Source: Nannocystis bainbridge
GTDB lineage: Bacteria > Myxococcota_A > Polyangia > Nannocystales > Nannocystaceae
Length of the DNA stretch: 64,000 nt
Reading direction: 5' to 3'
Assembly (NCBI RefSeq): GCF_028368995.1
Contig: NZ_JAQNDL010000004.1
Span: forward strand, 691,882-755,881
In this document: in pieces, positions 1 through 64,000 of the stretch
Layout: the number at the start of each line of letters is the position of its first letter
How positions within the stretch are numbered: position 1 is the first letter of the stretch
Position numbers and translations under genes: made by a program
The notes under the pieces: model-generated
Told to the model about the DNA's origin: nothing
Databases searched by the model: none
What the model saw: the letters and a program-made list of their open reading frames with translations, nothing else

Positions 1-2
1 AA

Positions 3-1319
3 GGCGTCGACGAGCATCGCTTCGGGGGCGGCCGGCGGCGTGGCGCCTGGGGCCTCCTCGCCGAGCGGCAGCGGGGCCTGCAGCAGGGCCGCGCAGTCGA
101 GCAGGCCGGCGCCGAACCACGCCCGCGGGAACGGGCCGGGATCGAGGGCGTCGCGGGTCGAGCCGGCGAGCGCGCGGCGAAACGCCTGCGGCAGCGCGGC
201 GCCGGGGTAGCGCTGGCGCAGCGCGACGGGGTCGTGCCGGGCCAGCCACAGCGCGGCGGCCGAGGCGACCAGGGCGGTCGCGTAGGAGGTGCCGCTGCTG
301 ATCCGCGTCACGGCGTCGCCGTCGCGCCAGTCGGCGACGAGCATGCGGTGGCCAGGGGCCGTCAGGGCGACGCTCGGGCCCTTCGACGAGTCACTCCATA
401 CCTGTCCTTTAGGACCGGTGGCCGCGACGGCGAGCACCTCGGGATAGGCGGCCGGCCAGACCACGAACTGCACGTGGTTGCCGGCGGCGGCGACGACGAT
501 GACGCCGCGCGCGTGGGCCCGCTCGACCGCGCGGCGCAGGCGAGCGCCAGGCAGGCCGCCGAGGCTGAGCGAGACGACGTGACAGCCGCGCGCGACCGCG
601 TGGTCGATGGCCTGGGCCAGGCGCGCGTGCCAGGTGAGGATGACGACCGAGTCGGTGACGCGGATCGGCACGAGCTCGGCGGCGGGCGCGAGGCCGACGA
701 CGCGGTGCGGCAGCCGTTCGCGGCCGACCATGAGGCTGCTGGTCGCGGTGCCGTGGCCGGGTTGGCCCACTGGCGCGAGCGGATCGATCGGCGGGCTGCC
801 GGGCTCCATCAGGTTCAGGCCCTGGTCGTGCAAGACGGCCGCGCCGGCGAGGCTGGGGTGCTCGGTGGTGCCGCTGTCGGGGTGACCGATCCGCACACCG
901 TGGCCGTGGCCGTGCTGCCAGGCGCGCTCGGCCCCGATCTCGGCCAGATGCCAGCGCGGCGGGGGGTTGATGGAGAGCTCGGTGCCGGGGGCCTCGCGCA
1001 CTTCGGCGGCGATCCGGGCGTCGATCTCGGTCAACGCGTGATCGAGCTCGGCCTCGGCGATAGCGGCGAGCTCGGGGCGAGCGGCCAGCGCTTCGGTCAG
1101 CGCGTGGGCGGCGTTCCAGCCGCGGCGCAGGTCGGTGCCGGCGGGCGCGAGCACCTCGATCAGCCGCCGCGGCTCGCCGGGGTCGGCGGGGCCGCGGACG
1201 CGCCAGCCGCGAGCGGCGAGGCCCGCGGTCTGCACGGCGTGCTCGACGGCGGCGGCGGCGTGGGCGGCGGTGTCGGCGGTGAGCTCGACGACGACGCTGC
1301 GGGTGTTCGGCGGGTTCAT
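3..1319 (-). CDS. S8 (subtilisin-like) serine peptidase, 3' end runs off the window
   Basis: Not in the ORF track; translated by hand from the ATG at 1319 (ATGA overlap with the upstream stop). Triad motifs VRIGHPDSG, GHGTATSS and SGTSYATALVA, plus AAAGN. No obvious signal peptide. Confidence 0.9.
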   Translation of the reverse strand, partial: MNPPNTRSVVVELTADTAAHAAAAVEHAVQTAGLAARGWRVRGPADPGEPRRLIEVLAPAGTDLRRGWNAAHALTEALAARPELAAIAEAELDHALTEIDARIAAEVREAPGTELSINPPPRWHLAEIGAERAWQHGHGHGVRIGHPDSGTTEHPSLAGAAVLHDQGLNLMEPGSPPIDPLAPVGQPGHGTATSSLMVGRERLPHRVVGLAPAAELVPIRVTDSVVILTWHARLAQAIDHAVARGCHVVSLSLGGLPGARLRRAVERAHARGVIVVAAAGNHVQFVVWPAAYPEVLAVAATGPKGQVWSDSSKGPSVALTAPGHRMLVADWRDGDAVTRISSGTSYATALVASAAALWLARHDPVALRQRYPGAALPQAFRRALAGSTRDALDPGPFPRAWFGAGLLDCAALLQAPLPLGEEAPGATPPAAPEAMLVDA

Positions 1320-3352
1320 GCGTCCTCCGGCGCGGGCGTGAACTCGACGAGGTCGACCCATTGTGGGTGATCGATGAACGGGTTGCGGTTGCCCTGCACG
1401 GCGAAGATGGCCTGATTGCGGTGACGCTCGTGGAGGCCGGGCGGATCGTCCGTGGACCAGCGCTTCAGCAGCTCGATCTGGGCCGGCGTGGGCGTGCGGG
1501 AGGGGTCGAGCTCGCTGGCGTAGCGGACCAGGAAATAGAGGGTCGCGCGGGCGACCGGGCCGTGGCCGTCGCCAGGCTCGAAGTACGGGCCCTCGCCCTC
1601 GCCGCAGGGCGGCATCGGGGTGTCGCGGTCGAACTCGTGGTAGGCGCGGTCGGCCCGCAGGGTGTTGCAGGGCGGGTCGCAGGCGAAAAGATGGTGGAGG
1701 TCGCCGCGCATCGGCTCGCGCTTGCCGAACCAGCTCTGCGGGACCACGTGCTCGCAGTTGTAGGGCAGCTCGGCCTCGACGGCGGCGTCGATGTCGGCGA
1801 GCGAGAGGGAGGTGCGGCGCGCCCGCAACTCCGATCGGCGGGCCCGGCGGGCGGCGTCGATGCGGGCGTCGTCGGCGATCAGGGCCTCGGGCGAGAAGGT
1901 CGCGCCGGAGTAGATCGAGGCCAGGCGGAGGTCGGGGCGGAGGTCGACCCAGGGGTAGAGCTGGTGGCTCGGATTGTATTTCGGCGCCTCGGCGTGGGTG
2001 GTCGTGAGCAGGGCCGAGAGCGATTCGTGGCAGATGTCGTGGAGGATGTCGGCGTAATAGCTCGCGCGATCGCTGGCGTCCTGGGCGGCGTCGTAATACG
2101 GGCGAGCGCGGGCGGCGGCGACGAGGCGGTGCAGGTCGGCGGCAATGGGGGCAGGCTGCTCGACCGCAGCAATGGTGGCACCCGCCGCGGTGCCGAGCCG
2201 CACGGTGATCTCGATCGGCACGGTGATGCGCAGGGTCTGGCCCGGAACGGCGACTGTGGTGATTGACGGCGCCGGGGCGATCGGCGGCGCCTGCTCGAGG
2301 TCGTTCCAGGCGGCGCTCCATTCGCCCGGCAATTCGCGGGGCGCGGCGGCGCCGGCGAACCGGACCCCGGCGTCGACGATCCGCGGATCCCAGGCGAGCT
2401 CGGCGGCGGGGACGGCGAAGTTGCGGTCGAGGTAGACGCCGCCGAAATGCAGCCCGAGCACGCGGCCGGTGGCGACGTCGAGGATCGCGGCGCCGGAGCA
2501 GCCGCCGAGGGTCGAGGAGTCGTGCAGCGCGGCCGAGACGGTGCGGCCGAAGCTGGCGACGCGGCGGCGGCCGCCGAAGTAACCGGGGGCGAGGCGTTTG
2601 AGGTTGTAGCGGCCGCGGAACACGCGTTGCTGGATCGTCAGGTCGTTGCGCAGATCGAGGCCGGGATAACCGATCACTGCGACGCGCCGACGGGCGGCAG
2701 GATCGTCGACGGCGAGCGCGAGCGGGGTGACCTGCAGGCCGTCGACGCGCAGCAAGGCCAGGTCCCAGTAGGGGTGGATCAGGACGACCTCGGACACTGC
2801 GTAGGTGGGGCCGTCGGGCTCGTCCTGCTGCTCGCGGCGCGGATCGAAGCCGGCGGTCTGGCCGGGGAGGAAGCGCAGGTGGGTGCGCCCGAGGCCGCCG
2901 GCGAACAGCTGGGCGACGTGGCGATTGGTCATGATGAGGCCGTCGCCGACGACGAAGCCGGTGCCGCCGTAGGGCAGCGAGAGGTTGTCCGGCAGCTCGA
3001 TGCGGCCGATCGCCGGCAGGCAGGCTTCGATGCGCGCGCGGAGGTCGGCGTCGGCGTGGAGGTCGAAGAACTCGCCGGGCGGCAGACCGAGCAGCTTGCC
3101 GTCAGCGATGTCGGCGACGGGCCGCTCCCTGGGCAGGATGATCGCCTCGAGGCACTCGAGGTCGCCCGGCGCGAGCGGGGCGCGATCGATCCACTTGCGG
3201 GCGGTGCTGCGGACCTGATCGGTCTGGCGCGCGTCGAGGCCGAACCACTGGGCGGCGCCGGCGACGATGGGCTCGACGGAGGCGCTGGATTCGAGGTGGG
3301 ACGGTGGCAGGATGGAGTCCGCGTAGGCGCGGACGCGGGCGGGCGAGGCCAT
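1316..3352 (-). CDS. Trypsin-like (V8-type) serine protease fused to C-terminal endonuclease I domain
   Basis: Protease motifs GTGFVVG, MTNRHVA, WDLALL and STLGGCSGA. Endonuclease I motifs NCEHVVPQSWF, DLHHLF..CN..R, GPVARATLYF..RY and QGNRNPFIDHP. Start trimmed to MASPARV. Confidence 0.9.
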   Translation of the reverse strand: MASPARVRAYADSILPPSHLESSASVEPIVAGAAQWFGLDARQTDQVRSTARKWIDRAPLAPGDLECLEAIILPRERPVADIADGKLLGLPPGEFFDLHADADLRARIEACLPAIGRIELPDNLSLPYGGTGFVVGDGLIMTNRHVAQLFAGGLGRTHLRFLPGQTAGFDPRREQQDEPDGPTYAVSEVVLIHPYWDLALLRVDGLQVTPLALAVDDPAARRRVAVIGYPGLDLRNDLTIQQRVFRGRYNLKRLAPGYFGGRRRVASFGRTVSAALHDSSTLGGCSGAAILDVATGRVLGLHFGGVYLDRNFAVPAAELAWDPRIVDAGVRFAGAAAPRELPGEWSAAWNDLEQAPPIAPAPSITTVAVPGQTLRITVPIEITVRLGTAAGATIAAVEQPAPIAADLHRLVAAARARPYYDAAQDASDRASYYADILHDICHESLSALLTTTHAEAPKYNPSHQLYPWVDLRPDLRLASIYSGATFSPEALIADDARIDAARRARRSELRARRTSLSLADIDAAVEAELPYNCEHVVPQSWFGKREPMRGDLHHLFACDPPCNTLRADRAYHEFDRDTPMPPCGEGEGPYFEPGDGHGPVARATLYFLVRYASELDPSRTPTPAQIELLKRWSTDDPPGLHERHRNQAIFAVQGNRNPFIDHPQWVDLVEFTPAPEDA

Positions 3353-3729
3353 GGAGACGAACAGCAAAGCACGCGCGGACGGGCGAGAAAAGCCGGACGG
3401 CGCGGGGAAAGACGGGGTGCGCCGATCTGGCGAAATCGCGGACGATGAGCATTGCCCGGCGGTTGAACCGTGTTCGTCGGCGGCGCGGATGGAGGCCCGC
3501 GCGCGCGCCGGAGCGGCGGGCAGGCGTTCGCGGGGTGTGCGTTTTCCGGGGCACGCGACCAGGGACGGAAAGGCCGCCGACGAACACGTCGATGTCCATG
3601 CGCCATCCTGGGCGAGTGTCGCGCGCCGGCATCGCGCATGACTTCGAATCGAAGCACGCGCGAACGCGCCGCGCCGATCCTGCGTTCCCAGCCGGGCCTG
3701 TGGGCATTGCGCCGAGCCGGCGCCTGGGC

Positions 3730-5100
3730 TCAATCGACCTGCGGAATGCAGGGACAGTCGTCCCAGTCGCCGACGCACAGCTGCTCCGGCGGGGCGTTCA
3801 ATTGTTGTTGCACCCATCCGTCGACCTGCGCGGGCGTCACCTGGGTGTCGATGAATTGCAGCGACTTGACGAGCTCCTGCACGCTGCCGAGGCCGTCGAG
3901 CGAGGTGAGGCCGGGGCTGTTGGTGACGACGAGGAACCGCGCGCTGGTCAGCGCGTCGAGGCCGGCCAGGCTGGTGAGGCCGTCCATGCGAAAGCCGGTC
4001 TGCGAGCAGTCGCCGATGGCGAGGTTCACGTCGACGAGCTTCAGCTGCTCGAGGCCGTGGAGGTCGGTGACCTGCGGCAGGCCCGAGACCTGCAACGTGT
4101 GGACTTGCTCGAGGGCGGCCAGCTGCGCCAGATCGGGGACCTGGGGCAGGTCGCGCAGCGACAGCAGGCCGGCGGCGGCGATCGTCTCGAGGCCGGCGAG
4201 CGACGCGAGCTCGGGCAACGAGCGCAGCCGCAGCGTCATGTCGGGGCCAGCCTGGGCGAACAGGGCGGCGCTGGGCGACAGATCGGCGAGCGTCGCGTTG
4301 TCGGCGAGCAGCACTTCGAGCGCGGTGATGCCGGAGTACTTCAGCGTGGCGAGCGCGTCGACGTCGACGAGGGCAGGGTTGCCGACCACGTGGAGCTCCT
4401 CGATGCCCTCGTAGTCGGGCGCGAACGTCGGCAGGCTGGTGATCCCGGTGGCGAAGATGTCGAGCGTGACCAGCCGCTTCAGGTTGGCCAGCGCGGACAT
4501 GTCGGTGAGCGCCGGCGTGTCCTCGATGCGCAGGCTGAACAGGTCCTCCACGCAGGCGAGCGGCGAGAGGTCGGTCAACACGGCGTTGCTGTCGAGCTGC
4601 AGCGCGCTGGCGGTGACGAGGTTGGCGAAGCCCGCGAGCTGCGCAACGGTGAGGTCGCCGGTGATGTGGATCGATCCGGTCACGCGCGTGACGCAGGCCA
4701 TGAACTCGGTCGAGTCGCCGGGCCCGATCTCCACGTTGCCCTCGAACTCGAGCGCCTCGGGGCACGGCGGTCCGCAGTCGACGGCGGACTCGCCGGTGGT
4801 GGTGGTGTCGCCGGTGGTCGAATCGCTGGTGGTGGTGTCGCCGGTGGTCGAGCTCGTGAGGGTCGTCGTGCCGTCGCTCGTGTCCGTGGTGGTCGAGGCG
4901 GCGCTCGTGGTCGGTCCCGGCGGGTCGCCGGTGGTGCTGTCCGTGCTCGTCGACGACGGCGGCCCGTCATCGGTGGTCGGCGAGGTGTCCGAGGTCGTCC
5001 CGGGCCCGCTGACGCTCTCGCCGTCGGTCTCCGTGTCGGCGGGCTTGGGAGCGCAGGCGAGAGTCACGATGCACGCGAGCCACGAATGAGCACGAGCCAT
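3730..5100 (-). CDS. Leucine-rich/receptor-L-domain-like repeat lipoprotein
   Basis: Lipobox-like VTLAC, Thr/Ser-rich linker, repeated L.SL.GL..L units. Confidence 0.75.
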   Translation of the reverse strand: MARAHSWLACIVTLACAPKPADTETDGESVSGPGTTSDTSPTTDDGPPSSTSTDSTTGDPPGPTTSAASTTTDTSDGTTTLTSSTTGDTTTSDSTTGDTTTTGESAVDCGPPCPEALEFEGNVEIGPGDSTEFMACVTRVTGSIHITGDLTVAQLAGFANLVTASALQLDSNAVLTDLSPLACVEDLFSLRIEDTPALTDMSALANLKRLVTLDIFATGITSLPTFAPDYEGIEELHVVGNPALVDVDALATLKYSGITALEVLLADNATLADLSPSAALFAQAGPDMTLRLRSLPELASLAGLETIAAAGLLSLRDLPQVPDLAQLAALEQVHTLQVSGLPQVTDLHGLEQLKLVDVNLAIGDCSQTGFRMDGLTSLAGLDALTSARFLVVTNSPGLTSLDGLGSVQELVKSLQFIDTQVTPAQVDGWVQQQLNAPPEQLCVGDWDDCPCIPQVD

Positions 5101-5409
5101 CCGCGCAGCGTACATGCGCGTGGCGATCCGGCTCAAGGCGCGGACGAGCCCTCGCGTGGCGAGGAGATCGCCGTGGCTGCAGCGCGCGGCGACGCGGCCG
5201 GAGCTGCGCGATGTTCGGGCCTCGCAGGCCGAGGGACTCGGCGGCGCGAAGAGGCAGCGCGCACGCTCGCGGACGCGACGGACGGGTCAGCGCATGAACC
5301 CGGTGTCGGGAGACACGGGCCGACGGTCGGGGGCGCAGGTGGCCACCGGGCTTCGACGCAGGGCGAGCGGCCGGCGCCGAAGGGCGAGCGAGATCCGCCC
5401 GCGGCCCGC

Positions 5410-7767
5410 TCAGCCGATGGCCTTGCAGGCCGGGCCGAGGCTGGCGGTGTTGTTGTCGGTGCGGCACTCGTGCCACGGGTGCTCGGGCATGCCGTCGTCG
5501 ACCACGAGCACGAGCGGCTTGCTGCCATCGATGAAGCTCGGCGGCAGCTCGGGCAGCTCGAGCAGCAGCTCCTGGGCCTCGGCGGGGTAGAGCACCTTGG
5601 TGGTGACGAGGGTGCCGAGCAGGGTGCCGCCCTGGTTCGGGTCGCCCTCGTAGAAGCCGACGGGCACGCCGGCGGGCACGGCGGCCTGGCCGAGGTTGCG
5701 CACGCGGGCGAACGCCTTGAAGCCGTCGAAGCACTGGGTGTGGCCGCTGACGACCAGGTCGGGCGCGGCGAACTCGCCCTCGGGCTGGACGTTCTGGCGG
5801 AAGTTGTTGAGGCCGGGCGTGGTCCAGTTGGTCGCCTCGACGGCGGGGATGGTGCCGTCCTCGGCGACGTTGGTGACGTGGTAGGCGTGCTGGTTCCAGA
5901 TCCGGCGCGTGCGCACCCACTGGTTGTTGGCGTCGCCGAAGATCCGCACGCCGCGGGTCTTCATCTGCTCTTTGGGACAGGTGAGGCTCGAGTAGTCGTT
6001 CGAGGTGACGACGATGTCGGCCTGGCCGTCGTTGTCGACGTCGGCGACCAGCGGGTACTCGTGGAGCGTGCCGGAGGTGTTGCAGATCTCGGTCAGGACC
6101 TCGCCGGTGGCGCCGTCGTAGATCCGCATGTACTGCTCGTCGGCGTAGACGACCTCGGCCGAGCCGGAGCCGTCGAAGTCGAACACCGAGCTGCCGGTGA
6201 ACGCCGACGAGCAGTCCTGCGTCTGCTTGATCCACAGGAAGGTGTCGGCCGCCGCGACGGCGGGGTCGAGCAGCTTCTTGCCGTCGAACACGGCGTAGCC
6301 GATGCCGCCGGCGACGCCGATGTCGGGGGTGCCGTCGCCGTTGAAGTCGGCGATGGTCGGCGGGCCGCCGCCGCCGATGTTGCCGGCGCTGTCGGGCGGG
6401 CACAGGTCGGGCGACAGCGGGCCGTTGATGTCGAGGTCCTGGCGGACGACGACGAACAGGCCGGGGGCGTTGGGGTCGTAGCGCCAGATGTTGAGGTCGT
6501 GGGTGCCGGTGCCGTGGGCGTTGTCGATGCCGACGATCTCGGGCACGCCGTCGAGGTCGAAGTCGGCGACGGCGGGGAAGGTGCCGCCGAGGCCGGTGTC
6601 GACGAGCACGGTGCCGTCGATCTCGAGGACCCGGGTGGGGGTGACGATCTCGAGCTGGCCGTCGCCGTCGACGTCGGCGGCGATCGCCTTCTTGTTCCAC
6701 CAGCTGCTGGTGATGGCGTCGATGGTGAGCTCGAGCGCGCCGGTCTTGCCGTCGAGCACGCTCGACTCGGTGAGGATCTCGACGTTGCCGTCGCCGTCGA
6801 AGTCGGCCAGCGAGATGTGGTCGCAGCCGACGACCTCGGCGGTGATCCACAGCTCGGCGCCGGCGGCGGTGTAGGCCCGCACCTTGCCCTCGGCGGTGCA
6901 GGCGACGACCTCGTTGCCGGCGACGCCGTCGATGTTGCCGGCGGCGAGCGAGCGCCCGCCGAACAGGGTGTCGACGGCCGGCTTCTGCGTCCACTTGGTG
7001 ACCAGCGCGCCGTTGACGATCGAGATCGCGTGCAGGGTGCCGTCGGAGCTGTAGTTGCCGTCGTCGAACGACATGAACACGATCTCGGGGATGTCGCGCT
7101 CGTCGACCTCGCCGTTGCAGTCGTCGTCGTCGAGCTGGATGACGATCGGCGGCATCATCACGCTGGCGTCGGTCCACGCGTACTTGAGCACCGGCTCGAA
7201 GCTGGTCTGCGGCTTGAACTCGCAGCGGGGCAGGCAGTCGATGTCGTCGCCCTCGGGCACGACGCCGGGGTCGCACTCCGGCGGCTCGGGCAGGCACTTG
7301 CCGGTGGCCGGCACGAACCCGCCGCCGCACTGGTCGCCGCCCATGCTGCCGGGCTCGCCGAGGGTGTATTCACAATAGTTGCCCTCGGGGCATTCGGCGG
7401 CGTCGACGCATTCGGCGCCGGGGACCACGCATTGCTGGAACGAGCACACCTGGTCCGATTGACAGCAGACCTCGCCGCACGCGAGGTCGGCGGCGCAGCA
7501 GACGTCGCCGACGCAGGCGCCGTCGGGGCAGCTCTCGAGGTCGCAGGCGGCGCCGGTGGTGCCGTCGCTGTCGGTGAGGCCGCCGCTGCCCTCGGTCGGG
7601 ACGACGTCGGTGGTGGCGTCGGTGGTGGCGCCGGTCAGGCCGTCGGTGACGGTGATCGAGGTGCCGGGGGTCGTCGGCGTCGCGGTGTCTTCGGCCGGGC
7701 GACCGTTGTCGCCGCAGGCGGCGACGATGGCGACGAGGAGGTTGGGGGCCAAGATCGCGCGACGCAT
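5410..7767 (-). CDS. FG-GAP/VCBS-repeat beta-propeller lipoprotein with C-terminal CARDB-like Ig domain (intact paralog of the split gene)
   Basis: IVAAC lipobox, Cys-rich segment, repeated ADFDGDG..EI motifs, WNQHAYHVTN, then PDLVV..ARVRNLG. Confidence 0.85.
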   Translation of the reverse strand: MRRAILAPNLLVAIVAACGDNGRPAEDTATPTTPGTSITVTDGLTGATTDATTDVVPTEGSGGLTDSDGTTGAACDLESCPDGACVGDVCCAADLACGEVCCQSDQVCSFQQCVVPGAECVDAAECPEGNYCEYTLGEPGSMGGDQCGGGFVPATGKCLPEPPECDPGVVPEGDDIDCLPRCEFKPQTSFEPVLKYAWTDASVMMPPIVIQLDDDDCNGEVDERDIPEIVFMSFDDGNYSSDGTLHAISIVNGALVTKWTQKPAVDTLFGGRSLAAGNIDGVAGNEVVACTAEGKVRAYTAAGAELWITAEVVGCDHISLADFDGDGNVEILTESSVLDGKTGALELTIDAITSSWWNKKAIAADVDGDGQLEIVTPTRVLEIDGTVLVDTGLGGTFPAVADFDLDGVPEIVGIDNAHGTGTHDLNIWRYDPNAPGLFVVVRQDLDINGPLSPDLCPPDSAGNIGGGGPPTIADFNGDGTPDIGVAGGIGYAVFDGKKLLDPAVAAADTFLWIKQTQDCSSAFTGSSVFDFDGSGSAEVVYADEQYMRIYDGATGEVLTEICNTSGTLHEYPLVADVDNDGQADIVVTSNDYSSLTCPKEQMKTRGVRIFGDANNQWVRTRRIWNQHAYHVTNVAEDGTIPAVEATNWTTPGLNNFRQNVQPEGEFAAPDLVVSGHTQCFDGFKAFARVRNLGQAAVPAGVPVGFYEGDPNQGGTLLGTLVTTKVLYPAEAQELLLELPELPPSFIDGSKPLVLVVDDGMPEHPWHECRTDNNTASLGPACKAIG

Positions 7768-8035
7768 TGCGAGGATGGGACCACGTGGACCCCGACGATG
7801 ACAAGTCGGCGCATGCGGATCGGCGGCGGCGATGCGTCCGCGTGGTCTGCGATGCCGCTCGCCGGACCGCCGGCGCCCGGCGTCGCGGTGAATTCGCGGA
7901 TTCACACGAGGGCCGCCCGGCCGGCGCGCGGCCGCCCGCGGGTGCGCGTTCGCCCGCGGCGCGCAATCGGCTTCATCGCGCGGGCCCCGAAACCCGCGCG
8001 GAATGGGGGCACTCGGCGGACGAGGCGGCGGCGAA

Positions 8036-9139
8036 TCAGGTCACGACGTTCGGCGGTTCGCTCGCCAGCGTCAGCGGCGGGGCGGCCATCGCCGCGCGCG
8101 CGACCGGCCGCGCCGGGGTCGGGGCGGCCCGCCAGCGCTCCACGGCGGCGTCGAGGATGCCGCCGATGAGCGCGTCGTAGCTCCAGCCGTGACCGGCGGC
8201 GAGGTTGGCGAGGTCGCTGAAGCCGGGGCGCAGGCCCGGCAGCGGGTTGATCTCGATGAACTGGACCTCGCCGTGGCGATCGCAGCGCAGGTCGACGCGC
8301 GAGATGTCGCGGCACTCGAAGGCGCGGTGGGCTCCGAGCGCGAGCTCGTGGATCTGGCCGAGGCGCGCGGGGCTGAGGGCGCCGTGACGCAGCAATTCGT
8401 CGGTCATGGGATAGCGGACCTCGGCCGAATAGTCGCGCTTGTACTCGAGCGAATAGACGAACTCGTCGAGCGGACCGGCGGGCACGATCTGCATGACGCC
8501 GAGGACGCGCGCGCCGTCGCCGTTGCCGATCACGCCGACGGTGTACTCCTCGCCGGGCAGGAACTCCTCGACGAGCACGGGCTGGCGGTAGGCGGCGTGG
8601 AGCGAGCGGACGAGGGCGTGCAATTGCTCGGGGTCGGTGCAGCGGGAGCGGCTGCGGATGCCCATCGAGGAGCCCTCGCCGACCGGCTTGAGGAACAGCG
8701 GATACTGCAGACCGTGATCGTCGCAGGTCTCGCCGGGCGGGACCAGGCGGAACGGCGGGGTGGGCAGGCCGTGGTCGCGGGCGACGAGCTTGGCGACCCG
8801 CTTGTCGAGGGTGAGGGTGAGCGCGGGGGCGTCGCTGGCGGTGAACGGGACGCCGAGCATTTCGAGCAGCGCGGGAACCTGCGATTCGCGGCCGCGGCCG
8901 CCGAAGCCCTCGGCGAGGTTGAACACGCCGTCGAGGCGCTCGGCCAGGCCGCCGCGCACGAGGCCGTCGAGCAGCGCCCGCCCGCCGCCGAGCCGCACGA
9001 CATCGTGGCCGCGACGGCGCAGGACCTGCTCGATGGCGACAATGGTGTCGATCGCCTCGAGCTCCTCATATAGGTCGATCGGCTCCGACGCGCTCGGGAC
9101 TTCCATCGGTTTGAGGTCGTAGGTGATTCCGATCCGCAT
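8036..9139 (-). CDS. D-alanine--D-alanine ligase-like ATP-grasp protein
   Basis: Motifs VFNLAEG, LTLDKRVAK, FLKPVGEGSSMGI, VEEFLPGEEY, SRVDLR and FIEINPLPG. Confidence 0.85.
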   Translation of the reverse strand: MRIGITYDLKPMEVPSASEPIDLYEELEAIDTIVAIEQVLRRRGHDVVRLGGGRALLDGLVRGGLAERLDGVFNLAEGFGGRGRESQVPALLEMLGVPFTASDAPALTLTLDKRVAKLVARDHGLPTPPFRLVPPGETCDDHGLQYPLFLKPVGEGSSMGIRSRSRCTDPEQLHALVRSLHAAYRQPVLVEEFLPGEEYTVGVIGNGDGARVLGVMQIVPAGPLDEFVYSLEYKRDYSAEVRYPMTDELLRHGALSPARLGQIHELALGAHRAFECRDISRVDLRCDRHGEVQFIEINPLPGLRPGFSDLANLAAGHGWSYDALIGGILDAAVERWRAAPTPARPVARAAMAAPPLTLASEPPNVVT

Positions 9140-9950
9140 CGCCGGGCGCGACCAGTAGCACGGGCCGCGAACGGGCACGAGGCGTTTCACAGCGGGACGC
9201 CACCCCGGAAAATTCCCTGAGCGGGGTGAGCGCCCGCGAGACGCCGCGGCGGGCCGGGTCGGTCGATGTCGGCGCCGGCCTCGATGCCGCGTCGCCTCGT
9301 CGAGGTTGCGATGGAGCGGCGCTGCATGGGAGAGGCTGCGGCGGGTCGCGGACGGCTCCGCCGACCTCGATCTCGTCATCCGGGGCGGCGATCGGGGCGG
9401 GCCATTGCAGGGTGACCGCAAGCACCGCGGCGTGGGAGCAGGTGCGCGAGGTGATGCTCGCGACCGGCGCAAGAAATTGGCGCATTCGCATGGGCTCGCG
9501 ACTCGGGCCTGGCGCGGGCGGCGAGATCGCGGTCGCGGGTGAGGGCGTCCTCGACGGGCCGCGGCGGAGGCGGCATCGGTGCGCGGCCGAGAGCCGCGGG
9601 ACTCGATCGCCCGAGCTTGACGGCGTTCGGTTTTGCGATTGGGGGCGCGGGGGCCCCGGAGGGCGCGCAGGCGCATAAAGCATGATTCGCGCCAAACGCC
9701 CGCGGCGCCCGGTTTCGAGCGGATCTGCGGGCCTGGGGGCGGAGACGAGATTTGACGCGATTGATGGGAGATGGTAAATGAGGTGATGTCGGCGGGGCGC
9801 TGCGACAGGTTCGCAGCAATGCCTCCGCCGTTCGTCTTTGGGTCGACGCGAGGGCCGCCGGGCGGGTCGGGGCCTGCTGGCCGCAAGTCGCTTGTGGACG
9901 GTCCCGTGTGCGGCGTATCGTAACTGCAGTTCGCGCAATCGCTGGTGCGG

Positions 9951-10112
9951 ATGGCCAACGGGATGGAGATGGTCGGGGCGATCGGCGCTTCGATGCTGAT
10001 CCCCGGCATCGTGCTCGCGGCGTTCGGCGGCCACGCGCTGCGCAAGGCCCGGGCCTCGCGCTTCAGCGCCTCGTTCGGGCCGCGCTCGGTGGGCCTGGCG
10101 CTGCGCTTCTGA
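9951..10112 (+). pseudogene. Short ORF or C-terminal remnant of a myxobacterial TM/beta-strand-tail protein
   Basis: MANGMEMVGAIGASMLIPGIVLAAFGG...GLALRF*. Same hydrophobic segment plus terminal-Phe tail style as 45306-46220; an in-frame stop lies just upstream. Confidence 0.4.
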
Positions 10113-10178
10113 GGCGCGGTCCGTGGCGTGACAGGTGGTCGCAGCGCCCGGCGGGGACGGTTCGGCTAGGCTCCGGGC

Positions 10179-10928
10179 ATGGCCGACGCCCCGTTCCTCA
10201 CCGCCGAGTGGCGCGACCTCGTGATGCTGAACTTCGTCGTCGACCCGGCCGTGCTCGCGCCGCACGTCCCGCCGGGGACCGAGCTCGATCTGTTCGGCGG
10301 CGAGGCCTTCGTCAGCGTGGTCGGCTTCATGTTCCTGCGCACGCGCCTGATGGGCTGCCCCGTGCCGTGGCACCGCGATTTCGAGGAGCTCAACCTGCGC
10401 TTCTACGTCCGCCGGCGCGGGCAGGACGGCGAGCCGCACGTGGGCGCCGATGGCTACAAGCGCGGGGTCGCGTTCGTCAAGGAGATCGTGCCGCGCGCGG
10501 CGGTGGCGATGGTGGCGCGGCGGCTGTACGGCGAGCGCTACGAGGCCTGGCCCATGCGACATACGAAAGTGCCAGCCACGGCGGCGGCCAGCGGGGCGGT
10601 CGGCTACGCGGTGCGGATCGGCGGGCGCTGGCACGAGCTGGGGCTGGGGTTCCGCGGAGAGCCGGCCGCGCTCGTCCCCGGATCGGAGGCGGAGTTCATC
10701 GCCGAGCACTACTGGGGTTACGTCGCCGGGCCGGGCCGGCCGACGATCGAGTACCGCGTCGAGCACCCGCCGTGGCGGGTCTGGCACGGCGAAGCGCCGC
10801 AGCTCCGGGCCGACGTGGCAGCGCTGTACGGTCGGGAGTGGGCTGCCGCCCTGGCGACGCCGCCGCGCTCGGCGTTCCTCGCCGACGGCTCGCCGGTCAC
10901 GGTCTATCACGGCCGCAGGCTGACGTGA
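10179..10928 (+). CDS. DUF2071/YqjF family protein
   Basis: Motifs FLTAEWRDLVMLNF, FEELNLRFYV, FIAEHYWGY and YRVEHPPW. Confidence 0.85.
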   Translation: MADAPFLTAEWRDLVMLNFVVDPAVLAPHVPPGTELDLFGGEAFVSVVGFMFLRTRLMGCPVPWHRDFEELNLRFYVRRRGQDGEPHVGADGYKRGVAFVKEIVPRAAVAMVARRLYGERYEAWPMRHTKVPATAAASGAVGYAVRIGGRWHELGLGFRGEPAALVPGSEAEFIAEHYWGYVAGPGRPTIEYRVEHPPWRVWHGEAPQLRADVAALYGREWAAALATPPRSAFLADGSPVTVYHGRRLT

Positions 10929-11029
10929 GCGCTTGCGCCGGGGCGGCGAGTGGGCGACGCTCGGCGCCGAAGTGCCTCGCAGGAGCCGCATCGATCGGGG
11001 GACGGAGCGCCACGAGGCCGCTCGGTGTC

Positions 11030-11091
11030 TTCATGGACATGTCGTCATGGACATGTCGGATAGAACATGTTGGATGGGACATGTCCATGAA
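11030..11091. repeat. Nested palindrome with perfect 14-bp arms (TTCATGGACATGTC / GACATGTCCATGAA) and four ACATGT units in total
   Basis: Read directly: arms at 11030-11043 and 11078-11091. Confidence 0.85.
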
Positions 11092-11122
11092 TTATAGCTC
11101 GTGAAGGGTTGGAGGTGAGCGC

Positions 11123-11905
11123 GTGGGTCTCTTTGATTTTCGCTGTCCGGTGTCCGGGCTGTCGCTGCGCGCCGCCGATGCGGTCCACGTGGCGCTGATC
11201 GAGCTCGATCCGGGCGAGTGGGCGCCGCTGTCGCTGCCGGTCGTCGGCTGCTACGACCGCGGCGGCTCGATCGACGGCTTCACCCCGGACTTCCGCACCG
11301 ACCTGTTCGCGGCGGGGTTCGCCAGGTTCTACAAGTGCGGCCGCGCCGACGGCCCCGACGTCAGCCATGAGCTGCGCGAGTTCTCGCGTCAGCCCGACTT
11401 CGGGCGGCTGCTCCACGTGTTCGAGCGCGTCAACACGATGAGCCAGTGGCACGCGATGGAGTTCACGCTCGACGGCCTGCCGCTGCGGCAGGTCCTGATC
11501 CACGCGGAGGTGTTCTCGACCGTGGCGCCGTCGGAGCCGCCGACCCGCGCCCCCGCGTTCGAGGCGATCGAGCAGCAGCTCGCGGCCGCGCCGGTGGCCC
11601 CGCAGGCGCGCGAGATGTTCGAGGCGCTGATCATCGCCGACGACCCGATCCGCTGCCAGACCGCCGCGGCGCTGTCGCAGCTGGCCGCGTTCTCGCGCTG
11701 GCTGGCGGAGCGCGGTAAGTCATGGTCACCGGCGCCGGAGAGCGGCCAGTACTTCGTTGAGACGGACCTCGAGTTCGCCCGCGAGGCGCGGACGACCTGG
11801 GCCGCCGACCCTCAGGTGCTGTCGGTCGTCGAGCTCGTGATCCAGGACCTCGAGGAGGAGCTCGCGGGCGGTCGGCGGCGTCGTCGACGTGCGCGCGCGC
11901 TGTGA
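11123..11905 (+). CDS. Hypothetical protein
   Basis: GGAGGT RBS before GTG and GC3-rich codon use; no recognised family. Confidence 0.75.
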   Translation: MGLFDFRCPVSGLSLRAADAVHVALIELDPGEWAPLSLPVVGCYDRGGSIDGFTPDFRTDLFAAGFARFYKCGRADGPDVSHELREFSRQPDFGRLLHVFERVNTMSQWHAMEFTLDGLPLRQVLIHAEVFSTVAPSEPPTRAPAFEAIEQQLAAAPVAPQAREMFEALIIADDPIRCQTAAALSQLAAFSRWLAERGKSWSPAPESGQYFVETDLEFAREARTTWAADPQVLSVVELVIQDLEEELAGGRRRRRRARAL

Positions 11906-12144
11906 AGCACGTGCGTCGCGGTCGGCCGATCGGATCGCCACGATCGGCGTGCCGAGCGTGCGGGGACGCTGTACTCGTCGGCGGGGATCCGGATCTCCGA
12001 GACGCTGGCCGAGTACATGATGAACCTGCGCGCGACGTACCCGTGAGCGGGGACTTTGTATGAGTCCGGGTGTGAATGATCAACATGTCTCGATGGACAT
12101 GTAGCGGCCGGTCTTGGAAGACCGGGACACGCCGGCGCAGCGGG

Positions 12145-13515
12145 TCAGCCTCCGTTCGCCGGGCACAGGGCGCCGGCCTTGCGCGCCGCGGCGGAGCCCG
12201 GCCGTTCGTCGGCGATCCGGGCCGCCTCGGCGCGGGCCGCTTCGACCTGGCCCAGCGAGCAGAGCGCGCTGACCAGCGACAGCCGGCGCTCTTCGACCAG
12301 GGCGCCGGCCGGGAACTCGAGCGCGTGTCGCTGCAGCAGCGCGTGGGCCTGCGTCCAGGTGCCGGCGCGCAGGGCAGCGCGGGCCTCGGCCATCAGCGTG
12401 GACTCGCGGAGGAGCGCGTCGGGTTCGATCGGCGCGGAATCATCGGATGTCGCATCGGACATGTCCTTCGGGACATTGATGAGAGTCGTGGCTCGGGTGG
12501 GCGAGCTCGCCTGAGCGGCGCGGGCCGCGGCCGCGGTGAGGCGCGCGAACTCGGGCGAGGGCTGGTCGTCCAGGGCGGCCGGGGTCGCATCGGCGGGCGG
12601 TGAGGCGGCGGGCCGCGCCGCTTCGGCCGCGGACGCGACCCGAGCGGCGGGCGCGGGCGCGGCGGTTGGCTCGCTTCGCGGCGCCGTGAACACGACGACG
12701 GCGACGAGCCCGACCACCGCGGCCGCGATCGCATTGGTGGTGGCGAGCCCGGACGCGAGCGCGCCCGTCGTCCCCGCGGGCGCAGCGGTCCACGCCGACG
12801 CGGTCCACGCCTGGGATGCAGCCTGCGCGGCGGCGGCCTCGCCGGCCCCGGCCAGGCCCACGCCCGCGACCAGCGCGAGCCACACCCGCTGGCGCGTCGC
12901 CGGGCTCGGTTCGCCGGCCCGGCGGGCGCGACTCAGCAGCAGCGCGCGCTCGTCGAGCGCGGCCTCGCCGGTGGCCCGGCGCTCGCGCAGGCGGACCCGC
13001 GCGAACGTGCGGTCGAACTCCTGGCGAGCCGCCCGCAGCCGCGAATACACCGTGTTCTCCTTGACCTCGAGCGCGCGGGCGATCTCCGGCGCCGTCATCT
13101 GCTCGAGCTCCGCCAGCAGGAACACCGCGCGCTTGTCCTCGTCGAGCCGGTCGAGGAAGCGCTCCAGCAGCGCGGCGGCCTCGCGCTCGGCGACCGCGTC
13201 GGTGCCCTCGTGCGCGCGCGGGGCCTCGTCGGCGAACGCCTGCGCCAGCCGGTGCTGGCGCCCCGCGGACCGCCGCTGTCGCCACGCGATCTTGCGGGCG
13301 ATGCCGTACAGCCAGCCGCGGACCGAGGTGATCGGCGCGTCGGGGCGGCGCAGGACCACCAGGAAGACCTCCTGGGCCGCGTCCTCGACGGCGCCCGGGG
13401 CCACGCCGAGGCGACGCAGGTTGCGGTGGACGAACCCGATGTGCTCGCGGAACAGCGCCTCGAACGCGGCGCCGCCGGGGGGCACGGGGTCGGACTCGAG
13501 GGGCTGGAGCTGCAT
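12145..13515 (-). CDS. ECF sigma factor fused to TM segment and C-terminal TPR-like (anti-sigma-like) domain
   Basis: Region 2 (EDAAQEVFLVV, RGWLYGIA) and region 4 (APEIARAL..NTVYSRLRAAR), hydrophobic AAAVVGLVAVVVF, C-terminal HALEFPAGALVEER..ALC. Confidence 0.85.
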   Translation of the reverse strand: MQLQPLESDPVPPGGAAFEALFREHIGFVHRNLRRLGVAPGAVEDAAQEVFLVVLRRPDAPITSVRGWLYGIARKIAWRQRRSAGRQHRLAQAFADEAPRAHEGTDAVAEREAAALLERFLDRLDEDKRAVFLLAELEQMTAPEIARALEVKENTVYSRLRAARQEFDRTFARVRLRERRATGEAALDERALLLSRARRAGEPSPATRQRVWLALVAGVGLAGAGEAAAAQAASQAWTASAWTAAPAGTTGALASGLATTNAIAAAVVGLVAVVVFTAPRSEPTAAPAPAARVASAAEAARPAASPPADATPAALDDQPSPEFARLTAAAARAAQASSPTRATTLINVPKDMSDATSDDSAPIEPDALLRESTLMAEARAALRAGTWTQAHALLQRHALEFPAGALVEERRLSLVSALCSLGQVEAARAEAARIADERPGSAAARKAGALCPANGG

Positions 13516-13551
13516 GGATCGGTCGGTATCTCCGGGTCGCCGCGGATCCGT

Positions 13552-14724
13552 CTAAAAAAGTTGCACCGCGACGCCGCCGCCCAGGCGCACGCCCGCGGGC
13601 GGCACCGCGTAGAACTCGCCGCCGTCGCGGGTGGCGTAGCGGCGGCGCGTGAAGGCGACCACGGCCTCGATCTCGAGGCCGAGCACCAGCCAGCGCAGCG
13701 GTCGCCACTGCAGGCCCGGGGCCAGCAGACCGGCCGCCCACAGCCCGCGGGAGGTCTCGCTCGCCGTGAGGCCCACGCCCTCGGCGCGCAGCCGCCCGAG
13801 CTCGAGGCCGGCGCACAGCTCGAGCGCGAGGGTGCGGCGGACCAACCGCGGACAGCCACGCACGGCCCCGGCGGCGAGCTGCAGGGTGGCGCCGACCCCC
13901 GGGTGGGCAGGGTCGCGCAGCGGGCTGCCGAACCAGCCGCTGCCGCGCAGGTCGAGCCGGGCCGGGCGCCACACCAGCGAGAGGTGACCGGAAAGACCGG
14001 CAGCGAACCGCTCACTGGGCCCGACGCCGGCGGCGGCGCCGAAGCCGAGCGCGAGCCCGGGGCGGCGGCGCGGGGGGACGGTCGAGGCCGCGAGCGGCCC
14101 GGCGGCGGTCGAGGAAGCGCTGGACGACGCGGACGCGGTCCCGGCGGCGGTGAGCGGCGCGGACGCGGTCGCGGAGGCGGAGAGCGGCGCAGACGCGGTC
14201 GCGGGCAGCGGCGCGGGCGTGGATCCGGGCAGCGGCGCGGAGGTGGATCCGGGCAGCGGCGCGGGCGGGATCGACGGGCCGGCGGGCAGCGGCGAGGGCT
14301 TCGGGCCGGGCGGCGGGGCGAGGTCGAGCTCGAGCGGATCGGGCGGCGGCGCGGGGCCCTGCATGAAGCGCGTGCTGACCTCGAGCGGCGCCGCGGCGAC
14401 GGCCACGATCACCGCGGTCGCGTCCGCCAAAGCCTCGCAGCGCGGGCTGTGGAGCGTCCGCCGCTGCTCGCCGCCGACCTCGCGCACGCGCAGCTCGAGG
14501 GTGTAGCCGCCGGCGTCGGCGACGAGGCGGGCCTCGGCCGTGACCGGCTGGGGCGCGCCGCCGGCGGTCAGGCGCAGGGCAGTCGCCTCGACCTGCGCGC
14601 GGCCCGGACAGCCCGCCAGCTCGGGCCAGCGCAGCTCGAGCCAGGTCGGCGCCGCCGCGACCTCGCGGGCGCCGAGGACCGTCAAGCACAGCGCGGCGAG
14701 GCAGGAACCTGGTCGAAGAGACAT
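13552..14724 (-). CDS. Secreted/outer-membrane beta-barrel-like partner of the ECF module
   Basis: Signal peptide, W...GCP and C.ALADA N-terminal domain, Pro-rich tandem repeats (14140-14270), alternating beta strands ending in Phe. Confidence 0.7.
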   Translation of the reverse strand: MSLRPGSCLAALCLTVLGAREVAAAPTWLELRWPELAGCPGRAQVEATALRLTAGGAPQPVTAEARLVADAGGYTLELRVREVGGEQRRTLHSPRCEALADATAVIVAVAAAPLEVSTRFMQGPAPPPDPLELDLAPPPGPKPSPLPAGPSIPPAPLPGSTSAPLPGSTPAPLPATASAPLSASATASAPLTAAGTASASSSASSTAAGPLAASTVPPRRRPGLALGFGAAAGVGPSERFAAGLSGHLSLVWRPARLDLRGSGWFGSPLRDPAHPGVGATLQLAAGAVRGCPRLVRRTLALELCAGLELGRLRAEGVGLTASETSRGLWAAGLLAPGLQWRPLRWLVLGLEIEAVVAFTRRRYATRDGGEFYAVPPAGVRLGGGVAVQLF

Positions 14725-15021
14725 GTGACCCGGGACGCCGGGCGCGAGGGTAGCGAGGCTGGTCGGCGCCGACAAGCGGGACAGGCCCCTCGCGCCGGCG
14801 AAGCGCGCTGCGCCCCGCGTGCGCTCGCAAGCCGCAGCGCCGGAGCGCCCGCGAGCGGTGACCGTGGGCGGCCGGCGCCGTCGCCCGGACCGTCGCCCGT
14901 ATAGGAGGATCACGAGCGCGGCGCATCGAGCCGCGAGGGCGCGTCGTCGATCGAAGTCGCGCCGTCGAGGTGGCCGAAAGATTTTTCGACGGGTCTCGCC
15001 GGTGCCGGAGATGGGTCGGCC

Positions 15022-16653
15022 ATGCACACCACGACGCGCCCCGTCATCGACGCCCAACTTCTCACGACCCCCGCCGCCCGACTGCGCAGCCGCACGCGCC
15101 CGATTCACCGGATTACGCGCGGGGTGAGCCTCGGCGGCTGGTTGCTCGCGCTCGCGTGTGACGGCGGCGGCGCGACGAGCACGGCGCACACGACCGCCGA
15201 CGACACGACCATCGCGACCACGCAGGACAGCGGCACCGAGGGGCCGGACCCGGGCACCACGAAGGGCACCGAGGGGCCCGACCCGGGCACGACGAGCGAC
15301 GGGAGCACCACCGCAGTGAGTGCCAGCGACGGCAGCACCACCCACGGCACGAGCGAAGGCACGACGAGCGAAGACACGACGAGCGAAGGCACGACGAGCG
15401 AGGGCACGACGAGCGAAGGCACGACGAGCGAGGGCACGACGAGCGAGGGCACGACCTTCGGCACCACCGGCGCGTGCGAGAGCGACGATCGGGCGGTCAA
15501 GCTCGGGCGGCTGATCGATCCGCTGGACGGCAGCGTGCTCGAGCCCGCGATCGTCATCGTCCACGCCGACCGGATCGTCGCCGTCACCTCCGACGAGGCC
15601 GCGATCCCGTGCGGCGCCGAGATCGTCGACTGGTCGCGCTACACCGGCGTGCCCGGGCTCGTCGACGCCCACACCCACTTCGTCTACCAGACCGACGACG
15701 AGCCCGGCACCTTCCCGTGGTCGCGCAGCTGGTGGCTGTTCCAGAACAAGCCGGACACGCTGGCCGCGCTGGCGCGCCAGGCGGCGGAGAAGACGATCCA
15801 GCTCGGCGTCACCACGGCGATCGACAAGGGCTGCGGCCCGGGCGAGGGCATCATCGCCGGGCTGCGCGACGCGATCGCGGCCGGCGAGGTCGTCGGTCCG
15901 CGCATCTACTCGGCCGGCTACGGGATCAGCGGGCCGGTGCCGTCGATCCCGGTGATGAAGGGGTGGATCGAGCAGAACGTGGCGAACGGCGCCGACCTGA
16001 TCAAGGTGTGGGCCGACAACTGCAGCGACGACACGCTGACCTGCACCTCGAAGTTCAGCTTCGACCAGCTCAAGGCGGCCGTCGACCACGCGCACGCGCT
16101 CGGCAAGCCGATCGCCATCCACGCCTACCACGCCGACACCGCGAAGCTGGCGATCATGGCCGGCCCGGACTCGCTGGAGCACCCGGAGGGCCTCGATACC
16201 ATCGACTTCATGGACATGATCGCGATGGGCATCACCTACGTGCCGACCATCGATCACAACCGCTATTACCGGGACAACCTGGCCTACTTCGGCTACGAGC
16301 CGGGCAAGGCGGCGGAGTTCGAGGCGTACATCGCGTTGAACCTGGCGACCGCGAATCAGGCGTACCTGGCCGGGGTCGACATCGCCATGGGCTCCGACGC
16401 GGTGTTCAGCGGGTTCGGCGAGAACACGCGCGAGCTGGGGTGGTTCATCGAGGCCGGGATGACGCCGCTCGAGGCGCTGCAGGCCGCGACGCTCGAGGGC
16501 GCGGCCAGCATCGGGGTCGAGCACGAGGTCGGCCGGGTCGCGCCCGGTTACTTCGCCGACATCGTCGCGGTCGACGGCGATCCGCTGACCGACGTGAACG
16601 TCCTGATCGACGATGTGCACGCGGTGATGAAGAGCGGCGTGGTGGTGCCGTGA
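15022..16653 (+). CDS. Amidohydrolase-family (Xaa-Pro dipeptidase-like) lipoprotein; start uncertain
   Basis: Motifs PGLVDAHTH, GADLIKV, IAIHAY, SLEH, MGSDA and GRVAPGYFADIVAVDGDPL; LLALAC lipobox. Confidence 0.85.
   Translation: MHTTTRPVIDAQLLTTPAARLRSRTRPIHRITRGVSLGGWLLALACDGGGATSTAHTTADDTTIATTQDSGTEGPDPGTTKGTEGPDPGTTSDGSTTAVSASDGSTTHGTSEGTTSEDTTSEGTTSEGTTSEGTTSEGTTSEGTTFGTTGACESDDRAVKLGRLIDPLDGSVLEPAIVIVHADRIVAVTSDEAAIPCGAEIVDWSRYTGVPGLVDAHTHFVYQTDDEPGTFPWSRSWWLFQNKPDTLAALARQAAEKTIQLGVTTAIDKGCGPGEGIIAGLRDAIAAGEVVGPRIYSAGYGISGPVPSIPVMKGWIEQNVANGADLIKVWADNCSDDTLTCTSKFSFDQLKAAVDHAHALGKPIAIHAYHADTAKLAIMAGPDSLEHPEGLDTIDFMDMIAMGITYVPTIDHNRYYRDNLAYFGYEPGKAAEFEAYIALNLATANQAYLAGVDIAMGSDAVFSGFGENTRELGWFIEAGMTPLEALQAATLEGAASIGVEHEVGRVAPGYFADIVAVDGDPLTDVNVLIDDVHAVMKSGVVVP
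15346..15456 (+). repeat. 15-bp tandem repeat (ACGACGAGCGARGGC) encoding TTSEG, about 7 copies
   Basis: Seen directly in the Thr-rich linker of the amidohydrolase. Confidence 0.85.
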
Positions 16654-16965
16654 TCGGCCGTCGCGAGCGGGCTGCGCGTCCGGGCGCGGCCCACGCATGC
16701 TGCGGATCCGCGGTCCTCGGCGCCTCGCAGTAACAGAGCGCGGGCTGCTGGGTGTCGCGGCGAAGGAGCGCCACTCTCGGCGACGACCATGGCCACCGTG
16801 ACCTCGCGCTCGGGGGCTCTGACGGGCTGCCCACGGAGAGAAATAGTTCGAAGTTTTTTGGATCTCAACGGGGTTGTCGGGGCTCTTCACCCTTGAGCGT
16901 CGCTCTGGCCGGGCGTCCTCCCGACGAAGGCCAGGACTGGGGCGCCATCCACCGGACAAAATGAC

Positions 16966-17343
16966 ATGAAGAAGCTCGCATTTCTCGCTCTTGCTGCTGC
17001 TGCTGTCGGCGGCCTGTCCCTGACCTCGCTCCCGAGCACAGCGATCGCCAAGGGTCAGTGCAATGGCACGACGAAGCCCTGTCCGCTCCAGCAGTGGATG
17101 CGCGACAACCTGGGTACTCCCATGGCGAGCGGCGACTTCGTCGCGGTTGCCAAAGGGGTCGAGAAGATCCAAACATTCGGCGGCCCTGCCATGAAGGACT
17201 GGACCAAGTTCGCCAAGAAGACGGTCGACGACCTCAAGGCCAACAAGTCGGACGACGTGAAGGCCGACTGCAAAACGTGCCACGACGCCTACAAGGTCGC
17301 CTACAAGAACAACACGGCGCTGCGGAACCGGCCGATCCCGTGA
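16966..17343 (+). CDS. Small secreted monoheme c-type cytochrome
   Basis: Signal peptide, C-terminal CKTCH, extra N-terminal Cys pair. Confidence 0.75.
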   Translation: MKKLAFLALAAAAVGGLSLTSLPSTAIAKGQCNGTTKPCPLQQWMRDNLGTPMASGDFVAVAKGVEKIQTFGGPAMKDWTKFAKKTVDDLKANKSDDVKADCKTCHDAYKVAYKNNTALRNRPIP

Positions 17344-17395
17344 GCGATTCACCGCGGAGGTGGCGAGCAGGCCGCGCAGAGACCGGCAGGCGCTC

Positions 17396-17475
17396 GCCGA
17401 GGAGACGCTGCGCCGCCTGCCTCTGACCCGGCAGGGCATGGTGCTCGGCACGCCGGCGTACGTGGCCCCGGAGCC
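17396..17475 (+). pseudogene. Ser/Thr kinase activation-loop fragment
   Basis: LTRQGMVLGTPAYVAPE with no other kinase subdomains around it. Confidence 0.6.
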
Positions 17476-17537
17476 GTTTTGCGGCGAGCGGGTTGTCGGC
17501 GGTGGGCTTGTCGGCGACGGGATCACCGTCGCTGGGC

Positions 17538-18100
17538 TCAAGCGGGCCGAGCTGCGAGGAGCGGGAGCCGGACCGTGAACACCGCGCCTCCGCCCTCGCC
17601 CGGGCTCTCGGCGTTCACGGTGCCGCCGTGCAGCTCGACGAGTTGGCGGACGATCGCCAGGCCGAGCCCGAGGCCGCCATGAGCGCGGGTCGTCGTCGGG
17701 TCGGCCTGACTGAAGCGGTCGAACACGTGCGGCAGGAACTCGCTCCGGATCCCCGCGCCTGTGTCGGCGACGCGAAGCTGCATCGCGTCACCCTCGCGCT
17801 TCAGCGACAGGGTGACGATGCCGCCCACGGGCGTGAACTTGATGGCGTTGCTGAGCAGGGTTCCACAGCACCTGCTGCATGCGCTCGGGATCGGCGAGGG
17901 CCGGGCGCAGTTCGTGCGAGACGGTGGCGAGGAACTCGTCCTTGAGCCGCGTCACCGTCTCCGCCGCTTCGCGGGCCGCGCGTTCGCGGACTACCAGGTC
18001 GCGGACCACGTACTGTCGTCGACGGTCGCGGAGCGCCGACCGCACGGCCGTCACCAGCGTCAGCGGGGTGACCGGCCGCGCCAGCACGGTGACGTGGCAT
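17538..18100 (-). pseudogene. Histidine kinase pseudogene (internal deletion plus frameshift)
   Basis: [13 protein letters not shown] joined directly to [12 protein letters not shown], then a frame change to [28 protein letters not shown]. Confidence 0.85.
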
Positions 18101-18234
18101 AAGCGGCCGCCTGGCGCTTGACCGTCAATGACCCGAGAGTCATGGATTGCGAAATCAACGCCAGCGCCGGTCTCGGGGCAATATCGGGCCGCAGGCGGTA
18201 AACGCGATAATCGAAGTTCCGAGGAGATCAGGCC

Positions 18235-19758
18235 ATGGACGACGTTCTCATCGTGGGTGCCGGACCGACCGGCCTTGTGCTGGCGCTTTGGCTGAAAAAA
18301 CAAGGCATCCGGTTCCGGATCATCGACAAGAGCGCCGGGCCTGGAGAGACCTCCCGCGCCATGGCCGTGCAGGCCCGCACGCTGGAGCTCTACCGCCAGC
18401 TCGATCTCGCGGATGCGGTCGTCGCCGCCGGTCACAGGAATCCGAACATCAACCTGTGGGCCCGCGGCAAGCGACGGGCGCATGTCTCCTTCGCCGACGC
18501 GGGTACCGACGTGACGCCGTACCCCTTCGTCCTGGTGTACCCCCAGGACCTCCACGAGCGGCTCCTGGCGGAGCGCTTGCAGGTGCTCGGTGTCGAGGTC
18601 GAGCGCCGGACCGAGCTGGTCTCCTTCGAAGACAAGGGTGACCACGTCGTCGCTCGCCTCAGGACGCCCGACGGCGGCGAACAGAATCACGAAGCGCGAT
18701 ACCTCGCCGGCTGCGACGGCGCTCGCTCCCCGATCCGCCATGCGCTCGGCATCGAATTCGAGGGCGGCACCTACAAGCAGATCTTCTATGTGGCCGACGT
18801 CGCGTTGAACGGGCTTGAACCGGCCGACGAGGTCCACATCGCGCTCGATACGTCCGACTTCGTGGCGGTGCTGTCCTACGGAGGAGACCGCAACCGCCTG
18901 ATCGGAACGGTCAAGGACGAACGCGCGGACCGCCCCGAGACCCTGACGTTCGAGGACGTCGGCCACCAAGCGATCGAGGGTCTCGGGATCGAGGTCCGGA
19001 AGGTCCACTGGTTCTCCACCTATCGCGTCCACCACCGGGTCACCGGCAGCTTCCGGCGCGGTCACGTCTTCCTGGTCGGGGACGCCGCCCACGTCCACAG
19101 CCCGGCCGGAGGCCAGGGGATGAACACCGGCATCCTCGACGCCATCAACCTGGCGTGGAAGCTCGCCATGGTCGTGAAGGGGCAGGCACCCGACAGCCTG
19201 CTCGACAGCTATGACCTCGAACGCCGGGCGTTCGCCCGCAAGCTCGTCGATACCACGGACCGCCTGTTCACGTTCGTCACCGCCGACGGAAGCTTCGCGG
19301 ACTTCGTCAGGACCCGGATCGCCCCGGTCGTCGCAAGCGCGGCGTACCGCATCGAAAGCGTCCGTGAATTCATGTTTCGAATGATCTCGCAGACGACCCT
19401 GAGCTACCAGGAGAGTCCCCTGAGCGAGGGCAAGGCGGGTTCGATCGAAGGCGGCGACCGTCTGCCGTGGGCGCGGTCGGCGGCCTCGGACAACTACGCG
19501 CCGCTGGCGGACATCGGCTGGCAGATTCACGTCTACGGCGCGGCCCGATCCGACCTGCGGAGCTGGTGCGAGCGGCGCCGTGTCCCGCTGCACACGTTCG
19601 CCTGGAGGCCCGAGCACAAGAAGGCTGGCCTGCAGAAGAATGCCCTCTATCTGCTTCGGCCGGACACCTGGGTGGCGCTCGCCGAGCCGCAGCAGTCCAC
19701 GGCTACCCTCGACCGGTATTTCAGCGCACGGGGGCTCGCCCCGGGGGAGGTCCTTTGA
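18235..19758 (+). CDS. FAD-dependent monooxygenase (FAD_binding_3)
   Basis: Motifs VLIVGAGPTG, GCDGARS and GDAAHVHSPAGGQGMNTG; GAGGAG RBS. Confidence 0.93.
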   Translation: MDDVLIVGAGPTGLVLALWLKKQGIRFRIIDKSAGPGETSRAMAVQARTLELYRQLDLADAVVAAGHRNPNINLWARGKRRAHVSFADAGTDVTPYPFVLVYPQDLHERLLAERLQVLGVEVERRTELVSFEDKGDHVVARLRTPDGGEQNHEARYLAGCDGARSPIRHALGIEFEGGTYKQIFYVADVALNGLEPADEVHIALDTSDFVAVLSYGGDRNRLIGTVKDERADRPETLTFEDVGHQAIEGLGIEVRKVHWFSTYRVHHRVTGSFRRGHVFLVGDAAHVHSPAGGQGMNTGILDAINLAWKLAMVVKGQAPDSLLDSYDLERRAFARKLVDTTDRLFTFVTADGSFADFVRTRIAPVVASAAYRIESVREFMFRMISQTTLSYQESPLSEGKAGSIEGGDRLPWARSAASDNYAPLADIGWQIHVYGAARSDLRSWCERRRVPLHTFAWRPEHKKAGLQKNALYLLRPDTWVALAEPQQSTATLDRYFSARGLAPGEVL

Positions 19759-20381
19759 CGGACGCGAAGCCGAGATGGAACCGGCGGAAGGAGGCGCGTC
19801 CGGCAGAGATCGTCGACGCCGCGATCGACGTCTTCGTGGAGAACGGTTTTGCGGGGACGAAGCTCACCGAGGTCGCGCAGCGCGCGGGGGTCGCGAAGGG
19901 GACGCTCTATCTGTACTTCGAAACCAAGGAGGACCTCTTCCGCGCCGCCGCGCGGCAGGCACTCGCCACGAACCTGGACGCCATCGAAAAGGTGGCGGCG
20001 GGCTTCGACGGAACGATCACCGACCTGGTGCCGATGTTGTTGAAGCGGGCGGCCGGGCGGATGGGAGACAGCCGCATCCCGGCCATCGTACGCATGGTGC
20101 TGGCGGAGAGCCGCGCGTTCCCCGACCTCGCCCGCATCTGGCACGACGAGGTCGTGGCTCGCGTCCTGACGCTGCTGACCAGGCTGGTCGCAGAAGCTCA
20201 GGCGCGCGGCGAGGTCCGGCCGGGCGATCCGAAGCTCCTCGCCCTATCCATCGCCGGTCCGATGCTCGTCGGTGTGCTGTTTCACGAGGTGTTCGGGGCC
20301 GAGAGCCCCTTCGCTCCGGACCTCGACGCGCTGGCCACCCACCATTCAGAAGCGGTCCTCCAAGGAATTGTGGATCGATGA
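19755..20381 (+). CDS. TetR/AcrR family regulator
   Basis: EVAQRAGVAKGTLYLYFETKEDLF; TTG start overlaps the upstream TGA. Confidence 0.9.
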   Translation: MTDAKPRWNRRKEARPAEIVDAAIDVFVENGFAGTKLTEVAQRAGVAKGTLYLYFETKEDLFRAAARQALATNLDAIEKVAAGFDGTITDLVPMLLKRAAGRMGDSRIPAIVRMVLAESRAFPDLARIWHDEVVARVLTLLTRLVAEAQARGEVRPGDPKLLALSIAGPMLVGVLFHEVFGAESPFAPDLDALATHHSEAVLQGIVDR

Positions 20382-21019
20382 TGCACCGTCGCCGTCGCGG
20401 CTATCGCGGGTCTGGTTTCGTGCATGTGAAATGTCGCCGGAGGGGCAGTCCAGCAATGGATCGGACGTGCGGTGGCCGCCCTCAATTCGCTGCGGCGAAC
20501 GTGTTCCGTCTCAGCGCCGATGACAGGGCGACCGCGCATGCGTGCAGTCCATGCATTCGGGTCTGCGTCCCGGCCACGTCGAACTGGGGCCACGACAGGC
20601 GATGCGTCGTCCGCCTGGCCGCTCCTGCGCCGGCATGACTGCCGCTCGCGGCCCCCATCGTCGCCTCGCTGCCCCGATCGCTCCAGCGCATGGGGCGGCC
20701 GAGCCGGGGGGCGGGAGACGAGCCTGGAGGGGCTGTCCGGGCCACGGCGGCGGGCGAGATCGCTTTTTAGCCTCGCCGGCGCCGACGTCGCGCGGCGAGG
20801 ACGGCGCATGAGCGGCCGCGCGGCCGCGCGCCGTCGCGCTCGACCTCGCCCGTGTTCGGCGCTCCGAGGGCCGATTTTCAGTGGTTCCCTGATCTGCACA
20901 ATCGTCGCCGCGGCGAATCGCTCGCTGCGACCACCTCCGCTCGCAGACGGAGCCGAATGTTCGGTCGCTCCCGGCGCCGCGCGTCGTCGCAGTACGATCG
21001 GTGTCATCGAGGAGTCTGC

Positions 21020-22660
21020 ATGAGGATGTACGGACGTGGATTGGGAATGTTTTTTGCGCTGAACCTGATCACTGCCTGTGGCAGTGACGGCACCACCACC
21101 GATTCGGCGTCGGGCGACGGGTCGACCAGCACGGGCGACGCGACGACCGACGTCGGGACGACCACCGGCACGCCGACCACGGACACGCCGACCACCACTT
21201 CGACGACCGACGCGCCGACGACCGGCACGCCCACGACCGGCACGACGGACGGCGACACCACCGGCACCGTCGTCCCCGAGTGCGGCGACGGTATCGTCGA
21301 TCCCGGCGAGGAGTGCGACGACGGGGCCGACAACGGCGCCGGGCAGGCGTGCAACGCGACGTGCGCCAGCAACATCTGCGGCGACGGCGATCAGGGGCCC
21401 GGCGAGGAGTGTGACGACGGGGGCGACAACGGCGACACGAAGAGCTGCAAGTCGAACTGTACGCAGCAGATCTGCGGCGACGGTTTCCCCGGCCCCGGGG
21501 AGGCGTGCGACGACGGCAACCAGGACGACACCGACGCGTGCACCTCGACCTGCGGGGTCCCGGCCTGCGGCGACGGCTTCACGCAGGACGGCGAGGGCTG
21601 CGACGACGGCGCCGCCAACGACGACCATGGCGCCTGCACCTCGGCCTGTCAGGCGAACGTGTGCGGCGACGGCTTCGTGTTCGACAGCGAGGGCGGCGCC
21701 GAGGAGTGCGACCTCGGGGCCGCCAACGGGCCCGGGCAGACGTGCAACGCCGAGTGCAAGGCCAACGTCTGCGGCGACAACGACAAGAGCGCCGACGAGC
21801 CGTGTGACGACGGCAACAAGGTCGGCGGCGACGGCTGCTCCGCGAGCTGCCAGCTCGAGGAGTGCGGCAACGACGTCGTCGACGAGGGCGAGGCGTGCGA
21901 CGACGGCCAGGACGGCAACCAGGATAACGGCTGCACCGACAACTGCGCCGAGCCGGCCTGCGGGGACAGCTTCACGCAGGCGAGCCTGATGGAGCAGTGC
22001 GACGAGGGCGCCGGCAACAACAACACCGGCACCTGCACGCTCACCTGCCAGTTTCCCGAGTGCGGCGACAGCTTCGTCCAGGCGAGCCTGATGGAGGAGT
22101 GCGACGACGGCAACACGGTCAACGACGACGCCTGCAGCAACACGTGCAAGACCGCCAAGTGCGGCGACAGCATCAAGCAGGCCGACGAGGAGTGCGACGA
22201 CGGCAACGCGGTCAACGACGACGCCTGCACCAACCTCTGCAAGTCGGCCAAGTGCGGCGACGGCATCCTGCAAGCCGGCGAGGAGTGCGACGACGGCAAC
22301 GCGGTCAACGACGACACATGCAACAACATGTGCAAAAAGCCGCTGTGCCCCGGCGGAGCGTTCTACGCCAACCGCTGCTGGTACGCCTCGACGCAGTGCG
22401 AGTCGGCCGCCGCCAAGTGCGCCTCGGTCGGCCTGACCGGCGCCGACGGCTTCGTCAACGGCCTGACCTGGGACCTGGCGACGATGACGGCCGTCGCCGG
22501 CCAGCTCGGCCTCGCCACGGGCGGCGATGTCGGCTGCTGCGTCGAATTCGGGTGGATCGAGAACAACACGATCTACACCCACAACTTCGGCGCGAGCTTC
22601 TACAACTGGAACGGCTGCTTCTCCAACTTCCCGACCCTCAAGGTCTGCAACCCGCAGTGA
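21020..22660 (+). CDS. Myxobacterial cysteine-rich repeat (DUF4215-like) lipoprotein
   Basis: LITAC lipobox and about 10 CGDG...EECDDGN repeats. Confidence 0.9.
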
Positions 22661-22679
22661 CGCGCGGGCGCTGACCCGG

Positions 22680-22751
22680 GGCCCAGGAGGCTGGGCCGGC
22701 CGCGCGGCGCGAAGCTGTCACCCGTGGGCCGCGCTTCAGGGCGCGGCCCAC
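22680..22751. terminator. Two hairpins at a convergent gene junction (possible bidirectional terminator)
   Basis: GGCCCAG-GAGG-CTGGGCC (22680-22697) and GTGGGCCGCGC-TTCAGG-GCGCGGCCCAC (22724-22751); no U-tract. Confidence 0.45.
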
Positions 22752-23311
22752 TCTCGCTTCGGGTCCGCGGGCTTCGGCACCTCGCTGTAGTAGAGCTCGG
22801 GCCGAAGCTGCGTGTCGCGGTCGAGCAGCGCGCCGACGAACCTCTCGATGCGACTCTCGGCCACCTCCATCGGGCTCTGCCGCTCGCTGCCGTCGGTCGT
22901 GACGTGGGCGACGCGGCCGCCCTCGAAGCTCACGCGCATCGGGGTGTCGTATTTGGGGAGGCACGCGCCGAAGCTGGTCGTCAGGTCGGTGAACGTCTCG
23001 CCGCTCTGCAGCGTGAGGTCGTACTCGTGCGGGTTATGGACGTTGCCGCGGCCGCCGTGGCGGCAATGCGTCGCCACCTCGCGCACCTCGGACAGCCAGC
23101 GACGGGCGCTGTCGGCGGCCCCGGGGAGGTACGGGGGAAACAGCGAACCCGGGAAGTAGGGGGCGTCGAAGCGAGCGAGCTGCAGGTCGATCTGCTTGTT
23201 GAACAGCTCGACCAGCTGCGGGTTCGGCAGGTCCCCCGGCATCGGCGGCTGCATGCAGGCCGCGAGCGCGAGGGTCATGGAGAGGGTGCTGTACGTCGCT
23301 GCCTTTCGCAT
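22736..23311 (-). CDS. Hypothetical lipoprotein
   Basis: MRKAATYSTLSMTLALAAC lipobox. Confidence 0.7.
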   Translation of the reverse strand: MRKAATYSTLSMTLALAACMQPPMPGDLPNPQLVELFNKQIDLQLARFDAPYFPGSLFPPYLPGAADSARRWLSEVREVATHCRHGGRGNVHNPHEYDLTLQSGETFTDLTTSFGACLPKYDTPMRVSFEGGRVAHVTTDGSERQSPMEVAESRIERFVGALLDRDTQLRPELYYSEVPKPADPKREWAAP

Positions 23312-23553
23312 GGAATTGCGAGGATAAGGAACGGGGCCGGTCTGCGCCAGTCGGCGAGCGCCGCGACGCGGCGTGCGGGCGTCGGTGCGCGCGCTGCGAG
23401 GCGCAGACCGCGAGGCGCGAGCGTGAGGCGAGATCGTGAGCAGGAGGCGCCTGGCGCCTCGTACGGCGCCGTTTCGCAGCGGCCGGCAGACCGCGCGCCG
23501 GGCGAACGAAGAACACTGGTTCGTCCTTCGCAGTGCGTGGCGCGTGGGCGAGC

Positions 23554-24021
23554 TCAGCCCGGCTCGAGGCAGTAGCCGGAGCCGGCGACCTTGTTGTTCT
23601 CGGTCCGGCACTCCTGCCACAGGTGCTCGGGCATGCCGTCGTCGAGGACCACGTAGACCGGCGTCGCGCCGTCGGTGAGGGCCATCGAAGGGTTGGCGAC
23701 GTCGATCGCCACGTCCTCGGCCTCGGCGGGGTAGAGCGCCTTCTTCGTCATGCCCTCGCCGAGCTTGACGCCGCCCATGTCGGGGTCGCCCTCGTAGAAG
23801 CCGACCACCACGCCGGCCGGCACCGCCGCCTGGCCGATGTTGCGGACGCGGGCGACGATGCCGTACGGGCCGTCGCAGCGGGGGAAGATGGTGGCGGTCA
23901 GGTCGGGCGCCGAGAATTCGCCCTCGGGCTGGACGTTCTGCCGATAATTGTTGAGACCGTCGGCCTTCCAGTTGGGCGTCTCGGCGACCGGCACGGTGCC
24001 GTCCTCGCCGATGTTGGTGAT
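23554..24021 (-). pseudogene. 3' part of the element-interrupted FG-GAP lipoprotein gene (CARDB-like domain)
   Basis: ITNIGEDGTVP..NNYRQNVQPEGEFSAPDL..ECRTENN is collinear with the C-terminus of 5410-7767 and begins at the TTGGTGAT core. Confidence 0.92.
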
Positions 24022-24225
24022 GTGGTGTACAGCCAGCTCTAGACCCCCCTACTGGCTGTTCTACAAGGGGTGTCTCGGAAAACGCCAGAATCGCGACAAA
24101 ATCGAGACGATTTTTCGAGACAACCAGGGGATCGCGCCGTCGCGCATCAGGGGCTCCAAGGCACCCCAGACCTCCCGCTTGACCAAGCTTTCAGTCCGCC
24201 GGCCGCCGGACCGACGAGACAAGCG
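24014..24225. repeat. Element left end, copy 1 (att core, hairpin, arm-type motifs)
   Basis: Collinear and highly similar to 25933-26145; TGTCTCGGAAAA at 24071-24082 and TTTTCGAGACA at 24112-24122. Confidence 0.9.
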
Positions 24226-24297
24226 CTGCCGCGACGGGGCACCCCTCAGGCCGGTGGCGGCTTGATTGCGGGCGCAGCGGCGCCTACGGTCGGGGTG

Positions 24298-24783
24298 ATG
24301 ACGACAGCAACGTATACGCATGTCACGACGACCCTGATCGAAGCGCCGGTTGAGGTGGTGTGGTCGCAGGTCCGCGACCTGCTCGTGCTGGTCCGGATGG
24401 TCTTCGGCACGAAGCTCGACGAGTACTACACGCGCGGGTGGATCGAAGGCGGCTCGGTGGACCGCGTGCCGGCGGCGCTCGCGTTCTGCCTGCGATCGGG
24501 CGGGCCGGAGATGGTCGTGGAGGGGGTCGGCCGCTCGGACCGCGAGTACCTGCTGCAGTACTGCACCCGCGGGCGGGTGATGCTCGTGGCCGACTACTTC
24601 GGCGAGCTCCGGCTGATCCCGACGACGCACCCGGCGGACTGGACGGTCATGGTCCACAAGCGGGAGTTCTCGGTGCTCGACGGCACGGCCAGCGACTACG
24701 CGGCGCAGATGGTGGCGGGGATGGTCGACTTCATGAACGGCGAGGCGGAGGCGATGCGGGACGCGTTCACGCCGAAGTCGTAG
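24298..24783 (+). CDS. SRPBCC/START-like protein
   Basis: N-terminal TTLIEAPVEVVWSQVRD pattern, ~160 aa, C-terminal helix. Confidence 0.6.
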   Translation: MTTATYTHVTTTLIEAPVEVVWSQVRDLLVLVRMVFGTKLDEYYTRGWIEGGSVDRVPAALAFCLRSGGPEMVVEGVGRSDREYLLQYCTRGRVMLVADYFGELRLIPTTHPADWTVMVHKREFSVLDGTASDYAAQMVAGMVDFMNGEAEAMRDAFTPKS

Positions 24784-24789
24784 GCGTGA

Positions 24790-24975
24790 TGGTCTGAGGA
24801 GTCCGACCACTTCAGCTTCGCAAAGTTCGTCGTCGAGAAGTTGAACAAGTACAGCGAGTCCAAGCCTCCTGGCCACGCCTCTCCTCTACCAGATCTCAGG
24901 TCCGTTGCAGCTCAGCCGAGGCAGTACACTTGGGGCAGGGTACAATCTGACACCCGGCCGAGACTCTCCAAGTGA
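24790..24975 (+). pseudogene. Start-less, lower-GC open frame (gene remnant)
   Basis: WSEESDHFSFAKFVVEKLNKYSESK...; preceded by an in-frame TGA, atypical codon use. Confidence 0.3.
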
Positions 24976-25049
24976 TTGAGACCGGCCAAGCACAGCAGTC
25001 CTGAGGGGCTCCGACCGAGTGACCTACCGAGGAAGTGGCGCTCGATGCT

Positions 25050-25565
25050 TCAGTAGGCTTCGTCGCGCGCGGACGTCCACGTTTCCCAGGTCAGCCCGAC
25101 GACGAGGTGGTCGAGCAGCCGCGCGTCGGCGACCTCGAACTCGAGGATCTGCACCATGTGCAAATCGCGGAACGCGGGGGGCTTGGGGCCGCCGCTGTTG
25201 TTCTGTGCGTGCCACGCCGCGGCCTTCTCGAAGTTCGCGTTGCTGAGCTCGGTGATCCGGACGATCTCCGCCTCGGCGCTCTCGATGAGCTGCTCGTTGA
25301 ACGCCTCGTCGTGGTTCGCCTGGAGCCCTTCGGAGTACGCGACGAGGCGCGCGGGGGCGCGGGCCGCGAGCTTCGTCGCGCTCTTCTTCGTCTGGTTCGT
25401 GTCCTTGTAGCTGTCGCGCAGCGCGTGGTGCGCGTCGGCGAGGAGCTGGAGCCCGAGGCACTTGTTGGCGGGCACCTCGGGGTACTGAAAGTTCAGGAGG
25501 AGCACCCGCGCGCGAACGGTGCGCTCCTCGAGGGCCTCGATGGTGATCTCGTAGGTCGCGCTCAT
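25050..25565 (-). CDS. Hypothetical protein
   Basis: 171-aa ORF with strongly GC3-biased codons and globular-looking composition. Confidence 0.7.
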   Translation of the reverse strand: MSATYEITIEALEERTVRARVLLLNFQYPEVPANKCLGLQLLADAHHALRDSYKDTNQTKKSATKLAARAPARLVAYSEGLQANHDEAFNEQLIESAEAEIVRITELSNANFEKAAAWHAQNNSGGPKPPAFRDLHMVQILEFEVADARLLDHLVVGLTWETWTSARDEAY

Positions 25566-25932
25566 CCGAGGGCCTGTACCAGAGACGGCGCGGACGACGC
25601 GAGTTCAAAATTCCGAGACCCCCAGTGAGCGAGCGTACTCGCCAAGCGCGACGTGTGGCTCACGTCGTGGCGCGCGGGATTCGATGCGGCCCGCGCCCCT
25701 GTTGCGTCTGCAGCGGGTCGTGGACGCATCGCAGTAACGCAGCTACTGCCCCGCGCGGACGTCGGTCCGCACCGCATGTTGTCGTGGTATCAGCACGCGA
25801 TCCTTGCCCATCGTCGCCACATCTCACCCTAGCGGCGTTCGGCGCTGGCTGATACTAGCCGATTCCACTTCCACGAGAAGGCGCCAAAAGGTGCACTTGG
25901 ACGGCGTTCAGGCGGCTGCCTGAAGCCGAGAT

Positions 25933-26145
25933 TTGGTGATGTGGTGTACAAGCCCAGCTAGACCCACATACGGGCTTGTTTGCGAGGTGTTGTCTCGAAA
26001 ACTGCCCGGATCGCGACAAATTCGAGACGAATTTTCGAGACATCCGGGGGATCGCGCCGTCGCGCATCAGGGCCTCCAAGGCACCCTGGACCTCCCGCTT
26101 GACCAAGCTTTCAGGCCGCCGGCCGCCGGACCGACGAGACAAGCG
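25933..26145. repeat. Element left end, copy 2 (internal att-like site)
   Basis: TTGGTGAT core at 25933-25940; perfect inverted repeat TGTCTCGAAAA (25991-26001) / TTTTCGAGACA (26032-26042). Confidence 0.9.
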
Positions 26146-26302
26146 GAACGGGAACGTCGGCGCGCAGCGCCGAGCGACGGGCGACATCACACTGCCGGCG
26201 AAATTGCGTGACGTGAACCAGAGGACAGGCGACTCCCTCGTGTCCGTCTCGGTTCACGCCGAGCCCTCGCGTTCCGGCCGACGTGCGCCGAACGTCGCGT
26301 AG

Positions 26303-26431
26303 ACCGGCGTCGGCGTCGAGAACATCCGCTACTACGAGCGCATCGGCCTGTTGGCCGAGCCGGCGCGCACCGCCGCCGGCTACCGTCTGTACGAGCCGGA
26401 GCACGTCCGCCGCCTCAACTTCATCCGCCAG
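26303..26431 (+). pseudogene. MerR-family HTH fragment
   Basis: TGVGVENIRYYERIGLLAEPARTAAGYRLYEPEHVRRLNFIR, preceded by an in-frame TAG. Confidence 0.85.
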
Positions 26432-26559
26432 TCCGCGGGCCGCCGTGACAAGGAACGGGCCCCACGTCGCGGCTGGCCACTCTTTTGCGAATCTCGAGAG
26501 GGCGTACCGGCAATGCCGGTACCCTGTGGAGAGCCGGGGTCAGCCGTCAAGCACATGGT

Positions 26560-26945
26560 CAGCCGACCATCAGCTTGGTCTCCGGGAAGGTCACGTGGGC
26601 GCTTCGCGGAGTACCGAGTCGCCAGTGCCAGCGAGATCGGTCCGACGCGGCCGATGAACATCGTGACGATGATCAGCCACTTGCCGAGCGCGTTGAGCTC
26701 GGCCGTGCCGCCGATCGACAGGCCCGAGGTAGCGAGCGCGCTCACCGTCTCGAAGGCCGCCTTCTCGAACGCCATGTCATGGCTGGCGAGCAGGGCGAAG
26801 CTGACGATGACCGCGACGAGCGTGGCGATCGTCATGATCGTCGCGGCGCGGTAGACGATGTCGTGCGGGATTGTCCGGCGCAGCAGCAGGGCCCGCGCCT
26901 GGTTGCGCGCGAGCGCCGGGATCGCGGCGAGCACCACCGCGAGGG
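26560..26945 (-). pseudogene. TrkH/KtrB K+ transporter C-terminal fragment
   Basis: FETVSALATSGLSIGGT..GKWLIIVTMFIGRVGP; N-terminal part absent. Confidence 0.85.
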
Positions 26946-26951
26946 TCGTGG

Positions 26952-27259
26952 TCGACCGTCCAGCCGTCGCCGGGCGGGACGACGTCGACGTGGCCGAAGA
27001 ACGCCACGTGAGGCGAACCGCTGCCGAGGCGCGCCACGAGGTTGTGCACGGTGTGTCCGCTGGCGCCCGCGAAGTCGACGCGCCTGCACGAGAACCCGCG
27101 CGCCGCGAGGGCGCGCGACGCGACCGTGAGCGCGCCGCCCTCCGCGGGTGTGACGCTCGGGCAACGTAGAAGCGAGGCAGCCAGCGGCAACGGATCGTAC
27201 GGATCGTCGAGCCTGAGTGGCTCCACCGGCTGGGGTTCGATCGATGTCGTGATGAGCAT
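26952..27259 (-). pseudogene. dapE: DapE/M20 peptidase N-terminal fragment
   Basis: LLRCPSVTPAEGGAL..NLVARLG..FFGHVDVVPPGD, truncated after the first metal-binding motif. Confidence 0.8.
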
Positions 27260-27376
27260 GGCGAACCGAAGGTGCTGCCGGCGAGGTTAAAATGGCGCCA
27301 AAAAGCCGCTCGGCCGTTGGGACGCGGGAGGACTTGCGTGGCGCTCGCCCGGCGCACGAGCGCCGGCATCACTACA

Positions 27377-27395
27377 TTCTTAACCCCTTCTTAAC
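27377..27395 (+). promoter_or_regulatory. Probable KdpE box: TTCTTAAC direct repeat with 11-bp period
   Basis: TTCTTAAC-CCC-TTCTTAAC upstream of kdp; OmpR/PhoB-family regulators bind direct repeats of about this period. Confidence 0.65.
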
Positions 27396-27486
27396 TCGGC
27401 CCGATGCAGCTTCCCGATCGCGAGGACTGTGCCAGGTGGGGCTCCAGCTCGCCTCCTCACACCGTCCGATTCCGACCCAGGCACCG

Positions 27487-27570
27487 ATGACTGACCTCTT
27501 CTTCATCGCCGTCGTACTCGCGTCGTTCGCGGCCTTCTGGGGCTTCATGCGCTTCCTCGGCCGGCTCTGA
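27487..27570 (+). CDS. 27-aa hydrophobic peptide upstream of kdpF
   Basis: MTDLFFIAVVLASFAAFWGFMRFLGRL*, a single TM helix in operon position. Confidence 0.7.
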   Translation: MTDLFFIAVVLASFAAFWGFMRFLGRL

Positions 27571-27587
27571 CAAGGATTCCCGTCCCC

Positions 27588-27680
27588 ATGACCATCATGC
27601 ACTGGCTCGCCGGCCTCGTGTCGATCGGCCTCGGCGTCTACCTCCTCGTCGCCCTCCTCGCCCCGGAGAAATTCTCGTGA
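27588..27680 (+). CDS. kdpF: K+-transporting ATPase subunit F
   Basis: MTIMHWLAGLVSIGLGVYLLVALLAPEKFS*; YL..AL..PE.F signature; GTGA overlap with kdpA. Confidence 0.9.
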   Translation: MTIMHWLAGLVSIGLGVYLLVALLAPEKFS

Positions 27681-29410
27681 CCGCGCATGCGCTCCTGCTG
27701 TGCGGCGTGTACGTCGCCGTCCTCGTCGCCCTGGCGATCCCCCTCGGGGGCTACTGCGCTCGGGCCCTGGGCGGCGAGGCGACGCTGCTTCAACGTCTGC
27801 TCGGCCCGCTCGAGCGCGGCCTCTATCGCGTCGCCGGCGTCCGACCGAACGACGAGATGCACTGGCGCGACTACACCGTCGCCGTGCTGTGGTTCAACCT
27901 GTTCGGCCTGCTCGTCGTGTACGGCCTGCAGCGGCTGCAGCACCTGCTCCCGCTCAACCCGCAGGAGCTCGGCCCAGTCGCGCCGGACCTCGCCTTCAAC
28001 ACGGCGGTCAGCTTCGCCTCGAACACCAATTGGCAGGCGTACGGCGGCGAGACGACGCTTAGCTATCTGACGCAGATGGTCGGGTTGACGACGCAGAACT
28101 TCGTGTCGGCGGCGACCGGCATCGCCGTCCTCGCCGCCCTGTCGCGTGCCTTCTCGCGTCGGCGCTCGGAGACGATCGGTAATTTCTGGGCCGACCTGGT
28201 CCGTTCGACGCTCTACATCCTGCTCCCGCTGTCGCTCGTCCTCGCTGTCGCGCTGGCCGCCGACGGCGTGGTGCAGACGCTGGCGCCCGCAGCGGAGGTG
28301 GAGCTGATGCGCGCGGCCACCGGTCCCGAAGGACAGGTGATCACGCAGCAGACCATCCCGCTCGGCCCCGGCGCCTCGCAGATCGCCATCAAGCAGCTCG
28401 GCACCAACGGCGGCGGCTTCTACAACGTCAACTCCGCGCACCCGCTCGAGAACCCGACGCCGCTGACCAACTTCCTCGAGTGCCTGGCGCTCCTGCTGAT
28501 CCCGGCGGCGCTGTGCCTGAGCTTCGGCAAGATCGTGGCGGATCGGCGCCAGGGCTGGGCCGTGTTAGGGGCGATGTTCGCCATCTTCCTGCCGCTGCTC
28601 GGGCTCTGCGTCTGGTCCGAAGGACAGCTCGCGCCGCAGCTCGTCGAGCTCGGCGTCGATCCCTCGGCCGGCAACCTCGAGGGCAAGGAGGTGCGGTTCG
28701 GTCCGGCCGCCTCGGCGCTGTGGGCGACGGCGACCACCGCGGCCTCGAACGGCTCGGTCAACTCGATGCACGACTCGTTCAACCCGCTCGGCGGATTGGT
28801 GCCGATGTGGCTCATGCAGATCGGCGAGGTCGTGTTCGGCGGCGTCGGCTCGGGGCTCTATGGCATGCTCGTGTTCGCCATCCTGGCGGTGTTCCTCGCC
28901 GGCCTGATGGTGGGTCGCACACCCGAGTACCTCGGCAAGAAGATCGAGGCCTTCGAGGTCAAGATGGCCGCGCTCGTGGTCCTGCTGCCGTCGGCCGGCG
29001 TACTGGTCGGCACCGCGATCGCGGTCGCCAGCGCCGCGGGGCGGGCCGGTATCTCGAACCCGGGCATTCACGGGTTCAGCGAGGTGCTGTACGGCTTCTC
29101 GTCGGCGTCGAACAACAACGGCAGCGCGTTCGCCGGTCTCGGCGCCAACTCGTTCTTCTACAACCTGGCCCTCGGGCTATGCATGCTGATCGGGCGCTAC
29201 GGCATCATCGTGCCGGTGCTGGCGCTCGCCGGCGCGCTCGCCCGCAAGCAGACCGTCCCGCCCGGGCCCGGCACGATGCCGACCCATACGCCGCTGTTCG
29301 TGTTCCTGCTCGCCGCGATCGTCGTGCTGGTCGGTGCATTGACATTCGTGCCCGCGCTCGCGCTCGGGCCGATCGTCGAGCACCTGCAGATGACCGGCAC
29401 CCACCCCTGA
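27677..29410 (+). CDS. kdpA: K+-transporting ATPase subunit A
   Basis: Motifs NTNWQAYGGE, IKQLGTNGGG, NGSVNSMHDS and NNNGSAFAG. Confidence 0.97.
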   Translation: MTAHALLLCGVYVAVLVALAIPLGGYCARALGGEATLLQRLLGPLERGLYRVAGVRPNDEMHWRDYTVAVLWFNLFGLLVVYGLQRLQHLLPLNPQELGPVAPDLAFNTAVSFASNTNWQAYGGETTLSYLTQMVGLTTQNFVSAATGIAVLAALSRAFSRRRSETIGNFWADLVRSTLYILLPLSLVLAVALAADGVVQTLAPAAEVELMRAATGPEGQVITQQTIPLGPGASQIAIKQLGTNGGGFYNVNSAHPLENPTPLTNFLECLALLLIPAALCLSFGKIVADRRQGWAVLGAMFAIFLPLLGLCVWSEGQLAPQLVELGVDPSAGNLEGKEVRFGPAASALWATATTAASNGSVNSMHDSFNPLGGLVPMWLMQIGEVVFGGVGSGLYGMLVFAILAVFLAGLMVGRTPEYLGKKIEAFEVKMAALVVLLPSAGVLVGTAIAVASAAGRAGISNPGIHGFSEVLYGFSSASNNNGSAFAGLGANSFFYNLALGLCMLIGRYGIIVPVLALAGALARKQTVPPGPGTMPTHTPLFVFLLAAIVVLVGALTFVPALALGPIVEHLQMTGTHP

Positions 29411-29422
29411 GATTTCGTCATC

Positions 29423-31489
29423 ATGCACTCGCCCAAGCACAAGCCCGCCCGCGGGCCGAGCATCCGTCGCGCCGCCATCGAGGCGTTCACGAAGCTCGAT
29501 CCCCGGCGCATGGTGCGAAACCCGGTCATGTTCGTGGTCGAGGTCGGCAGCGTCCTCACGACCATCCTCGCCGTCCAGGCCCTGGTCGGCGAGGGGGAGG
29601 CCCCCTTCGGGTTCATCGCCGGCGTCGCCGCCTGGCTGTGGTTCACGGTGCTGTTCGCCAACTTCGCCGAGGCGCTTGCCGAGGGCCGCGGCAAGGCGCA
29701 GGCCGAGAGCCTGCGCAAGGCCCGGCAGCACGTGCAGGCGCGCCGGCTGGCCGAGCGCGACCGACACGCCAAGGCCGTGCAAGTGCCGGCAGCGCAGCTC
29801 CGCCGTGGCGACCTCGTCCTCGTGATCGCCGGCGACACAGTTCCCGGCGACGGCGACGTGGTCGAGGGCATCGCCTCCGTCGACGAGAGTGCCGTGACGG
29901 GCGAATCAGCGCCGGTCATCCGCGAGAGCGGCGGCGACCGCAGCGCCGTCACCGGCGGCACGCGGGTGCTGTCGGACTGGATCATCGTCGAGATCCGCAG
30001 CAATCCCGGCGAGACCTTCCTCGATCGCATGATTGCGATGGTCGAGGGCGCCAAGCGCAAGAAGACGCCGAACGAGATCGCGCTCGACATCTTGCTCGCC
30101 GGGCTGTCGCTGGTGTTCTTGCTCGCCTGCGCGACGCTGTACCCGTTCTCGCTCTACGCGCTCGAGACGCGCGGCCAGGGCGCCCCGGTGCCGATCACCG
30201 TGCTCGTCGCGCTGCTCGTGTGTCTGATCCCGACCACGATCGGCGGACTCCTGTCGGCGATCGGCATCGCCGGTATGGATCGCCTGATCCGCGCCAACGT
30301 GATCGCTACGTCGGGGCGCGCGGTCGAGGCCGCCGGCGACGTCGACGTCCTCCTGCTCGACAAGACCGGCACGATCACGATCGGCAATCGTCAGGCGGTC
30401 GAACTGCTGCCGGCGGCGGGCGTGAAGGTCGAGGTGCTCGCGGAGGCCGCCCAGCTCGCCTCGCTGGCCGACGAGACGCCCGAGGGCCGCAGCATCGTCG
30501 TCCTCGCCAAGGAGAAGTACGGCCTGCGCCAGCGCGAGCTCGCCAACACCGAGGCGCGCTTCATCGCCTTCACGGCGCACACTCGCATGAGCGGCGTCGA
30601 TCTCGCCGGTCGCGAGATCCGCAAGGGCGCCGCCGACGCGATCGGCAAGCACCTCAAAGCCAAGGGCGGCGGTCTGAGCCCCGACATCCAGGCCCTCGTG
30701 CAGACGATCGCCAAGAGCGGCGGGACCCCGCTGGTCGTCTCCGAGGGGTCGAGGGCGCTCGGCGTCGTGCACCTGAAGGACATCGTCAAGGGAGGGATCC
30801 GCGAGCGCTTCGCCGAGTTCCGGCGGATCGGCATCGAGACGATCATGATCACCGGAGACAACCCGCAGACCGCCGGCGCGATCGCGGCGGAGGCCGGGGT
30901 CGACAGCTTCCAGGCCGAGGCCACCCCCGAGACCAAGCTGGCGCTGATCCGCAGCAAGCAGGCGGCCGGTCACCTGGTCGCTATGACCGGCGACGGCACC
31001 AACGACGCGCCCGCGCTGGCGCAGGCCGACGTCGCGGTGGCGATGAACACGGGTACGCAGGCGGCGAAAGAGGCCGGCAACATGGTCGACCTCGACTCCG
31101 ACCCGACCAAGCTCCTCGACATCGTCGAGATCGGCAAGCAGATGCTGATGACCCGCGGGGCGCTGACGACCTTCAGCGTCGCCAACGACGTCGCCAAGTA
31201 CTTCGCCATCATTCCGGCCGCCTTCGCGGTGACCTATCCGGATTTGCGCGCGCTCGACCTGATGCACCTGCACTCACCGCAGAGCGCGGTGCTCGCGGCG
31301 GTGATCTTCAACGCGATCATCATCATCCTGCTGGTGCCGATCGCGCTGCGCGGCGTGAAGGTGCGGCCGCTCCCGGCGGCGGCGCTGCTGCGGCGCAACC
31401 TCCTGATCTTCGGGCTCGGCGGCCTCGTCGCGCCCTTCATCGGGATCAAGCTCATCGACATGGTCATCACGACCGTCGGCGTCGCCTGA
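29423..31489 (+). CDS. kdpB: K+-transporting ATPase subunit B
   Basis: Motifs [20 protein letters not shown] and [15 protein letters not shown]. Confidence 0.97.
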
Positions 31490-31502
31490 GGAGGACACGA
31501 GC

Positions 31503-32075
31503 ATGCTGAGCGCCATTCGTCCCGCCCTGATCCTGCTGGCCCTCTTGACCGCCGTCACCGGCGTGGTCTACCCGCTGCTCGTGACGGGGATCGCTACCGT
31601 GCTGTTTCCTGATAAGGCCCATGGCTCGCTGGTTGTCGCGTCGTCGGGCCCCGTCGGCTCCGAGCTCGTCGGACAGAACTTCACCAGACCGGGTGATTTC
31701 TGGAGCCGTCCCTCGGCGGTCCACTACGACGCGAGCTCCTCGGGCGCGAGCAACATGGGGCCGCTGAATGAGGGCCTGCACGAGGCCGTCGCGGCGCGAA
31801 TCGCTGCGCTGCAGGCAGCCGACCCCGAGGCCGAGCTGCCGGTCCCCGCCGATCTCGTGCTCGCGTCGGGGTCGGGCCTCGACCCGCATATCTCGCCGGA
31901 GGCAGCCCGCTACCAGGCGCGTCGCGTCGCGCAGGCACGCCGCCTGCCCAGGGCAGAAGTGCTCATGCTGATCGAGGCCCACACCGAGGGGCGCACGCTC
32001 GGTATCCTCGGGGAACCGCGCGTGAACGTGCTTCGCCTCAACCGCGCCCTCGAGGGGCTCCGATCCTCGCCATGA
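31503..32075 (+). CDS. kdpC: K+-transporting ATPase subunit C
   Basis: Motifs SGSGLDPHIS and GEPRVNVLRLN. Confidence 0.96.
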   Translation: MLSAIRPALILLALLTAVTGVVYPLLVTGIATVLFPDKAHGSLVVASSGPVGSELVGQNFTRPGDFWSRPSAVHYDASSSGASNMGPLNEGLHEAVAARIAALQAADPEAELPVPADLVLASGSGLDPHISPEAARYQARRVAQARRLPRAEVLMLIEAHTEGRTLGILGEPRVNVLRLNRALEGLRSSP

Positions 32076-34786
32076 ACCGCATGGAGCTCGACGACGACCG
32101 TCCTGACCCCGAGGCCCTCCTCGAGGTCGCGCGCGCCGAGGAGGCCAAGGCCAAGCGCGGCGAGCTGAAGATCTTCTTCGGCGCGGCCCCGGGCGTCGGC
32201 AAGACGTACGCGATGCTCGAGGCGGCGCGGCGCGCCCGGGCCGAGGGGATCGACGTCGTCGTCGGCATCGTCGAGACGCACGGGCGCAGCGAGACGGCGG
32301 CGCTGCTGGAGGGGCTCGATCGCCTCCCGCTGCGCACGATCGAGTATCGCGGCAAGGCGCTCCAGGAGTTCGACCTGGAGGCTGCGCTCGCGCGCCGACC
32401 CGAGCTGCTGCTCGTCGACGAGCTCGCGCACACGAATGTGCCCGGCTGCCAACATCGCAAGCGCTGGCAGGATGTCGATCTCTTGCTCGCCAGCGGTATC
32501 GACGTCTACACCACCCTCAACGTCCAACACCTCGAGAGTCTCAACGACGTCGTCGCCCAGATCACGTGGATCCGCGTCCGCGAGACGATCCCCGACGCGG
32601 TGTTCGACCGCGCCGACGACGTCGAGCTGTGCGACCTGCCGGCCGACGAACTGCTGGAGCGGCTCAAGGAGGGCAAGGTCTACCTGCCCGAGCAGGCCCG
32701 GCACGCGACCGAGGCTTTCTTCCGCAAGGGCAACCTGCTCGCGCTGCGCGAGATGGCGCTGCGGCGCATGGCCCAGCGGGTCGACAGCGACGTGCAGGCG
32801 TATCGCCGCGCGCACGGGATCTCGACCACCTGGGCCATGTCCGAGCGGATCCTCGTGTGCATCGGCCCGAGCCCCAACGGGCCGCGGCTGGTTCGCGCCG
32901 CGGCCCGCATGGCGGCGGGGCTGCGCGCCGAGTGGATCGCGCTGCACGTCGAGACGCCGCGCCTGGCGCTCGTGCGCGCGACGGGTCGCGGGGCTCTGGT
33001 CGAGACGATTCGTCTCGCTGAGTCGCTCGGGGCCGAGGTCGTCAACATCAGCGGCGAGCCGATCGGCGAGCGGCTCCTCGAGTACGCGCGCGCGCGCAAC
33101 GTCACCCGCCTCGTCGTCGGCAAGCCGAGCCAGCCGCGCTGGCGCGAGCTGCTCGGCGGTTCGGTGCTCGACACGCTGGTCCGCGGCAGCGGCGCGATCG
33201 ACGTCCACGTGATCTCCGGGGACGAGGGTCCTGGGGCTCGCCGGCCGATGCTGCGGCCCGTGACGCCGAGTCGCGCACGACCGATCCCCTACGCGTGGGC
33301 GGTCGGCAGCGTCGCCGGCGTGACCGGACTGTGCACGCTGCTCTACAGCTACGTCGACATGTCCGACATCATCATGCTCTACCTGCTGGTGATCATGATG
33401 ACGGCGGCCCGCTTCGGCCGCGGACCGTCGATGCTGGCCGCGGTCCTGAGCGTCGCCTCCTTCGACTTCTGCTTCGTTCCGCCGTTTTATACGTTCGCAG
33501 TCGCGGATGCGCGCTACATGCTGACCTTCGGCGTGATGCTCCTGGTCGGCATCGTCATCTCGGGCCTTACCGAGCGCGTGCGCATGCAGGCCGAGGCGGC
33601 CCGCGGGCGTGAGCAGCGGACGGCGATCCTCTACTCGCTGAGCCGCGAGCTGGCGCAGCTCCGCCACAAGCAGAGCATCGGCACGAGCGCCGCTCGCCAC
33701 GTCGCCGAGCTCGCCGGGGGACGCGTGGTCGTCCTCGTCGCAGGAGCGGACGATTCGCTGACGCCGCTGCAAGGGACCGACGTCGAGCTCGTGGCAGATC
33801 CGCTGGAGCAGGCCGCCGCCCGCCAGGCGTTCGAGCGGGGCCCGGCGGGCGCGGGCACCGATACGCTGTCGTCCGCCAAAGCCCTCTACGTGCCGCTCCA
33901 GGCGGTCGGTCGCACGATCGGTGTCCTCGGCGTGACGACCGGGGACCCCGTCCGCCTGCGTCATCTCGCGGAGCAGGAGCTCTTGGCGGCGATGAGCGGC
34001 CAGGTCGCGCTGGCGCTCCACCGCGTGCTGCTCGCTCAGGAGGCGCAACAGGCCGAGCTCCGCGCGCGCACGGAGGAGCTGCGGGGGGCCCTCCTCAGCT
34101 CGGTCAGCCACGACTTGCGCACGCCCTTGACCGCGATCAGCACGGCCGCCAGCGTGCTCGGCCAGGCGGGCCCGATGGCGGACGAAAAGCGGCGCGAGTT
34201 CGCGAGCTCGATCTACGAAGAGGCGCTCGGCCTCGGCCGGCTCGTCACGAACCTCCTGCACATGACGCGGCTCGAGACCCAGGGTGTCGCGCTGCGACGC
34301 GAGTGGACGCCGCTCGAGGATCCTATCGGCGCGGCGTTGACCCGGCTCGAGCGGGCGCTCGCGGGTCACATGGTGAACGTGTCGCTCGCGCCCGACCTAC
34401 CGCCAGTGCTGCTCGACGAGGTGCTGTTCGAGCATTTGATGCTCAACCTGCTGGAGAACGCCGCCAAGTACACGCCGCCTGGCAGCGCCATCGACATGTC
34501 TGCGCGCGTCGAAGGCGCCTCGGTCGTGGTCGAGGTCGCGGACCGCGGCGACGGGATCCCCGCTGGCCAGGAGGACCGGATCTTCGAAAAGTACTTCCGG
34601 GTCGGCGGCCCCGCTCAGGGCGGCTTCGGGCTCGGTCTGGCGATCTGCCGCGCGATCGCGGTGGCTCACGGCGGCACCATCACCGCGGCCAACCGACCGC
34701 AGGGCGGCGCGCTCTTTCGCGTCACGATGCCGATCGGTGAGGAGACGCAGACCGCCCTCCCGTCCGCGCAGGAGGCGACAGCATGA
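32072..34786 (+). CDS. kdpD: Sensor histidine kinase KdpD
   Basis: GAAPGVGKTYAML, DELAHTN, USP-like domain, 4 TM segments, SHDLRTP and HATPase motifs. Confidence 0.96.
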   Translation: MNRMELDDDRPDPEALLEVARAEEAKAKRGELKIFFGAAPGVGKTYAMLEAARRARAEGIDVVVGIVETHGRSETAALLEGLDRLPLRTIEYRGKALQEFDLEAALARRPELLLVDELAHTNVPGCQHRKRWQDVDLLLASGIDVYTTLNVQHLESLNDVVAQITWIRVRETIPDAVFDRADDVELCDLPADELLERLKEGKVYLPEQARHATEAFFRKGNLLALREMALRRMAQRVDSDVQAYRRAHGISTTWAMSERILVCIGPSPNGPRLVRAAARMAAGLRAEWIALHVETPRLALVRATGRGALVETIRLAESLGAEVVNISGEPIGERLLEYARARNVTRLVVGKPSQPRWRELLGGSVLDTLVRGSGAIDVHVISGDEGPGARRPMLRPVTPSRARPIPYAWAVGSVAGVTGLCTLLYSYVDMSDIIMLYLLVIMMTAARFGRGPSMLAAVLSVASFDFCFVPPFYTFAVADARYMLTFGVMLLVGIVISGLTERVRMQAEAARGREQRTAILYSLSRELAQLRHKQSIGTSAARHVAELAGGRVVVLVAGADDSLTPLQGTDVELVADPLEQAAARQAFERGPAGAGTDTLSSAKALYVPLQAVGRTIGVLGVTTGDPVRLRHLAEQELLAAMSGQVALALHRVLLAQEAQQAELRARTEELRGALLSSVSHDLRTPLTAISTAASVLGQAGPMADEKRREFASSIYEEALGLGRLVTNLLHMTRLETQGVALRREWTPLEDPIGAALTRLERALAGHMVNVSLAPDLPPVLLDEVLFEHLMLNLLENAAKYTPPGSAIDMSARVEGASVVVEVADRGDGIPAGQEDRIFEKYFRVGGPAQGGFGLGLAICRAIAVAHGGTITAANRPQGGALFRVTMPIGEETQTALPSAQEATA

Positions 34787-35496
34787 GCGAGCCCGGAGCC
34801 TTGATCCTCATCGTCGAGGACGAACCGTCGGTGCGGCGATCGTTACGGACGATCCTGCTCGACTGCGGGTTTCGGGTCGTGGAGACCGAGACCGCGGCCG
34901 AGGCAGTGCTGCGGGCCAGGGAGCACAACCCCGACCTCGTCCTCCTCGACCTCGGGCTGCCCGACCGGGACGGCCTCACGGTCGTCACGGCGATGCGAGC
35001 CTGGTCGCTGGCGCCGGTGATCGTCCTGTCGGCGCGCGGCCAGGAGGACGACAAGGTCACAGCGCTCGATTCCGGCGCCGACGACTATCTCATGAAGCCA
35101 TTCAGTGCCAACGAGCTGCTGGCGCGGATCCGCGTCGCGCTGCGGCACGTCGCGCAGCGGACCCCGCTTCGTGATCCCGTGGTCGAGCTGGGCGACGTGA
35201 GGGTCGACCTCGGTCGTCGGGTGGTGACGCGGTCGGGGCAGGAGATTCACCTGACCCCGCACGAATACAAGCTCCTCGAGGTCCTGCTGCGACACGCGGA
35301 TCGGGTCGTCACGCACCGGCAACTGCTGAACGAAGTGTGGGGACCGGGACATTCCACGGAGACCCGCTATCTCCGCGTCTACATGGTCGCGCTGCGGCAG
35401 AAGCTCGAGCCCGTGCCGGGGCGCCCGCGCTGGATCATCACCGAGCCCGGCGTGGGCTACCGTCTTCGGCTCGACCGCGAATTAGCATCGTCTTAA
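34783..35496 (+). CDS. kdpE: Response regulator KdpE
   Basis: LLDLGLPD receiver and OmpR-type C-terminus YLRVYM..TEPGVGYRL. Confidence 0.94.
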   Translation: MSEPGALILIVEDEPSVRRSLRTILLDCGFRVVETETAAEAVLRAREHNPDLVLLDLGLPDRDGLTVVTAMRAWSLAPVIVLSARGQEDDKVTALDSGADDYLMKPFSANELLARIRVALRHVAQRTPLRDPVVELGDVRVDLGRRVVTRSGQEIHLTPHEYKLLEVLLRHADRVVTHRQLLNEVWGPGHSTETRYLRVYMVALRQKLEPVPGRPRWIITEPGVGYRLRLDRELASS

Positions 35497-35529
35497 CCCG
35501 CAGCTCTCTACGCTGGCAGCACGTCGTTC

Positions 35530-37047
35530 ATGTGCATGCCGGTTCCGCTCTTTATCTCGCTCGTCAGGCTGCTGGCAGCCGTGGCCCCCGCCGAGCCGTC
35601 GCCGCCCGGCTCGGCGTCCCCGACCGCGCCCGCAGCCGCTCCTTCCGCCCCGTCTGCGGGGTCCACGGCGCCCTCTGCAGACCCGGGGGCTACGCGCTCG
35701 CTTCCGCCCTGGACGCCCCCGGACGACGAGGACGAGGTCCAGGGCGCGCTGCCCGGCACCGATGCGGCGTCCGTGAACAACCCGGCGATCTCGGCCGGGC
35801 GAACTCCGGCAGCGCCGGCCGCGGTGCCTGTGGGCCCCCGCGAGGAGGCGGACGAGGACCGGGTACAGAAGACATTGCCGGGGACGGACGCGGCGGCGGT
35901 GAACAACCCCGCGATCTCGGCCGGTGACAAGATGGACCCGAACGGGGTCGCCGGCTTCAAGGCGTGGGAAGTCGGCGGCTTCATCGACGTCAACTACAGC
36001 TACAACAGCAACAACCCCGACAATCATGTCTACCGCGGCACGAGCGTGCAGCCGCGGACCGGCGAGTTCTCGCTCAACCACGCGGTCGCGTACATCCGCC
36101 GCGATGCGATTCCGGGCCGCTTCTCGCCGCTGTTCGAGTTCGCCGCGCAGGGCGGTCCGGCCGCCGACGCGCTGGTCGCCTACGAGCCGAACCCGGGCGG
36201 CGCCAACGGCAAATTCGCCGGACCGGAGGTGTGGAAGCATATCTCGCGGGCCACCATCGGGTTTCGCACCCGTCACGGCACGGAGTTGGTCGCGGGCCTG
36301 CACCTGAGCCCCGTCGGTATCGGCATTCACTGGAGTCCCTACAACTGGAACTACACGGTCACCTGGCAGCTCAACAGCGTGCCGTACTACCTCTCGGGCA
36401 TCAAGTTCGCGCAGACGATCCGCGACAAGCACCAGGTCCAATTGTGGGTGACCAACGGCTGGCAGATCCTCGCCGACAACAACAAGGCGCCGAGCGTGAT
36501 GCTGGGCTACACCTTCACGCCGAGCGAGCGCTTCAACTTCGGCGAGTACGTATGGATCGGCCCCGAGCAGGCCGACATGCGCCCGAATGCCTGGCGACTG
36601 TTCTCCGACTCGCAGTTCACCTACAACACCGAGCGCTTCGGCATCGGCGGGCTGTTCGACGTCGGCGCCGACCCGCGCACCGACCTGCCGCTGACGCCGT
36701 GGCAGATGTGGATGAACGGGGCGATCTTCACTCGCTGGCGCGTGCTCGGGAAGGAGCGCACGTGGGACATGGCCCTGCGCCCCGAGTTCTTCTGGGACCG
36801 CGACGGCCGGATGTTCGGCGTCCCGCAGACCTTGATCTCGGGCGCCTTCACCAACAACTTCCGCATCTTCAACAACCTCCTGTTGCGCGTCGAGTACCGC
36901 TACGACCACTCGACCAACCCCAATGGCTTCTTCTACCGCGGGGCCGCGATCGCCGACGACGCCATGGGCCTCGGACGCGACCAGCACACCGTGTTCTTCA
37001 GCGCCGCGGGCGTGTTCGCCCACCGCTTCGGCGGCAAGCGCCCATGA
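35530..37047 (+). CDS. Outer-membrane beta-barrel porin associated with kdp
   Basis: Signal peptide, aromatic-rich amphipathic strands, LRVEYRYD near the C-terminus. Confidence 0.75.
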   Translation: MCMPVPLFISLVRLLAAVAPAEPSPPGSASPTAPAAAPSAPSAGSTAPSADPGATRSLPPWTPPDDEDEVQGALPGTDAASVNNPAISAGRTPAAPAAVPVGPREEADEDRVQKTLPGTDAAAVNNPAISAGDKMDPNGVAGFKAWEVGGFIDVNYSYNSNNPDNHVYRGTSVQPRTGEFSLNHAVAYIRRDAIPGRFSPLFEFAAQGGPAADALVAYEPNPGGANGKFAGPEVWKHISRATIGFRTRHGTELVAGLHLSPVGIGIHWSPYNWNYTVTWQLNSVPYYLSGIKFAQTIRDKHQVQLWVTNGWQILADNNKAPSVMLGYTFTPSERFNFGEYVWIGPEQADMRPNAWRLFSDSQFTYNTERFGIGGLFDVGADPRTDLPLTPWQMWMNGAIFTRWRVLGKERTWDMALRPEFFWDRDGRMFGVPQTLISGAFTNNFRIFNNLLLRVEYRYDHSTNPNGFFYRGAAIADDAMGLGRDQHTVFFSAAGVFAHRFGGKRP

Positions 37048-37066
37048 CCCAGCCATCGGAGGTCGG

Positions 37067-37252
37067 ATGTCTCCACTGATCATACTCCTCGTCGTATTCG
37101 CCGGCTTCGGGATCTACGGCGCCATCAGCGATCGGGCCGACGATCGGGCCCGCCGCCGGAAGGCGCTCCGTCACACGCTCGAGCAATTGCCGGTCGATCG
37201 TCGGCAACCCCGGACCATGCCTCGCGCCGGGGAGAGGCGGACGCCTCGGTGA
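37067..37252 (+). CDS. Small single-TM protein
   Basis: GGAGGT RBS; MSPLIILLVVFAGFGIYGAIS. Confidence 0.5.
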   Translation: MSPLIILLVVFAGFGIYGAISDRADDRARRRKALRHTLEQLPVDRRQPRTMPRAGERRTPR

Positions 37253-38206
37253 GCGCCGAGTAACTTCATCGGCCGGCAAACGGCGGAGAGCGCGCACCGC
37301 GCTCGAATGAGACGCTTCCGACCCTGGCCCATCCAGGGCCGACGACTGGTGTCCCGGAGTCGACCGACCGAGACGTGGGCGGCATCGTGGCACCTCAGAG
37401 AGCTGGGCTTGGCTCACGGCTCGCAGAACCAGCCGAGGATCGCGGCGTCCCCGAGCGTGTGTCAGCCGAGCGCCAGGGCGACGAGGAGATAGCCCGTGTT
37501 CCAGCCGTAGCCGTAGAGGTGGTGCAGGACCACGAACACGCCGCCGCCGATCACCAGCTCGGTGGCGTCGGCACGTCCATGCCGACACGAGTCTATCAGG
37601 GCTTGCCGCCGCCGGGCGGCTGGGTCCCCAGGTTGTTCGGGGCGCCGCCGGAGTGCCTGGACGGACAACTGCATCCGTCCACCAGCGCAGCGGCGGCGAT
37701 CACGACGACCACAAGGAACCATACCGCCGACTTCTCGGTCTCGATCGCCAGATCGCCGAGCCCTTGCCCGAGCTGTTCGTCCGTCAGCGGCTCGCCGTGG
37801 ATCGGGCACGGGAGCGCGACGTGGGCCGTGATGAAGCGGCGTTTCCGCCACCGACGCGTCGACAACTCGCGCGATCGACCCGCCAGGGTGTAGTCGACGG
37901 CGCGCAACTTTGGCGTGGTCGACCACGAGCGCCGCGTGTCGTCGCGCTCGACGCATTCCCGCAATGGGAGCATGCGGACGATTGCACCGCATGTTCTGCC
38001 GTCAGCCGGGCGCGATCTCAGAACAGGGTGTAGACGAACGGGGCGACGTAGGCGAGGCCGCCGGTGAGCCATAGCAGGACGCCGGCGAGCAGCAGGACGA
38101 TCAGCCGCGGGGCGCCATCGCGCATCCGGGGCTGTGAGCAGGGCCAGACACCCCCCCGGCCCAAGCCTTGAGGCCGCGGGTCTGCGGGCCGTCGGGCCAG
38201 CGCCCC

Positions 38207-38782
38207 TCACTGGCAGCAGCCGTCCGGCAGCTTGTAGTCCGGGCGTGGCTCGCACCCGATCACGCGGCCCCGGGCGTCGACCGTGATGTCGCAACACTCG
38301 TCAAGCATTACGCGCAGGCGAGCACGCCCTCGCTGCACACGGGACTTCATCCCGGACAGCGAGACACCGAGCATCGCGGCCGCGTCCTTCTGCGTCAGTC
38401 CTTCGAGCTCGGTCAACGTCAGTGCTTCGCGGTAGGGCGACGGGAGCGCCGCCACGAACGGCGCGAGGTACGTGGCGAGCTCGCGCTCGACCGCGCCGTC
38501 GTCCTCCTCGTCGTCCGCGGCGGGCTCGTCGGCCGCTTCGAGAGACGCCAGCGGGTGCCGCAGGGCCGCGCGCTGGTGGTCGACGATGGCGCTCCGGGCG
38601 ACCTGGTACACCCACGGCCCGAAACGATCCTCGTCACGGAGGTGGGGCAAGCTCTTCTGCATGCGCAAGAAAATGTCCTGAAGGACATCTTCGGCGTCGG
38701 CCCCGGCGACGCGGCGCGCGACGAACGGACGGAGCTTGCGTTCTAGCTCCCGCCACGCGCCGCGCATCTCCAACGTGATCAT
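38207..38782 (-). CDS. sigZ: ECF sigma factor, SigZ-like
   Basis: AEDVLQDIFL, WVYQVAR, SGMKSRVQRGR and CC motifs; adjacent to ars genes. Confidence 0.8.
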   Translation of the reverse strand: MITLEMRGAWRELERKLRPFVARRVAGADAEDVLQDIFLRMQKSLPHLRDEDRFGPWVYQVARSAIVDHQRAALRHPLASLEAADEPAADDEEDDGAVERELATYLAPFVAALPSPYREALTLTELEGLTQKDAAAMLGVSLSGMKSRVQRGRARLRVMLDECCDITVDARGRVIGCEPRPDYKLPDGCCQ

Positions 38783-38897
38783 GTCGAGTGACCTCCCGGC
38801 CGGTCGGGTTGGACGCCTGGTCGCGTCCCGTCGATCACCATGTCAGAGCCGTTGCAGCGCCGCAACGCCCCGGACACTGCCGCGACGCTGCGGCCAA

Positions 38898-39455
38898 TCA
38901 TGCCGGGGCCTTCGCGTTGGCGGACTGAGCCCCGCGCAAGCCGAGGTAGACGTGCAGGAGACCGAGGACGATCGCGCCCGGTACCAGGTTGATGGCGAGC
39001 GCGGCGCTGAACCCCGGCATCGGCGTATGGAGCACCGTGGGGCCGTCGAGCGTCCATGCGGAGGCGGGTCGAGCGGCAAGGACGAGCGCCAGCGACGCCG
39101 CGTGCAGCATCGTCAGCGTGACGTGCACGGTGTACTCCGCGGTGCTCAGGCCCCCCAGCGTCGCCCGGCTGTCACGCTCGATCGCCACGTCCCAGAGCCC
39201 GACCACGAGGTCGAGGACGGCGACTCCGACCGCCGCCCAAAGGAGCGCCCCGGCGGTCGGCGCGGCGAACAAACCGCCGACGAACGCCGGGAAGAGAAGG
39301 GCTCGCAGGGTGTGCAGCCAGTGCTCGCGGCGGGTCTCCGCGCGCTGGTGAAGCCTCAGCCGCCAGAGGTGGATGTAGAGCCCGTCGACCGCGGCGAGGA
39401 CGGCGTAAGCGGCGAGAAGGACCGCGGCGACGTTGGTCAGCGTGGCATCGATCAT
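38898..39455 (-). CDS. Hypothetical membrane protein
   Basis: About 5 hydrophobic segments with conserved-looking His residues. Confidence 0.7.
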   Translation of the reverse strand: MIDATLTNVAAVLLAAYAVLAAVDGLYIHLWRLRLHQRAETRREHWLHTLRALLFPAFVGGLFAAPTAGALLWAAVGVAVLDLVVGLWDVAIERDSRATLGGLSTAEYTVHVTLTMLHAASLALVLAARPASAWTLDGPTVLHTPMPGFSAALAINLVPGAIVLGLLHVYLGLRGAQSANAKAPA

Positions 39456-39474
39456 GGTCGACTCCGTGGTGTGC

Positions 39475-40272
39475 TCAGGCGGCGCCGCCGCGGGGTCGGT
39501 TGGCCTCGATGATCGCCGACGCGACGTAGTTCTCGGCGCCGGACCCCGGGACCCAGTCCTTGATGAACTCTCGGCTCTCGGGCTTGACGCTGATCCTGAT
39601 GTTCTCGAAGCCGGCCTCGCGCAGCAGCGCCTCGAGCACCCCGACCTCGGCCGCACCGGCGACGCAGCCGGTCCGCGCGGCGACTTGCGTCGCCAGCTCC
39701 TCGGGCAAGGTCGCGGTGGCGACGACATCGGAGATGGCGAGCCGCCCGCCCGGCCTCAGCACCCGGAACGCCTCGCGGAACACGGACCCCTTGTCGGGCG
39801 AGAGGTTGATGACGCAGTTCGAGAGGATCACGTCGACCTGCGCATCGGCGACGGGCAGGTGCTCGATCTCGCCGAGCCGAAACTCGACGGTGCGCGCGTC
39901 GAGCTTCCGCGCGTTGGCCCGCGCCTTGGTGATCATGTCCGGCGTCATGTCGACGCCGATCACGCGGCCGGTCGGGCCGACCTGGCGCGCGGCGAGGAAG
40001 CAGTCGAAGCCGCCGCCGCTGCCAAGGTCGAGCACGACCTCGCCGGGCCGCAGCGCCGCGATCGCCTGCGGGTTGCCGCACCCGAGGCCCATGTCGGCCC
40101 CTTCAGGGACGGCGGCCTGCTCCTCGGCCGAGTAACCAAGTTGGTGGCTGGAGTCCGTCTTCGGGCCGCTGCAGCAGCCGGGAGTGCAGCCGCTCGCGGC
40201 GCCGGTGTTGGCGATCTTGGCGTAGTGCTCGCGGACGGCGCCGCGGATCTCGTCGTCGTTCTGGTCGGTCAT
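39475..40272 (-). CDS. arsM: Arsenite S-adenosylmethyltransferase
   Basis: Motifs [29 protein letters not shown] and GCVAGA. Confidence 0.93.
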
Positions 40273-40353
40273 GATGGTTTCCGCCCCGAAGACGACGACC
40301 CTCCCGAAAGGACGCAGACTTTTTTCGGGCCTCGCCGCCTCCCGCTTTCGGGC

Positions 40354-40393
40354 TTGAATCTCGGCGCCTGAGGCTATATCGTTAAAATGCGAT
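40354..40393 (+). promoter_or_regulatory. Probable arsR promoter (TTGAAT-N17-TATCGT) overlapped by operator ATCG-N8-CGAT
   Basis: -35 at 40354-40359, -10 at 40377-40382, inverted repeat 40378-40393 spanning the ATG. Similar ATCG-N8-CGAA at 40742-40757. Confidence 0.55.
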
Positions 40394-40733
40394 GAGCGAC
40401 GCCGCCCCCTCGGCCTGCTGCCCTCCCTCCGACGACCGCCCGGACCTCCGACCGATCGAGGGGGAGGAGGCCGATCAAGAGCTCGCGGCGCTGGCGAAGG
40501 CGGTCGGACATCCCGCCCGGGTGCAAATCCTCCGGCTACTGGCGCGCCGCGCGTCGTGCGTTTGTGGCGAGATCGTCGACGAGCTCCCGCTCGCGCAGTC
40601 GACCGTGTCGCAGCACCTGAAGGTGCTGAAAGACGCCGGTCTCATCCGCGGCGAGATCGATGGCCCGCGGACCTGTTACTGCATCGACAACCGCGCCCTC
40701 CGTCGGCTAAAGGCGCTCGTGGGTGGCCTCTAG
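40392..40733 (+). CDS. arsR: ArsR/SmtB repressor
   Basis: [31 protein letters not shown] and YCI. Confidence 0.93.
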
Positions 40734-40793
40734 CCCGCTAAATCGTCCTTCTACGAACGCGAGCGCCGGCCTCGCGTCGATGGAGTGTTCTGC

Positions 40794-41834
40794 ATGAGTT
40801 CTTCAAGTCCTCTCGGCATCTTCGAGCGCTACCTCAGCCTCTGGGTCGCGCTGTGCATCGGGGCGGGCGTCGCCCTCGGCAACCTCGCGCCGGGCTTGTT
40901 CGCGTTCGTTAGCAGCCTCGAAGTCGCCAGCGTCAACCTCGTCGTCGCCTTGCTGATCTGGGTGATGATCTACCCGATGATGATCCAGATCGATTTCGGC
41001 TCGCTGCGCGACGTGGGGCGCAGGCCGAAGGGCTTGATCGTCACGCTCGTGATCAACTGGCTGATCAAGCCGTTCACGATGGCCGGCCTCGCCAGCCTGT
41101 TCTTTCTCCACGTGTTCGCCGGCCTCATGCCCGAGGCGGAGGCCCGCGAGTACCTCGCCGGCGCGATCCTTCTCGGCGTCGCGCCATGCACGGCGATGGT
41201 GTTCGTGTGGAGTCAGCTCACCCGCGGCGACGCCAACTACACGCTCGTCCAGGTCGCGGTGAACGACTTGATCATGGTCGTCGCGTTCGCGCCGATCACC
41301 GCGCTCTTGCTCGGCGTCACCGACATCACCGTGCCCTGGACGACCCTGTTGCTGTCGGTCGTTCTCTACGTCGTGATCCCGCTCGTCGCCGGCGCATGGA
41401 CCCGGCGCGCGCTGACGGGGCACGAGCCCGCGGCGCTCGGCCGCTTCGTCGCCGCCCTCAAGCCCGTCTCCGTGCTCGGACTCCTCGGGACGGTAGTTCT
41501 GCTGTTCGGCTTCCAGGCGACGACCATCGTCGAGCGCCCGCTGACCATCGCGCTGATCGCCGTGCCCCTGCTGATCCAGGGCTATGGGATCTTCGGGCTG
41601 GCGTACTTGTGGGCGTGGGCCTGGCGCCTGCCGCATTCGGTCGCAGCGCCGGCCGCGCTGATCGGCACGTCCAATTTCTTCGAGCTCGCGGTCGCGGTCG
41701 CGATCGGGCTGTTCGGCCTCCAGTCGGGCGCCGCGCTCGCCACGGTCGTCGGCGTGCTCGTCGAGGTGCCGGTGATGCTGTCCCTGTGCGCCTTCGCCAA
41801 CCGAACCGCCCACCGCTTCGCCGCCGCCGCGTGA
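40794..41834 (+). CDS. acr3: Acr3-family arsenite efflux transporter
   Basis: [28 protein letters not shown] and [10 protein letters not shown]. Confidence 0.95.
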
Positions 41835-41837
41835 CCC

Positions 41838-42263
41838 ATGAGCGTCCCCAACTTCACGAGCGTCCTGTTTCTCTGCGTCGCCAACTCGGCCCGTAGTCAG
41901 ATGGCCGAGGCCCTTGCGCGCGCCCGTTGGGGCGATCGCGTGCGTGTCACCAGCGCTGGCTCGCAACCCACACGCATCAACCCCTTCGCCATCGAAGTGA
42001 TGCGCGAGCGAGGCCTGGACCTCGGGTCTCACTACTCCAAGTCCGTGACGACGATCGATCCCGCCTCGGTCGACCTCGTAATCACCCTCTGCGCCGACGA
42101 GGTCTGCCCGCTGTTCCTGAGCAAGGCACCGCGCCTGCACTGGCCGCTTCCGGATCCCGCGAGCGATGATCCCTCGTTGACCCGCGACGACATGCTCGAA
42201 CGCTTCCGGCGCACCGCGGACGCGATCGAAACCTGCCTTCCTGAGCTCGACGGACGCGCCTAG
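41838..42263 (+). CDS. arsC: Arsenate reductase (LMWP-type)
   Basis: LFLCVANSARSQMAE, ITLC..EVCP and HWPLPDP. Confidence 0.93.
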   Translation: MSVPNFTSVLFLCVANSARSQMAEALARARWGDRVRVTSAGSQPTRINPFAIEVMRERGLDLGSHYSKSVTTIDPASVDLVITLCADEVCPLFLSKAPRLHWPLPDPASDDPSLTRDDMLERFRRTADAIETCLPELDGRA

Positions 42264-42434
42264 GTCGCCCGTCGCCGCGGCGAACCGCTGTCCACTCGAA
42301 CGACAGCGGCTTTCACGGCGCCACGTGCGGGGGGCCGATGGTGTACCGCGTTAGTTCGACAGGGCGCCGTGCAGGTTGCCGCGGCATTGCCCCCGGCGGG
42401 TGACATCGCCCGCTGCGCGAGGTACCTTGAGCGT

Positions 42435-43523
42435 ATGCGCCGCCTCGCGCTCGCCACGCTCGCCGCTCTCGCCGCCTGCAACAATGGTGAGGGGCCAGGG
42501 CCAGGATTCGGCTCGAGCATCACGACTGCGCCGCAGGGCACAAGCTCGAGCGGTGACGCGTCGACGTCGACCTCGACGTCGACGTCCACCAGCTCGGCGG
42601 AGGACTCGGCCGCGGCGTCGAACAGCTCCGCCAGCTCGGCGGGCTCTGGCATTCCGGACGGCGGTACGCCGCCGGACGGCGGCGACAAGCCACCGGCAGG
42701 CTGCATGGGCAAGGTCGATCTCGTGTTCTCGATCAGCTCGCGGTGGACGATGAAGGGCGCGCAGGATTGGCTCAAAGCGAGCTTTCCGGGCTTCGTCGAC
42801 ACGCTCGAGACCGAATTCGCCGGCTTCGACTATCACATCCTCACACCTCGTCAGTATGGCCCGCCGTGGGGAATCCCGGGCTGTGAAGACTGCGTCGACA
42901 CCTGCCCGAGCGGGCCGGAGGACTATCCGTGCGGAGCAGTGCTCGAGCCGTGCGACACGGTGCAGGGCGCGGGGATCACCTTCTCCGCAGGGTGGGACGC
43001 GAGCAACAAGCGGTGCGACCTGTCGGGCGGACACCGTTACATCGGCGCGGGACAGGCTGATCTGGACGACGCCTTCGCGTGTGTGGCGTCTGTCGGCACG
43101 AGCGGTGGCGGGTTGGTTGCTGAAGCTGCCGTCAGCGCACTAGAGGACGAGATCAACGCGCCGGCCGGCTGCAACGCGGGCTTCCTCCGCGATGACGCGC
43201 TCCTCGTGGTCGTCGCCATCGATGACACATGGGACGAGAAGAGCGAGGGCACGGCGAAAGACTGGGCCGACGCCCTGGTCGAGGCCAAGGGCGGCGACGC
43301 GGACGCGGTGGTGCTGCTCGTGATCACGAACGACATCGACGATCCGGACGGTCTGTGCGGCTACGAAGGAGTCCCCCCCGGCTATCACAAGCTCCGCACC
43401 TGGACGGAGCTGCTTCCCCATTCAGTGTTCGGCTCGATCTGCAACGACCAAGGCTACGCCGAGTACTTCGCCGCCGCGGCCGCGAAGATCAAGGCGCAGT
43501 GCGACGTGTTCGTGCCGCAGTGA
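42435..43523 (+). CDS. Cys-rich lipoprotein with degenerate VWA-like domain
   Basis: LAAC lipobox, Ser/Thr linker, KVDLVFSISS (divergent MIDAS-like), CNAGFLRDDALLVVV. Confidence 0.7.
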   Translation: MRRLALATLAALAACNNGEGPGPGFGSSITTAPQGTSSSGDASTSTSTSTSTSSAEDSAAASNSSASSAGSGIPDGGTPPDGGDKPPAGCMGKVDLVFSISSRWTMKGAQDWLKASFPGFVDTLETEFAGFDYHILTPRQYGPPWGIPGCEDCVDTCPSGPEDYPCGAVLEPCDTVQGAGITFSAGWDASNKRCDLSGGHRYIGAGQADLDDAFACVASVGTSGGGLVAEAAVSALEDEINAPAGCNAGFLRDDALLVVVAIDDTWDEKSEGTAKDWADALVEAKGGDADAVVLLVITNDIDDPDGLCGYEGVPPGYHKLRTWTELLPHSVFGSICNDQGYAEYFAAAAAKIKAQCDVFVPQ

Positions 43524-43527
43524 GCGC

Positions 43528-45210
43528 CTACGGGTAGAGGCGCAACGCGAACGCCCGCGGTTGCAGGTCGGCGAATTCGCTCCCCACGATGGACACGTGA
43601 CCCCAGGGACCGACAGCGAGTCCCGCGGCGTCATCGGGGCCCTTGCCCGGCCCGTTGCGGACGACCTCCCAGACGTGCCCGCCGAGCGGGCCAGGGATGG
43701 CGAAGATCCACGCGTCCATGTCGGTGGCCGGCTGCTTGCGCGAGCCGGCGATGATGATCTTGCCCTCGCGGTCCTCGCCGATCGCGTAGCCGATCGCGTC
43801 GCTCCCCGGCGTGGGCTCGACCCGCACGGGCCCGGGTTCCCCCGCGGCCGAGAACCAGCGTGTGAGCACCTGGCGGATCGTGAACAGGTCGCGCCCCCAC
43901 CCGGTGATGACAAATCCACCTCCCCGCAGCGGCGCGACGGCCATCCCGCCGTCTTCCGCGAGCTGTTCGCCGGGCGACGTCCACTCGCCAAGCGCTTCGC
44001 CCGCGAGCGAGTACCGCAGCACGATCGTCCGCCGATAGATCTTGTTGAAGTCGCCAACGATCTCGCGCTCGCCGACGACGATGACCTCGTCACCGACGAT
44101 GGCCACGCCGCGGCCGATCTCGTCCAGCTTGTTCGGCGGGTCATCGGCGAGAGACGCGGCGAAAGGCGCCTCGTGAAGCAGCGCTCCGTCCTCGGCCGCC
44201 AGCCACCATACCCGGAGGTCATGCGTGCCAGGCGACACCTCGAGCGCGCCGACGACGATCACGAAGGGGCCCGCGACCGTGACCGCGAGCGCTTTAGTCT
44301 TGAGGTCGCCCGTCGCCTTCCACTCGAACGACAACGGATCGTCGAGCCACACCTTGGACAACGCCCACGTCGGCCCGAGTTGCGTGGACGCGACGAACAC
44401 CGCGCCGTCGTCGCTGGCGGCGATCGCCGGTCCGCTCCCCGCGGACGCGAGCGCGACCTTACCGAGCGCGACCGGCCCCGCCTCGAGCTTGCCCGTCGCC
44501 CCATCGATCTTCACCGCGACCGCCTCGAGCCCCTGTTGAGTCTCGTAGAAGCCCGCGGCAGCGATCGCCGCGTCGTCGAGCAGCGTCGCGCTCGTGAAGC
44601 CGTTGATCGGCCCGACCTGCACGTAGGGCGGCCAGACGTCGGTGCCGCCGGGCGCGACGTCGATCGTCAGGTCCTTCTCGGCTTGCCCGCTCACGCCGTC
44701 GGCGGCATGCGCGACAGCGCGGATCGTGTGCGTGCCGTCGCCGGGGACGTTGTCCGACGTCACCTCGAACACGCAGACCGGATCCCCCGGCGTCGCGCCG
44801 AGTGCGAGGGGCACGTCGCCGTCGAACACGTCGATCGTCGCGACCGGCCGCGACGTTGACACCGTGACCTGCACCTCGCCGACCTTGTCCACCGACGATG
44901 GCGACAGGAACACCTCCACGTTGACCGGCAGGGCCTTTCCGTCGTCGGTGGTGGTGCCGGTCGCGCCGTCGCTCTCAGTCCCGCCGTCGGTCACCGACGC
45001 GCTCACCGACGTCGCTTCACCGATCGTCGCGCTCGTGTCTGCGGTGCTGGCCATCGTGTCGGCCGTCGTGCTCGCCGGGCTCGGTTCGTCGGTGGTCGAT
45101 CCGCTGGCTCCGTCGCTGATGGGGTAACCCCCACCCTGCTGCAGGAGCTGATCGAAGTCTCCCGCGCAGGCGGCGAGGACGGCGACGGACAGGAGCGTGC
45201 GGCGGACCAT
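43528..45210 (-). CDS. Lipoprotein with Ig-like and beta-propeller-like domains
   Basis: VLAAC lipobox, Thr linker, DGTHTIRAVA Ig-like strand, repeated beta-rich blades. Confidence 0.7.
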   Translation of the reverse strand: MVRRTLLSVAVLAACAGDFDQLLQQGGGYPISDGASGSTTDEPSPASTTADTMASTADTSATIGEATSVSASVTDGGTESDGATGTTTDDGKALPVNVEVFLSPSSVDKVGEVQVTVSTSRPVATIDVFDGDVPLALGATPGDPVCVFEVTSDNVPGDGTHTIRAVAHAADGVSGQAEKDLTIDVAPGGTDVWPPYVQVGPINGFTSATLLDDAAIAAAGFYETQQGLEAVAVKIDGATGKLEAGPVALGKVALASAGSGPAIAASDDGAVFVASTQLGPTWALSKVWLDDPLSFEWKATGDLKTKALAVTVAGPFVIVVGALEVSPGTHDLRVWWLAAEDGALLHEAPFAASLADDPPNKLDEIGRGVAIVGDEVIVVGEREIVGDFNKIYRRTIVLRYSLAGEALGEWTSPGEQLAEDGGMAVAPLRGGGFVITGWGRDLFTIRQVLTRWFSAAGEPGPVRVEPTPGSDAIGYAIGEDREGKIIIAGSRKQPATDMDAWIFAIPGPLGGHVWEVVRNGPGKGPDDAAGLAVGPWGHVSIVGSEFADLQPRAFALRLYP

Positions 45211-45305
45211 CGTTGCGAAGGTACCACGCGCGGGTCCGCGCGCGAAGCCGGGGCGCGACGTCCAGGCGCGTTGACGACGTTCTATTTCTGCCAAGGGGGT
45301 AGACC

Positions 45306-46220
45306 CTAGAAGCGCCCGAAAAGCGAAAGGCCGGCGCCCTGGGGCCCGCCGTAGGGCGCAAGACGGGCCCGGTCCGTCGTCGGGCGCAGCTTGCCGCGGG
45401 CGACCATGCCGATGCCGACAGCCCCGAGCACCGCCGCCGAGATTGCGAGGCCGATCTTGGCGCCCCGCGTCCACGTCCCCACGGATCCGAGGTCGCTCAT
45501 GCGCTGCGCCTGCTCCGGGGTCCGATGGCCCGCCTGTTCAATCTCGGCGATCAACGTCTCGAGGTCATTGAACGCCCCGGCGCGGCGGACCTGCACGGGG
45601 ATGATGGCGAGGGCGGCGAGGGCGGCCGTGCCAAGCAGGACCCCGCCGGCGATCGTCAGGCCGTTGGCGCGCGGAGGCGTGCGGCCCGTCGTCGGCGCTG
45701 TCATCGCGGGCGAAGGTTCGCGCGCCTGCTCGGGTTCCGCCACGGGGCCGGGCTTCGGCTCGGATGTCGGCTGCACGCAAGGGGGCGCGACGAAGCGCGC
45801 GTCGCCGCGTGCGGCCGCTTCAGCGTGCGAGGCGAGGCCGGCGCGCGCTTCGTCGCGGAAGTCCGTCGCCTCGGGCGGCGGGGTGTCCGTGCGCGCGAGG
45901 ACCCGCTCCGCGGTGGCGAGTAGTTGGCACAGGTGCGCGGCGTCGTTCGTGCGCTGGTACGCGACGCGGCGGGCGGTCACGGCGAGCGTGAGCAGATCGC
46001 CGAGGTCCTTGACGTCGGACGTGTCCGCGAGTCTCGACTCCACCAACTCGGCAGCGGTGATGAGCCGCTCGAGCGGCGCGAGGTTGTCGGTGGTGATCGT
46101 CGGGTCGGCCGCCGTGATCTCGTCGTTGATCTCGGCGTTGGTCGCCGTGGGCGACAGCGGCGGCGCCGCCAGGGTGGGCCCCGCAAGGACGAGGGAGAGC
46201 AAGGCGGCGCGCGCGGGCAT
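45306..46220 (-). CDS. Secreted helical protein with C-terminal hydrophobic hairpin and terminal-Phe strand
   Basis: Signal peptide MPARAALLSLVLAG, two Gly-rich hydrophobic segments, ends GAGLSLFGRF. Confidence 0.7.
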   Translation of the reverse strand: MPARAALLSLVLAGPTLAAPPLSPTATNAEINDEITAADPTITTDNLAPLERLITAAELVESRLADTSDVKDLGDLLTLAVTARRVAYQRTNDAAHLCQLLATAERVLARTDTPPPEATDFRDEARAGLASHAEAAARGDARFVAPPCVQPTSEPKPGPVAEPEQAREPSPAMTAPTTGRTPPRANGLTIAGGVLLGTAALAALAIIPVQVRRAGAFNDLETLIAEIEQAGHRTPEQAQRMSDLGSVGTWTRGAKIGLAISAAVLGAVGIGMVARGKLRPTTDRARLAPYGGPQGAGLSLFGRF

Positions 46221-46398
46221 GGGTTCGTTGTACCACCACGCCGGCCGAACGTGCTCCCGGCGTGGGTTGAAAGGGGGAGGATCGCGGCGGAACGAGGGGG
46301 TGAAGCGCGGCCGGGTGTGGGACGAAACGGGCCTGAAAATGGCAGGAAAGGCATTTAGGCGGTCTTTCTCGCCTGGGGCTGTGGCACTCTTGGCGACG

Positions 46399-48939
46399 AT
46401 GGACAGCCCCCTCACTCCACGCTCCGGGCCCAGGCCGACGTGGCCCATCTACAAGGAAGTAGGCGCGGACTTCATCGGCGAGCTACTCGACGGGCGCTAC
46501 AAGATCGTCCGGCGGCTGGCGAAGGGCGGCATGGCCCACGTGTTCCTGGCCAAGGATCTCACGCGCAAGTGCTACGTCGCGATCAAGCTCCTGCGCGCGT
46601 GCAGCCCGGAGGCGCACCGCCGCTTTGCGGTCGAGGCGGAGATCCTGAGCAACATTCAGCACGAGAACATCGTGCGCGCGATCGCGTTCGGTCACACGGC
46701 CGACGAACAGCCCTACATCGCCCTCGAGCACCTCGACGGCGAGACCTCGTCGCAGCGCCTCTCGCTCGGCCCCCTCCCATGGCGCGAGGTGGCCGAGATC
46801 GGCATGCAGATTGCCGACGCGTTGCATTCTCTGCATCGCGTCGGCGTGATCCACCGCGACGTCAAGCCGGACAACATCATCCTGACGACCGGCGCAGATC
46901 GATGCGTGGCGAAGCTGATCGACCTCGGCCTGGCGAGCGTCGGTGTTCCGTTCCACGAGGCCCAGGACGCGCGCTTCACCCCGCCCGTGATCCGTCACAA
47001 GACCCAGCTCGGCCGGGCGATCGGCACTCCCGATTACCTTCCGCCGGAGGCAGGGCTCTGCGACGCCAATCCGCTCCTGGACGTGTACCTGCTCGGCGCC
47101 ACGCTCTACCAGCTCTGCACCCAGCTCCTGCCGAAGCTGACAGGGCTCCGGCCGATCCACGAGGTGAACCCAAGCAGCGAGGCGCCGGAGGACTTTTCGC
47201 GACTCCTCCGCTCGGCGCTCGAGCCTGAGCCGAGCGATCGGCTGCCGTCCGCGGATCACCTGCGCCGCGGGCTCGAGGCGATCCTCGCGGCGCACCCGCA
47301 AACGTCGCGCCGAGACCTGTTCGGCGGCAGCTTCGACCGCTTGGAGGTCATCGGCGTCGGCGCGAGCGCGGTGGTCTTCCGCGCCTCCGATCGTTGGCTG
47401 TCACGCGAGGTCGCGCTCAAGGTGCTGCGCGACGCGAAGCCGAGCGAGGACGACGCGATCCGCTTCCACCGCGCGGCGAAGATCCTGTCCGCGCTGCGGC
47501 ACCCGAACATCCCGCAGATCCACCACTATGGGATTGAGGGCCGGGAGGCGTTCACGATCACGGAGCTGTGCCCGGGCTCGCCGGCGACGGATGTCGCGGG
47601 TCCCGACAAGCACCTGCGCTCCGACGAGGTCATCGCGGTCGGCCGCCAGCTAGCGAGCGCACTCATGGCCGTGCATGCGGTCGACGTCGTGTACCGCGAC
47701 CTGCACGCGGGCAACGTCTTGATCGCACGCGGAGAGAAGCCGCAGGCGTGGATCTTCGACTTCGACCACGCGCAGGTGTCGCCCGCGTTCTACGCCCACC
47801 TGACGGAGCGGTGGGCGACGCCGCCGGAGGCGCGCGCGGAGCCCAAGAGCGAGAAGCCGCTTCGCAACATGGACTACGCGGCGCCGGAGGTTCGCAGCGG
47901 TGGGGCGTTCACCGTGGCGAGCGACGTGTTTGCGCTCGGACTGATGCTCTACCGCCTGCTCACGGGCTTGCGCCCGTTCCCGCCGGGCGGCAGCGAACCT
48001 GTACCAGCACGCAAAGTGTGTCCCGAGTGCCCGCCCGGCCTCGAGTCCTTGCTCATCGCCATGGTGAACCCGAGCCCGAGCGGCCGGCCCAACCTGCAGG
48101 CCGTGGAGGAAGCGCTCGCGGCGCAAGAGGAGGAGCTTGAAGCCGTCAAGCGCGAGGAAGCCGAGGCCGAGCAGGAAGCCGCAGCGGCCGCGCCGACCGT
48201 CCCAATCGCGCAGGTCGTGTTGAGCGCGACGCCGGAGAGCGCACCCGTTACGAGCGTTGACGCGGTCGAAAGGCCAACACCTTCGCAAGCGACTACCGCC
48301 GCCGCAGAAGCGCCGCCCGTCGACCTGCCGATCGGCACGTCGCGCGTGACTCCCATCGCCCGGCGCGGCGGCATGTGGGGGCTCCTCGCGCTGATTTTTG
48401 CGGTCGCGGTTGGCGTGGTCGTGGGGCGCGTGACCGCGCCCGGCGATATCGCGGTGCAGCTTGCCGGCGACATGCAGGGCACCCAGGCGCAGGTGATGCC
48501 GTCGCCGACGCCGCCGCGCACTTCGACCGACGACGGGCCGACCAAGCCAGCGACCGCCGAGGTCGCGCCGATGAAGTCGCCGCACGAGGGGACGCCGCCG
48601 AAACCAGCCCAGACGACCGACACGACCGGCAAGCGAACACCGCCGCTACGCCGCACACAGCCGTCGCCGCGTGGCGCGGTGACGACGGCAGAAGCGACCG
48701 CCGCAGCACAAGGCGCCGTGCAAGCGCTGCGCGGTTGCAAGGACGTCCCCGGCGCCATCACGGCCGACCTCGACGTCGTTCGGGGCAAGGGCGCCGTGGT
48801 CACGCTCAACGCCCGCGCGCCGGCTCCCGACGATCCGCGCTACCCCTGGCACGCCTGCGCCCGCGATGCACTCGAGCGCGTTCGCTTCCCGGTGAGCGAG
48901 ATCGTCGGGCGCGTGCGTGTTCGCCTCCCGCTCGAGTAA
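46399..48939 (+). CDS. Membrane Ser/Thr protein kinase with two tandem kinase domains
   Basis: Domain 1: KGGMAHV, VAIK, HRDVKPDN, DLG, GTPDYLPPE. Domain 2: GVGASAVV, VALK, YRDLHAGN, DFD, YAAPE, SDVFALG. TM segment WGLLALIFAVAVGVVVG. Confidence 0.92.
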   Translation: MDSPLTPRSGPRPTWPIYKEVGADFIGELLDGRYKIVRRLAKGGMAHVFLAKDLTRKCYVAIKLLRACSPEAHRRFAVEAEILSNIQHENIVRAIAFGHTADEQPYIALEHLDGETSSQRLSLGPLPWREVAEIGMQIADALHSLHRVGVIHRDVKPDNIILTTGADRCVAKLIDLGLASVGVPFHEAQDARFTPPVIRHKTQLGRAIGTPDYLPPEAGLCDANPLLDVYLLGATLYQLCTQLLPKLTGLRPIHEVNPSSEAPEDFSRLLRSALEPEPSDRLPSADHLRRGLEAILAAHPQTSRRDLFGGSFDRLEVIGVGASAVVFRASDRWLSREVALKVLRDAKPSEDDAIRFHRAAKILSALRHPNIPQIHHYGIEGREAFTITELCPGSPATDVAGPDKHLRSDEVIAVGRQLASALMAVHAVDVVYRDLHAGNVLIARGEKPQAWIFDFDHAQVSPAFYAHLTERWATPPEARAEPKSEKPLRNMDYAAPEVRSGGAFTVASDVFALGLMLYRLLTGLRPFPPGGSEPVPARKVCPECPPGLESLLIAMVNPSPSGRPNLQAVEEALAAQEEELEAVKREEAEAEQEAAAAAPTVPIAQVVLSATPESAPVTSVDAVERPTPSQATTAAAEAPPVDLPIGTSRVTPIARRGGMWGLLALIFAVAVGVVVGRVTAPGDIAVQLAGDMQGTQAQVMPSPTPPRTSTDDGPTKPATAEVAPMKSPHEGTPPKPAQTTDTTGKRTPPLRRTQPSPRGAVTTAEATAAAQGAVQALRGCKDVPGAITADLDVVRGKGAVVTLNARAPAPDDPRYPWHACARDALERVRFPVSEIVGRVRVRLPLE

Positions 48940-49017
48940 GCGCTCAAGAGCGCGTCTTGACGTAGCGGTCGTAGGCGATGCCCAAGGCGCCTGTTCGTCG
49001 GGTCGCAGAGGAGCAGG

Positions 49018-49920
49018 CTACGAGCGGCCCCGAGACTGCATGACGATGGCCGCAGCACCCGCGCCCGCAGCGACGCACGACACGCCGAACAGGAGCTTGC
49101 GGCCGAGACCCCAGTCCTTCCGGGCGGACAGCTCGGCGAGCTCGGCCTGATCCTGCACGTAAAGTCGCTCGAGCTCGCGGTTCGCCTGCTTCAGTCTGGC
49201 GATCTCGGCTTCATCTTCCGCCCGGAGACGCTCGAGCGCGGCGTTCAAGCCGCGCAGTCTTTCGAGCTCGGCGGCGCCGTCTGCGAGCCGCTTCTCGAGC
49301 GCGACGTTCATCTCGTGGAGCCGACTGATACGCTCAGTCAACTCGGCCGCGAGCGCCTCGGCCTTCGCTTGCGCCGCGCGCTCGGCCGCCGCTGACATCG
49401 TGGGTGTCGGGTTCGGGACGGCCCACAGGTGGCGTGCCCTCGTCTCCTGCTTCACGGCCTCCACTTCCTCAATGCCGACGACGATCGCCTGCTCGACCTC
49501 CGCATCCATGAAGCTGACGAGCCCGAATTCCTGCTCGGCGCCCAGCGTAGCGACGAGACGATCGAACGTCGCCAGCGTGGGGTTCGGGTCGGGGTCGTTG
49601 AGAAGGCTGCTGAGCTGAGAGCGGTTGATGCCGGAGACCTTGGCGAGCGCCGACACGGTCAGAATCTGCTCGCGCGCGATGATCTCTCTGATCCGCCCAA
49701 CGACTGCGGCAGGCTTGTTGACCTCGATACCATGGAAGCGAGCTCCGGCCTTGTGCACGAGTTCGAGGTAAAGCCCTAGCTTCGGGTTTGGCTCGGGCTG
49801 ATCGAACAACGCGAGCACGTGGGCGGAGTTGTGTTCCGAGCGCTCCGCGAGCTCTTGCTTCGTCAAGCCCGAACGTCGCAGCCATCCCTCTAACTCCCCG
49901 AACCACCGACGCGTGCTCAT
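49018..49920 (-). CDS. Tandem XRE-type HTH protein with coiled coil and C-terminal membrane anchor
   Basis: Two units (GLTKQELAERS..PNPKLGLYLEL and TVSALAKVSGINRSQLSSLL..PNPTLATFDRL), heptad region, tail LLFGVSCVAAGAGAAAIVM. Confidence 0.85.
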   Translation of the reverse strand: MSTRRWFGELEGWLRRSGLTKQELAERSEHNSAHVLALFDQPEPNPKLGLYLELVHKAGARFHGIEVNKPAAVVGRIREIIAREQILTVSALAKVSGINRSQLSSLLNDPDPNPTLATFDRLVATLGAEQEFGLVSFMDAEVEQAIVVGIEEVEAVKQETRARHLWAVPNPTPTMSAAAERAAQAKAEALAAELTERISRLHEMNVALEKRLADGAAELERLRGLNAALERLRAEDEAEIARLKQANRELERLYVQDQAELAELSARKDWGLGRKLLFGVSCVAAGAGAAAIVMQSRGRS

Positions 49921-49961
49921 AGTCGTCCATCGTACGGCCCAGGGCACGCCGGTCAAGCACC

Positions 49962-51935
49962 TGTTGCTCCGCGCGATCCAACACCGTTGGTCGCGCCGGA
50001 GCAACACCGACGGCCGCGCGCTCGCGCCGAGCAACATCGCCCGCCGGGGGAGCAACACCGACGGCCGCGCGTTCGCGCTGAGCGACAAACGGCCGGACGC
50101 TCGCGCGGAGCAACACCGCCTCGCCGGAGCAACACCGACGCGTGCTCGCGCCGAGCGACATCGCCTCGCCGGGAGCAACACCGACGGCCGGGTGCTCGCG
50201 CCTCGCCGGGAGCAACACCGACGGCCGGGCGTTCGCGTTGAGCAACATCGTCTCGCCGGAGCGCTCGTACATGGCCACCGCCGCGCGCAACGGGCCGACG
50301 AGGGCGGCGCACACAACGCTCGTGCATGGCCACCGCCGCGCGCAGCGGGCCGACGTGCGCGCCGGCGTCGTGCCCTATGGCGGCCCCTGCGGTGCCGGCC
50401 TCGGTCTGCACGGCAGCTTCCAGCTGTTGGCCCGAGGTATTGGCCGCCCCGGACGCTGTTGCTCCGCGGAGGGAGGTGTTGGCCGCGCGCGAGGCTGTTG
50501 CTCCGCGCGACGGCGGGGCCACGCCAGCGCGTGTGTTGCGGCCGGGGGCGTCGGTGAGATGTCAGCGAGGCGGAGGTGTTGGCCGCCGCGCAGGCTGTTG
50601 CGCCGCGCAGGGACTGTTGCCGCCGGATGTTTCGCCCGACAGCGGGGCCCGCCAGAACCAAACTAGCGACGGCCGACGTCGCGCCGAAGAAGATCGAGTC
50701 GCCGCACGAGGGCGCACGGCCGAAACCAACCGACGCGACGTGCAAGCGAATCGGGAAGACGCCGTCGAGGCGCCAAAGCGCCTGCATAGACGTCCCGGGC
50801 GCTACCACGGCCGACCTCGACGTCGTTCGCTCGGCGCGCGTGGGGTCGCCGACTGTTGCTCGGGGCGCGGCACGAGGTGTTGCTCGATGCGCGGGGTGTT
50901 GATTGTGGTGTTGCTCGGCGCGCCGGAGGTGTTGTTCGGCGCGCGGGTGAACGCCGGCTGTTGCTAGCGATGCTGCTCGGCGCGCGGTGTTGCTCGCGGT
51001 GTTGCTCGGCGCGTGGGGGGGCTCGGTGCGGGTGCTCGCCGGCTGTTGCTCGGCGCACAGATCGACGCGCGGTGTTGCTCGGGCGCGCGGCATTGTTCTG
51101 CGCGGGTGCTCGCCGGCTGTTGCTCGCCGGGCTGCTGGCGCGAGGTGTCTCTCCGTGCGGGCGTTACTCGGCGCAGCTCGGGCCGGGGTGTTGTTCGCGG
51201 CGTTGCTCGGTGCCCGGGGTGTTGCTCGCGGTGTTGCTCGGCGCGCGGGTGTTGTTCGGCGCGCGGGTGTTCGCCCGGCTGTCGCTCGCCGCGCAGCTCG
51301 GCGCGCGGGTGTTGCTCGCGGTGTTGTTCAGGCGCGCGGCGTTGCTCGGGGCGCGGGCGATCGGCGGCCACTCGCCGCGCAGCTCAGCGCGCGAGGTATT
51401 GCTCGGCGTGTGGGTGTTGCCCGCCACGCAGCTTGGGTCGAGGTGTTGCTCGGGGCGCGGGGCGTTGCTCGGGGCGCGGGCGACCGCCGGCTGTTGCTCA
51501 GCGCGCTGCTCGGCGCGCGGGTGAGCGTCGGCTGCCGTTCGGCGCGCAGCTCAGCGCACGGGTTGTTGTCTGCGGCGTTGCTCGGAGCACGCGGGTGTTG
51601 CTCGGCGCGCGGGTGATCGCCGGGTGTCGCTCGGCGCGCGGGTGTTGCTCGGCGCGCGGGTGTTGCTCGGCGTGTGCGGGGTGTTGCTCGTCCCCCTAAA
51701 TTTGGGCTAGACAAGGTCCCTCAACCACATTCCGCGCTTATCGTGGCCCATATTTATTGCTTATTTCATGAGTCGAAATATGGTCGAAAGGCCAGGCCGA
51801 GCGCAGCTTGCCGAAGATCGCCGGAGCGGAACAACGCGCTCGGGATAGCTCGGTGGAGCAACACCCTGCACGCGAACACGCGCCGAGCAATACTGCACGC
51901 GCGTCGAGTAACAGCCGCGCGCGGAACAACGGCAC
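49962..51935. repeat. Array of dozens of TGTTGCTC(G)/GAGCAACA motifs in three orientation blocks
   Basis: About 10 GAGCRACA at 49999-50247. Roughly 40 TGTTGCTCG-like copies at 50420-51691, with the 18-bp unit GGTGTTGCTCGGCGCGCG near the end. About 5 reversed degenerate copies at 51826-51935. Counts made by eye. Confidence 0.9.
50657..50829 (+). pseudogene. Degenerate duplicate of the kinase 3' region (48541-48782)
   Basis: TKLATADVAP..SPHEG..DVPGATTADLDVVR; 24-bp identity between 50806-50829 and 48759-48782. Confidence 0.85.
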
Positions 51936-52036
51936 GCGCGCCTTGCACCCCGCACGCCTCCCTGTCGTCACCCCCTGTTGTGCCGTCGGACGAACAGCCC
52001 TTGTCGGCCGCCCGGCCCGGCCTATGCTCGTGCTCC

Positions 52037-53029
52037 ATGGGAACGCGGCGATGGTTCATGGACCTGGACGCATGGATGCGCCGGGCGGGTTTGAGTAAGG
52101 AGGCGGTAGCGAGAACGTCTGGGCACAAGACAGCGCACGTGCTGGCGCTGTTCGACGAACCGGACCCGAACCCTTCGCTGCGTCTCTACCTCGATCTGGT
52201 CCAGGCGGCCGGCGCCCAGCTAATCGGGGTGCGGGACAACACGCCCCGCGCCGTGATCGAGCGTCTCGCGAGTATCACCCGCGAGAACGAGATCACGATG
52301 TCCGCGCTCGCACGCGCTTCGAATGTTAACCGGCCGCAGCTCAGCACCCTGTTCAACGACCCCGAGCCGAACCCGAAGCTGGCGATTATCGATCGCATCG
52401 TTGTTGCCCTGGAGGCCGAACGGGACTTGGGACTCATGGGAGCAGCTCCGGACGCGAATGAAGTCGAGAGCGACGAGGACGACGACGACGACAGCCAGGA
52501 GAATGAGGACGGCGACGCGGACGATGATGGCCAGGAGAACGAGGACGGCGACGAGGACGACCGGGACGAGGACGGCCAGGACGACGAGGACGACGAGGGC
52601 GACGGCGCCGGCGGGGACGACGACCAGGACGACGAGGACGACGGCTACGCCGACGACGACGGCCAGGACGACGAGGACGACGGCGGCGGGGACGACGACG
52701 GCCGGGGCGACGAGGACGACGGCGACGCCGACGACGACGCCCAGGACGACGAGGACGACAGCGACGCGGACGGCCAGGATGACGAGGACGACGACGAGGA
52801 CGAGGACGGCGGCGAGGATGAGCTCGACGAAAGCCGCGGCGGCGGTTTCGAGATTTCGGTGCAGGTGCTTAGCGAGCAGAATCTGGCCTTGCAGCGACAG
52901 GCTCTGATCGACGAAGTCGAGATTCGCGCGCTGAAGAAGCGAAGCCGCTGGAACGCGTTTAAGGTGGTCGCTGGCGCTGTTCTCGGTGCCGGCGTCGCGG
53001 CTGCTGTGCTGAAGCGTCGCAAGGAGTAG
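52037..53029 (+). CDS. Tandem XRE-type HTH protein with long Asp/Glu tract, short coiled coil and C-terminal membrane anchor
   Basis: MGTRRWF.. paralog of 49018-49920; ~120-aa D/E/G low-complexity tract; tail VVAGAVLGAGVAAAVLKRRKE. Confidence 0.85.
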   Translation: MGTRRWFMDLDAWMRRAGLSKEAVARTSGHKTAHVLALFDEPDPNPSLRLYLDLVQAAGAQLIGVRDNTPRAVIERLASITRENEITMSALARASNVNRPQLSTLFNDPEPNPKLAIIDRIVVALEAERDLGLMGAAPDANEVESDEDDDDDSQENEDGDADDDGQENEDGDEDDRDEDGQDDEDDEGDGAGGDDDQDDEDDGYADDDGQDDEDDGGGDDDGRGDEDDGDADDDAQDDEDDSDADGQDDEDDDEDEDGGEDELDESRGGGFEISVQVLSEQNLALQRQALIDEVEIRALKKRSRWNAFKVVAGAVLGAGVAAAVLKRRKE

Positions 53030-53098
53030 TAGGCAGCATCGGGTCTAACGACGACGCCCGTGACGAGGTCATGGGGGCATCGTCGCGGGCGGGGTCAG

Positions 53099-54715
53099 CT
53101 ACACCGAGGCCGTGGCCTCGACCGCCGTGGCATCGATCGCGCCCATGCTCTGCCGCTGCTTGGCGCGCGGGGGCCGGCGGGCTGGCTCCCGCCCGACCTC
53201 GGCCGGCGGCAGGTCCATGGCCGCGGCGATGTGTTCCCAGGTGCCATCACTGCACCATCGCTCATACCAGCGCCACGACGTTGTGGCCGCGCCGTGCTCC
53301 TTCGGTAACTCGCTCCACTTCGCGCCGGTGTGTAGGACCCAGCGGATCGCGTCGACCGTGCGGCGGAGATCGGTGCGGGGTCCACCGCAGCGCCCCCGGG
53401 TGCCCTCGACCATCGCCGCGATCCGGCTCCACTGCGCATCACTCATCGACACGAAGGGGGCCGGCGGGGTCGGCGGGAGCGCGGCGATCGGCTGTGCTGC
53501 TTCCACGATCCGGTCGGTCGCGGTCTCGAGCGCCTGGCGCAGGTAATCGTCCGCGAGGTGCGTGTAGCGCTTGGTGGTCCGGTCTTGCTTGTGGCCGAGC
53601 AACTTCCCGACCGTGCTGAGTGTCGCGCCACTCATGAGCGCGTCGCTGGCGAACGAGTGCCGGAGGTCATGCAACCGGACGTCGGGGATCCCGGCGGCCT
53701 TGCGGATGTTGTCCCAGGTGTGATTGATGCCGCGCAGACGTTTGCCGTTCCGTGTGCACAGCACGTACCCCGTGCGCGGGTTGCCGGCTTGATCGTGGAT
53801 ATGCTTCAGGAGACCCAGCACGCGGCTGGAGACGGGTACCTTGAGCTGTCCGGTCTTGGTGTCCGGCAGGTTCAGGAGCGAGTGTTGCCAGTCGACCATG
53901 GCCCATGTGAGCGTGAGGATCTCATCGCGCCGACGCCCAGTGAGCGCGAGCAGATCGATCGCCCACACGCTCACCAGCTTGAGGTGGCCCTTGCGTGGGG
54001 CGGGGATCTTGAGGCCCGCGAGGATCACCGCTTGCACGCGCTGTCGCTCCTCCGGAGTCAGGAAGCGCTCGCGCTCCGGGATGGTGAAGTGCCGGATCTT
54101 GTGCGCCGGGTTGCGGATATCGGCGAGCTCCCAGTCCTCCGTGATCCGCGTGTACAGGCTGCTGATCACGCAGAGCATGAGGTTCGCCGCGCCGGGCCGA
54201 TCCTTCATCGCGGTGTGAAGCTCGGCTACTTCTGCCTTGGTGATGCTCCGGTAGTTGCGATCCCCGAGCTTCGGCACGATCACCGTCTCGAGCGCGTGCT
54301 TGTAGTTCACGGCGGTACCTGCCTTAAGGTGCGCGTCGACGTGCGTGCGGATGAATCGCTTGGCGAGCTCACGAATCGTGTCCGCCTCGCACGGCGACGA
54401 TTCCACCTGTTTCAGACGAGCGCGCTTGCCCGCGGCCGCACGGCCGGAATGTACAGTGTCGCCCGGCTCGTTCGCGTCCGCGGCTGCGTTAGTGAGCATG
54501 ACAGCCGCCCGTCGCCGCGCCTCGTCAATCGACAGAGTGGGTCCGAGCAGTCCGATTTTCTGGCGGTGATCCTTGCCGTCCACTCGGAAGCGAACCAGCG
54601 CGACTTTCTTCCCCGTGGGCAGGACCCGCAGCAGGAAGCCCGGCAGGGCATCGCAGGTTACTTCGTACATCTTCGCGCGAGGCTTGCAGTCGCGCACGAA
54701 CGCAGCAGTGATCAT
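53099..54715 (-). CDS. Tyrosine integrase (arm-binding, core-binding and catalytic domains) with C-terminal DUF4096-like domain
   Basis: PGFLLRV..GKK..IG arm-binding domain; catalytic TGRRRDEI, DTKTG, HDLRH, LLGH and TKRY; tail MSDAQWSRI..DLRRTVDAIRWVLHTGAKWSELP..RWCSDGTW. Confidence 0.92.
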   Translation of the reverse strand: MITAAFVRDCKPRAKMYEVTCDALPGFLLRVLPTGKKVALVRFRVDGKDHRQKIGLLGPTLSIDEARRRAAVMLTNAAADANEPGDTVHSGRAAAGKRARLKQVESSPCEADTIRELAKRFIRTHVDAHLKAGTAVNYKHALETVIVPKLGDRNYRSITKAEVAELHTAMKDRPGAANLMLCVISSLYTRITEDWELADIRNPAHKIRHFTIPERERFLTPEERQRVQAVILAGLKIPAPRKGHLKLVSVWAIDLLALTGRRRDEILTLTWAMVDWQHSLLNLPDTKTGQLKVPVSSRVLGLLKHIHDQAGNPRTGYVLCTRNGKRLRGINHTWDNIRKAAGIPDVRLHDLRHSFASDALMSGATLSTVGKLLGHKQDRTTKRYTHLADDYLRQALETATDRIVEAAQPIAALPPTPPAPFVSMSDAQWSRIAAMVEGTRGRCGGPRTDLRRTVDAIRWVLHTGAKWSELPKEHGAATTSWRWYERWCSDGTWEHIAAAMDLPPAEVGREPARRPPRAKQRQSMGAIDATAVEATASV

Positions 54716-54738
54716 GAACCCCTACCTTCCACCTCTAG

Positions 54739-54853
54739 TTTTCGAGACAAAATCGGGCCAAGCAAGCGGCCCACGGGACCTGTCCGAAAGTGCACAATCT
54801 GGCGCGCAGCGCCGCGCAGAGCGGTTTCAGGACATAGGTACCATATTGGTGAT
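54739..54853. other. Element right end (att core and arm-type site)
   Basis: TTTTCGAGACAAAATCG at 54739 matches the left-end motifs; core TTGGTGAT at 54846-54853 within CATAT-TGGTG-ATATG. Confidence 0.85.
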
Positions 54854-56911
54854 ATGATAAGTGTGCTGATTCCACACGCGGCGGGTGCGGACCCACGAGC
54901 CGTTGGCGCTGCCGAAGATCCGGATGCCGGACTGGCGGGTGTTGTTGTCGGGGCAGGTGACGCCGTAGGCGTTGCTGGCGACGACGATGTCGGCCTGGCC
55001 GTCGTTGTCGACGTCGGCCACCAGCGGGTACTCCCACAGGGTGCCGGTGGTGTTGCAGGTGCTCGGGATCAGGTTGGTGCCGGTCTGACCGTCGTACATC
55101 CAGAGGTGGTACTCGTCGGAGTAGATGACCTCGGCCTTGCCGTCGCCGTTGAAGTCGAACACCGACGAGCCGGTCACCGCGGACGAGCAATCGTGGGTGG
55201 TCTTGAACCACAGGTCGATGTCGCTGTTGGCGACGGCGGGGTCCATCATCAGCTTGCCGCTGAAGACGATGTAGCCGACGGCCCCGGCGGCGCCGACGTC
55301 GGGCACGCCGTCGCCGTCGAAGTCGGCGACGGTCGGCGGGCCGCCGCCGTACTCGTTGGCGGCGTTGCAGAACACCTTGGTCGAGATGCCGTCGTTGATG
55401 TCGACGCCCTTGCGCAGCACCTGGGCGCCGTCGGGGCTGTTCATGTCGTAGCGCACGACTTGCATGGTGTGCGGGCCGCCGCTCGAGATGATGACGACCT
55501 CGGGCTGGCCGTCGAGGTCGAAGTCGCCGACGCCGTGGTAGCCGCCGACGATGGCGTTGGGGCCGCTGCGCAGGTCCCACAGGATGTCGCCGTCGGCCCG
55601 GTAGGCGCGCTGGCCGTCGGTGACGTCGAGGAAGCCGTCGCCGTCGAGGTCGCTGAGGCCAGTGAGGCGCTGCCCCCAGCTGGTGGCCGGATCGAGCTCG
55701 GTCTTGACGGCGCCGGTGGCCCCGTCGAGGAGGGTGAAGCCGACGAGGACCTCGGGCACGCCGTCCTGATCGACGTCGCCGATCGCCGGCGCCTGGTTGC
55801 CGCAGTGGACCTTGGTGGTGTCAGGCTGGGTCCAGAGGGTGGTGCCGTCGGCGTTGAAGGCGATGACGCCGGTGTTCTGGGCGACCGCGTCGCAGCACGA
55901 GACGCCAGCCGGGCCAGGGTTCATGCAGCCGACGATCTCGGGCACGCCGTCGCCGGTGAGGTCGGCTGCCGCGAGGCCACCACCAGGCTGGACGACGTTG
56001 GGCACGCTGAACTTCTCGACGAGCTGGCCGCCGACGACGGAGACGGCGTGGAGGGTGCCCTGCTTGAAGTAGGCGCCGCCGCTGAAGGTGCTGAAGACGA
56101 TCTCGGGGATGTCCTTCTCGTTGACCTTGCCGTCGCAGTCGTCGTCGTCGAGGTTGATGACGATCGGCGACATCATGACGTCGCTGGCATACGGCGGGGT
56201 GACCTGGCCGCCCCAGGCGTGCTTGAGGACGATGCCGAAGTCCTGGACCGGCGGGACGACCTCGCATTTGGGGAGGCAGGTGATCGGCTCGCCCTCCATC
56301 GGCTCGACGCCGTCGGGGCACTCGGGCGGCTGCGGGAGGCACTTGCCGCCGTCGAGCGAGACGCCGCCCATGCACATGGGCGGCTGCTCGGCCTCGCCGA
56401 GGGTATATTCACAGTAGAAGCCGTCAGGGCAATCGGTGGCATCGACGCAGTCGTCGCCGGGGACGACGCACTCCTGGAAGGAGCAGACCTCGCCGAGGCC
56501 GCAGCAGGTGTCGGTGCAGGCCTGGTTGATCGGGCAGCAGGTCTGGCCGACGCAGACGCCGTCCTCGCAGGTGTCGGCGCAGGCGGGGCCCATGTCGGGG
56601 CCGGGGCCGGTGGAGGCGCCCATGGTGGTGTCGGTGACCGTCGCTTCGCCGGAGTCGGTGGTCGGGCCGCTGGCGGCCGTGGTGCCGAGAGTGTCGCCGG
56701 CGGTGCCGGCGGTGTCGGGGCCGCCGGTGGTCGGCGGGACATTGCTGGTACCACCAGTGGTGGGGCCGGTGGTGAGGCCGCCGCTCGCTTCGGTGGCGCT
56801 GGCCCCCGCGGAGTCGGTGCCCGCGCCGCCGTTGTCGCCGCACGCGGCCAGCAAGAACATCGCCCCCATCCGCAGCGCGTGGCGCTGCGAGACCCTCGAA
56901 TTCCTAGGCAT
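54827..56911 (-). pseudogene. 5' part of the interrupted FG-GAP lipoprotein gene (could still make a truncated ~694-aa protein)
   Basis: LLAAC lipobox and FG-GAP repeats collinear with 5410-7767 up to WNQHTYHITN, then MVPMS* read from element DNA. Confidence 0.92.
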
Positions 56912-57220
56912 GCGCCACGAGAGCACGAACCCGCGGCGAGCCGCAAGCGCCGGCGATCGCGGCCGTGCGACTGGGCGCAGGTGCACGCGCGCCGAGGCAG
57001 GGCGGGCCCGCGAGGGGCGGGGCGGTTCCTGTCTGATGGGACAGCCTGTCCCGCATCCGCGGAGCGGGGCGGGATCGACCGCGGCGCGCGGGTTCGTGGT
57101 CCAGGGTGGCACTCACGACGACGCGCAAGCGGCTGCACGCCGTCCAGCGCCGACGCCGCGCCGGAGCGACGGTCGTGGATCAACCTGGCCTTCGGGCCAT
57201 GTGTCACGAATGGCTGGGTT

Positions 57221-57973
57221 TCACTCGAGCCAGTACATCTGCTTGTGCATCAGCGCGGTGTAATGCTGCAAGGCGGCGTCGGCCTTGCGGGCGCCGGTGA
57301 AGGTGGCGACGACGGCGCGGTTGCCGTTGTCGTCCTGGCGCCAGAGCGTGCGGGTCGGCAGATCGAGGGCGGCGAACTCGTCGGCGAGGGCGGCGACGTC
57401 GGTGAGGTCGATGCCGAGAGTCTCGAAGAGATCGCGCAGGGTCTCGAAGGCGTCGTCGGTCGCGGAGGCGCGCACGAGGGTCGGGAAGTTGTCGAAGTCG
57501 GGGTGGTCGAGCGGGCGCTGGAGGATGAACACCCTGCCGGTGCCGGGCGAGGCGAACTGCAGGAATTCGAACCAGCCGAGGCCGTCGAGGACGTGGCGCT
57601 CGGTCTCGAGGTCGAGGCGGGCAGCGAACTTGCGCAGCGGGTCCTTGAGGCCGGCGACCTCGCGGAACGGGCCGGTGATGGTGCCGCGCTGGAGCTGTCG
57701 CAGCGACTCGGCGGCGTCGAGCGGGCGAAAGATGTGCGGGCTGGCGAGGTCGCGGGGCGGGACGCGCGAGTCGGCGTTGCAGAGGTCGTGCAGGGCGTTG
57801 GTGGCGAGCCGATTGGCGACGGCCGGTCCCTCGAAGGTCGAGCCCCAGGCCGCCTGCGCCCAGGCCTGCAGGCCGGCGTGGGTCTCGCTACCGTCGATGA
57901 AGCCGCGCAGGCGCTGGACCAGAGACGCGGTGAGGGTGCGGATCCGGAGGTCGTCAGGGTCCCCGACAGGCAT
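57221..57973 (-). CDS. Hypothetical protein with C-terminal RQDDNGN..HKQ.YW small domain
   Basis: 250-aa GC3-rich ORF; the tail resembles small SPOR-annotated actinobacterial proteins (from memory). Confidence 0.7.
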   Translation of the reverse strand: MPVGDPDDLRIRTLTASLVQRLRGFIDGSETHAGLQAWAQAAWGSTFEGPAVANRLATNALHDLCNADSRVPPRDLASPHIFRPLDAAESLRQLQRGTITGPFREVAGLKDPLRKFAARLDLETERHVLDGLGWFEFLQFASPGTGRVFILQRPLDHPDFDNFPTLVRASATDDAFETLRDLFETLGIDLTDVAALADEFAALDLPTRTLWRQDDNGNRAVVATFTGARKADAALQHYTALMHKQMYWLE

Positions 57974-58403
57974 GCAGGGCGAGGGTACCACGGGGGTCGA
58001 TGCGCAGAGGTGGTATCGCCTGGCTTTTGAGACAGGCAGCGCAGGTGCGCTCGGGGGCGGGGAGAGGTGGTTTGCCGGGTCGCCGCAGCGACGAATGCGG
58101 CGACGGGTCGGCGCCGCTGCGTTGCTCGCTTCACGGAGGAGAACAGGGAGAGCGGGACAGGGGCGTCCTCGCACGCGCGTGAGGGCGCCGCAGGTCGTCC
58201 CGGGTGGGTCGGTGCAGGCGTTCGCCGGAGCTCGTCGCGAGGCCTCAGCGCGGGCTCGGGGGCGCACGAGCGGAGATGGATGGGCGGGCGCCTGGGCGGG
58301 CGCCCAGTGAGATGTCCTTTCGGCCATGTCGTCAGGCGCGAATCCTCGGGCGGCGAAGTGGCGCTTGACGTGGGGTCGGCCGATCACGCATTGGTTCGGC
58401 GTG

Positions 58404-59282
58404 ATGTCTTTCCATGCGTCCCCGTGGCTATCGTCGTTGGTCTCGTTCTGTCTGTGCGCGCCGTTTTTGACGGCCTGCGGGGGCGACGAGGAGTCGGGGG
58501 CGCCGCCGATCGGGCCGATCCAGCAGGTGTCGTTCGAGGTGATTCCGACGCCGCTCTACGAGCTGGGGATGCTCGACCTTACGCTCGAGAACGCGAGCTA
58601 CGAGCAGCGCGAGGCGTTCACGGTCGAGGTCCGCGACGCGATGGTGCCCGACGTGGTCGCGCTGGTCGGGCTGGCGGATCAGATGCTCGACACGGAGCTG
58701 ACGCCGGGCGGGTTCCAGCGGGTGACGAACCCGTCGCTGCAGACGCGGCTGATGGCGAGCGGCTCGCAGGTCGAGACGCTGGCGGCGGGCCTGGGCTACG
58801 TGTTCAGCCAGTGGAGCGTGCTGGTGGCCGATTTTGCGGCGGAGGACGGCGGGACGGGCTACGCGGTGGTGTCGTTCGACGTGGCGCAGGTCGACCCCGA
58901 GCTCGGGCAGGCGTTCTTCGACCACGCGGCCGATGTCGACGCGGGCCTCGGCGGCGGCTACTTCGCGTTCGCGTCGGAGGTCATCTACCTCAACCTGCGC
59001 GGGCCCGACGGCGAGCCGTACAGCGGGCTGGATGACGACTCGTTCGTGGCGGCGGTCGAGGACGCCGCCGACAGCTTCGCGCCGTACAAGGCAGAGCTGG
59101 CGCAGGCGGGCGAGGCGGGGGTGATCTTCGTCGAGAACGACTGGAAGACCGCGCCCGCCGGCGAGGATTATTTGGCGGTGCTGGATCCGCTGGGGGAGGC
59201 GGCGCTGGCGGAGCTGGCAGAGCTGCAGGACGAGCACGTCGAGCGCTTCAAGGCCGCGGTCGAGAATTACGGCTGGCAGTGA
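58404..59282 (+). CDS. Acidic lipoprotein of unknown function
   Basis: FLTAC lipobox and GC3-rich codons. Confidence 0.75.
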   Translation: MSFHASPWLSSLVSFCLCAPFLTACGGDEESGAPPIGPIQQVSFEVIPTPLYELGMLDLTLENASYEQREAFTVEVRDAMVPDVVALVGLADQMLDTELTPGGFQRVTNPSLQTRLMASGSQVETLAAGLGYVFSQWSVLVADFAAEDGGTGYAVVSFDVAQVDPELGQAFFDHAADVDAGLGGGYFAFASEVIYLNLRGPDGEPYSGLDDDSFVAAVEDAADSFAPYKAELAQAGEAGVIFVENDWKTAPAGEDYLAVLDPLGEAALAELAELQDEHVERFKAAVENYGWQ

Positions 59283-59362
59283 GACCCGCCGGGCGCGCGG
59301 GTGCGGCTCGAAAAATTTTCGAGGCCGGTCACGTTCGGCCGGGTCGGCGGGTCTTCGTGGGC

Positions 59363-59971
59363 ATGAAGACGTTGCTCCGGATCGACGCCAGCGCTCGCCT
59401 CGAGGGTTCGAGCTCGCGGCAGCTCGCCGACCACTATCAAGCGCGCTGGACGGCGGCGCACCCGGGGGCGCGGGTGCTCGTCCGCGACCTCGCGCGCAGC
59501 CCGGTGCCGCACCTCGACGCGGCGACGATCGCGGCGTTCTACGGCGCGCCGGTGGACGAGGGCGCGCGGCCGGCCGGGCTGGCGCTGTCGGACGTGCTCA
59601 TCGCGGAGCTGCGCGCGGCCGATCGCGTGCTGATCAGCAGCGCGCTGTACAATCAGTCGCTGCCGTCGACGCTGAAGGCGTGGATCGATCACGTGGTCCG
59701 CAACGGGCACACGTTCGAGAGCCGCGAGGGCCGGCCGGTGGGGCTGCTCGGCGGGACGCCGGTGACGATCGTGGTCGCGCGCGGCGGGGTGACGTCGGGG
59801 CTGGTCGACGACTTCGAGACGCCCTATCTGCGGGCGATCCTCGGGTTCGTCGGCATCACTGACATCGAGGTGATCCCGGTCGAGGCGACGGCGCACGACG
59901 AGGCTTCACGAGCGCTGCGCTTCGCGGCGGCGTGGGCCGAGGTCGATCGGCGGATCGATGCGAGCGGGTGA
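59363..59971 (+). CDS. azoR: FMN-dependent NADH azoreductase
   Basis: LLRIDASAR..SSSRQL, RDLA, LYN..PSTLKAWID, ARGG and YLRAILGFVGITD. Confidence 0.88.
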   Translation: MKTLLRIDASARLEGSSSRQLADHYQARWTAAHPGARVLVRDLARSPVPHLDAATIAAFYGAPVDEGARPAGLALSDVLIAELRAADRVLISSALYNQSLPSTLKAWIDHVVRNGHTFESREGRPVGLLGGTPVTIVVARGGVTSGLVDDFETPYLRAILGFVGITDIEVIPVEATAHDEASRALRFAAAWAEVDRRIDASG

Positions 59972-60179
59972 GACGGTGCCGAATTTGCCACGCTGCGCTC
60001 GCGTGGCGCGGAAGATGTCTTTGAAGACATGTCCGGAAGAGCATGCGATCGCGCCGGGCCTCGGAGTTTGCACGCCTGCAGGACCGTCGGCATTGCTGCG
60101 CGGCGGTCACCGCTCGTGAGAGCGAGATGTCCGATATGTCTTGAGGGACATACGGCGCCGGCATGCCCGCCGGGGCCGC

Positions 60180-60992
60180 TCAGTCGAGGTCGAAGTGGTA
60201 GTTGGCGCCGAACTGCGAGTCCCAGGCCTGGCAGCCGTAGTAGTCCTGATTCTCGAACCACAGCTCGACCTCGCCGGCGCCGGCGGGCACGTCGAGCGTG
60301 GCCGGCCAGGCGATCTGCTGGCCGCCCTGCGGGGCGGTGAGCAGGGCGGACTTCACCGCCCCGCCGTCGAAGCGGTAGTGGACGCGGATGTTCCAGGCGT
60401 CCAGGCCGTACTTGGTGCCGCGGCAGTCGGGCAGGCGCGCGGGGTCGTAGGCGATCACGAGGGGCGCGCCGGCGCGCGGGGTGCCGAGGGTCTCGGTGAC
60501 CCAATCTGGCTTGAAGGAGAGGCTTGCGCCGACGCCGAAGTGCCAGTTGGCGCCGAAGTTGGAGTCGTAGGCCGAGCAGCCCCACAGGTTGGTGTTGTGG
60601 AACCACAGCGCCAGGTCGCCCGCGTCGTCGAGCACGAACTCCGGCGGCTGGGTGCCGTTCGAGGGCGAGTGGCCGCCGGCCTCGAAGCTGCCGACAGGGC
60701 CGCCGTCGAGCTGGCGATAACCGGTGATCGACCACGCCGGCTTGCCGTTCTGTTCGCCGCGACAGTCGGTCAGGCGATCCTCGTCGTAGCTGACATGGAC
60801 GGTGTTGCCGGCGACGAGCGGGCCGCCGCTGTTGACGATGGTCCAGTTGTCGCGGAGCTCGAGCCAGGCCGGCTGAATGTGCTCGGGGAGCTCGGTGCCC
60901 TCGCGCAATTCGATGGCGGGCGCCTCGTCCTCCTCGGGGCTGCAGGCGAAGGACGCGAAGAGGCTGAGGACGACGAGCGAGCGAGGATGCAT
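60180..60992 (-). CDS. Lipoprotein with two DUF6209-like (carbohydrate-binding-like) repeats
   Basis: SFAC lipobox; duplicated YD..RL.DCRG..WF.N...GC.A.DS.FGAN.HF. Confidence 0.75.
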   Translation of the reverse strand: MHPRSLVVLSLFASFACSPEEDEAPAIELREGTELPEHIQPAWLELRDNWTIVNSGGPLVAGNTVHVSYDEDRLTDCRGEQNGKPAWSITGYRQLDGGPVGSFEAGGHSPSNGTQPPEFVLDDAGDLALWFHNTNLWGCSAYDSNFGANWHFGVGASLSFKPDWVTETLGTPRAGAPLVIAYDPARLPDCRGTKYGLDAWNIRVHYRFDGGAVKSALLTAPQGGQQIAWPATLDVPAGAGEVELWFENQDYYGCQAWDSQFGANYHFDLD

Positions 60993-61280
60993 GACGGCGT
61001 CTTTCTTAGTGGAAAGCCGCCGGGCCGGCCAGGGGGCAGCAGCGTGCGCGTCGGGGCTGCCCCTGGCTAAAAACGGGTGCAGCGAGCTCGTCAGGGCCGT
61101 TCGCTGCAGCGAGGCTCGAGGTTGCGCGGAGCGGGTCGCGGCTCCACGCGTGAGCTGGCCGACGGCTCACTCGCGCGCCGGGCAAAGCGATGGTGATGCG
61201 TCGGGGTCGCTCGGGCGATGGCGTCCCGTCGTGGGCGGAGTCGGTGTTCGTTGTCCCGGGACGGCCGCACGAGAGAAACG

Positions 61281-61427
61281 GACATGGCCCGAAGGACATG
61301 TCCGTCGTGGCGGCCTTGGGGGCTGCCGATTCGATGCTTTCATGGCATGACCGAAGCGTCACGCCTCGGGCGTCCGATGGCGATCGATCGGGCGCAGTGG
61401 CATGACATGGCCCGAAGGTCATGTCAT
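61281..61427. repeat. Cluster of three GACATG-CC-CGAA-GG-CATGTC-type hairpins (REP-like)
   Basis: Hairpins at 61281-61302, ~61344-61365 and 61402-61427. Confidence 0.75.
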
Positions 61428-61449
61428 CAAGGTGCGCCCGGGCCTGGCG

Positions 61450-62529
61450 TCAGGGGAACACGGCGACGCAGCGGTTGTTCTCGCAGGCCAGGGTGGCGCC
61501 GCAAGGGTCGGCGCCGTCGCAGCAGCCGGACGACTGGATGTGGGTGTGGAGGACGTCCCAGTCGGCCAAAGTGTCCTTGTGGACGCCGACGTTGCCGCAG
61601 GTGTCGCTCTGGTAGCACATGGCCTCGGCCAGGACGCAGTCGCTGACGTCGTTGCACGGCTTGTCCTGCTCGAGCACCGAGTCGGCTTGGGCCTGGAAAT
61701 CGATGCACTGGTCGACGCAGGCGCACGCGGGCGGAGCGTCGGGGTCGGAGCAGCTGCCCCAGCCGGCCGGGACATCGATCCACTGGGCGGGGTGCTCGCC
61801 GGCCCGGCCGGTAGCCTTTTCATAGTAGTAGCCGGGCGCGTCGGCGCCGCCCACGTAGTTGGCGGGGAACCAGAGGCAAGCCGGGAAGACCTCGTCGAGG
61901 ACGCACTGCTGGTTCTCGTCGACCCGGTGGAGCTGGATCATGGCGAACTGGTTGCAATCGGCGGCGAGGCAGGCGGCCTCTTCCTTGATCAGCGGGCACT
62001 CGACAGGCGGCCCCTCGTCGGCGGGGATGCAATGGGCGGCGTAGCAGTCGTCGGTGACCTCGCAGGTGCAGACGTTGTTCTGCGGGTCCTCGCTGCATCC
62101 GGTGAGCCGGACGTCGCAGGACGCGTCCTTGTCCTCGACGTGGTAGCAGATCTCGTCGGCGCCGCAGGGCGAATCGAGGCAGTCCTGGCGCAGGCAGCCG
62201 TCGGCGTCGAATGGGCTGGCCGAGGCGCCGCAGTTCCACTCGGCGCAGTCGGGCGGCTGGCTGCAGCCATAGGCGGGGTTGTCGCAGACGCCGGGCGGGT
62301 CACCGTCGGTGGTCGAAGGCTCGTTGCCGGTGGTGCTGGTCGTGCCAGTGGTGGTGTTCGGATCGCCGGTCGTGCCGGGGCCGCCGGAGGTGTCCGAGGT
62401 GGCGAGAGTGTCGGTGTCCTCGTCGAGCTGGCCGTCGCCGAGGACCTTGGGGTAGGTGCACGCCGAAAGCGCGAGGGCGGCGGAGATTGCGAACAGGGGG
62501 GAGAGATAAGCGAAGCGGGGAAGGGACAT
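61450..62529 (-). CDS. Cys-rich lipoprotein
   Basis: ALSAC lipobox, Thr linker, many Cys; directly downstream of the ECF fusion. Confidence 0.8.
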   Translation of the reverse strand: MSLPRFAYLSPLFAISAALALSACTYPKVLGDGQLDEDTDTLATSDTSGGPGTTGDPNTTTGTTSTTGNEPSTTDGDPPGVCDNPAYGCSQPPDCAEWNCGASASPFDADGCLRQDCLDSPCGADEICYHVEDKDASCDVRLTGCSEDPQNNVCTCEVTDDCYAAHCIPADEGPPVECPLIKEEAACLAADCNQFAMIQLHRVDENQQCVLDEVFPACLWFPANYVGGADAPGYYYEKATGRAGEHPAQWIDVPAGWGSCSDPDAPPACACVDQCIDFQAQADSVLEQDKPCNDVSDCVLAEAMCYQSDTCGNVGVHKDTLADWDVLHTHIQSSGCCDGADPCGATLACENNRCVAVFP

Positions 62530-62577
62530 GTCTTTCGACCTCTTGCTGAATGTCGTCTCCGCCCCGCCGGGTTCCTA

Positions 62578-63999
62578 TCACTCCGGGCACGAAAAATTTT
62601 TGAAGCGCTGGGCGACGGCCGAGCGCGGGTGGCGGGCGACCAGCGCCGTGGCGCGCGCGAGGGCGAGGGCGTGATCGCCCTGACGGCACAGCAGCTCGAC
62701 CTCGGTGGCGTCGCGCAGATCGGCGAACGGACCGGCGGGGAAGCGCTGCGCGTGCTCGGTGAGCCGGGCCCGCGCGGAGTCGATGGCGCCGCCGGCGAGG
62801 TCGGCGCGGGCGCGATCGAGGACGGCGATCTCGGCGGCGAGCTGGTCGGGGTCGCCGTCGTGAGGTGCGGTGCGAGCGAGCGCGGCGAGCTCGTCGTCGT
62901 TCGCGGCCGCTTCGCGCCCGTCGCGTGCAGCGGAATCACGGGAGCCGGATGGGGGGCGAGCCGCAGATGGATCGCGCGAGCCGGCAGGGGGCGACGGAGC
63001 GAGGGAGGGGTCGGCGTGGGGGCCGACGGCGGACGAATCGTACGAGTGAGGGCGGGGGCCGACGAGGGGCGAATCGTAGGAGGCGCCGCTGGCGTCGGGC
63101 GCGAGGGAGGAGTCGTGCGACTGGCCGCGGAGCGGAGTCGTCACGGGCGCGAGGACGGGCGGCTCCGGGGATTCGGGCGTGGCGGCGTCGAGGGGCGCGG
63201 GCGCAGCGGAGCCGCCGGCGATCGTCGATGCGAGGCGGGGCGCGGGGTCCTGGCGGGCGACGAGCGCGGGGCGTTCATCGACCTGTCCTTTGGGCCATGC
63301 GATGGCGACGGCCCCGGTGGCGACGACGAGGGTGGTCATCACCGCGGCGCGGGTCGAGGCGAGCACGGCCAGGCCGACGCCGGTGCGGGTGGTCCAGAGG
63401 CCCGGGAGCATGGCGGCCCAGGTGCGCTCGACGGCGGCCGGCGGGGGGGTCTCGCGGGCGCGGGCGGCCGAGAGCTCGCGCTCGAGGCCGGCGCCGCCGA
63501 GCTCGCGCTGCAGCTGTTCGCGGGCCAGGCGGACCCGCGAGTAGACGGTGGCGACCGGGATCCCGAGCTCGCCGGCGATCTCGGGGCCGCTCATGCCGTG
63601 GAGCTCGGCCATCTCGAAGACGGCGCGGGTGGAGCCGCTGAGGCGGGCGAGCAGGCGCTCGAGCTGCTCGGCGGCGGCGAAGCGGTCCTGGGGCGGATCG
63701 AGGGGGCCGGTCGGGACGGCGGCGACGGCGGCGAGGCGGCGGTTCAGGCGGGCGGCGGTGCGGCGGTAGCGGGCGGCGATCCGGCGGGTGACGCCGTGCA
63801 GCCAGGCGCGCGGGGAGACCTCGAAGCGGACCTCGTCGAGGCGGCGATAGGCGGTCATGAAGACGTCCTGGACGGCGTCCTCGACCAGGTTGGGCGGGAC
63901 GCCGAAGCGCCGGGCGGCGGCCCACACGAACGGGAACTCGGCGAGGTAGAGCTCGCGGAAGGTGCGGATGCGCGCGTCGTCGGGCTGGGGTTCGGAGCG
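62578..63999 (-). CDS. ECF sigma/anti-sigma-like fusion (5' end outside the window)
   Basis: FRELY..VEDAVQDVF..AWLHGV; GPEIAGEL..TVYSRVRLAR; TM segment; C-terminal HAQRFPAG..LLC. Confidence 0.85.
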   Translation of the reverse strand, partial: RSEPQPDDARIRTFRELYLAEFPFVWAAARRFGVPPNLVEDAVQDVFMTAYRRLDEVRFEVSPRAWLHGVTRRIAARYRRTAARLNRRLAAVAAVPTGPLDPPQDRFAAAEQLERLLARLSGSTRAVFEMAELHGMSGPEIAGELGIPVATVYSRVRLAREQLQRELGGAGLERELSAARARETPPPAAVERTWAAMLPGLWTTRTGVGLAVLASTRAAVMTTLVVATGAVAIAWPKGQVDERPALVARQDPAPRLASTIAGGSAAPAPLDAATPESPEPPVLAPVTTPLRGQSHDSSLAPDASGASYDSPLVGPRPHSYDSSAVGPHADPSLAPSPPAGSRDPSAARPPSGSRDSAARDGREAAANDDELAALARTAPHDGDPDQLAAEIAVLDRARADLAGGAIDSARARLTEHAQRFPAGPFADLRDATEVELLCRQGDHALALARATALVARHPRSAVAQRFKNFSCPE

Positions 64000-64000
64000 C

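Follow-up and report, generated by a model that had tools for sequence, protein, structure and literature searches.

The divided lipoprotein gene and its recombination sites

The window, the whole 64,000-nucleotide stretch of Nannocystis bainbridge DNA under analysis, carries on its minus strand an FG-GAP lipoprotein gene that is cut in two at TTGGTGAT cores at positions 24014 and 54846, 30,832 bp apart. The 5′ half (54827–56911, minus strand) encodes 694 amino acids, with a lipobox (LLAAC), a Cys-rich region and FG-GAP repeats, and terminates in WNQHTYHITNMVPMS (...YHITN followed by MVPMS), the final five residues and the stop codon being provided by the island. The orphan 3′ half (23554–24021, minus strand) comprises 155 codons and a stop, reads ITNIGEDGTVP... 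and has no internal stops. The 5′ half is 91% identical over residues 1–690 to the orthologues in two relatives, G007 and G005, and the 3′ half is 88% identical to orthologue tails. In the intact orthologues, which read WNQHTYHI[ST]NIREDG.., 162 residues extend from WNQH to the stop; joining the window halves in silico at the core gives exactly the same, and the resulting protein is in frame and collinear with the orthologues. The coordinates and sequences of the cores, the open halves and the MVPMS* ending are as the preliminary description had them. An assembly artefact was rejected, both junctions lying within one contig and a single-contig relative having the same anatomy.

Precise excision would rebuild the intact coding frame, a property of developmentally excised elements, and the locus had been interpreted beforehand either as a recent insertion or as a regulated switch. 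In the latter, starvation, fruiting or stress would trigger recombination of attL with attR, under host or island control, converting the truncated lipoprotein into a full-length form with a CARDB-like tail. The open halves and the possibility of exact in-frame restoration are consistent with such a switch, as is a second paralogue of the same genome (G000:C2), in which a related integrase has left a similar split that excision could likewise repair. The undamaged halves, with dN/dS not near 1, weigh against another alternative, that the island is an immobilised relic that no longer excises, its directionality factor missing or its arms or regulators decayed, leaving a gene that is inactivated or truncated and will decay. 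At 155 codons, too few to tell a recent insertion from retained function and giving low power, a dN/dS comparison with intact orthologues returned 0.21–0.33 for the orphan 3′ half, as against 0.16–0.20 for intact–intact pairs and 0.25–0.31 for the 5′ half. Relaxed selection is thus not clearly indicated, as would be expected after a recent insertion but equally of a tail that remains in use.

The tail has no match in Pfam even at E ≤ 10. It is modelled as a beta-sandwich (pLDDT 80.7), and the best solved-structure matches of the model include 3idu, the PF1109 CARDB domain (E 4e-4; TM 0.65–0.69 by target), alongside other Ig-like sandwiches. The paralogue bearing WNQHAYHVTNVAEDGTIP that had been noted inside the window is real (C4:697779, about window 5898), and TATCATATCACCAAT is contained in the paralogues at G000:C2:2792272 and C2:2902088. 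Besides the split gene, the genome has at least eight uninterrupted paralogues bearing the motif, so that losing one tail is probably cheap.

The TTGGTGAT sequence is present five times in the window against 0.39 expected, a number reached in 0 of 100 shuffles. The attL core (24014–24021; ATCACCAA in gene orientation) and the attR core (54846–54853) are identical, which counts against an immobilised relic. Around attR the sequence is laid out as an inverted repeat, CATAT-CACCA-ATATG, as is typical of the cores of tyrosine recombinases. Adjoining attL is an outer P′ arm of about 210 bp (24022–24225), whose TCGAGAC/TCGCGAC repeats are candidate arm-type integrase sites. A third copy of the core, attI (25933–25940), is followed by a second, inner P′ arm (25941–26145). 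From the core the two arms (24014–24225 and 25933–26145) are identical for 18 nt, and they agree at 87% of 215 columns, rising to 92% within a stretch of 155 nt; in the arm tree the inner arm, there 85% identical, is the nearest relative of the outer one. The third core and second arm show that the insert, described previously as one 30.8-kb element, has that span but consists of two tandem modules, one of 1.9 kb without an integrase and one of 28.9 kb with an integrase, the inner P′ arm forming the left end of the latter. Three direct att sites thus delimit two modules, only one of them with an integrase, as in the accretion of CIMEs. The cargo of the small module (24226–25932) is represented by two ORFs, of which that at 24070–24783 (+) has a weak SRPBCC/Polyketide_cyc2 match below the cut-off and that at 25565–25050 (−) has no family; no homologue of this cargo was found among 30 arm loci of relatives.

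At the other end of the insert a tyrosine integrase of 538 amino acids (53099–54715, minus strand) starts 131 bp from the attR core, so that direct identical core repeats and an adjoining integrase are found together, as expected of a tyrosine-recombinase element. It is composed of Arm-DNA-bind_3, SAM-like and catalytic domains and a C-terminal DUF4096 domain (IS5-type HTH). The match to PF00589 has an E value of 4e-25 and covers profile positions 20–170 of 172. The catalytic motifs, which the preliminary description had given as retained, were all found: R (RRRDE), HxxR (HDLRH), H (LGH) and Y (RYTH), the same residues being present in 14/14 aligned relatives. An intact integrase is in favour of a switch, and the open reading frame with every catalytic residue in place argues against a relic. 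An integron was also considered and rejected: the integrase scored 37.5 and 24.4 bits with the integron-integrase models against cut-offs of 265 and 435, and the modules are kilobases long and bounded by 210-bp arms.

Between the integrase and the core lies the P arm (54716–54845), which contains TTCGAGACAA at 54741–54750, a hairpin, and the five codons and stop that end the truncated host protein. The hairpin (54754–54773, minus strand) is terminator-like, one of two such sites against 1.3 expected, and is positioned between the stop of the host gene and the integrase. It does not suggest read-through coupling of the two, which is a weak point against a switch.

Cargo and backbone of the island

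The left part of the large module contains a patch of gene fragments (26283–27372; MerR-like, TrkH-like and M20 peptidase-like, partly by our own reading of the translations). This debris suggests some decay and would be in keeping with a relic. Next to it are kdpA, kdpB, kdpC, kdpD and kdpE (27677–35496, +), the second K+-ATPase operon of the genome, with 65–75% DNA identity to the chromosomal copy at G000:C2:1973959–1979122. Family matches identify a BBP2 (OmpL-like) beta-barrel porin (35530–37047, +) and an ECF sigma factor (38207–38782, −); the region of the latter, window 38510–39074, is 98% identical to G000:C2:785484–786047. An arsenic cluster (39475–42263) contains a SAM methyltransferase (−) followed by ArsR, an ACR3-type SBF carrier and an LMWPc arsenate reductase (+). 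The K+ and arsenic cargo ascribed to the island earlier is therefore present, the arsenic genes being absent from the sibling islands at G000:C3 and in G001.

The segment from 42300 to 50005 forms a backbone common to the sibling islands and encodes proteins of 384, 648 and 380 amino acids without a family, a Ser/Thr kinase and part of an HTH protein. Window 42300–48977 is 91.6% identical to G000:C3:462207–468873, and window 42300–50005 is 91.8% identical to G001:C1:6256717–6264428. The three proteins have no match of function in Pfam, NCBIfam or PHROGs, and in the Atlas they match only Myxococcota clusters without a named function or score below 0.9. Two divergent Cro/C1-type HTH proteins with highly repetitive segments (51093–49018, −, and 51674–53029, +) are candidate island regulators; their position beside the integrase would suit a switch.

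Excisionases and directionality factors are small and diverse, and none was recognised among the island ORFs scanned with Pfam, NCBIfam or PHROGs, nor were transfer, replication or phage genes. The lack of a recognisable excisionase speaks against a switch and, together with that of transfer genes, is compatible with a relic. Relaxase, coupling-protein and type IV secretion families were not seen in the 30 island ORFs searched with Pfam or in the subsets scanned with NCBIfam and PHROGs, and on this basis the island does not qualify as an ICE or IME.

Target sites and orthologous loci in relatives

The integrase belongs to a long (DUF4096) clade, for which 20 loci with the integrase N-terminus were collected; three within 100 bp of a contig end were left out. 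At all of the remaining 17 the WNQH.Y..T[NK] motif of an FG-GAP gene lies directly upstream and is co-oriented with the integrase, and these targets span several different paralogue types. The same arrangement of integrase and motif is found in three named Nannocystis records. To judge from these sequences, the integrase clade is specific for the WNQH.Y..TN-coding motif of FG-GAP genes, the recurrence of one clade at one motif in many paralogues being the signature of the element's own target preference. A pattern that tracks the integrase over many paralogues is what element specificity predicts and argues against a switch. In 13 of the 17 loci exactly five codons and then a stop follow the motif; this constant ending could mean selection of the truncated form, which would be in favour of a switch. 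The length of the open frame upstream of the motif was discarded as a test of intact 5′ halves, being unreliable at 70% G+C. At the relic at G000:C3 the upstream frame is also open, though it is not an FG-GAP gene.

The orthologous site could be judged across the junction in eight genomes, an orthologue in G004 being left out of the count as its contig ends at the core. Six orthologues are intact (G007, G005, G003, G002, G013 and G009) and two are split, those of the window and of G001. The interrupted arrangement is therefore not kept among relatives, and one of the two split copies has decayed: in G001 a related island occupies the same site, with the integrase, attR and residues 487–694 deleted and the 3′ half still open. 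As this copy is irreversibly broken, an open 3′ half is no sign of selection for re-joining. All four 3′ ends adjoining arms in relatives are open (4/4), which would favour a switch. The sporadic interruption and the broken copy both count against a switch, for which we see very little probability, and developmental regulation of excision is unsupported. The G001 site is, on the other hand, just the end state expected of a relic, and the integrase of the sibling island at G000:C3 is pseudogenised by a frameshift and a stop codon. The same genome contains two island remnants, at C2:97390–97939 and C1:1278162–1278531. For the window copy, with its integrase, cores and gene halves intact, it would nevertheless seem unlikely that it is already immobilised, though less so than that it is a switch.

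A single ancestral insertion may be common to the window genome (G000) and G001. The upstream flank gene is common to these two only, and backbone (about 92%) and host gene (about 90%) have diverged similarly, as would be expected of a shared insertion. The outer arms are however of different lineages (that of the window is 73% identical to the arm at the G001 site and 85% identical to the inner arm of the same insert), which points to independent insertions or to turnover at one hot spot.

Related arm copies are numerous: 32 were found, in four of the five relatives searched (G003, 19; G007, 6; G001, 4; G013, 3; G009, 0), and module arrays are present in relatives. A 235-bp arm shows 98.7% identity between two species, and one integrase region is 95.5% identical where the adjoining host gene is 88% identical. 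In G003:C8 the 42-codon tails were considered as decayed ends and this was rejected, as the paralogue subfamily naturally has a tail of 40–42 codons; the island there apparently duplicates the 42-codon tail. A conserved palindrome, GTGGAAC..GTTCCA, is positioned 53–64 nt from the core in 9/12 ends of integrase-less modules and suggests a lineage of non-autonomous modules as opposed to random wrecks. The core-proximal end of the small module in the window does not have the full palindrome, which may be another mark of a relic.

A more far-reaching proposal is that the FG-GAP lipoprotein genes of Nannocystis-type genomes are the docking sites of a cassette system driven by the integrase. Its components would be autonomous islands with the integrase–DUF4096 protein and non-autonomous modules with a ~210-bp arm on one side and the GTGGAAC..GTTCCA palindrome on the other. 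Gathered in arrays that reach five or six members, the modules could be shuffled, excised or captured in trans, every such event toggling between a tail-less and a full-length lipoprotein. If true, this would give a social bacterium a heritable but reversible surface heterogeneity. We regard it as doubtful, ranking it somewhat below a relic and slightly above a switch.

Integration, excision and comparison with known systems

The probable explanation of the locus is a composite site-specific integrative island that grew by tandem accretion, with truncation of the lipoprotein as a by-product. The tyrosine integrase would recombine the attP of the island, a ATCACCAA core between the ~130-bp P arm, towards the integrase, and the ~210-bp P′ arm, with the sequence coding for Y-H-[IV]-T-N in one of the FG-GAP lipoprotein paralogues. 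The 1.9-kb and 28.9-kb modules would have been joined when integration took place at this core a second time. Integration would cut the host protein after the beta-propeller and add five island-encoded residues and a stop, orphaning the CARDB-like tail; the truncated protein is presumably made, and the disruption is probably incidental and of no use to the host. The choice of site is a property of the integrase lineage, which targets this motif in numerous paralogues and in different species with Nannocystis-type genomes, probably since it is a conserved, multi-copy motif of which any single copy can be spared. Recombination of attL with attR would rebuild the gene exactly, whereas after recombination of attI with attR the gene would stay split, the large module alone being lost. 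It is plausible that excision can reverse the insertion, and the window copy may well have kept the ability to excise spontaneously at some frequency.

Other integrases are known that have one fixed target within a coding gene, usually a single-copy one. Examples of clades specialised in this way are the dusA-specific integrases, as outlined in PMC4482086, and a clade that repeatedly targets prophage late genes, as outlined in PMC10111431. The island resembles these in its fixed attB in a protein-coding gene, its recurrence across genomes and its varied cargo. It differs in that the target is a short motif of a many-copy paralogous family, with several attB sites per genome and several paralogues struck, in that the target gene is truncated without restoration of its end, except apparently in G003:C8, and in the extra DUF4096 domain of the integrase. 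The tandem accretion of integrative elements and CIMEs of the ICESt1 type, as presented in a review (PMC5704250), is matched by the three direct att sites, the integrase-less att-bearing module beside the integrase module, the alternative excision products and the arrays in relatives. Unlike ICEs and IMEs, no island module was found to have conjugation or mobilisation genes.

The cyanobacterial nifD element is a developmentally excised intervening element. Others are skin in sigK, SPbeta in spsM and gin in gerE, as sketched in PMC5025042, PMC4191935 and PMC5595907, and the island shares with them a position inside a coding gene from which precise excision by a recombinase would restore the frame. 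Elements of the skin/sigK type, however, occupy genes that exist in one copy and are required late in a terminal cell, are excised with developmental timing and keep their arrangement among strains, whereas the island interrupts its orthologues sporadically, its target has many paralogues and there is no known factor that times its excision. The established switches operate in cells that have differentiated terminally, a cell type with which the present data do not connect the gene. The recombinases also differ, that of SPbeta being serine-type according to PMC5499854 and that of the island a tyrosine integrase. Any site-specific element lodged in a gene will normally leave it split in a way that excision can rebuild, which by itself is no evidence of a developmental switch; the site looks like the habitual landing site of a mobile element and not like a switch built by the host. 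The part of the preliminary interpretation that stands is thus a site-specific insertion whose excision would rebuild the gene in frame, no test having lent support to its regulation.

Our literature search found no paper on mobile elements of Nannocystis, which appear undescribed. What is distinctive about this lineage is its specialisation on a short peptide-coding motif of a large paralogous family of surface lipoproteins. With the motif common to many paralogues there are many landing sites per genome, at which islands can accumulate and swap modules. This provides a concrete and testable model of how very large myxobacterial genomes gain cargo, in this case an additional Kdp K+ pump and genes for the detoxification of arsenic, and the integrase is a candidate tool for site-specific integration in Nannocystis.

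Related sequence is present in 22 public runs, of which 19 are soil metagenomes and all are in the form of Logan contigs; the best run contained 0.33 of the sampled words, and no RNA run is among the 22. The contig comparison could not span both ends of the insert, as attL and attR, 30.8 kb apart, are too distant for one 20-kb reference. Four sets (X1–X4) compared with window 37500–57400 gave short pieces from several related organisms with many chance joints. In set X3, contig record 22 has a related integrase and attR beside a different flank, and the 422-nt contig of record 23, possibly an empty site, follows the window from 55008 to exactly 54846 with 7 differences in 163 nt and then continues for 259 nt unlike the island.

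A lipoprotein gene divided by a composite insert

The 5′ half of the interrupted gene (54827-56911, minus strand) translates to a 694-aa protein with a lipobox, LLAAC, followed by a Cys-rich stretch and FG-GAP repeats (Pfam PF13517, E 1e-23; PF01839, E 1e-18), and its C-terminal end reads ...WNQHTYHITNMVPMS*. The 3′ half (23554-24021, minus strand) starts ITNIGEDGTVP... and runs for 155 codons up to the stop. Copies of the core, TTGGTGAT, lie at 24014 and 54846 with a spacing of 30,832 bp; the window holds five copies of this sequence as against 0.39 in shuffles. Same-genus relatives have uninterrupted orthologues (G007 and G005, 91%; G003, 87%), reading WNQHTYHI[ST]NIREDG.. with 162 residues between WNQH and the stop, exactly the length obtained when the window halves are joined at the core. 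The translations and orthologue lengths thus confirm the preliminary description, in which the gene was split at these two cores with halves collinear on joining. The tail encoded by the 3′ half had no match in Pfam; its model is a beta-sandwich (pLDDT 80.7), the solved-structure neighbours of which include the CARDB domain 3idu. Since a terminator-like hairpin sits between the stop of the truncated gene and the start of the integrase gene, co-transcription of the two is not suggested, though this is a weak test.

A third core, at 25933 (attI), had been overlooked. The 212 bp from this core and the 212 bp from the core at 24014 (attL) are direct repeats. Their first 18 nt are identical, and they share 87% identity across 215 columns, rising to 92% within a 155-nt stretch. 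Leftward of attI and of the core at 54846 (attR), the sequences bear no relation to each other. In window orientation the order is 3′ half, attL, arm, 1.7 kb of cargo, attI, arm, 28.7 kb, integrase, P arm, attR and 5′ half. The three cores and repeated arms point to two modules in tandem, and the insert is probably a tandem accretion of a module without an integrase adjoining an integrase-bearing one, an anatomy outlined in a review (PMC5704250). Recombination of attL with attR would be the sole core pairing to rebuild the gene; with attI and attR the gene would stay split.

Integrase, cargo and target motifs

The integrase (53099-54715, minus strand, 538 aa) has Arm-DNA-bind_3, a SAM-like domain, PF00589 (E 4e-25) and a C-terminal DUF4096 (E 5e-20), the N-terminal HTH of IS5-type transposases. 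In the alignment of the long clade, the integrases with DUF4096 like the window copy, the catalytic R, HxxR, H and Y are present in 12/12 sequences, in agreement with the earlier view that these motifs are retained. The DUF4096 signature WRWY.RW is kept in 11 of the 12 (window copy counted), so the fusion is not accidental to the window copy. The cargo comprises kdpABCDE, a BBP2 porin, an ECF sigma factor, a methyltransferase with arsR, ACR3 and arsC, a Ser/Thr kinase, proteins of no family and two Cro/C1-type HTH proteins, the kdp and ars genes bearing out the K+/arsenic cargo described previously. No phage structural, conjugation, replication or excisionase families were found by Pfam on 30 island ORFs, by NCBIfam or PHROGs on ORF subsets, or by Atlas with two backbone proteins as queries.

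The stretch 26283-27372 is gene debris. At 38510-39074, 565 bp covering the ECF sigma gene's 5′ end and the adjoining sequence outside the gene are 98% identical to C2:785484-786047, on another contig of the window's own genome (G000), a very recent duplication between island and chromosome. Dense imperfect direct repeats, with units of 9-15 bp encoding acidic D/E runs and GC-rich units of 30-90 bp, fill 49900-52900, inside and between two HTH genes adjoining the integrase.

A search of 41 genomes, the window's own counted, gave 20 long-clade loci that retain the integrase N-terminus; three lie <100 bp from a contig end and were left out of the target count. In all 17 others a co-oriented FG-GAP frame ending in WNQH.Y..T[NK] directly precedes the integrase, with exactly five island-encoded codons before the stop in 13. 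These frames are of several paralogue types (RTRRVWNQH.., RWIQARRIWNQH.., SWRPGRKIWNQH..), and named Nannocystis records have the same arrangement. The long clade thus targets one conserved motif in the coding sequence of the many-copy FG-GAP lipoprotein family, which is the decisive outcome of the comparison; two more exact TATCATATCACCAAT targets, in other G000 paralogues, are unoccupied. The target codons TAT CAT ATC ACC AAT (54838-54870; C2:2902088 and C2:2792272 in G000) are AT-ending codons in genes with third positions ~93% G+C, and three paralogues share all 15 letters although their DNA is otherwise 66-75% alike; such synonymous conservation is unusual.

A short clade, ~47% identical to the long one and without DUF4096, follows D[DN]DG..YMV in FG-GAP or DUF4215 Cys-repeat genes at 6/6 loci examined. 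One member, with ~39 kb inserted, splits another G000 paralogue outside the window (C2:2860766-2902580; L005, L030) at a different att site, which lies upstream of the first by ~55 codons. There the 5′ half runs to ..ADVDNDGYMV* and is followed by an integrase of 432 aa (47% identity with the window copy, no DUF4096), and the 3′ part restarts at ADIDNDGQADIVV.. and is continuous through WNQHTYHITNVNEDG, so that this gene could also be rebuilt. Since at L059, L061, L062 and L064 (relatives G002, G009 and G003) the integrases come directly after ..CDDGNV.YMV in DUF4215-type genes, the target of the short clade seems to be a D-D/N-D-G coding motif that occurs in two different secreted-protein families. 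On one G003 contig (L038, L067, L093; C8:686619, 716298, 725443) an integrase comes after a short-tail FG-GAP gene that looks complete, and the 42-codon tail of this gene recurs after two downstream arms. The island there seems to bring its own substitute 3′ end, restoring rather than truncating the gene.

Sibling islands and module ends

A sibling island occupies C3:445559-473360 of the G000 genome (L029, L032). Its integrase, 77% identical, is pseudogenised, with a frameshift near residue 51 and one TGA, and 6.7 kb of its backbone is 91.6% identical to the window island. Only a ~30-bp target relic (..RWNHRTYHITN) is left at its right flank; the left junction is a module-to-module joint with a GTGGAACGGTTCCA palindrome, so that more of the array probably lies beyond it on the left. 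Two remnants lie at C2:97390-97939 and C1:1278162-1278531, the former having an integrase N-terminal fragment (67% over 105 aa) that abuts a P′ arm copy in attP-like order.

Copies of the ~210-bp arm number 19 in G003, six in G007, four in G001, three in G013 and none in G009, often in rows downstream of an integrase (five within 56 kb in G007). A strict core pattern applied to 30 arm loci found 15 arm ends, all ending CACCACATCACCAA save for one locus with CACCACATCACGAA. Beyond the core lies an open FG-GAP 3′ end in four, an integrase-type P arm in one and other DNA in ten. With those ten, the window attI and the C3 left junction taken as 12 integrase-less module ends, a palindrome, GTGGAAy(0-10)rTTyCA, occurs 53-64 nt from the core at nine (L075, L076, L082, L083, L088, L090, L092, L096 and C3:445500), against a chance expectation of ~0.0003 per 160 nt in this genome; the window's small module has only a degenerate half. 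The palindrome does not occur in the P arm on the integrase side and could serve as a binding site, perhaps for DUF4096. Two species share one arm at 98.7% identity, and for one integrase region the identity is 95.5% as against 88% for the host gene beside it; these are signs of inter-species exchange.

The interruption among relatives

The orthologue is intact across the junction in G007, G005, G003, G002, G013 and G009 and split in the window and G001; G004, a fragmented metagenome-assembled relative whose contig ends at the core, was left out of this count. In G001 the gene is interrupted at this core as well, with an arm and an open tail of 157 codons beside it. A deletion has joined residue 486 of the 5′ half directly to island backbone; everything beyond that residue in the half is gone, as are attR and the integrase. 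Decay of the 3′ half in other carriers, raised in the preliminary description, is not seen in this tail; because G001, never able to rebuild the gene, still keeps an open tail, openness proves nothing. The dN/dS of the window tail against intact orthologues, also proposed there, is 0.21-0.33, compared with 0.16-0.20 among intact ones (155 codons), suggesting slight relaxation of selection at most. The G001 arm belongs to another arm lineage than the window's, and an upstream flank gene is common to these two genomes only.

The earlier alternatives were a recent insertion or a regulated switch. Site-specific insertion and in-frame rebuilding are borne out, and reversible truncation is a built-in consequence of insertion that may reverse spontaneously at some rate. 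Nothing indicates a host-regulated developmental switch, and a maintained one is argued against by the sporadic interruption among orthologues, the decay of one carrier (G001) and targeting that tracks the integrase; the island also lacks the arrangement maintained among relatives that characterises skin/SPbeta-type elements. The structure is real and finds a clean explanation as an integrative island, site-specific and assembled by accretion, that belongs to a Nannocystis-type integrase lineage. It resembles gene-specific integrase families of the dusA type (PMC4482086) and CIME/ICE accretion (PMC5704250). It does not class as an ICE or IME, since no transfer genes were found, nor as an integron. 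New are a target that is a motif within a paralogous family, the DUF4096 fusion and module arrays with their own conserved ends; no paper on the motif-in-family target, the fusion or the arrays was found in the literature searched, supplements being outside its reach.

In G004 the orthologue's contig (L012, C63) stops exactly at the core, and a contig with a 62%-identical integrase (L042, C303) ends ~90 bp upstream of it; the pattern resembles an assembly broken at an att site, which a mixture of strains with and without an island would be expected to produce. Among public reads, no run from the strain itself turned up; four soil-metagenome contig sets contained up to a third of the sampled words. 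Their contigs align as fragmentary pieces from related organisms, and in one the match stops exactly at the core.

Follow-up and report, generated by a model that had tools for sequence, protein, structure and literature searches.

One-protein tethers between DNA and the membrane are so far known from Firmicutes, RocS and pSK1 Par among them, and how they work is unsettled (PMC11500499); RicO is likewise a one-protein DNA-membrane tether of Firmicutes (10.64898/2026.03.06.710092). RocS of S. pneumoniae, a proposed DNA-membrane tether, combines an HTH, an oligomerising coiled coil and a C-terminal membrane anchor; a phosphomimetic change at T41, the target of the kinase StkP, alters its interaction with DNA, the mimic abrogating DNA binding (PMC11500499). 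In pSK1 Par of S. aureus a single protein acts with no NTPase partner: it carries an HTH, a coiled coil and, at its C terminus, a membrane-type helix, and recognises specific repeats in the DNA that it positions (PMC11500499). The RicO/ricS system of S. aureus bridges DNA and membrane through an N-terminal motif reader and a C-terminal membrane-binding amphipathic helix, its sites being origin-proximal (10.64898/2026.03.06.710092). In the RacA/DivIVA system of B. subtilis, an HTH and coiled-coil protein of MerR-type fold reads repeated, dispersed centromere-like sites and fixes DNA at the envelope via DivIVA and not through a membrane segment in RacA itself (PMC11500499).

The locus described here is chromosomal in Nannocystis and was analysed within a 64,000-nucleotide stretch of the Nannocystis bainbridge genome (the window); two divergent paralogs, A and B, lie on either side of a 2.1-kb noncoding repeat array (Table 1). 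A sequence-only reading of the window had recognised no described system in this architecture, a view that has to be corrected, since RocS, pSK1 Par, RacA and RicO are functional analogues, though none of these closest analogues is homologous to A or B; the tethering principle proposed here is that proposed for RocS, RicO, pSK1 Par and RacA/DivIVA, assembled from unrelated parts. As in RocS, an N-terminal HTH, a central coiled coil and a C-terminal membrane anchor follow one another in the predicted layout of A, and a Ser/Thr kinase, which controls DNA binding in RocS, neighbours the family. RocS differs in being a firmicute rather than a myxobacterial protein, in having a single MerR-type winged HTH, DUF536 and an amphipathic helix in place of the tandem XRE HTH and transmembrane-like tail found here, and in that the available part of PMC11500499 mentions no adjacent cognate array for it, whereas a dense array is present here. 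pSK1 Par is plasmid-borne with a MerR-type wHTH and DUF536 (PMC11500499), whereas the present system is chromosomal, with up to ~50 units and an acidic second paralog. RicO differs in having origin-proximal sites versus one dense gene-adjacent array, and in its amphipathic helix versus a hydrophobic tail (10.64898/2026.03.06.710092). Among the homology searches run, RicO gave no match for A or B, and no DUF536 match was found in either protein with Pfam at E values up to 1 (HMMER filters drop most weak matches). Membership in the RocS/pSK1 Par family was rejected, as the MerR-type winged HTH is absent and the fold and profile matches are to a tandem XRE arrangement.

The repeats of pSK1 Par lie upstream of par's own gene and number fewer than ten. 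ParR/parC and omega-type plasmid centromeres are short direct or inverted repeat arrays upstream of the binder gene that serve as both centromere and operator, and their ribbon-helix-helix dimers work with an NTPase (ParM or ParA). The position of the repeat array upstream of the gene for the binding protein is shared with the present locus; the NTPase partner is the difference, none having been found among the 21 window proteins encoded at 35.6-63.9 kb.

Proteins A and B and their predicted membrane tails

Gene calls, alignment and predicted fold confirm the earlier claim that two divergent tandem-HTH paralogs flank the array, A and B being 55% identical across their first 135 residues (E 5e-51). 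Protein A comprises a tandem XRE-like HTH (residues 1-135), a linker, a coiled coil of ~100 residues and a C-terminal tail. For its first 140 residues AlphaFold2 predicts two units in succession, each made up of four helices and then a short strand (mean pLDDT 90.7). Pfam matches to HTH_3 (29.8 bits, cut-off 23) and HTH_26 (28.3 bits, cut-off 22) fall at residues 76-127 of A, and B matches HTH_26 in its second HTH unit (23.1 bits, cut-off 22); the sequence match is confined to the second unit in both proteins, the first being recognised by fold alone. PDB profile matches to Lp1 protein 11, CylR2, HipB and SinR indicate the XRE/Cro-C1 type, and the best Foldseek matches for the HTH are SinR and HipB.

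The central coiled coil, the trait shared with RocS and Par, is present in A as a single continuous predicted helix at residues 177-295 (pLDDT about 83-93 over 181-260) with heptad-like LERLRAED repeats; in B, a 130-residue linker rich in Asp and Glu is accompanied by no more than a short helical stretch. The domain layout formerly given for both proteins (tandem HTH, spacer, coiled coil, hydrophobic tail) thus suits A more than B: the tandem HTH and the tail are found in both, the long coiled-coil helix in A, with just a short helix in B.

The most hydrophobic 19-residue window of A (mean Kyte-Doolittle 2.14) ends 6 residues before the C terminus and is followed by QSRGRS, and that of B (2.05) ends 5 residues before it and is followed by KRRKE. 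A MinD-like C-terminal amphipathic helix was ruled out, the tail being 19 uniformly hydrophobic, Gly/Ala-rich residues followed by basic ones. In 37 of the 57 family proteins the best such window (Kyte-Doolittle ≥1.6) ends no more than 12 residues from the C terminus; the other 20 mostly have the same conserved tail at a lower score or are truncated, and one subgroup carries an Arg within the hydrophobic stretch and scores below 1.6. Judged by hydropathy only, and with an N terminus that is an HTH domain and not signal-like, the C-terminal tail probably anchors the protein in the membrane. MYXO-CTERM surface proteins are secreted and carry a Cys-containing C-terminal sorting signal; this assignment was rejected, no NCBIfam sorting-domain match being found at E values up to 1 and the N terminus not resembling a signal peptide. 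The tail Cys is missing from B-type and several A-type members.

Table 1. Features of the tandem-HTH locus and its surroundings (window coordinates)
Feature	Position	Strand	Remarks
Ser/Thr kinase with two kinase domains	46399..48939	+	convergent with gene A; conserved neighbour of the family
Gene A (A-type), 300 aa, MSTRRWF...	49018..49920	-	tandem HTH, linker, coiled coil, hydrophobic tail
Predicted gene A promoter, sigma-70-like	49929..49956	-	TTGACC, 16 nt, TACGAT; consensus match only
Promoter-proximal motif copy	49962..49969	+	beside gene A -35 hexamer
Array block I, 10 copies	49999..50247	-	gene A orientation; motif scan
Two copies of the 55-bp N. pusilla repeat unit	50262..50364	.	motif (A/G)TG(C/T)ACGAGCG
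Array block II, GGTGTTGGCC alternating with GCTGTTGC(T/G)C	50433..50625	+	repeat and motif scan
Degenerate copy of the kinase 3' end (source 48570-48782), inside array	50692..50829	+	79-87% identity; repeat comparison
Array block III, 31 copies (≤1 mismatch), unit GGTGTTGCTCGGCGCGCG	50854..51689	+	gene B orientation
Array block IV, 3 copies, opposite orientation	51856..51913	-	downstream of AT-rich patch at about 51700-51800
Element conserved upstream of B-type genes, contains CGGACGAACAGnnCTTGTC	51971..52006	+	3 of 3 sequences compared
Gene B (B-type), 330 aa, MGTRRWF...	52037..53029	+	tandem HTH, acidic linker, short helix, tail
Tyrosine integrase fused to an IS5-type DUF4096 fragment	53099..54715	-	convergent with gene B
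FG-GAP repeat protein	54827..57112	-	upstream of integrase; order repeated in L014, L051, L052

The array and its pairing with the A-type recognition helix

The exact motif TGTTGCTC occurs 32 times in the window against 1.02 expected (4 in the richest of 100 shuffles), and 29 of these copies fall within 49962-51863. When up to one mismatch is allowed, 49900-52060 contains 48 sites (22 per kb), in agreement with the roughly 50 copies claimed earlier, and 56 sites (0.9 per kb) in the remaining 61.8 kb of the window. The orientation-switching blocks described at the same time are real, their order along the array being +, -, +, +, -. Spacings within block III are mainly 12, 18-21 and 29-31 bp; the array units as a whole measure 18-22 bp with a modal spacing of 19-22 bp, which makes the occupation of each unit by one tandem HTH plausible. 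The two units of N. pusilla type (Table 1) are, by their motif, a relic of another specificity type. Across the whole genome (11 Mb) there are 318 exact copies of TGTTGCTC, and the richest 2-kb bins are those of the window locus (24 and 5) and of a locus on contig C2 (11, 9 and 4) which encodes a paralog with 75% identity; the motif is concentrated at both A-type-encoding loci of this genome and is not a genome-wide repeat.

The family is distributed in Nannocystaceae alone. As the sequence-only reading anticipated, its homologs have adjacent arrays: of the 21 A-type loci whose upstream sequence extends to 400 nt or more, many of the metagenome loci among them being close kin, 19 have a single motif class in 3-33 copies no more than 2.2 kb upstream, and noncognate classes are represented by 0-1 copies per locus, with the sole exception of L063 (4 copies). 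Motif class follows the second recognition helix. The NRSQLS helix is paired with TGTTG(C/G)(T/C)C (the window, L014, L039, L040, L051, L061 and L063-L065), the (T/A)RP(Q/M/H)LS helix with GAACATGT (L041, L050 and L066-L072) and the QRSHLS helix with GTGCACGAGCG (L042); L074 and L075 have a GAACATGT-type array, their class being assigned by first-helix similarity only, as the contigs stop short of the second HTH. Other short-unit arrays lie upstream of distant members in L043, L047 and L048, three of the four examined. Independent motif switches are few (the close members show three classes, the distant ones a few further), and clade-wise agreement between helix and motif is by itself weak evidence because an adjacent array is inherited together with its gene. 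That arrays accompany the A-type gene and that the motif changes with the helix support binding by the A-type protein.

Orthologous loci extend this comparison. In N. pusilla, the flanks are 91% and 81% identical at the DNA level, the HTH is 43% identical and the array differs from that of the window, so that protein and array are exchanged together; this again speaks for an A-type protein that binds the array next to its gene. On these sequence comparisons, it is very probable that the A-type protein binds its adjacent array. The B-type is a conserved subtype of its own, marked by an acidic linker, A-type and B-type tail-anchored tandem-HTH proteins flanking a composite array of 18-22-bp units, and its recognition helix is near-constant whatever array adjoins; B may not read the array. 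The earlier proposal that both proteins coat the array is therefore retained for A, from motif covariation, and not for B, whose helix does not follow array type. The element conserved upstream of B-type genes (Table 1) is a possible B-type operator or leader.

N. punicea has kept gene A (95% identical), and the array, B and the integrase are gone by a clean deletion that leaves only the promoter-proximal motif copy; the large array is accordingly dispensable for retention of the gene. This loss is in keeping with the view, to which we give little credence, that only the proximal sites are operators and that the large arrays are neutral minisatellites grown from them by unequal recombination. 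Array size ranges from 2 to about 50 units across loci (about 40 in L039, 24 exact copies in L061, 25 in L068 and 31 in L075), L014 contains seven perfect 59-bp tandem copies, and pseudogene fragments and relics lie within the array. Fast neutral turnover would be expected to give variable size, recent and perfect tandem duplications, an inserted IS3 and relics of a different type; all of these are found, and they count against tethering. Large arrays nevertheless recur across separate lineages with different motifs (L039, L061, L068 and L075), and the core motif is retained across the diverged units of an array, suggesting that the sites are under selection.

The integrase and the conserved neighborhood

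The integrase that adjoins gene B, as had been pointed out from the sequence, possesses arm-binding, SAM-like and catalytic domains with read-through into DUF4096 (PF00589, E 4e-25; Arm-DNA-bind_3, E 1.5e-6; DUF4096, E 4.8e-20, residues 424-496) and matches the PHROG 1 integrase with an E value of 6.5e-62. In N. pusilla it appears frameshifted, the match falling in two overlapping pieces; with the IS fusion here and the deletion in N. punicea, the integrase is, judged by its sequence, decaying. The sequence-only reading had taken integrase, HTH proteins and array to form a centromere-like maintenance or partition device holding an excised circle at the membrane. In favor of this reading, integrase and HTH gene are convergently oriented in the window (B), L014, L050-L052, L062, L064, L065 and L068, and HTH protein and array act as an exchangeable cassette. 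However, the locus is syntenic across three Nannocystis species, the integrase is IS-fused, apparently frameshifted or deleted, and no integrase lies within 10 kb of the arrays of L039 and L041. The surroundings of the locus yielded neither a replication or transfer gene nor a partition NTPase, no att-type direct repeat for the integrase-side junction was found within the window, and tblastn against 72,556 plasmid and 50,697 phage records returned no homologue. Given the synteny, the decaying integrase and the lack of plasmid or phage homologues in those records, the claim that the tether serves a mobile element was abandoned as improbable. The accompanying statement that no ParA, Rep, relaxase or phage structural gene is present holds for the 21 window proteins at 35.6-63.9 kb searched with Pfam, among which no NTPase domain of the ParABS, ParMRC or TubZRC type (ParA, ParM or TubZ) was found either.

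Less probable still is that the repeats are recombinase substrates or arm-type sites, in a shufflon- or integron-like arrangement whose orientation blocks arose from inversions. The array does adjoin an integrase with an arm-binding domain, and its blocks are of opposite polarity, but the window integrase shares 66-78% identity with its N. pusilla counterpart despite unrelated array motifs, for which reason the integrase was also rejected as the motif reader, and the integrase of L051 is just 55% identical although the motif is the same. Known recombination sites are much longer and fewer than the units of this array, and L039 and L041 again provide arrays without an integrase.

Conserved neighbors of the family are the dual Ser/Thr kinase and three genes, X1-X3. 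A PADLOC scan for anti-phage defence matched no family for A, B, the integrase, X1-X3 or a 250-aa neighbor, and the kinase gave generic kinase matches only.

Possible roles in transcriptional control and membrane tethering

The predicted gene A promoter ends 8 nt short of the ATG, an arrangement repeated at the paralogous locus L014, and at each of the two paralogous loci 5 nt separate the -35 hexamer from the proximal motif copy; on its position, this copy is likely an autoregulatory operator of gene A. Such an operator would also be expected if the A-type protein were a membrane-bound one-component transcription factor, comparable in principle to the membrane-bound regulators BcrR, ToxR and CadC, which controls its own genes and neighboring operons (kinase, X1-X3), perhaps under control by phosphorylation, the arrays being slippage-expanded operator clusters and the recruitment of DNA to the membrane a side effect. 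This alternative, which we regard as somewhat unlikely, draws on the position of the proximal copy and its sole retention in N. punicea, on the array of L039, which lies 3' of the gene and adjoins the AT-rich promoter region of a small ORF and kinase operon, on the distant members, in which just 2-9 units are found immediately upstream of the gene, on the conserved kinase and X genes, and on the XRE repressor type of the HTH. It accounts less readily for 30-50 sites over 1-2 kb, far above what promoter control needs and mostly hundreds of bases from promoter-like sequence, or for the coiled coil of 100 residues and the membrane tail, neither of which a simple repressor needs.

The best explanation of the whole, which we hold tentatively, is that A-type proteins on the array hold a chromosomal stretch at the membrane. 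The A-type protein very probably reads the 18-22-bp units sequence-specifically; each tandem-HTH module would act as a built-in pseudo-dimer that fills one unit, and the proximal copy would add autoregulation of gene A. It would oligomerise via its long coiled coil and sit in the inner membrane through its hydrophobic tail, such that dozens of bound copies could form a multivalent protein-DNA patch by which the stretch is kept at the membrane. More speculatively, the acidic B-type partner and the adjoining Ser/Thr kinase may modulate binding, as StkP does that of RocS. Tethering as the physiological role is itself possible but somewhat doubtful, and one point against it is that, between the two genomes examined, the locus keeps no consistent position with respect to dnaA.

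The proposal lends itself to experiment, in that the presumed sites are packed densely into a single array alongside the gene, at least three natural protein/motif pairs suit specificity swaps and the anchor resembles a true membrane segment. Pairs of tandem-HTH protein and array are, moreover, potential orthogonal operator-repressor tools for GC-rich bacteria. Were the regulatory reading alone true, the A-type protein would still be unusual, as an XRE regulator bound to the membrane whose operator arrays are very large. If tethering is correct, the locus would represent an analogue of RocS, RicO and Par of independent origin in a Gram-negative bacterium with a large genome, an independent solution to tethering in a myxobacterium of 11-13 Mb. 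The fullest form of the proposal, a Nannocystaceae-specific attachment system of protein-array cassettes swapped among loci that are conserved in other respects, and of parallel orthogonal tethers with B and the kinase as an on/off switch, is rather unlikely; were it true, the specificity types TGTTGCTC, GAACATGT and GTGCACGAGCG, together with others, would keep parallel tethers orthogonal within one cell.

Proteins A and B and the array that separates them

The window represents the final 64 kb of contig C4 in a genome of 11.05 Mb (71.5% G+C), and genes A and B are transcribed divergently within it, with 2,116 bp between them. Their products are 55% identical across residues 1-135, and AlphaFold2 modeling of this N-terminal region from a 15-sequence alignment (mean pLDDT 90.7) predicts two four-helix units in succession, each with a short strand at its end. 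The second helix-turn-helix (HTH) unit matches Pfam HTH_3/HTH_26 and the solved XRE proteins SinR, HipB, CylR2, and Lp1 protein 11, and the first is recognized solely via its fold and the repeated signature F-x-x-P-(D/E)-P-N-P-x-L. Foldseek returned no tandem-HTH template from the PDB, its matches being single XRE domains with TM-scores on the query of 0.32 to 0.38, and the top score in the ESM Atlas (0.78) was under the usable level. Beyond the HTH units, protein A consists of a short linker and a single long predicted helix (residues 177-295), and protein B has a linker of 130 residues, rich in Asp and Glu, ahead of a short helix. Both terminate in a Gly/Ala-rich hydrophobic tail (mean Kyte-Doolittle value of 2.14 for A and 2.05 for B, over 19 residues), followed by five to six mostly basic residues. 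Complex prediction for the C-terminal regions of the two proteins gave a score of 0.02, a value which speaks neither for nor against their interaction.

The window contains 32 copies of TGTTGCTC, where 1.02 would be expected, and 29 of them are located within positions 49962-51863. When one mismatch is allowed, 48 sites fall within 49900-52060, equivalent to 22 per kb, compared with 0.9 per kb in the remaining window. The extended repeat unit is GGTGTTGCTCGGCGCGCG, and the array is a composite of blocks and intervening pieces, as outlined in the table. A remnant of the kinase 3′ end inside it indicates that the array is an assembly of at least two pieces; at the protein level, this remnant carries an internal deletion. 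Searching the same genome with the sequence of protein A revealed no QRSHLS-type protein cognate to the relic units. The array was rejected as coding DNA, as no open reading frame (ORF) displayed a convincing codon-position GC pattern and its periods (12, 18, 29-30, 41, and others) are out of frame, and as a known RNA, given zero Rfam matches at gathering score in 48900-53100.

Array units are 18 to 22 bp long and sites on the same strand are most often 19 to 22 bp apart, dimensions that fit one tandem-HTH module per unit. Additional peaks in the spacing, near 29-30, 39-41, 49-51, and 59-60 bp, put the sites on roughly one helix face, a weak point of the argument since tandem copies are not independent.

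Coordinates and composition of features at the window locus
Feature	Position	Strand	Description
X1-X3	42705-46415		Conserved cluster with the dual kinase, beside the HTH gene
Gene A	49018-49920	-	300 aa
Proximal site		+	One copy, 5 nt from promoter-like -35 of gene A
Array block I		-	Ten sites
Relic units	50262-50364		Two copies of the N. pusilla 55-bp repeat unit, with GTGCACGAGCG-type motif
Array block II		+	TGTTGGCC variants
Kinase remnant	50692-50829	+	Degenerate copy of neighboring kinase gene 3′ end (48570-48782), 79-87% identical
Array block III		+	31 sites
AT-rich patch	between blocks III and IV
Array block IV		-	Three sites
Gene B	52037-53029	+	330 aa
Integrase ORF	53099-54715	-	Continues into IS5-type transposase fragment

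Distribution of the family and its adjacent arrays

The sequence-only reading had allowed that the motif might be a genome-wide repeat. Its 318 exact copies in the genome fall inside the range of control 8-mers (45 to 1196), and this possibility is countered by the finding that motif density peaks in only two places, the window locus and C2:2.864-2.872 Mb (locus L014), both of which harbor an A-type gene. The L014 paralog is 75% identical to A, its promoter and proximal site follow the layout seen at gene A, and its array comprises seven perfect 59-bp tandem units (7372-7786) and further blocks of both polarities. Each 59-bp unit holds three motif-like elements, and an IS3-family insertion (11943-13459) lies between the array blocks. 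A third cluster at about 1.172-1.173 Mb of C2 (L015 8257-8407) was rejected as an array, as its five GGTTGTTGCTCGCGG copies are coding repeats and hence coincidental; it sits in the low-complexity linker of a 1870-aa gene whose N-terminus appears polyketide synthase-like by eye. Elsewhere on C2 (G000:C2:1118536-1118757; L016 ~6536-6757), a lone fragment of the A coiled-coil end and tail (86 to 91% protein identity) adjoins a gene with a LysR-type regulator-like N-terminus, as judged by eye, and represents a pseudogene left over from a third locus.

The homologue closest to A is named as a protein from Nannocystis punicea, and related loci derive from N. punicea, Nannocystis pusilla, and metagenome-assembled genomes (MAGs) of Nannocystis and Nannocystaceae. 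A word-indexed search yielded 55 proteins (E ≤1e-3), mostly on short contigs, and a full HMM search that used a profile of the N-terminal region matched representatives of clusters built at 50% identity, 46 of them at E ≤1e-30 and 120 at ≤1e-10. Matches were present in 14 of 73 whole genomes of the order, in 3 of 17 genera (own genome included), and in none of 400 other Myxococcota genomes sampled at E 1e-10 (10 candidates scored each; 4 of this family). Four soil or rhizosphere metagenome runs contain 5 to 9% of the sampled words, and no RNA run was listed as containing them. The literature searched on Nannocystis HTH proteins and repeats and on bacterial tail-anchored HTH proteins, supplementary files excepted, held no description of the family.

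The conserved architecture consists of a tandem HTH, a coiled coil, and a hydrophobic tail with a basic end. A strict tail test was passed by 37 of 57 proteins, most others possessing the same tail with an internal Arg or being truncated, and such a tail is carried by 20 of 60 distant tandem-HTH representatives, among which other architectures are also present. The tandem HTH may be located at the C-terminus after a Cys-rich N-terminal extension, or at the N-terminus of 550- to 675-aa proteins with a different conserved end (variants P0084, P0086, P0090, P0091, and P0097; long forms P0070, P0081, P0082, and P0094). Two subtypes exist, the A-type with a long coiled coil and the B-type with an acidic linker, the latter represented by P0002, P0055/56, P0062, P0071, P0080, and L068:5913-6800. 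The metagenomic locus L068 displays the order array, A-type, B-type, and convergent integrase, and A/B pairing is therefore not confined to the window.

For comparison of arrays, up to 20 kb around genomic homologues and 15 metagenome contigs were examined, and a locus was counted if it was A-type and had 400 nt or more of sequence upstream, which gave a set of 21. Excluded were L069, which duplicates L068; L062, whose upstream sequence is 147 nt; L052 and L053, both cut at a contig end; and two B-type entries. The distant members L043-L049 were handled separately. One motif class, in 3 to 33 copies, was found at most 2.2 kb upstream in 19 of the 21 loci, and non-cognate classes scored 0 to 1 (4 at a single locus). 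The exceptions are N. punicea, owing to a deletion, and L039, in which ~40 GGTGTTGGCC units lie 3′ of the gene, beside the promoter region of a kinase operon. Across these sequences, motif class tracks the second recognition helix: NRSQLS accompanies TGTTG(C/G)(T/C)C, (T/A)RP(Q/M/H)LS accompanies a palindromic CGAACATGT(T/C)CG type, and QRSHLS (N. pusilla) accompanies (C)GTGCACGAGCG. Homologs with adjacent arrays, which the earlier reading had called for, were thus recovered together with the covariation it anticipated. Among TGTTG motifs, the latter half (GCTC, GGCC, or GGTC) varies together with the first helix; L074 and L075, whose second HTH is off the contig, were placed in the GAACATGT group solely on the similarity of their first helix. 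Three of four distant members examined carry other short-unit arrays upstream (GCACGCCGTGTC at 22-bp spacing, 11-bp AAGTCGCGG units, and 9/13-bp ACACGCCCGAC units), and the fourth carries one 22-bp duplication. As kin share labels, independent motif-switch events are few, and the argument is carried by the persistence of arrays through changes of motif.

Two further repeats were observed: a (CACCCCTC)n microsatellite passing into poly-C within a GAACATGT-type array of a Nannocystaceae MAG (L041 11179-11360), and, at L042 9160-9350, a different repeat (AATAAGGGTC with its complement, ~8 copies) in the AT-rich patch that separates the N. pusilla array from its HTH gene.

Exchange, loss, and neighboring genes

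The N. pusilla locus is 91% identical to the window across 42333-48981, to 40 nt beyond the kinase stop codon, and 81% identical across 53161-54874, corresponding to the integrase. Between these flanks, it encodes an HTH protein 43% identical to A and its own 1.2-kb array, with no B; the only other notable shared DNA comprises the two relic units (50261-50355) and an 86-nt, 79% match inside the HTH coding regions. Conserved flanks around a differing HTH protein and array therefore argue that both were swapped as one cassette. N. punicea retains an A protein of 95% identity with its promoter and proximal site, and lacks the equivalent of window 50006-55457 through a clean 5.45-kb deletion with 2-nt microhomology (junction at L038 9717/9718, window 50005/55458). 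Lost in this deletion, which leaves A intact, are B, the integrase, the FG-GAP gene 3′ end, and most of the array; A can therefore be retained without the large array, B, or the integrase.

An all-against-all comparison of called proteins identified recurrent neighbors. In the window, L014, L050-L052, L062, L064, L065, and L068, the HTH gene faces a convergent tyrosine integrase gene; the other recurrent neighbors are an FG-GAP protein encoded upstream of this integrase, a Ser/Thr kinase, and three genes without Pfam matches, X1 (272 aa), X2 (560 aa, apparently secreted), and X3 (~310 to 370 aa, with a C-terminal hydrophobic segment). X1-X3 and the dual kinase form a conserved cluster in the window, L038, L042, L043, and L046-L048. 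PADLOC (defense systems) and PHROGs (phage families) gave no specific match to the locus genes, and the wider flanks encode ordinary chromosomal functions (ECF sigma factors, a transporter, a methyltransferase, and a porin-like protein).

[quoted passage not shown] The integrases of the window and N. pusilla are 66 to 78% identical despite unrelated motifs, and the integrase is therefore unlikely to be the motif reader. An integration att or tRNA site was discounted, the window containing no tRNA and no direct repeat of the integrase-side junction. Retention of an excised mobile element by the array and its proteins, as the sequence-only reading envisaged, gains little support, tblastn having detected zero homologues in 72,556 plasmid and 50,697 phage records.

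Possible membrane attachment and regulation

That the A-type protein binds the array is considered highly probable on the basis of these sequence comparisons, and a membrane anchor for this protein is likely. A membrane-anchored coiled-coil oligomer bound at dozens of sites would hold DNA at the membrane. The proposal that both proteins coat the array gains good support from comparison for the A-type but falters for B, whose recognition helix is near-constant among loci with differing arrays; a separate element (...CGGACGAACAGnnCTTGTC...) is conserved 5′ of the three B-type genes compared, and the B target probably differs from that of A. A replication origin or terminus was discarded, as the GC-skew turn at ~50 kb is local only and C4 skew is positive throughout; dnaA lies elsewhere, at an inconsistent distance from the locus in two related genomes.

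RocS and pSK1 Par have been proposed to hold DNA at the membrane, and RacA is reported to do so (PMC11500499), as is RicO (bioRxiv 10.64898/2026.03.06.710092). Proteins A and B differ from the RocS/Par family in three defining features, namely, a MerR-type wHTH, DUF536, and an amphipathic helix. [quoted passage not shown]

The main rival to DNA holding is a membrane-bound regulator with expanded operators, a function that fits both the proximal site at the -35 of gene A and the L039 layout, in which the array adjoins a kinase-operon promoter region. The tether and regulator roles may coexist, as they do at plasmid centromeres.

The feature is real, and the association of protein and array is specific and recurrent. 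With regard to DNA holding at the membrane, the functional steps of which we infer, the system would be confined to one lineage and analogous, though not homologous, to single-protein DNA-membrane tethers, with unusually large, fast-changing cognate arrays and exchangeable specificity.
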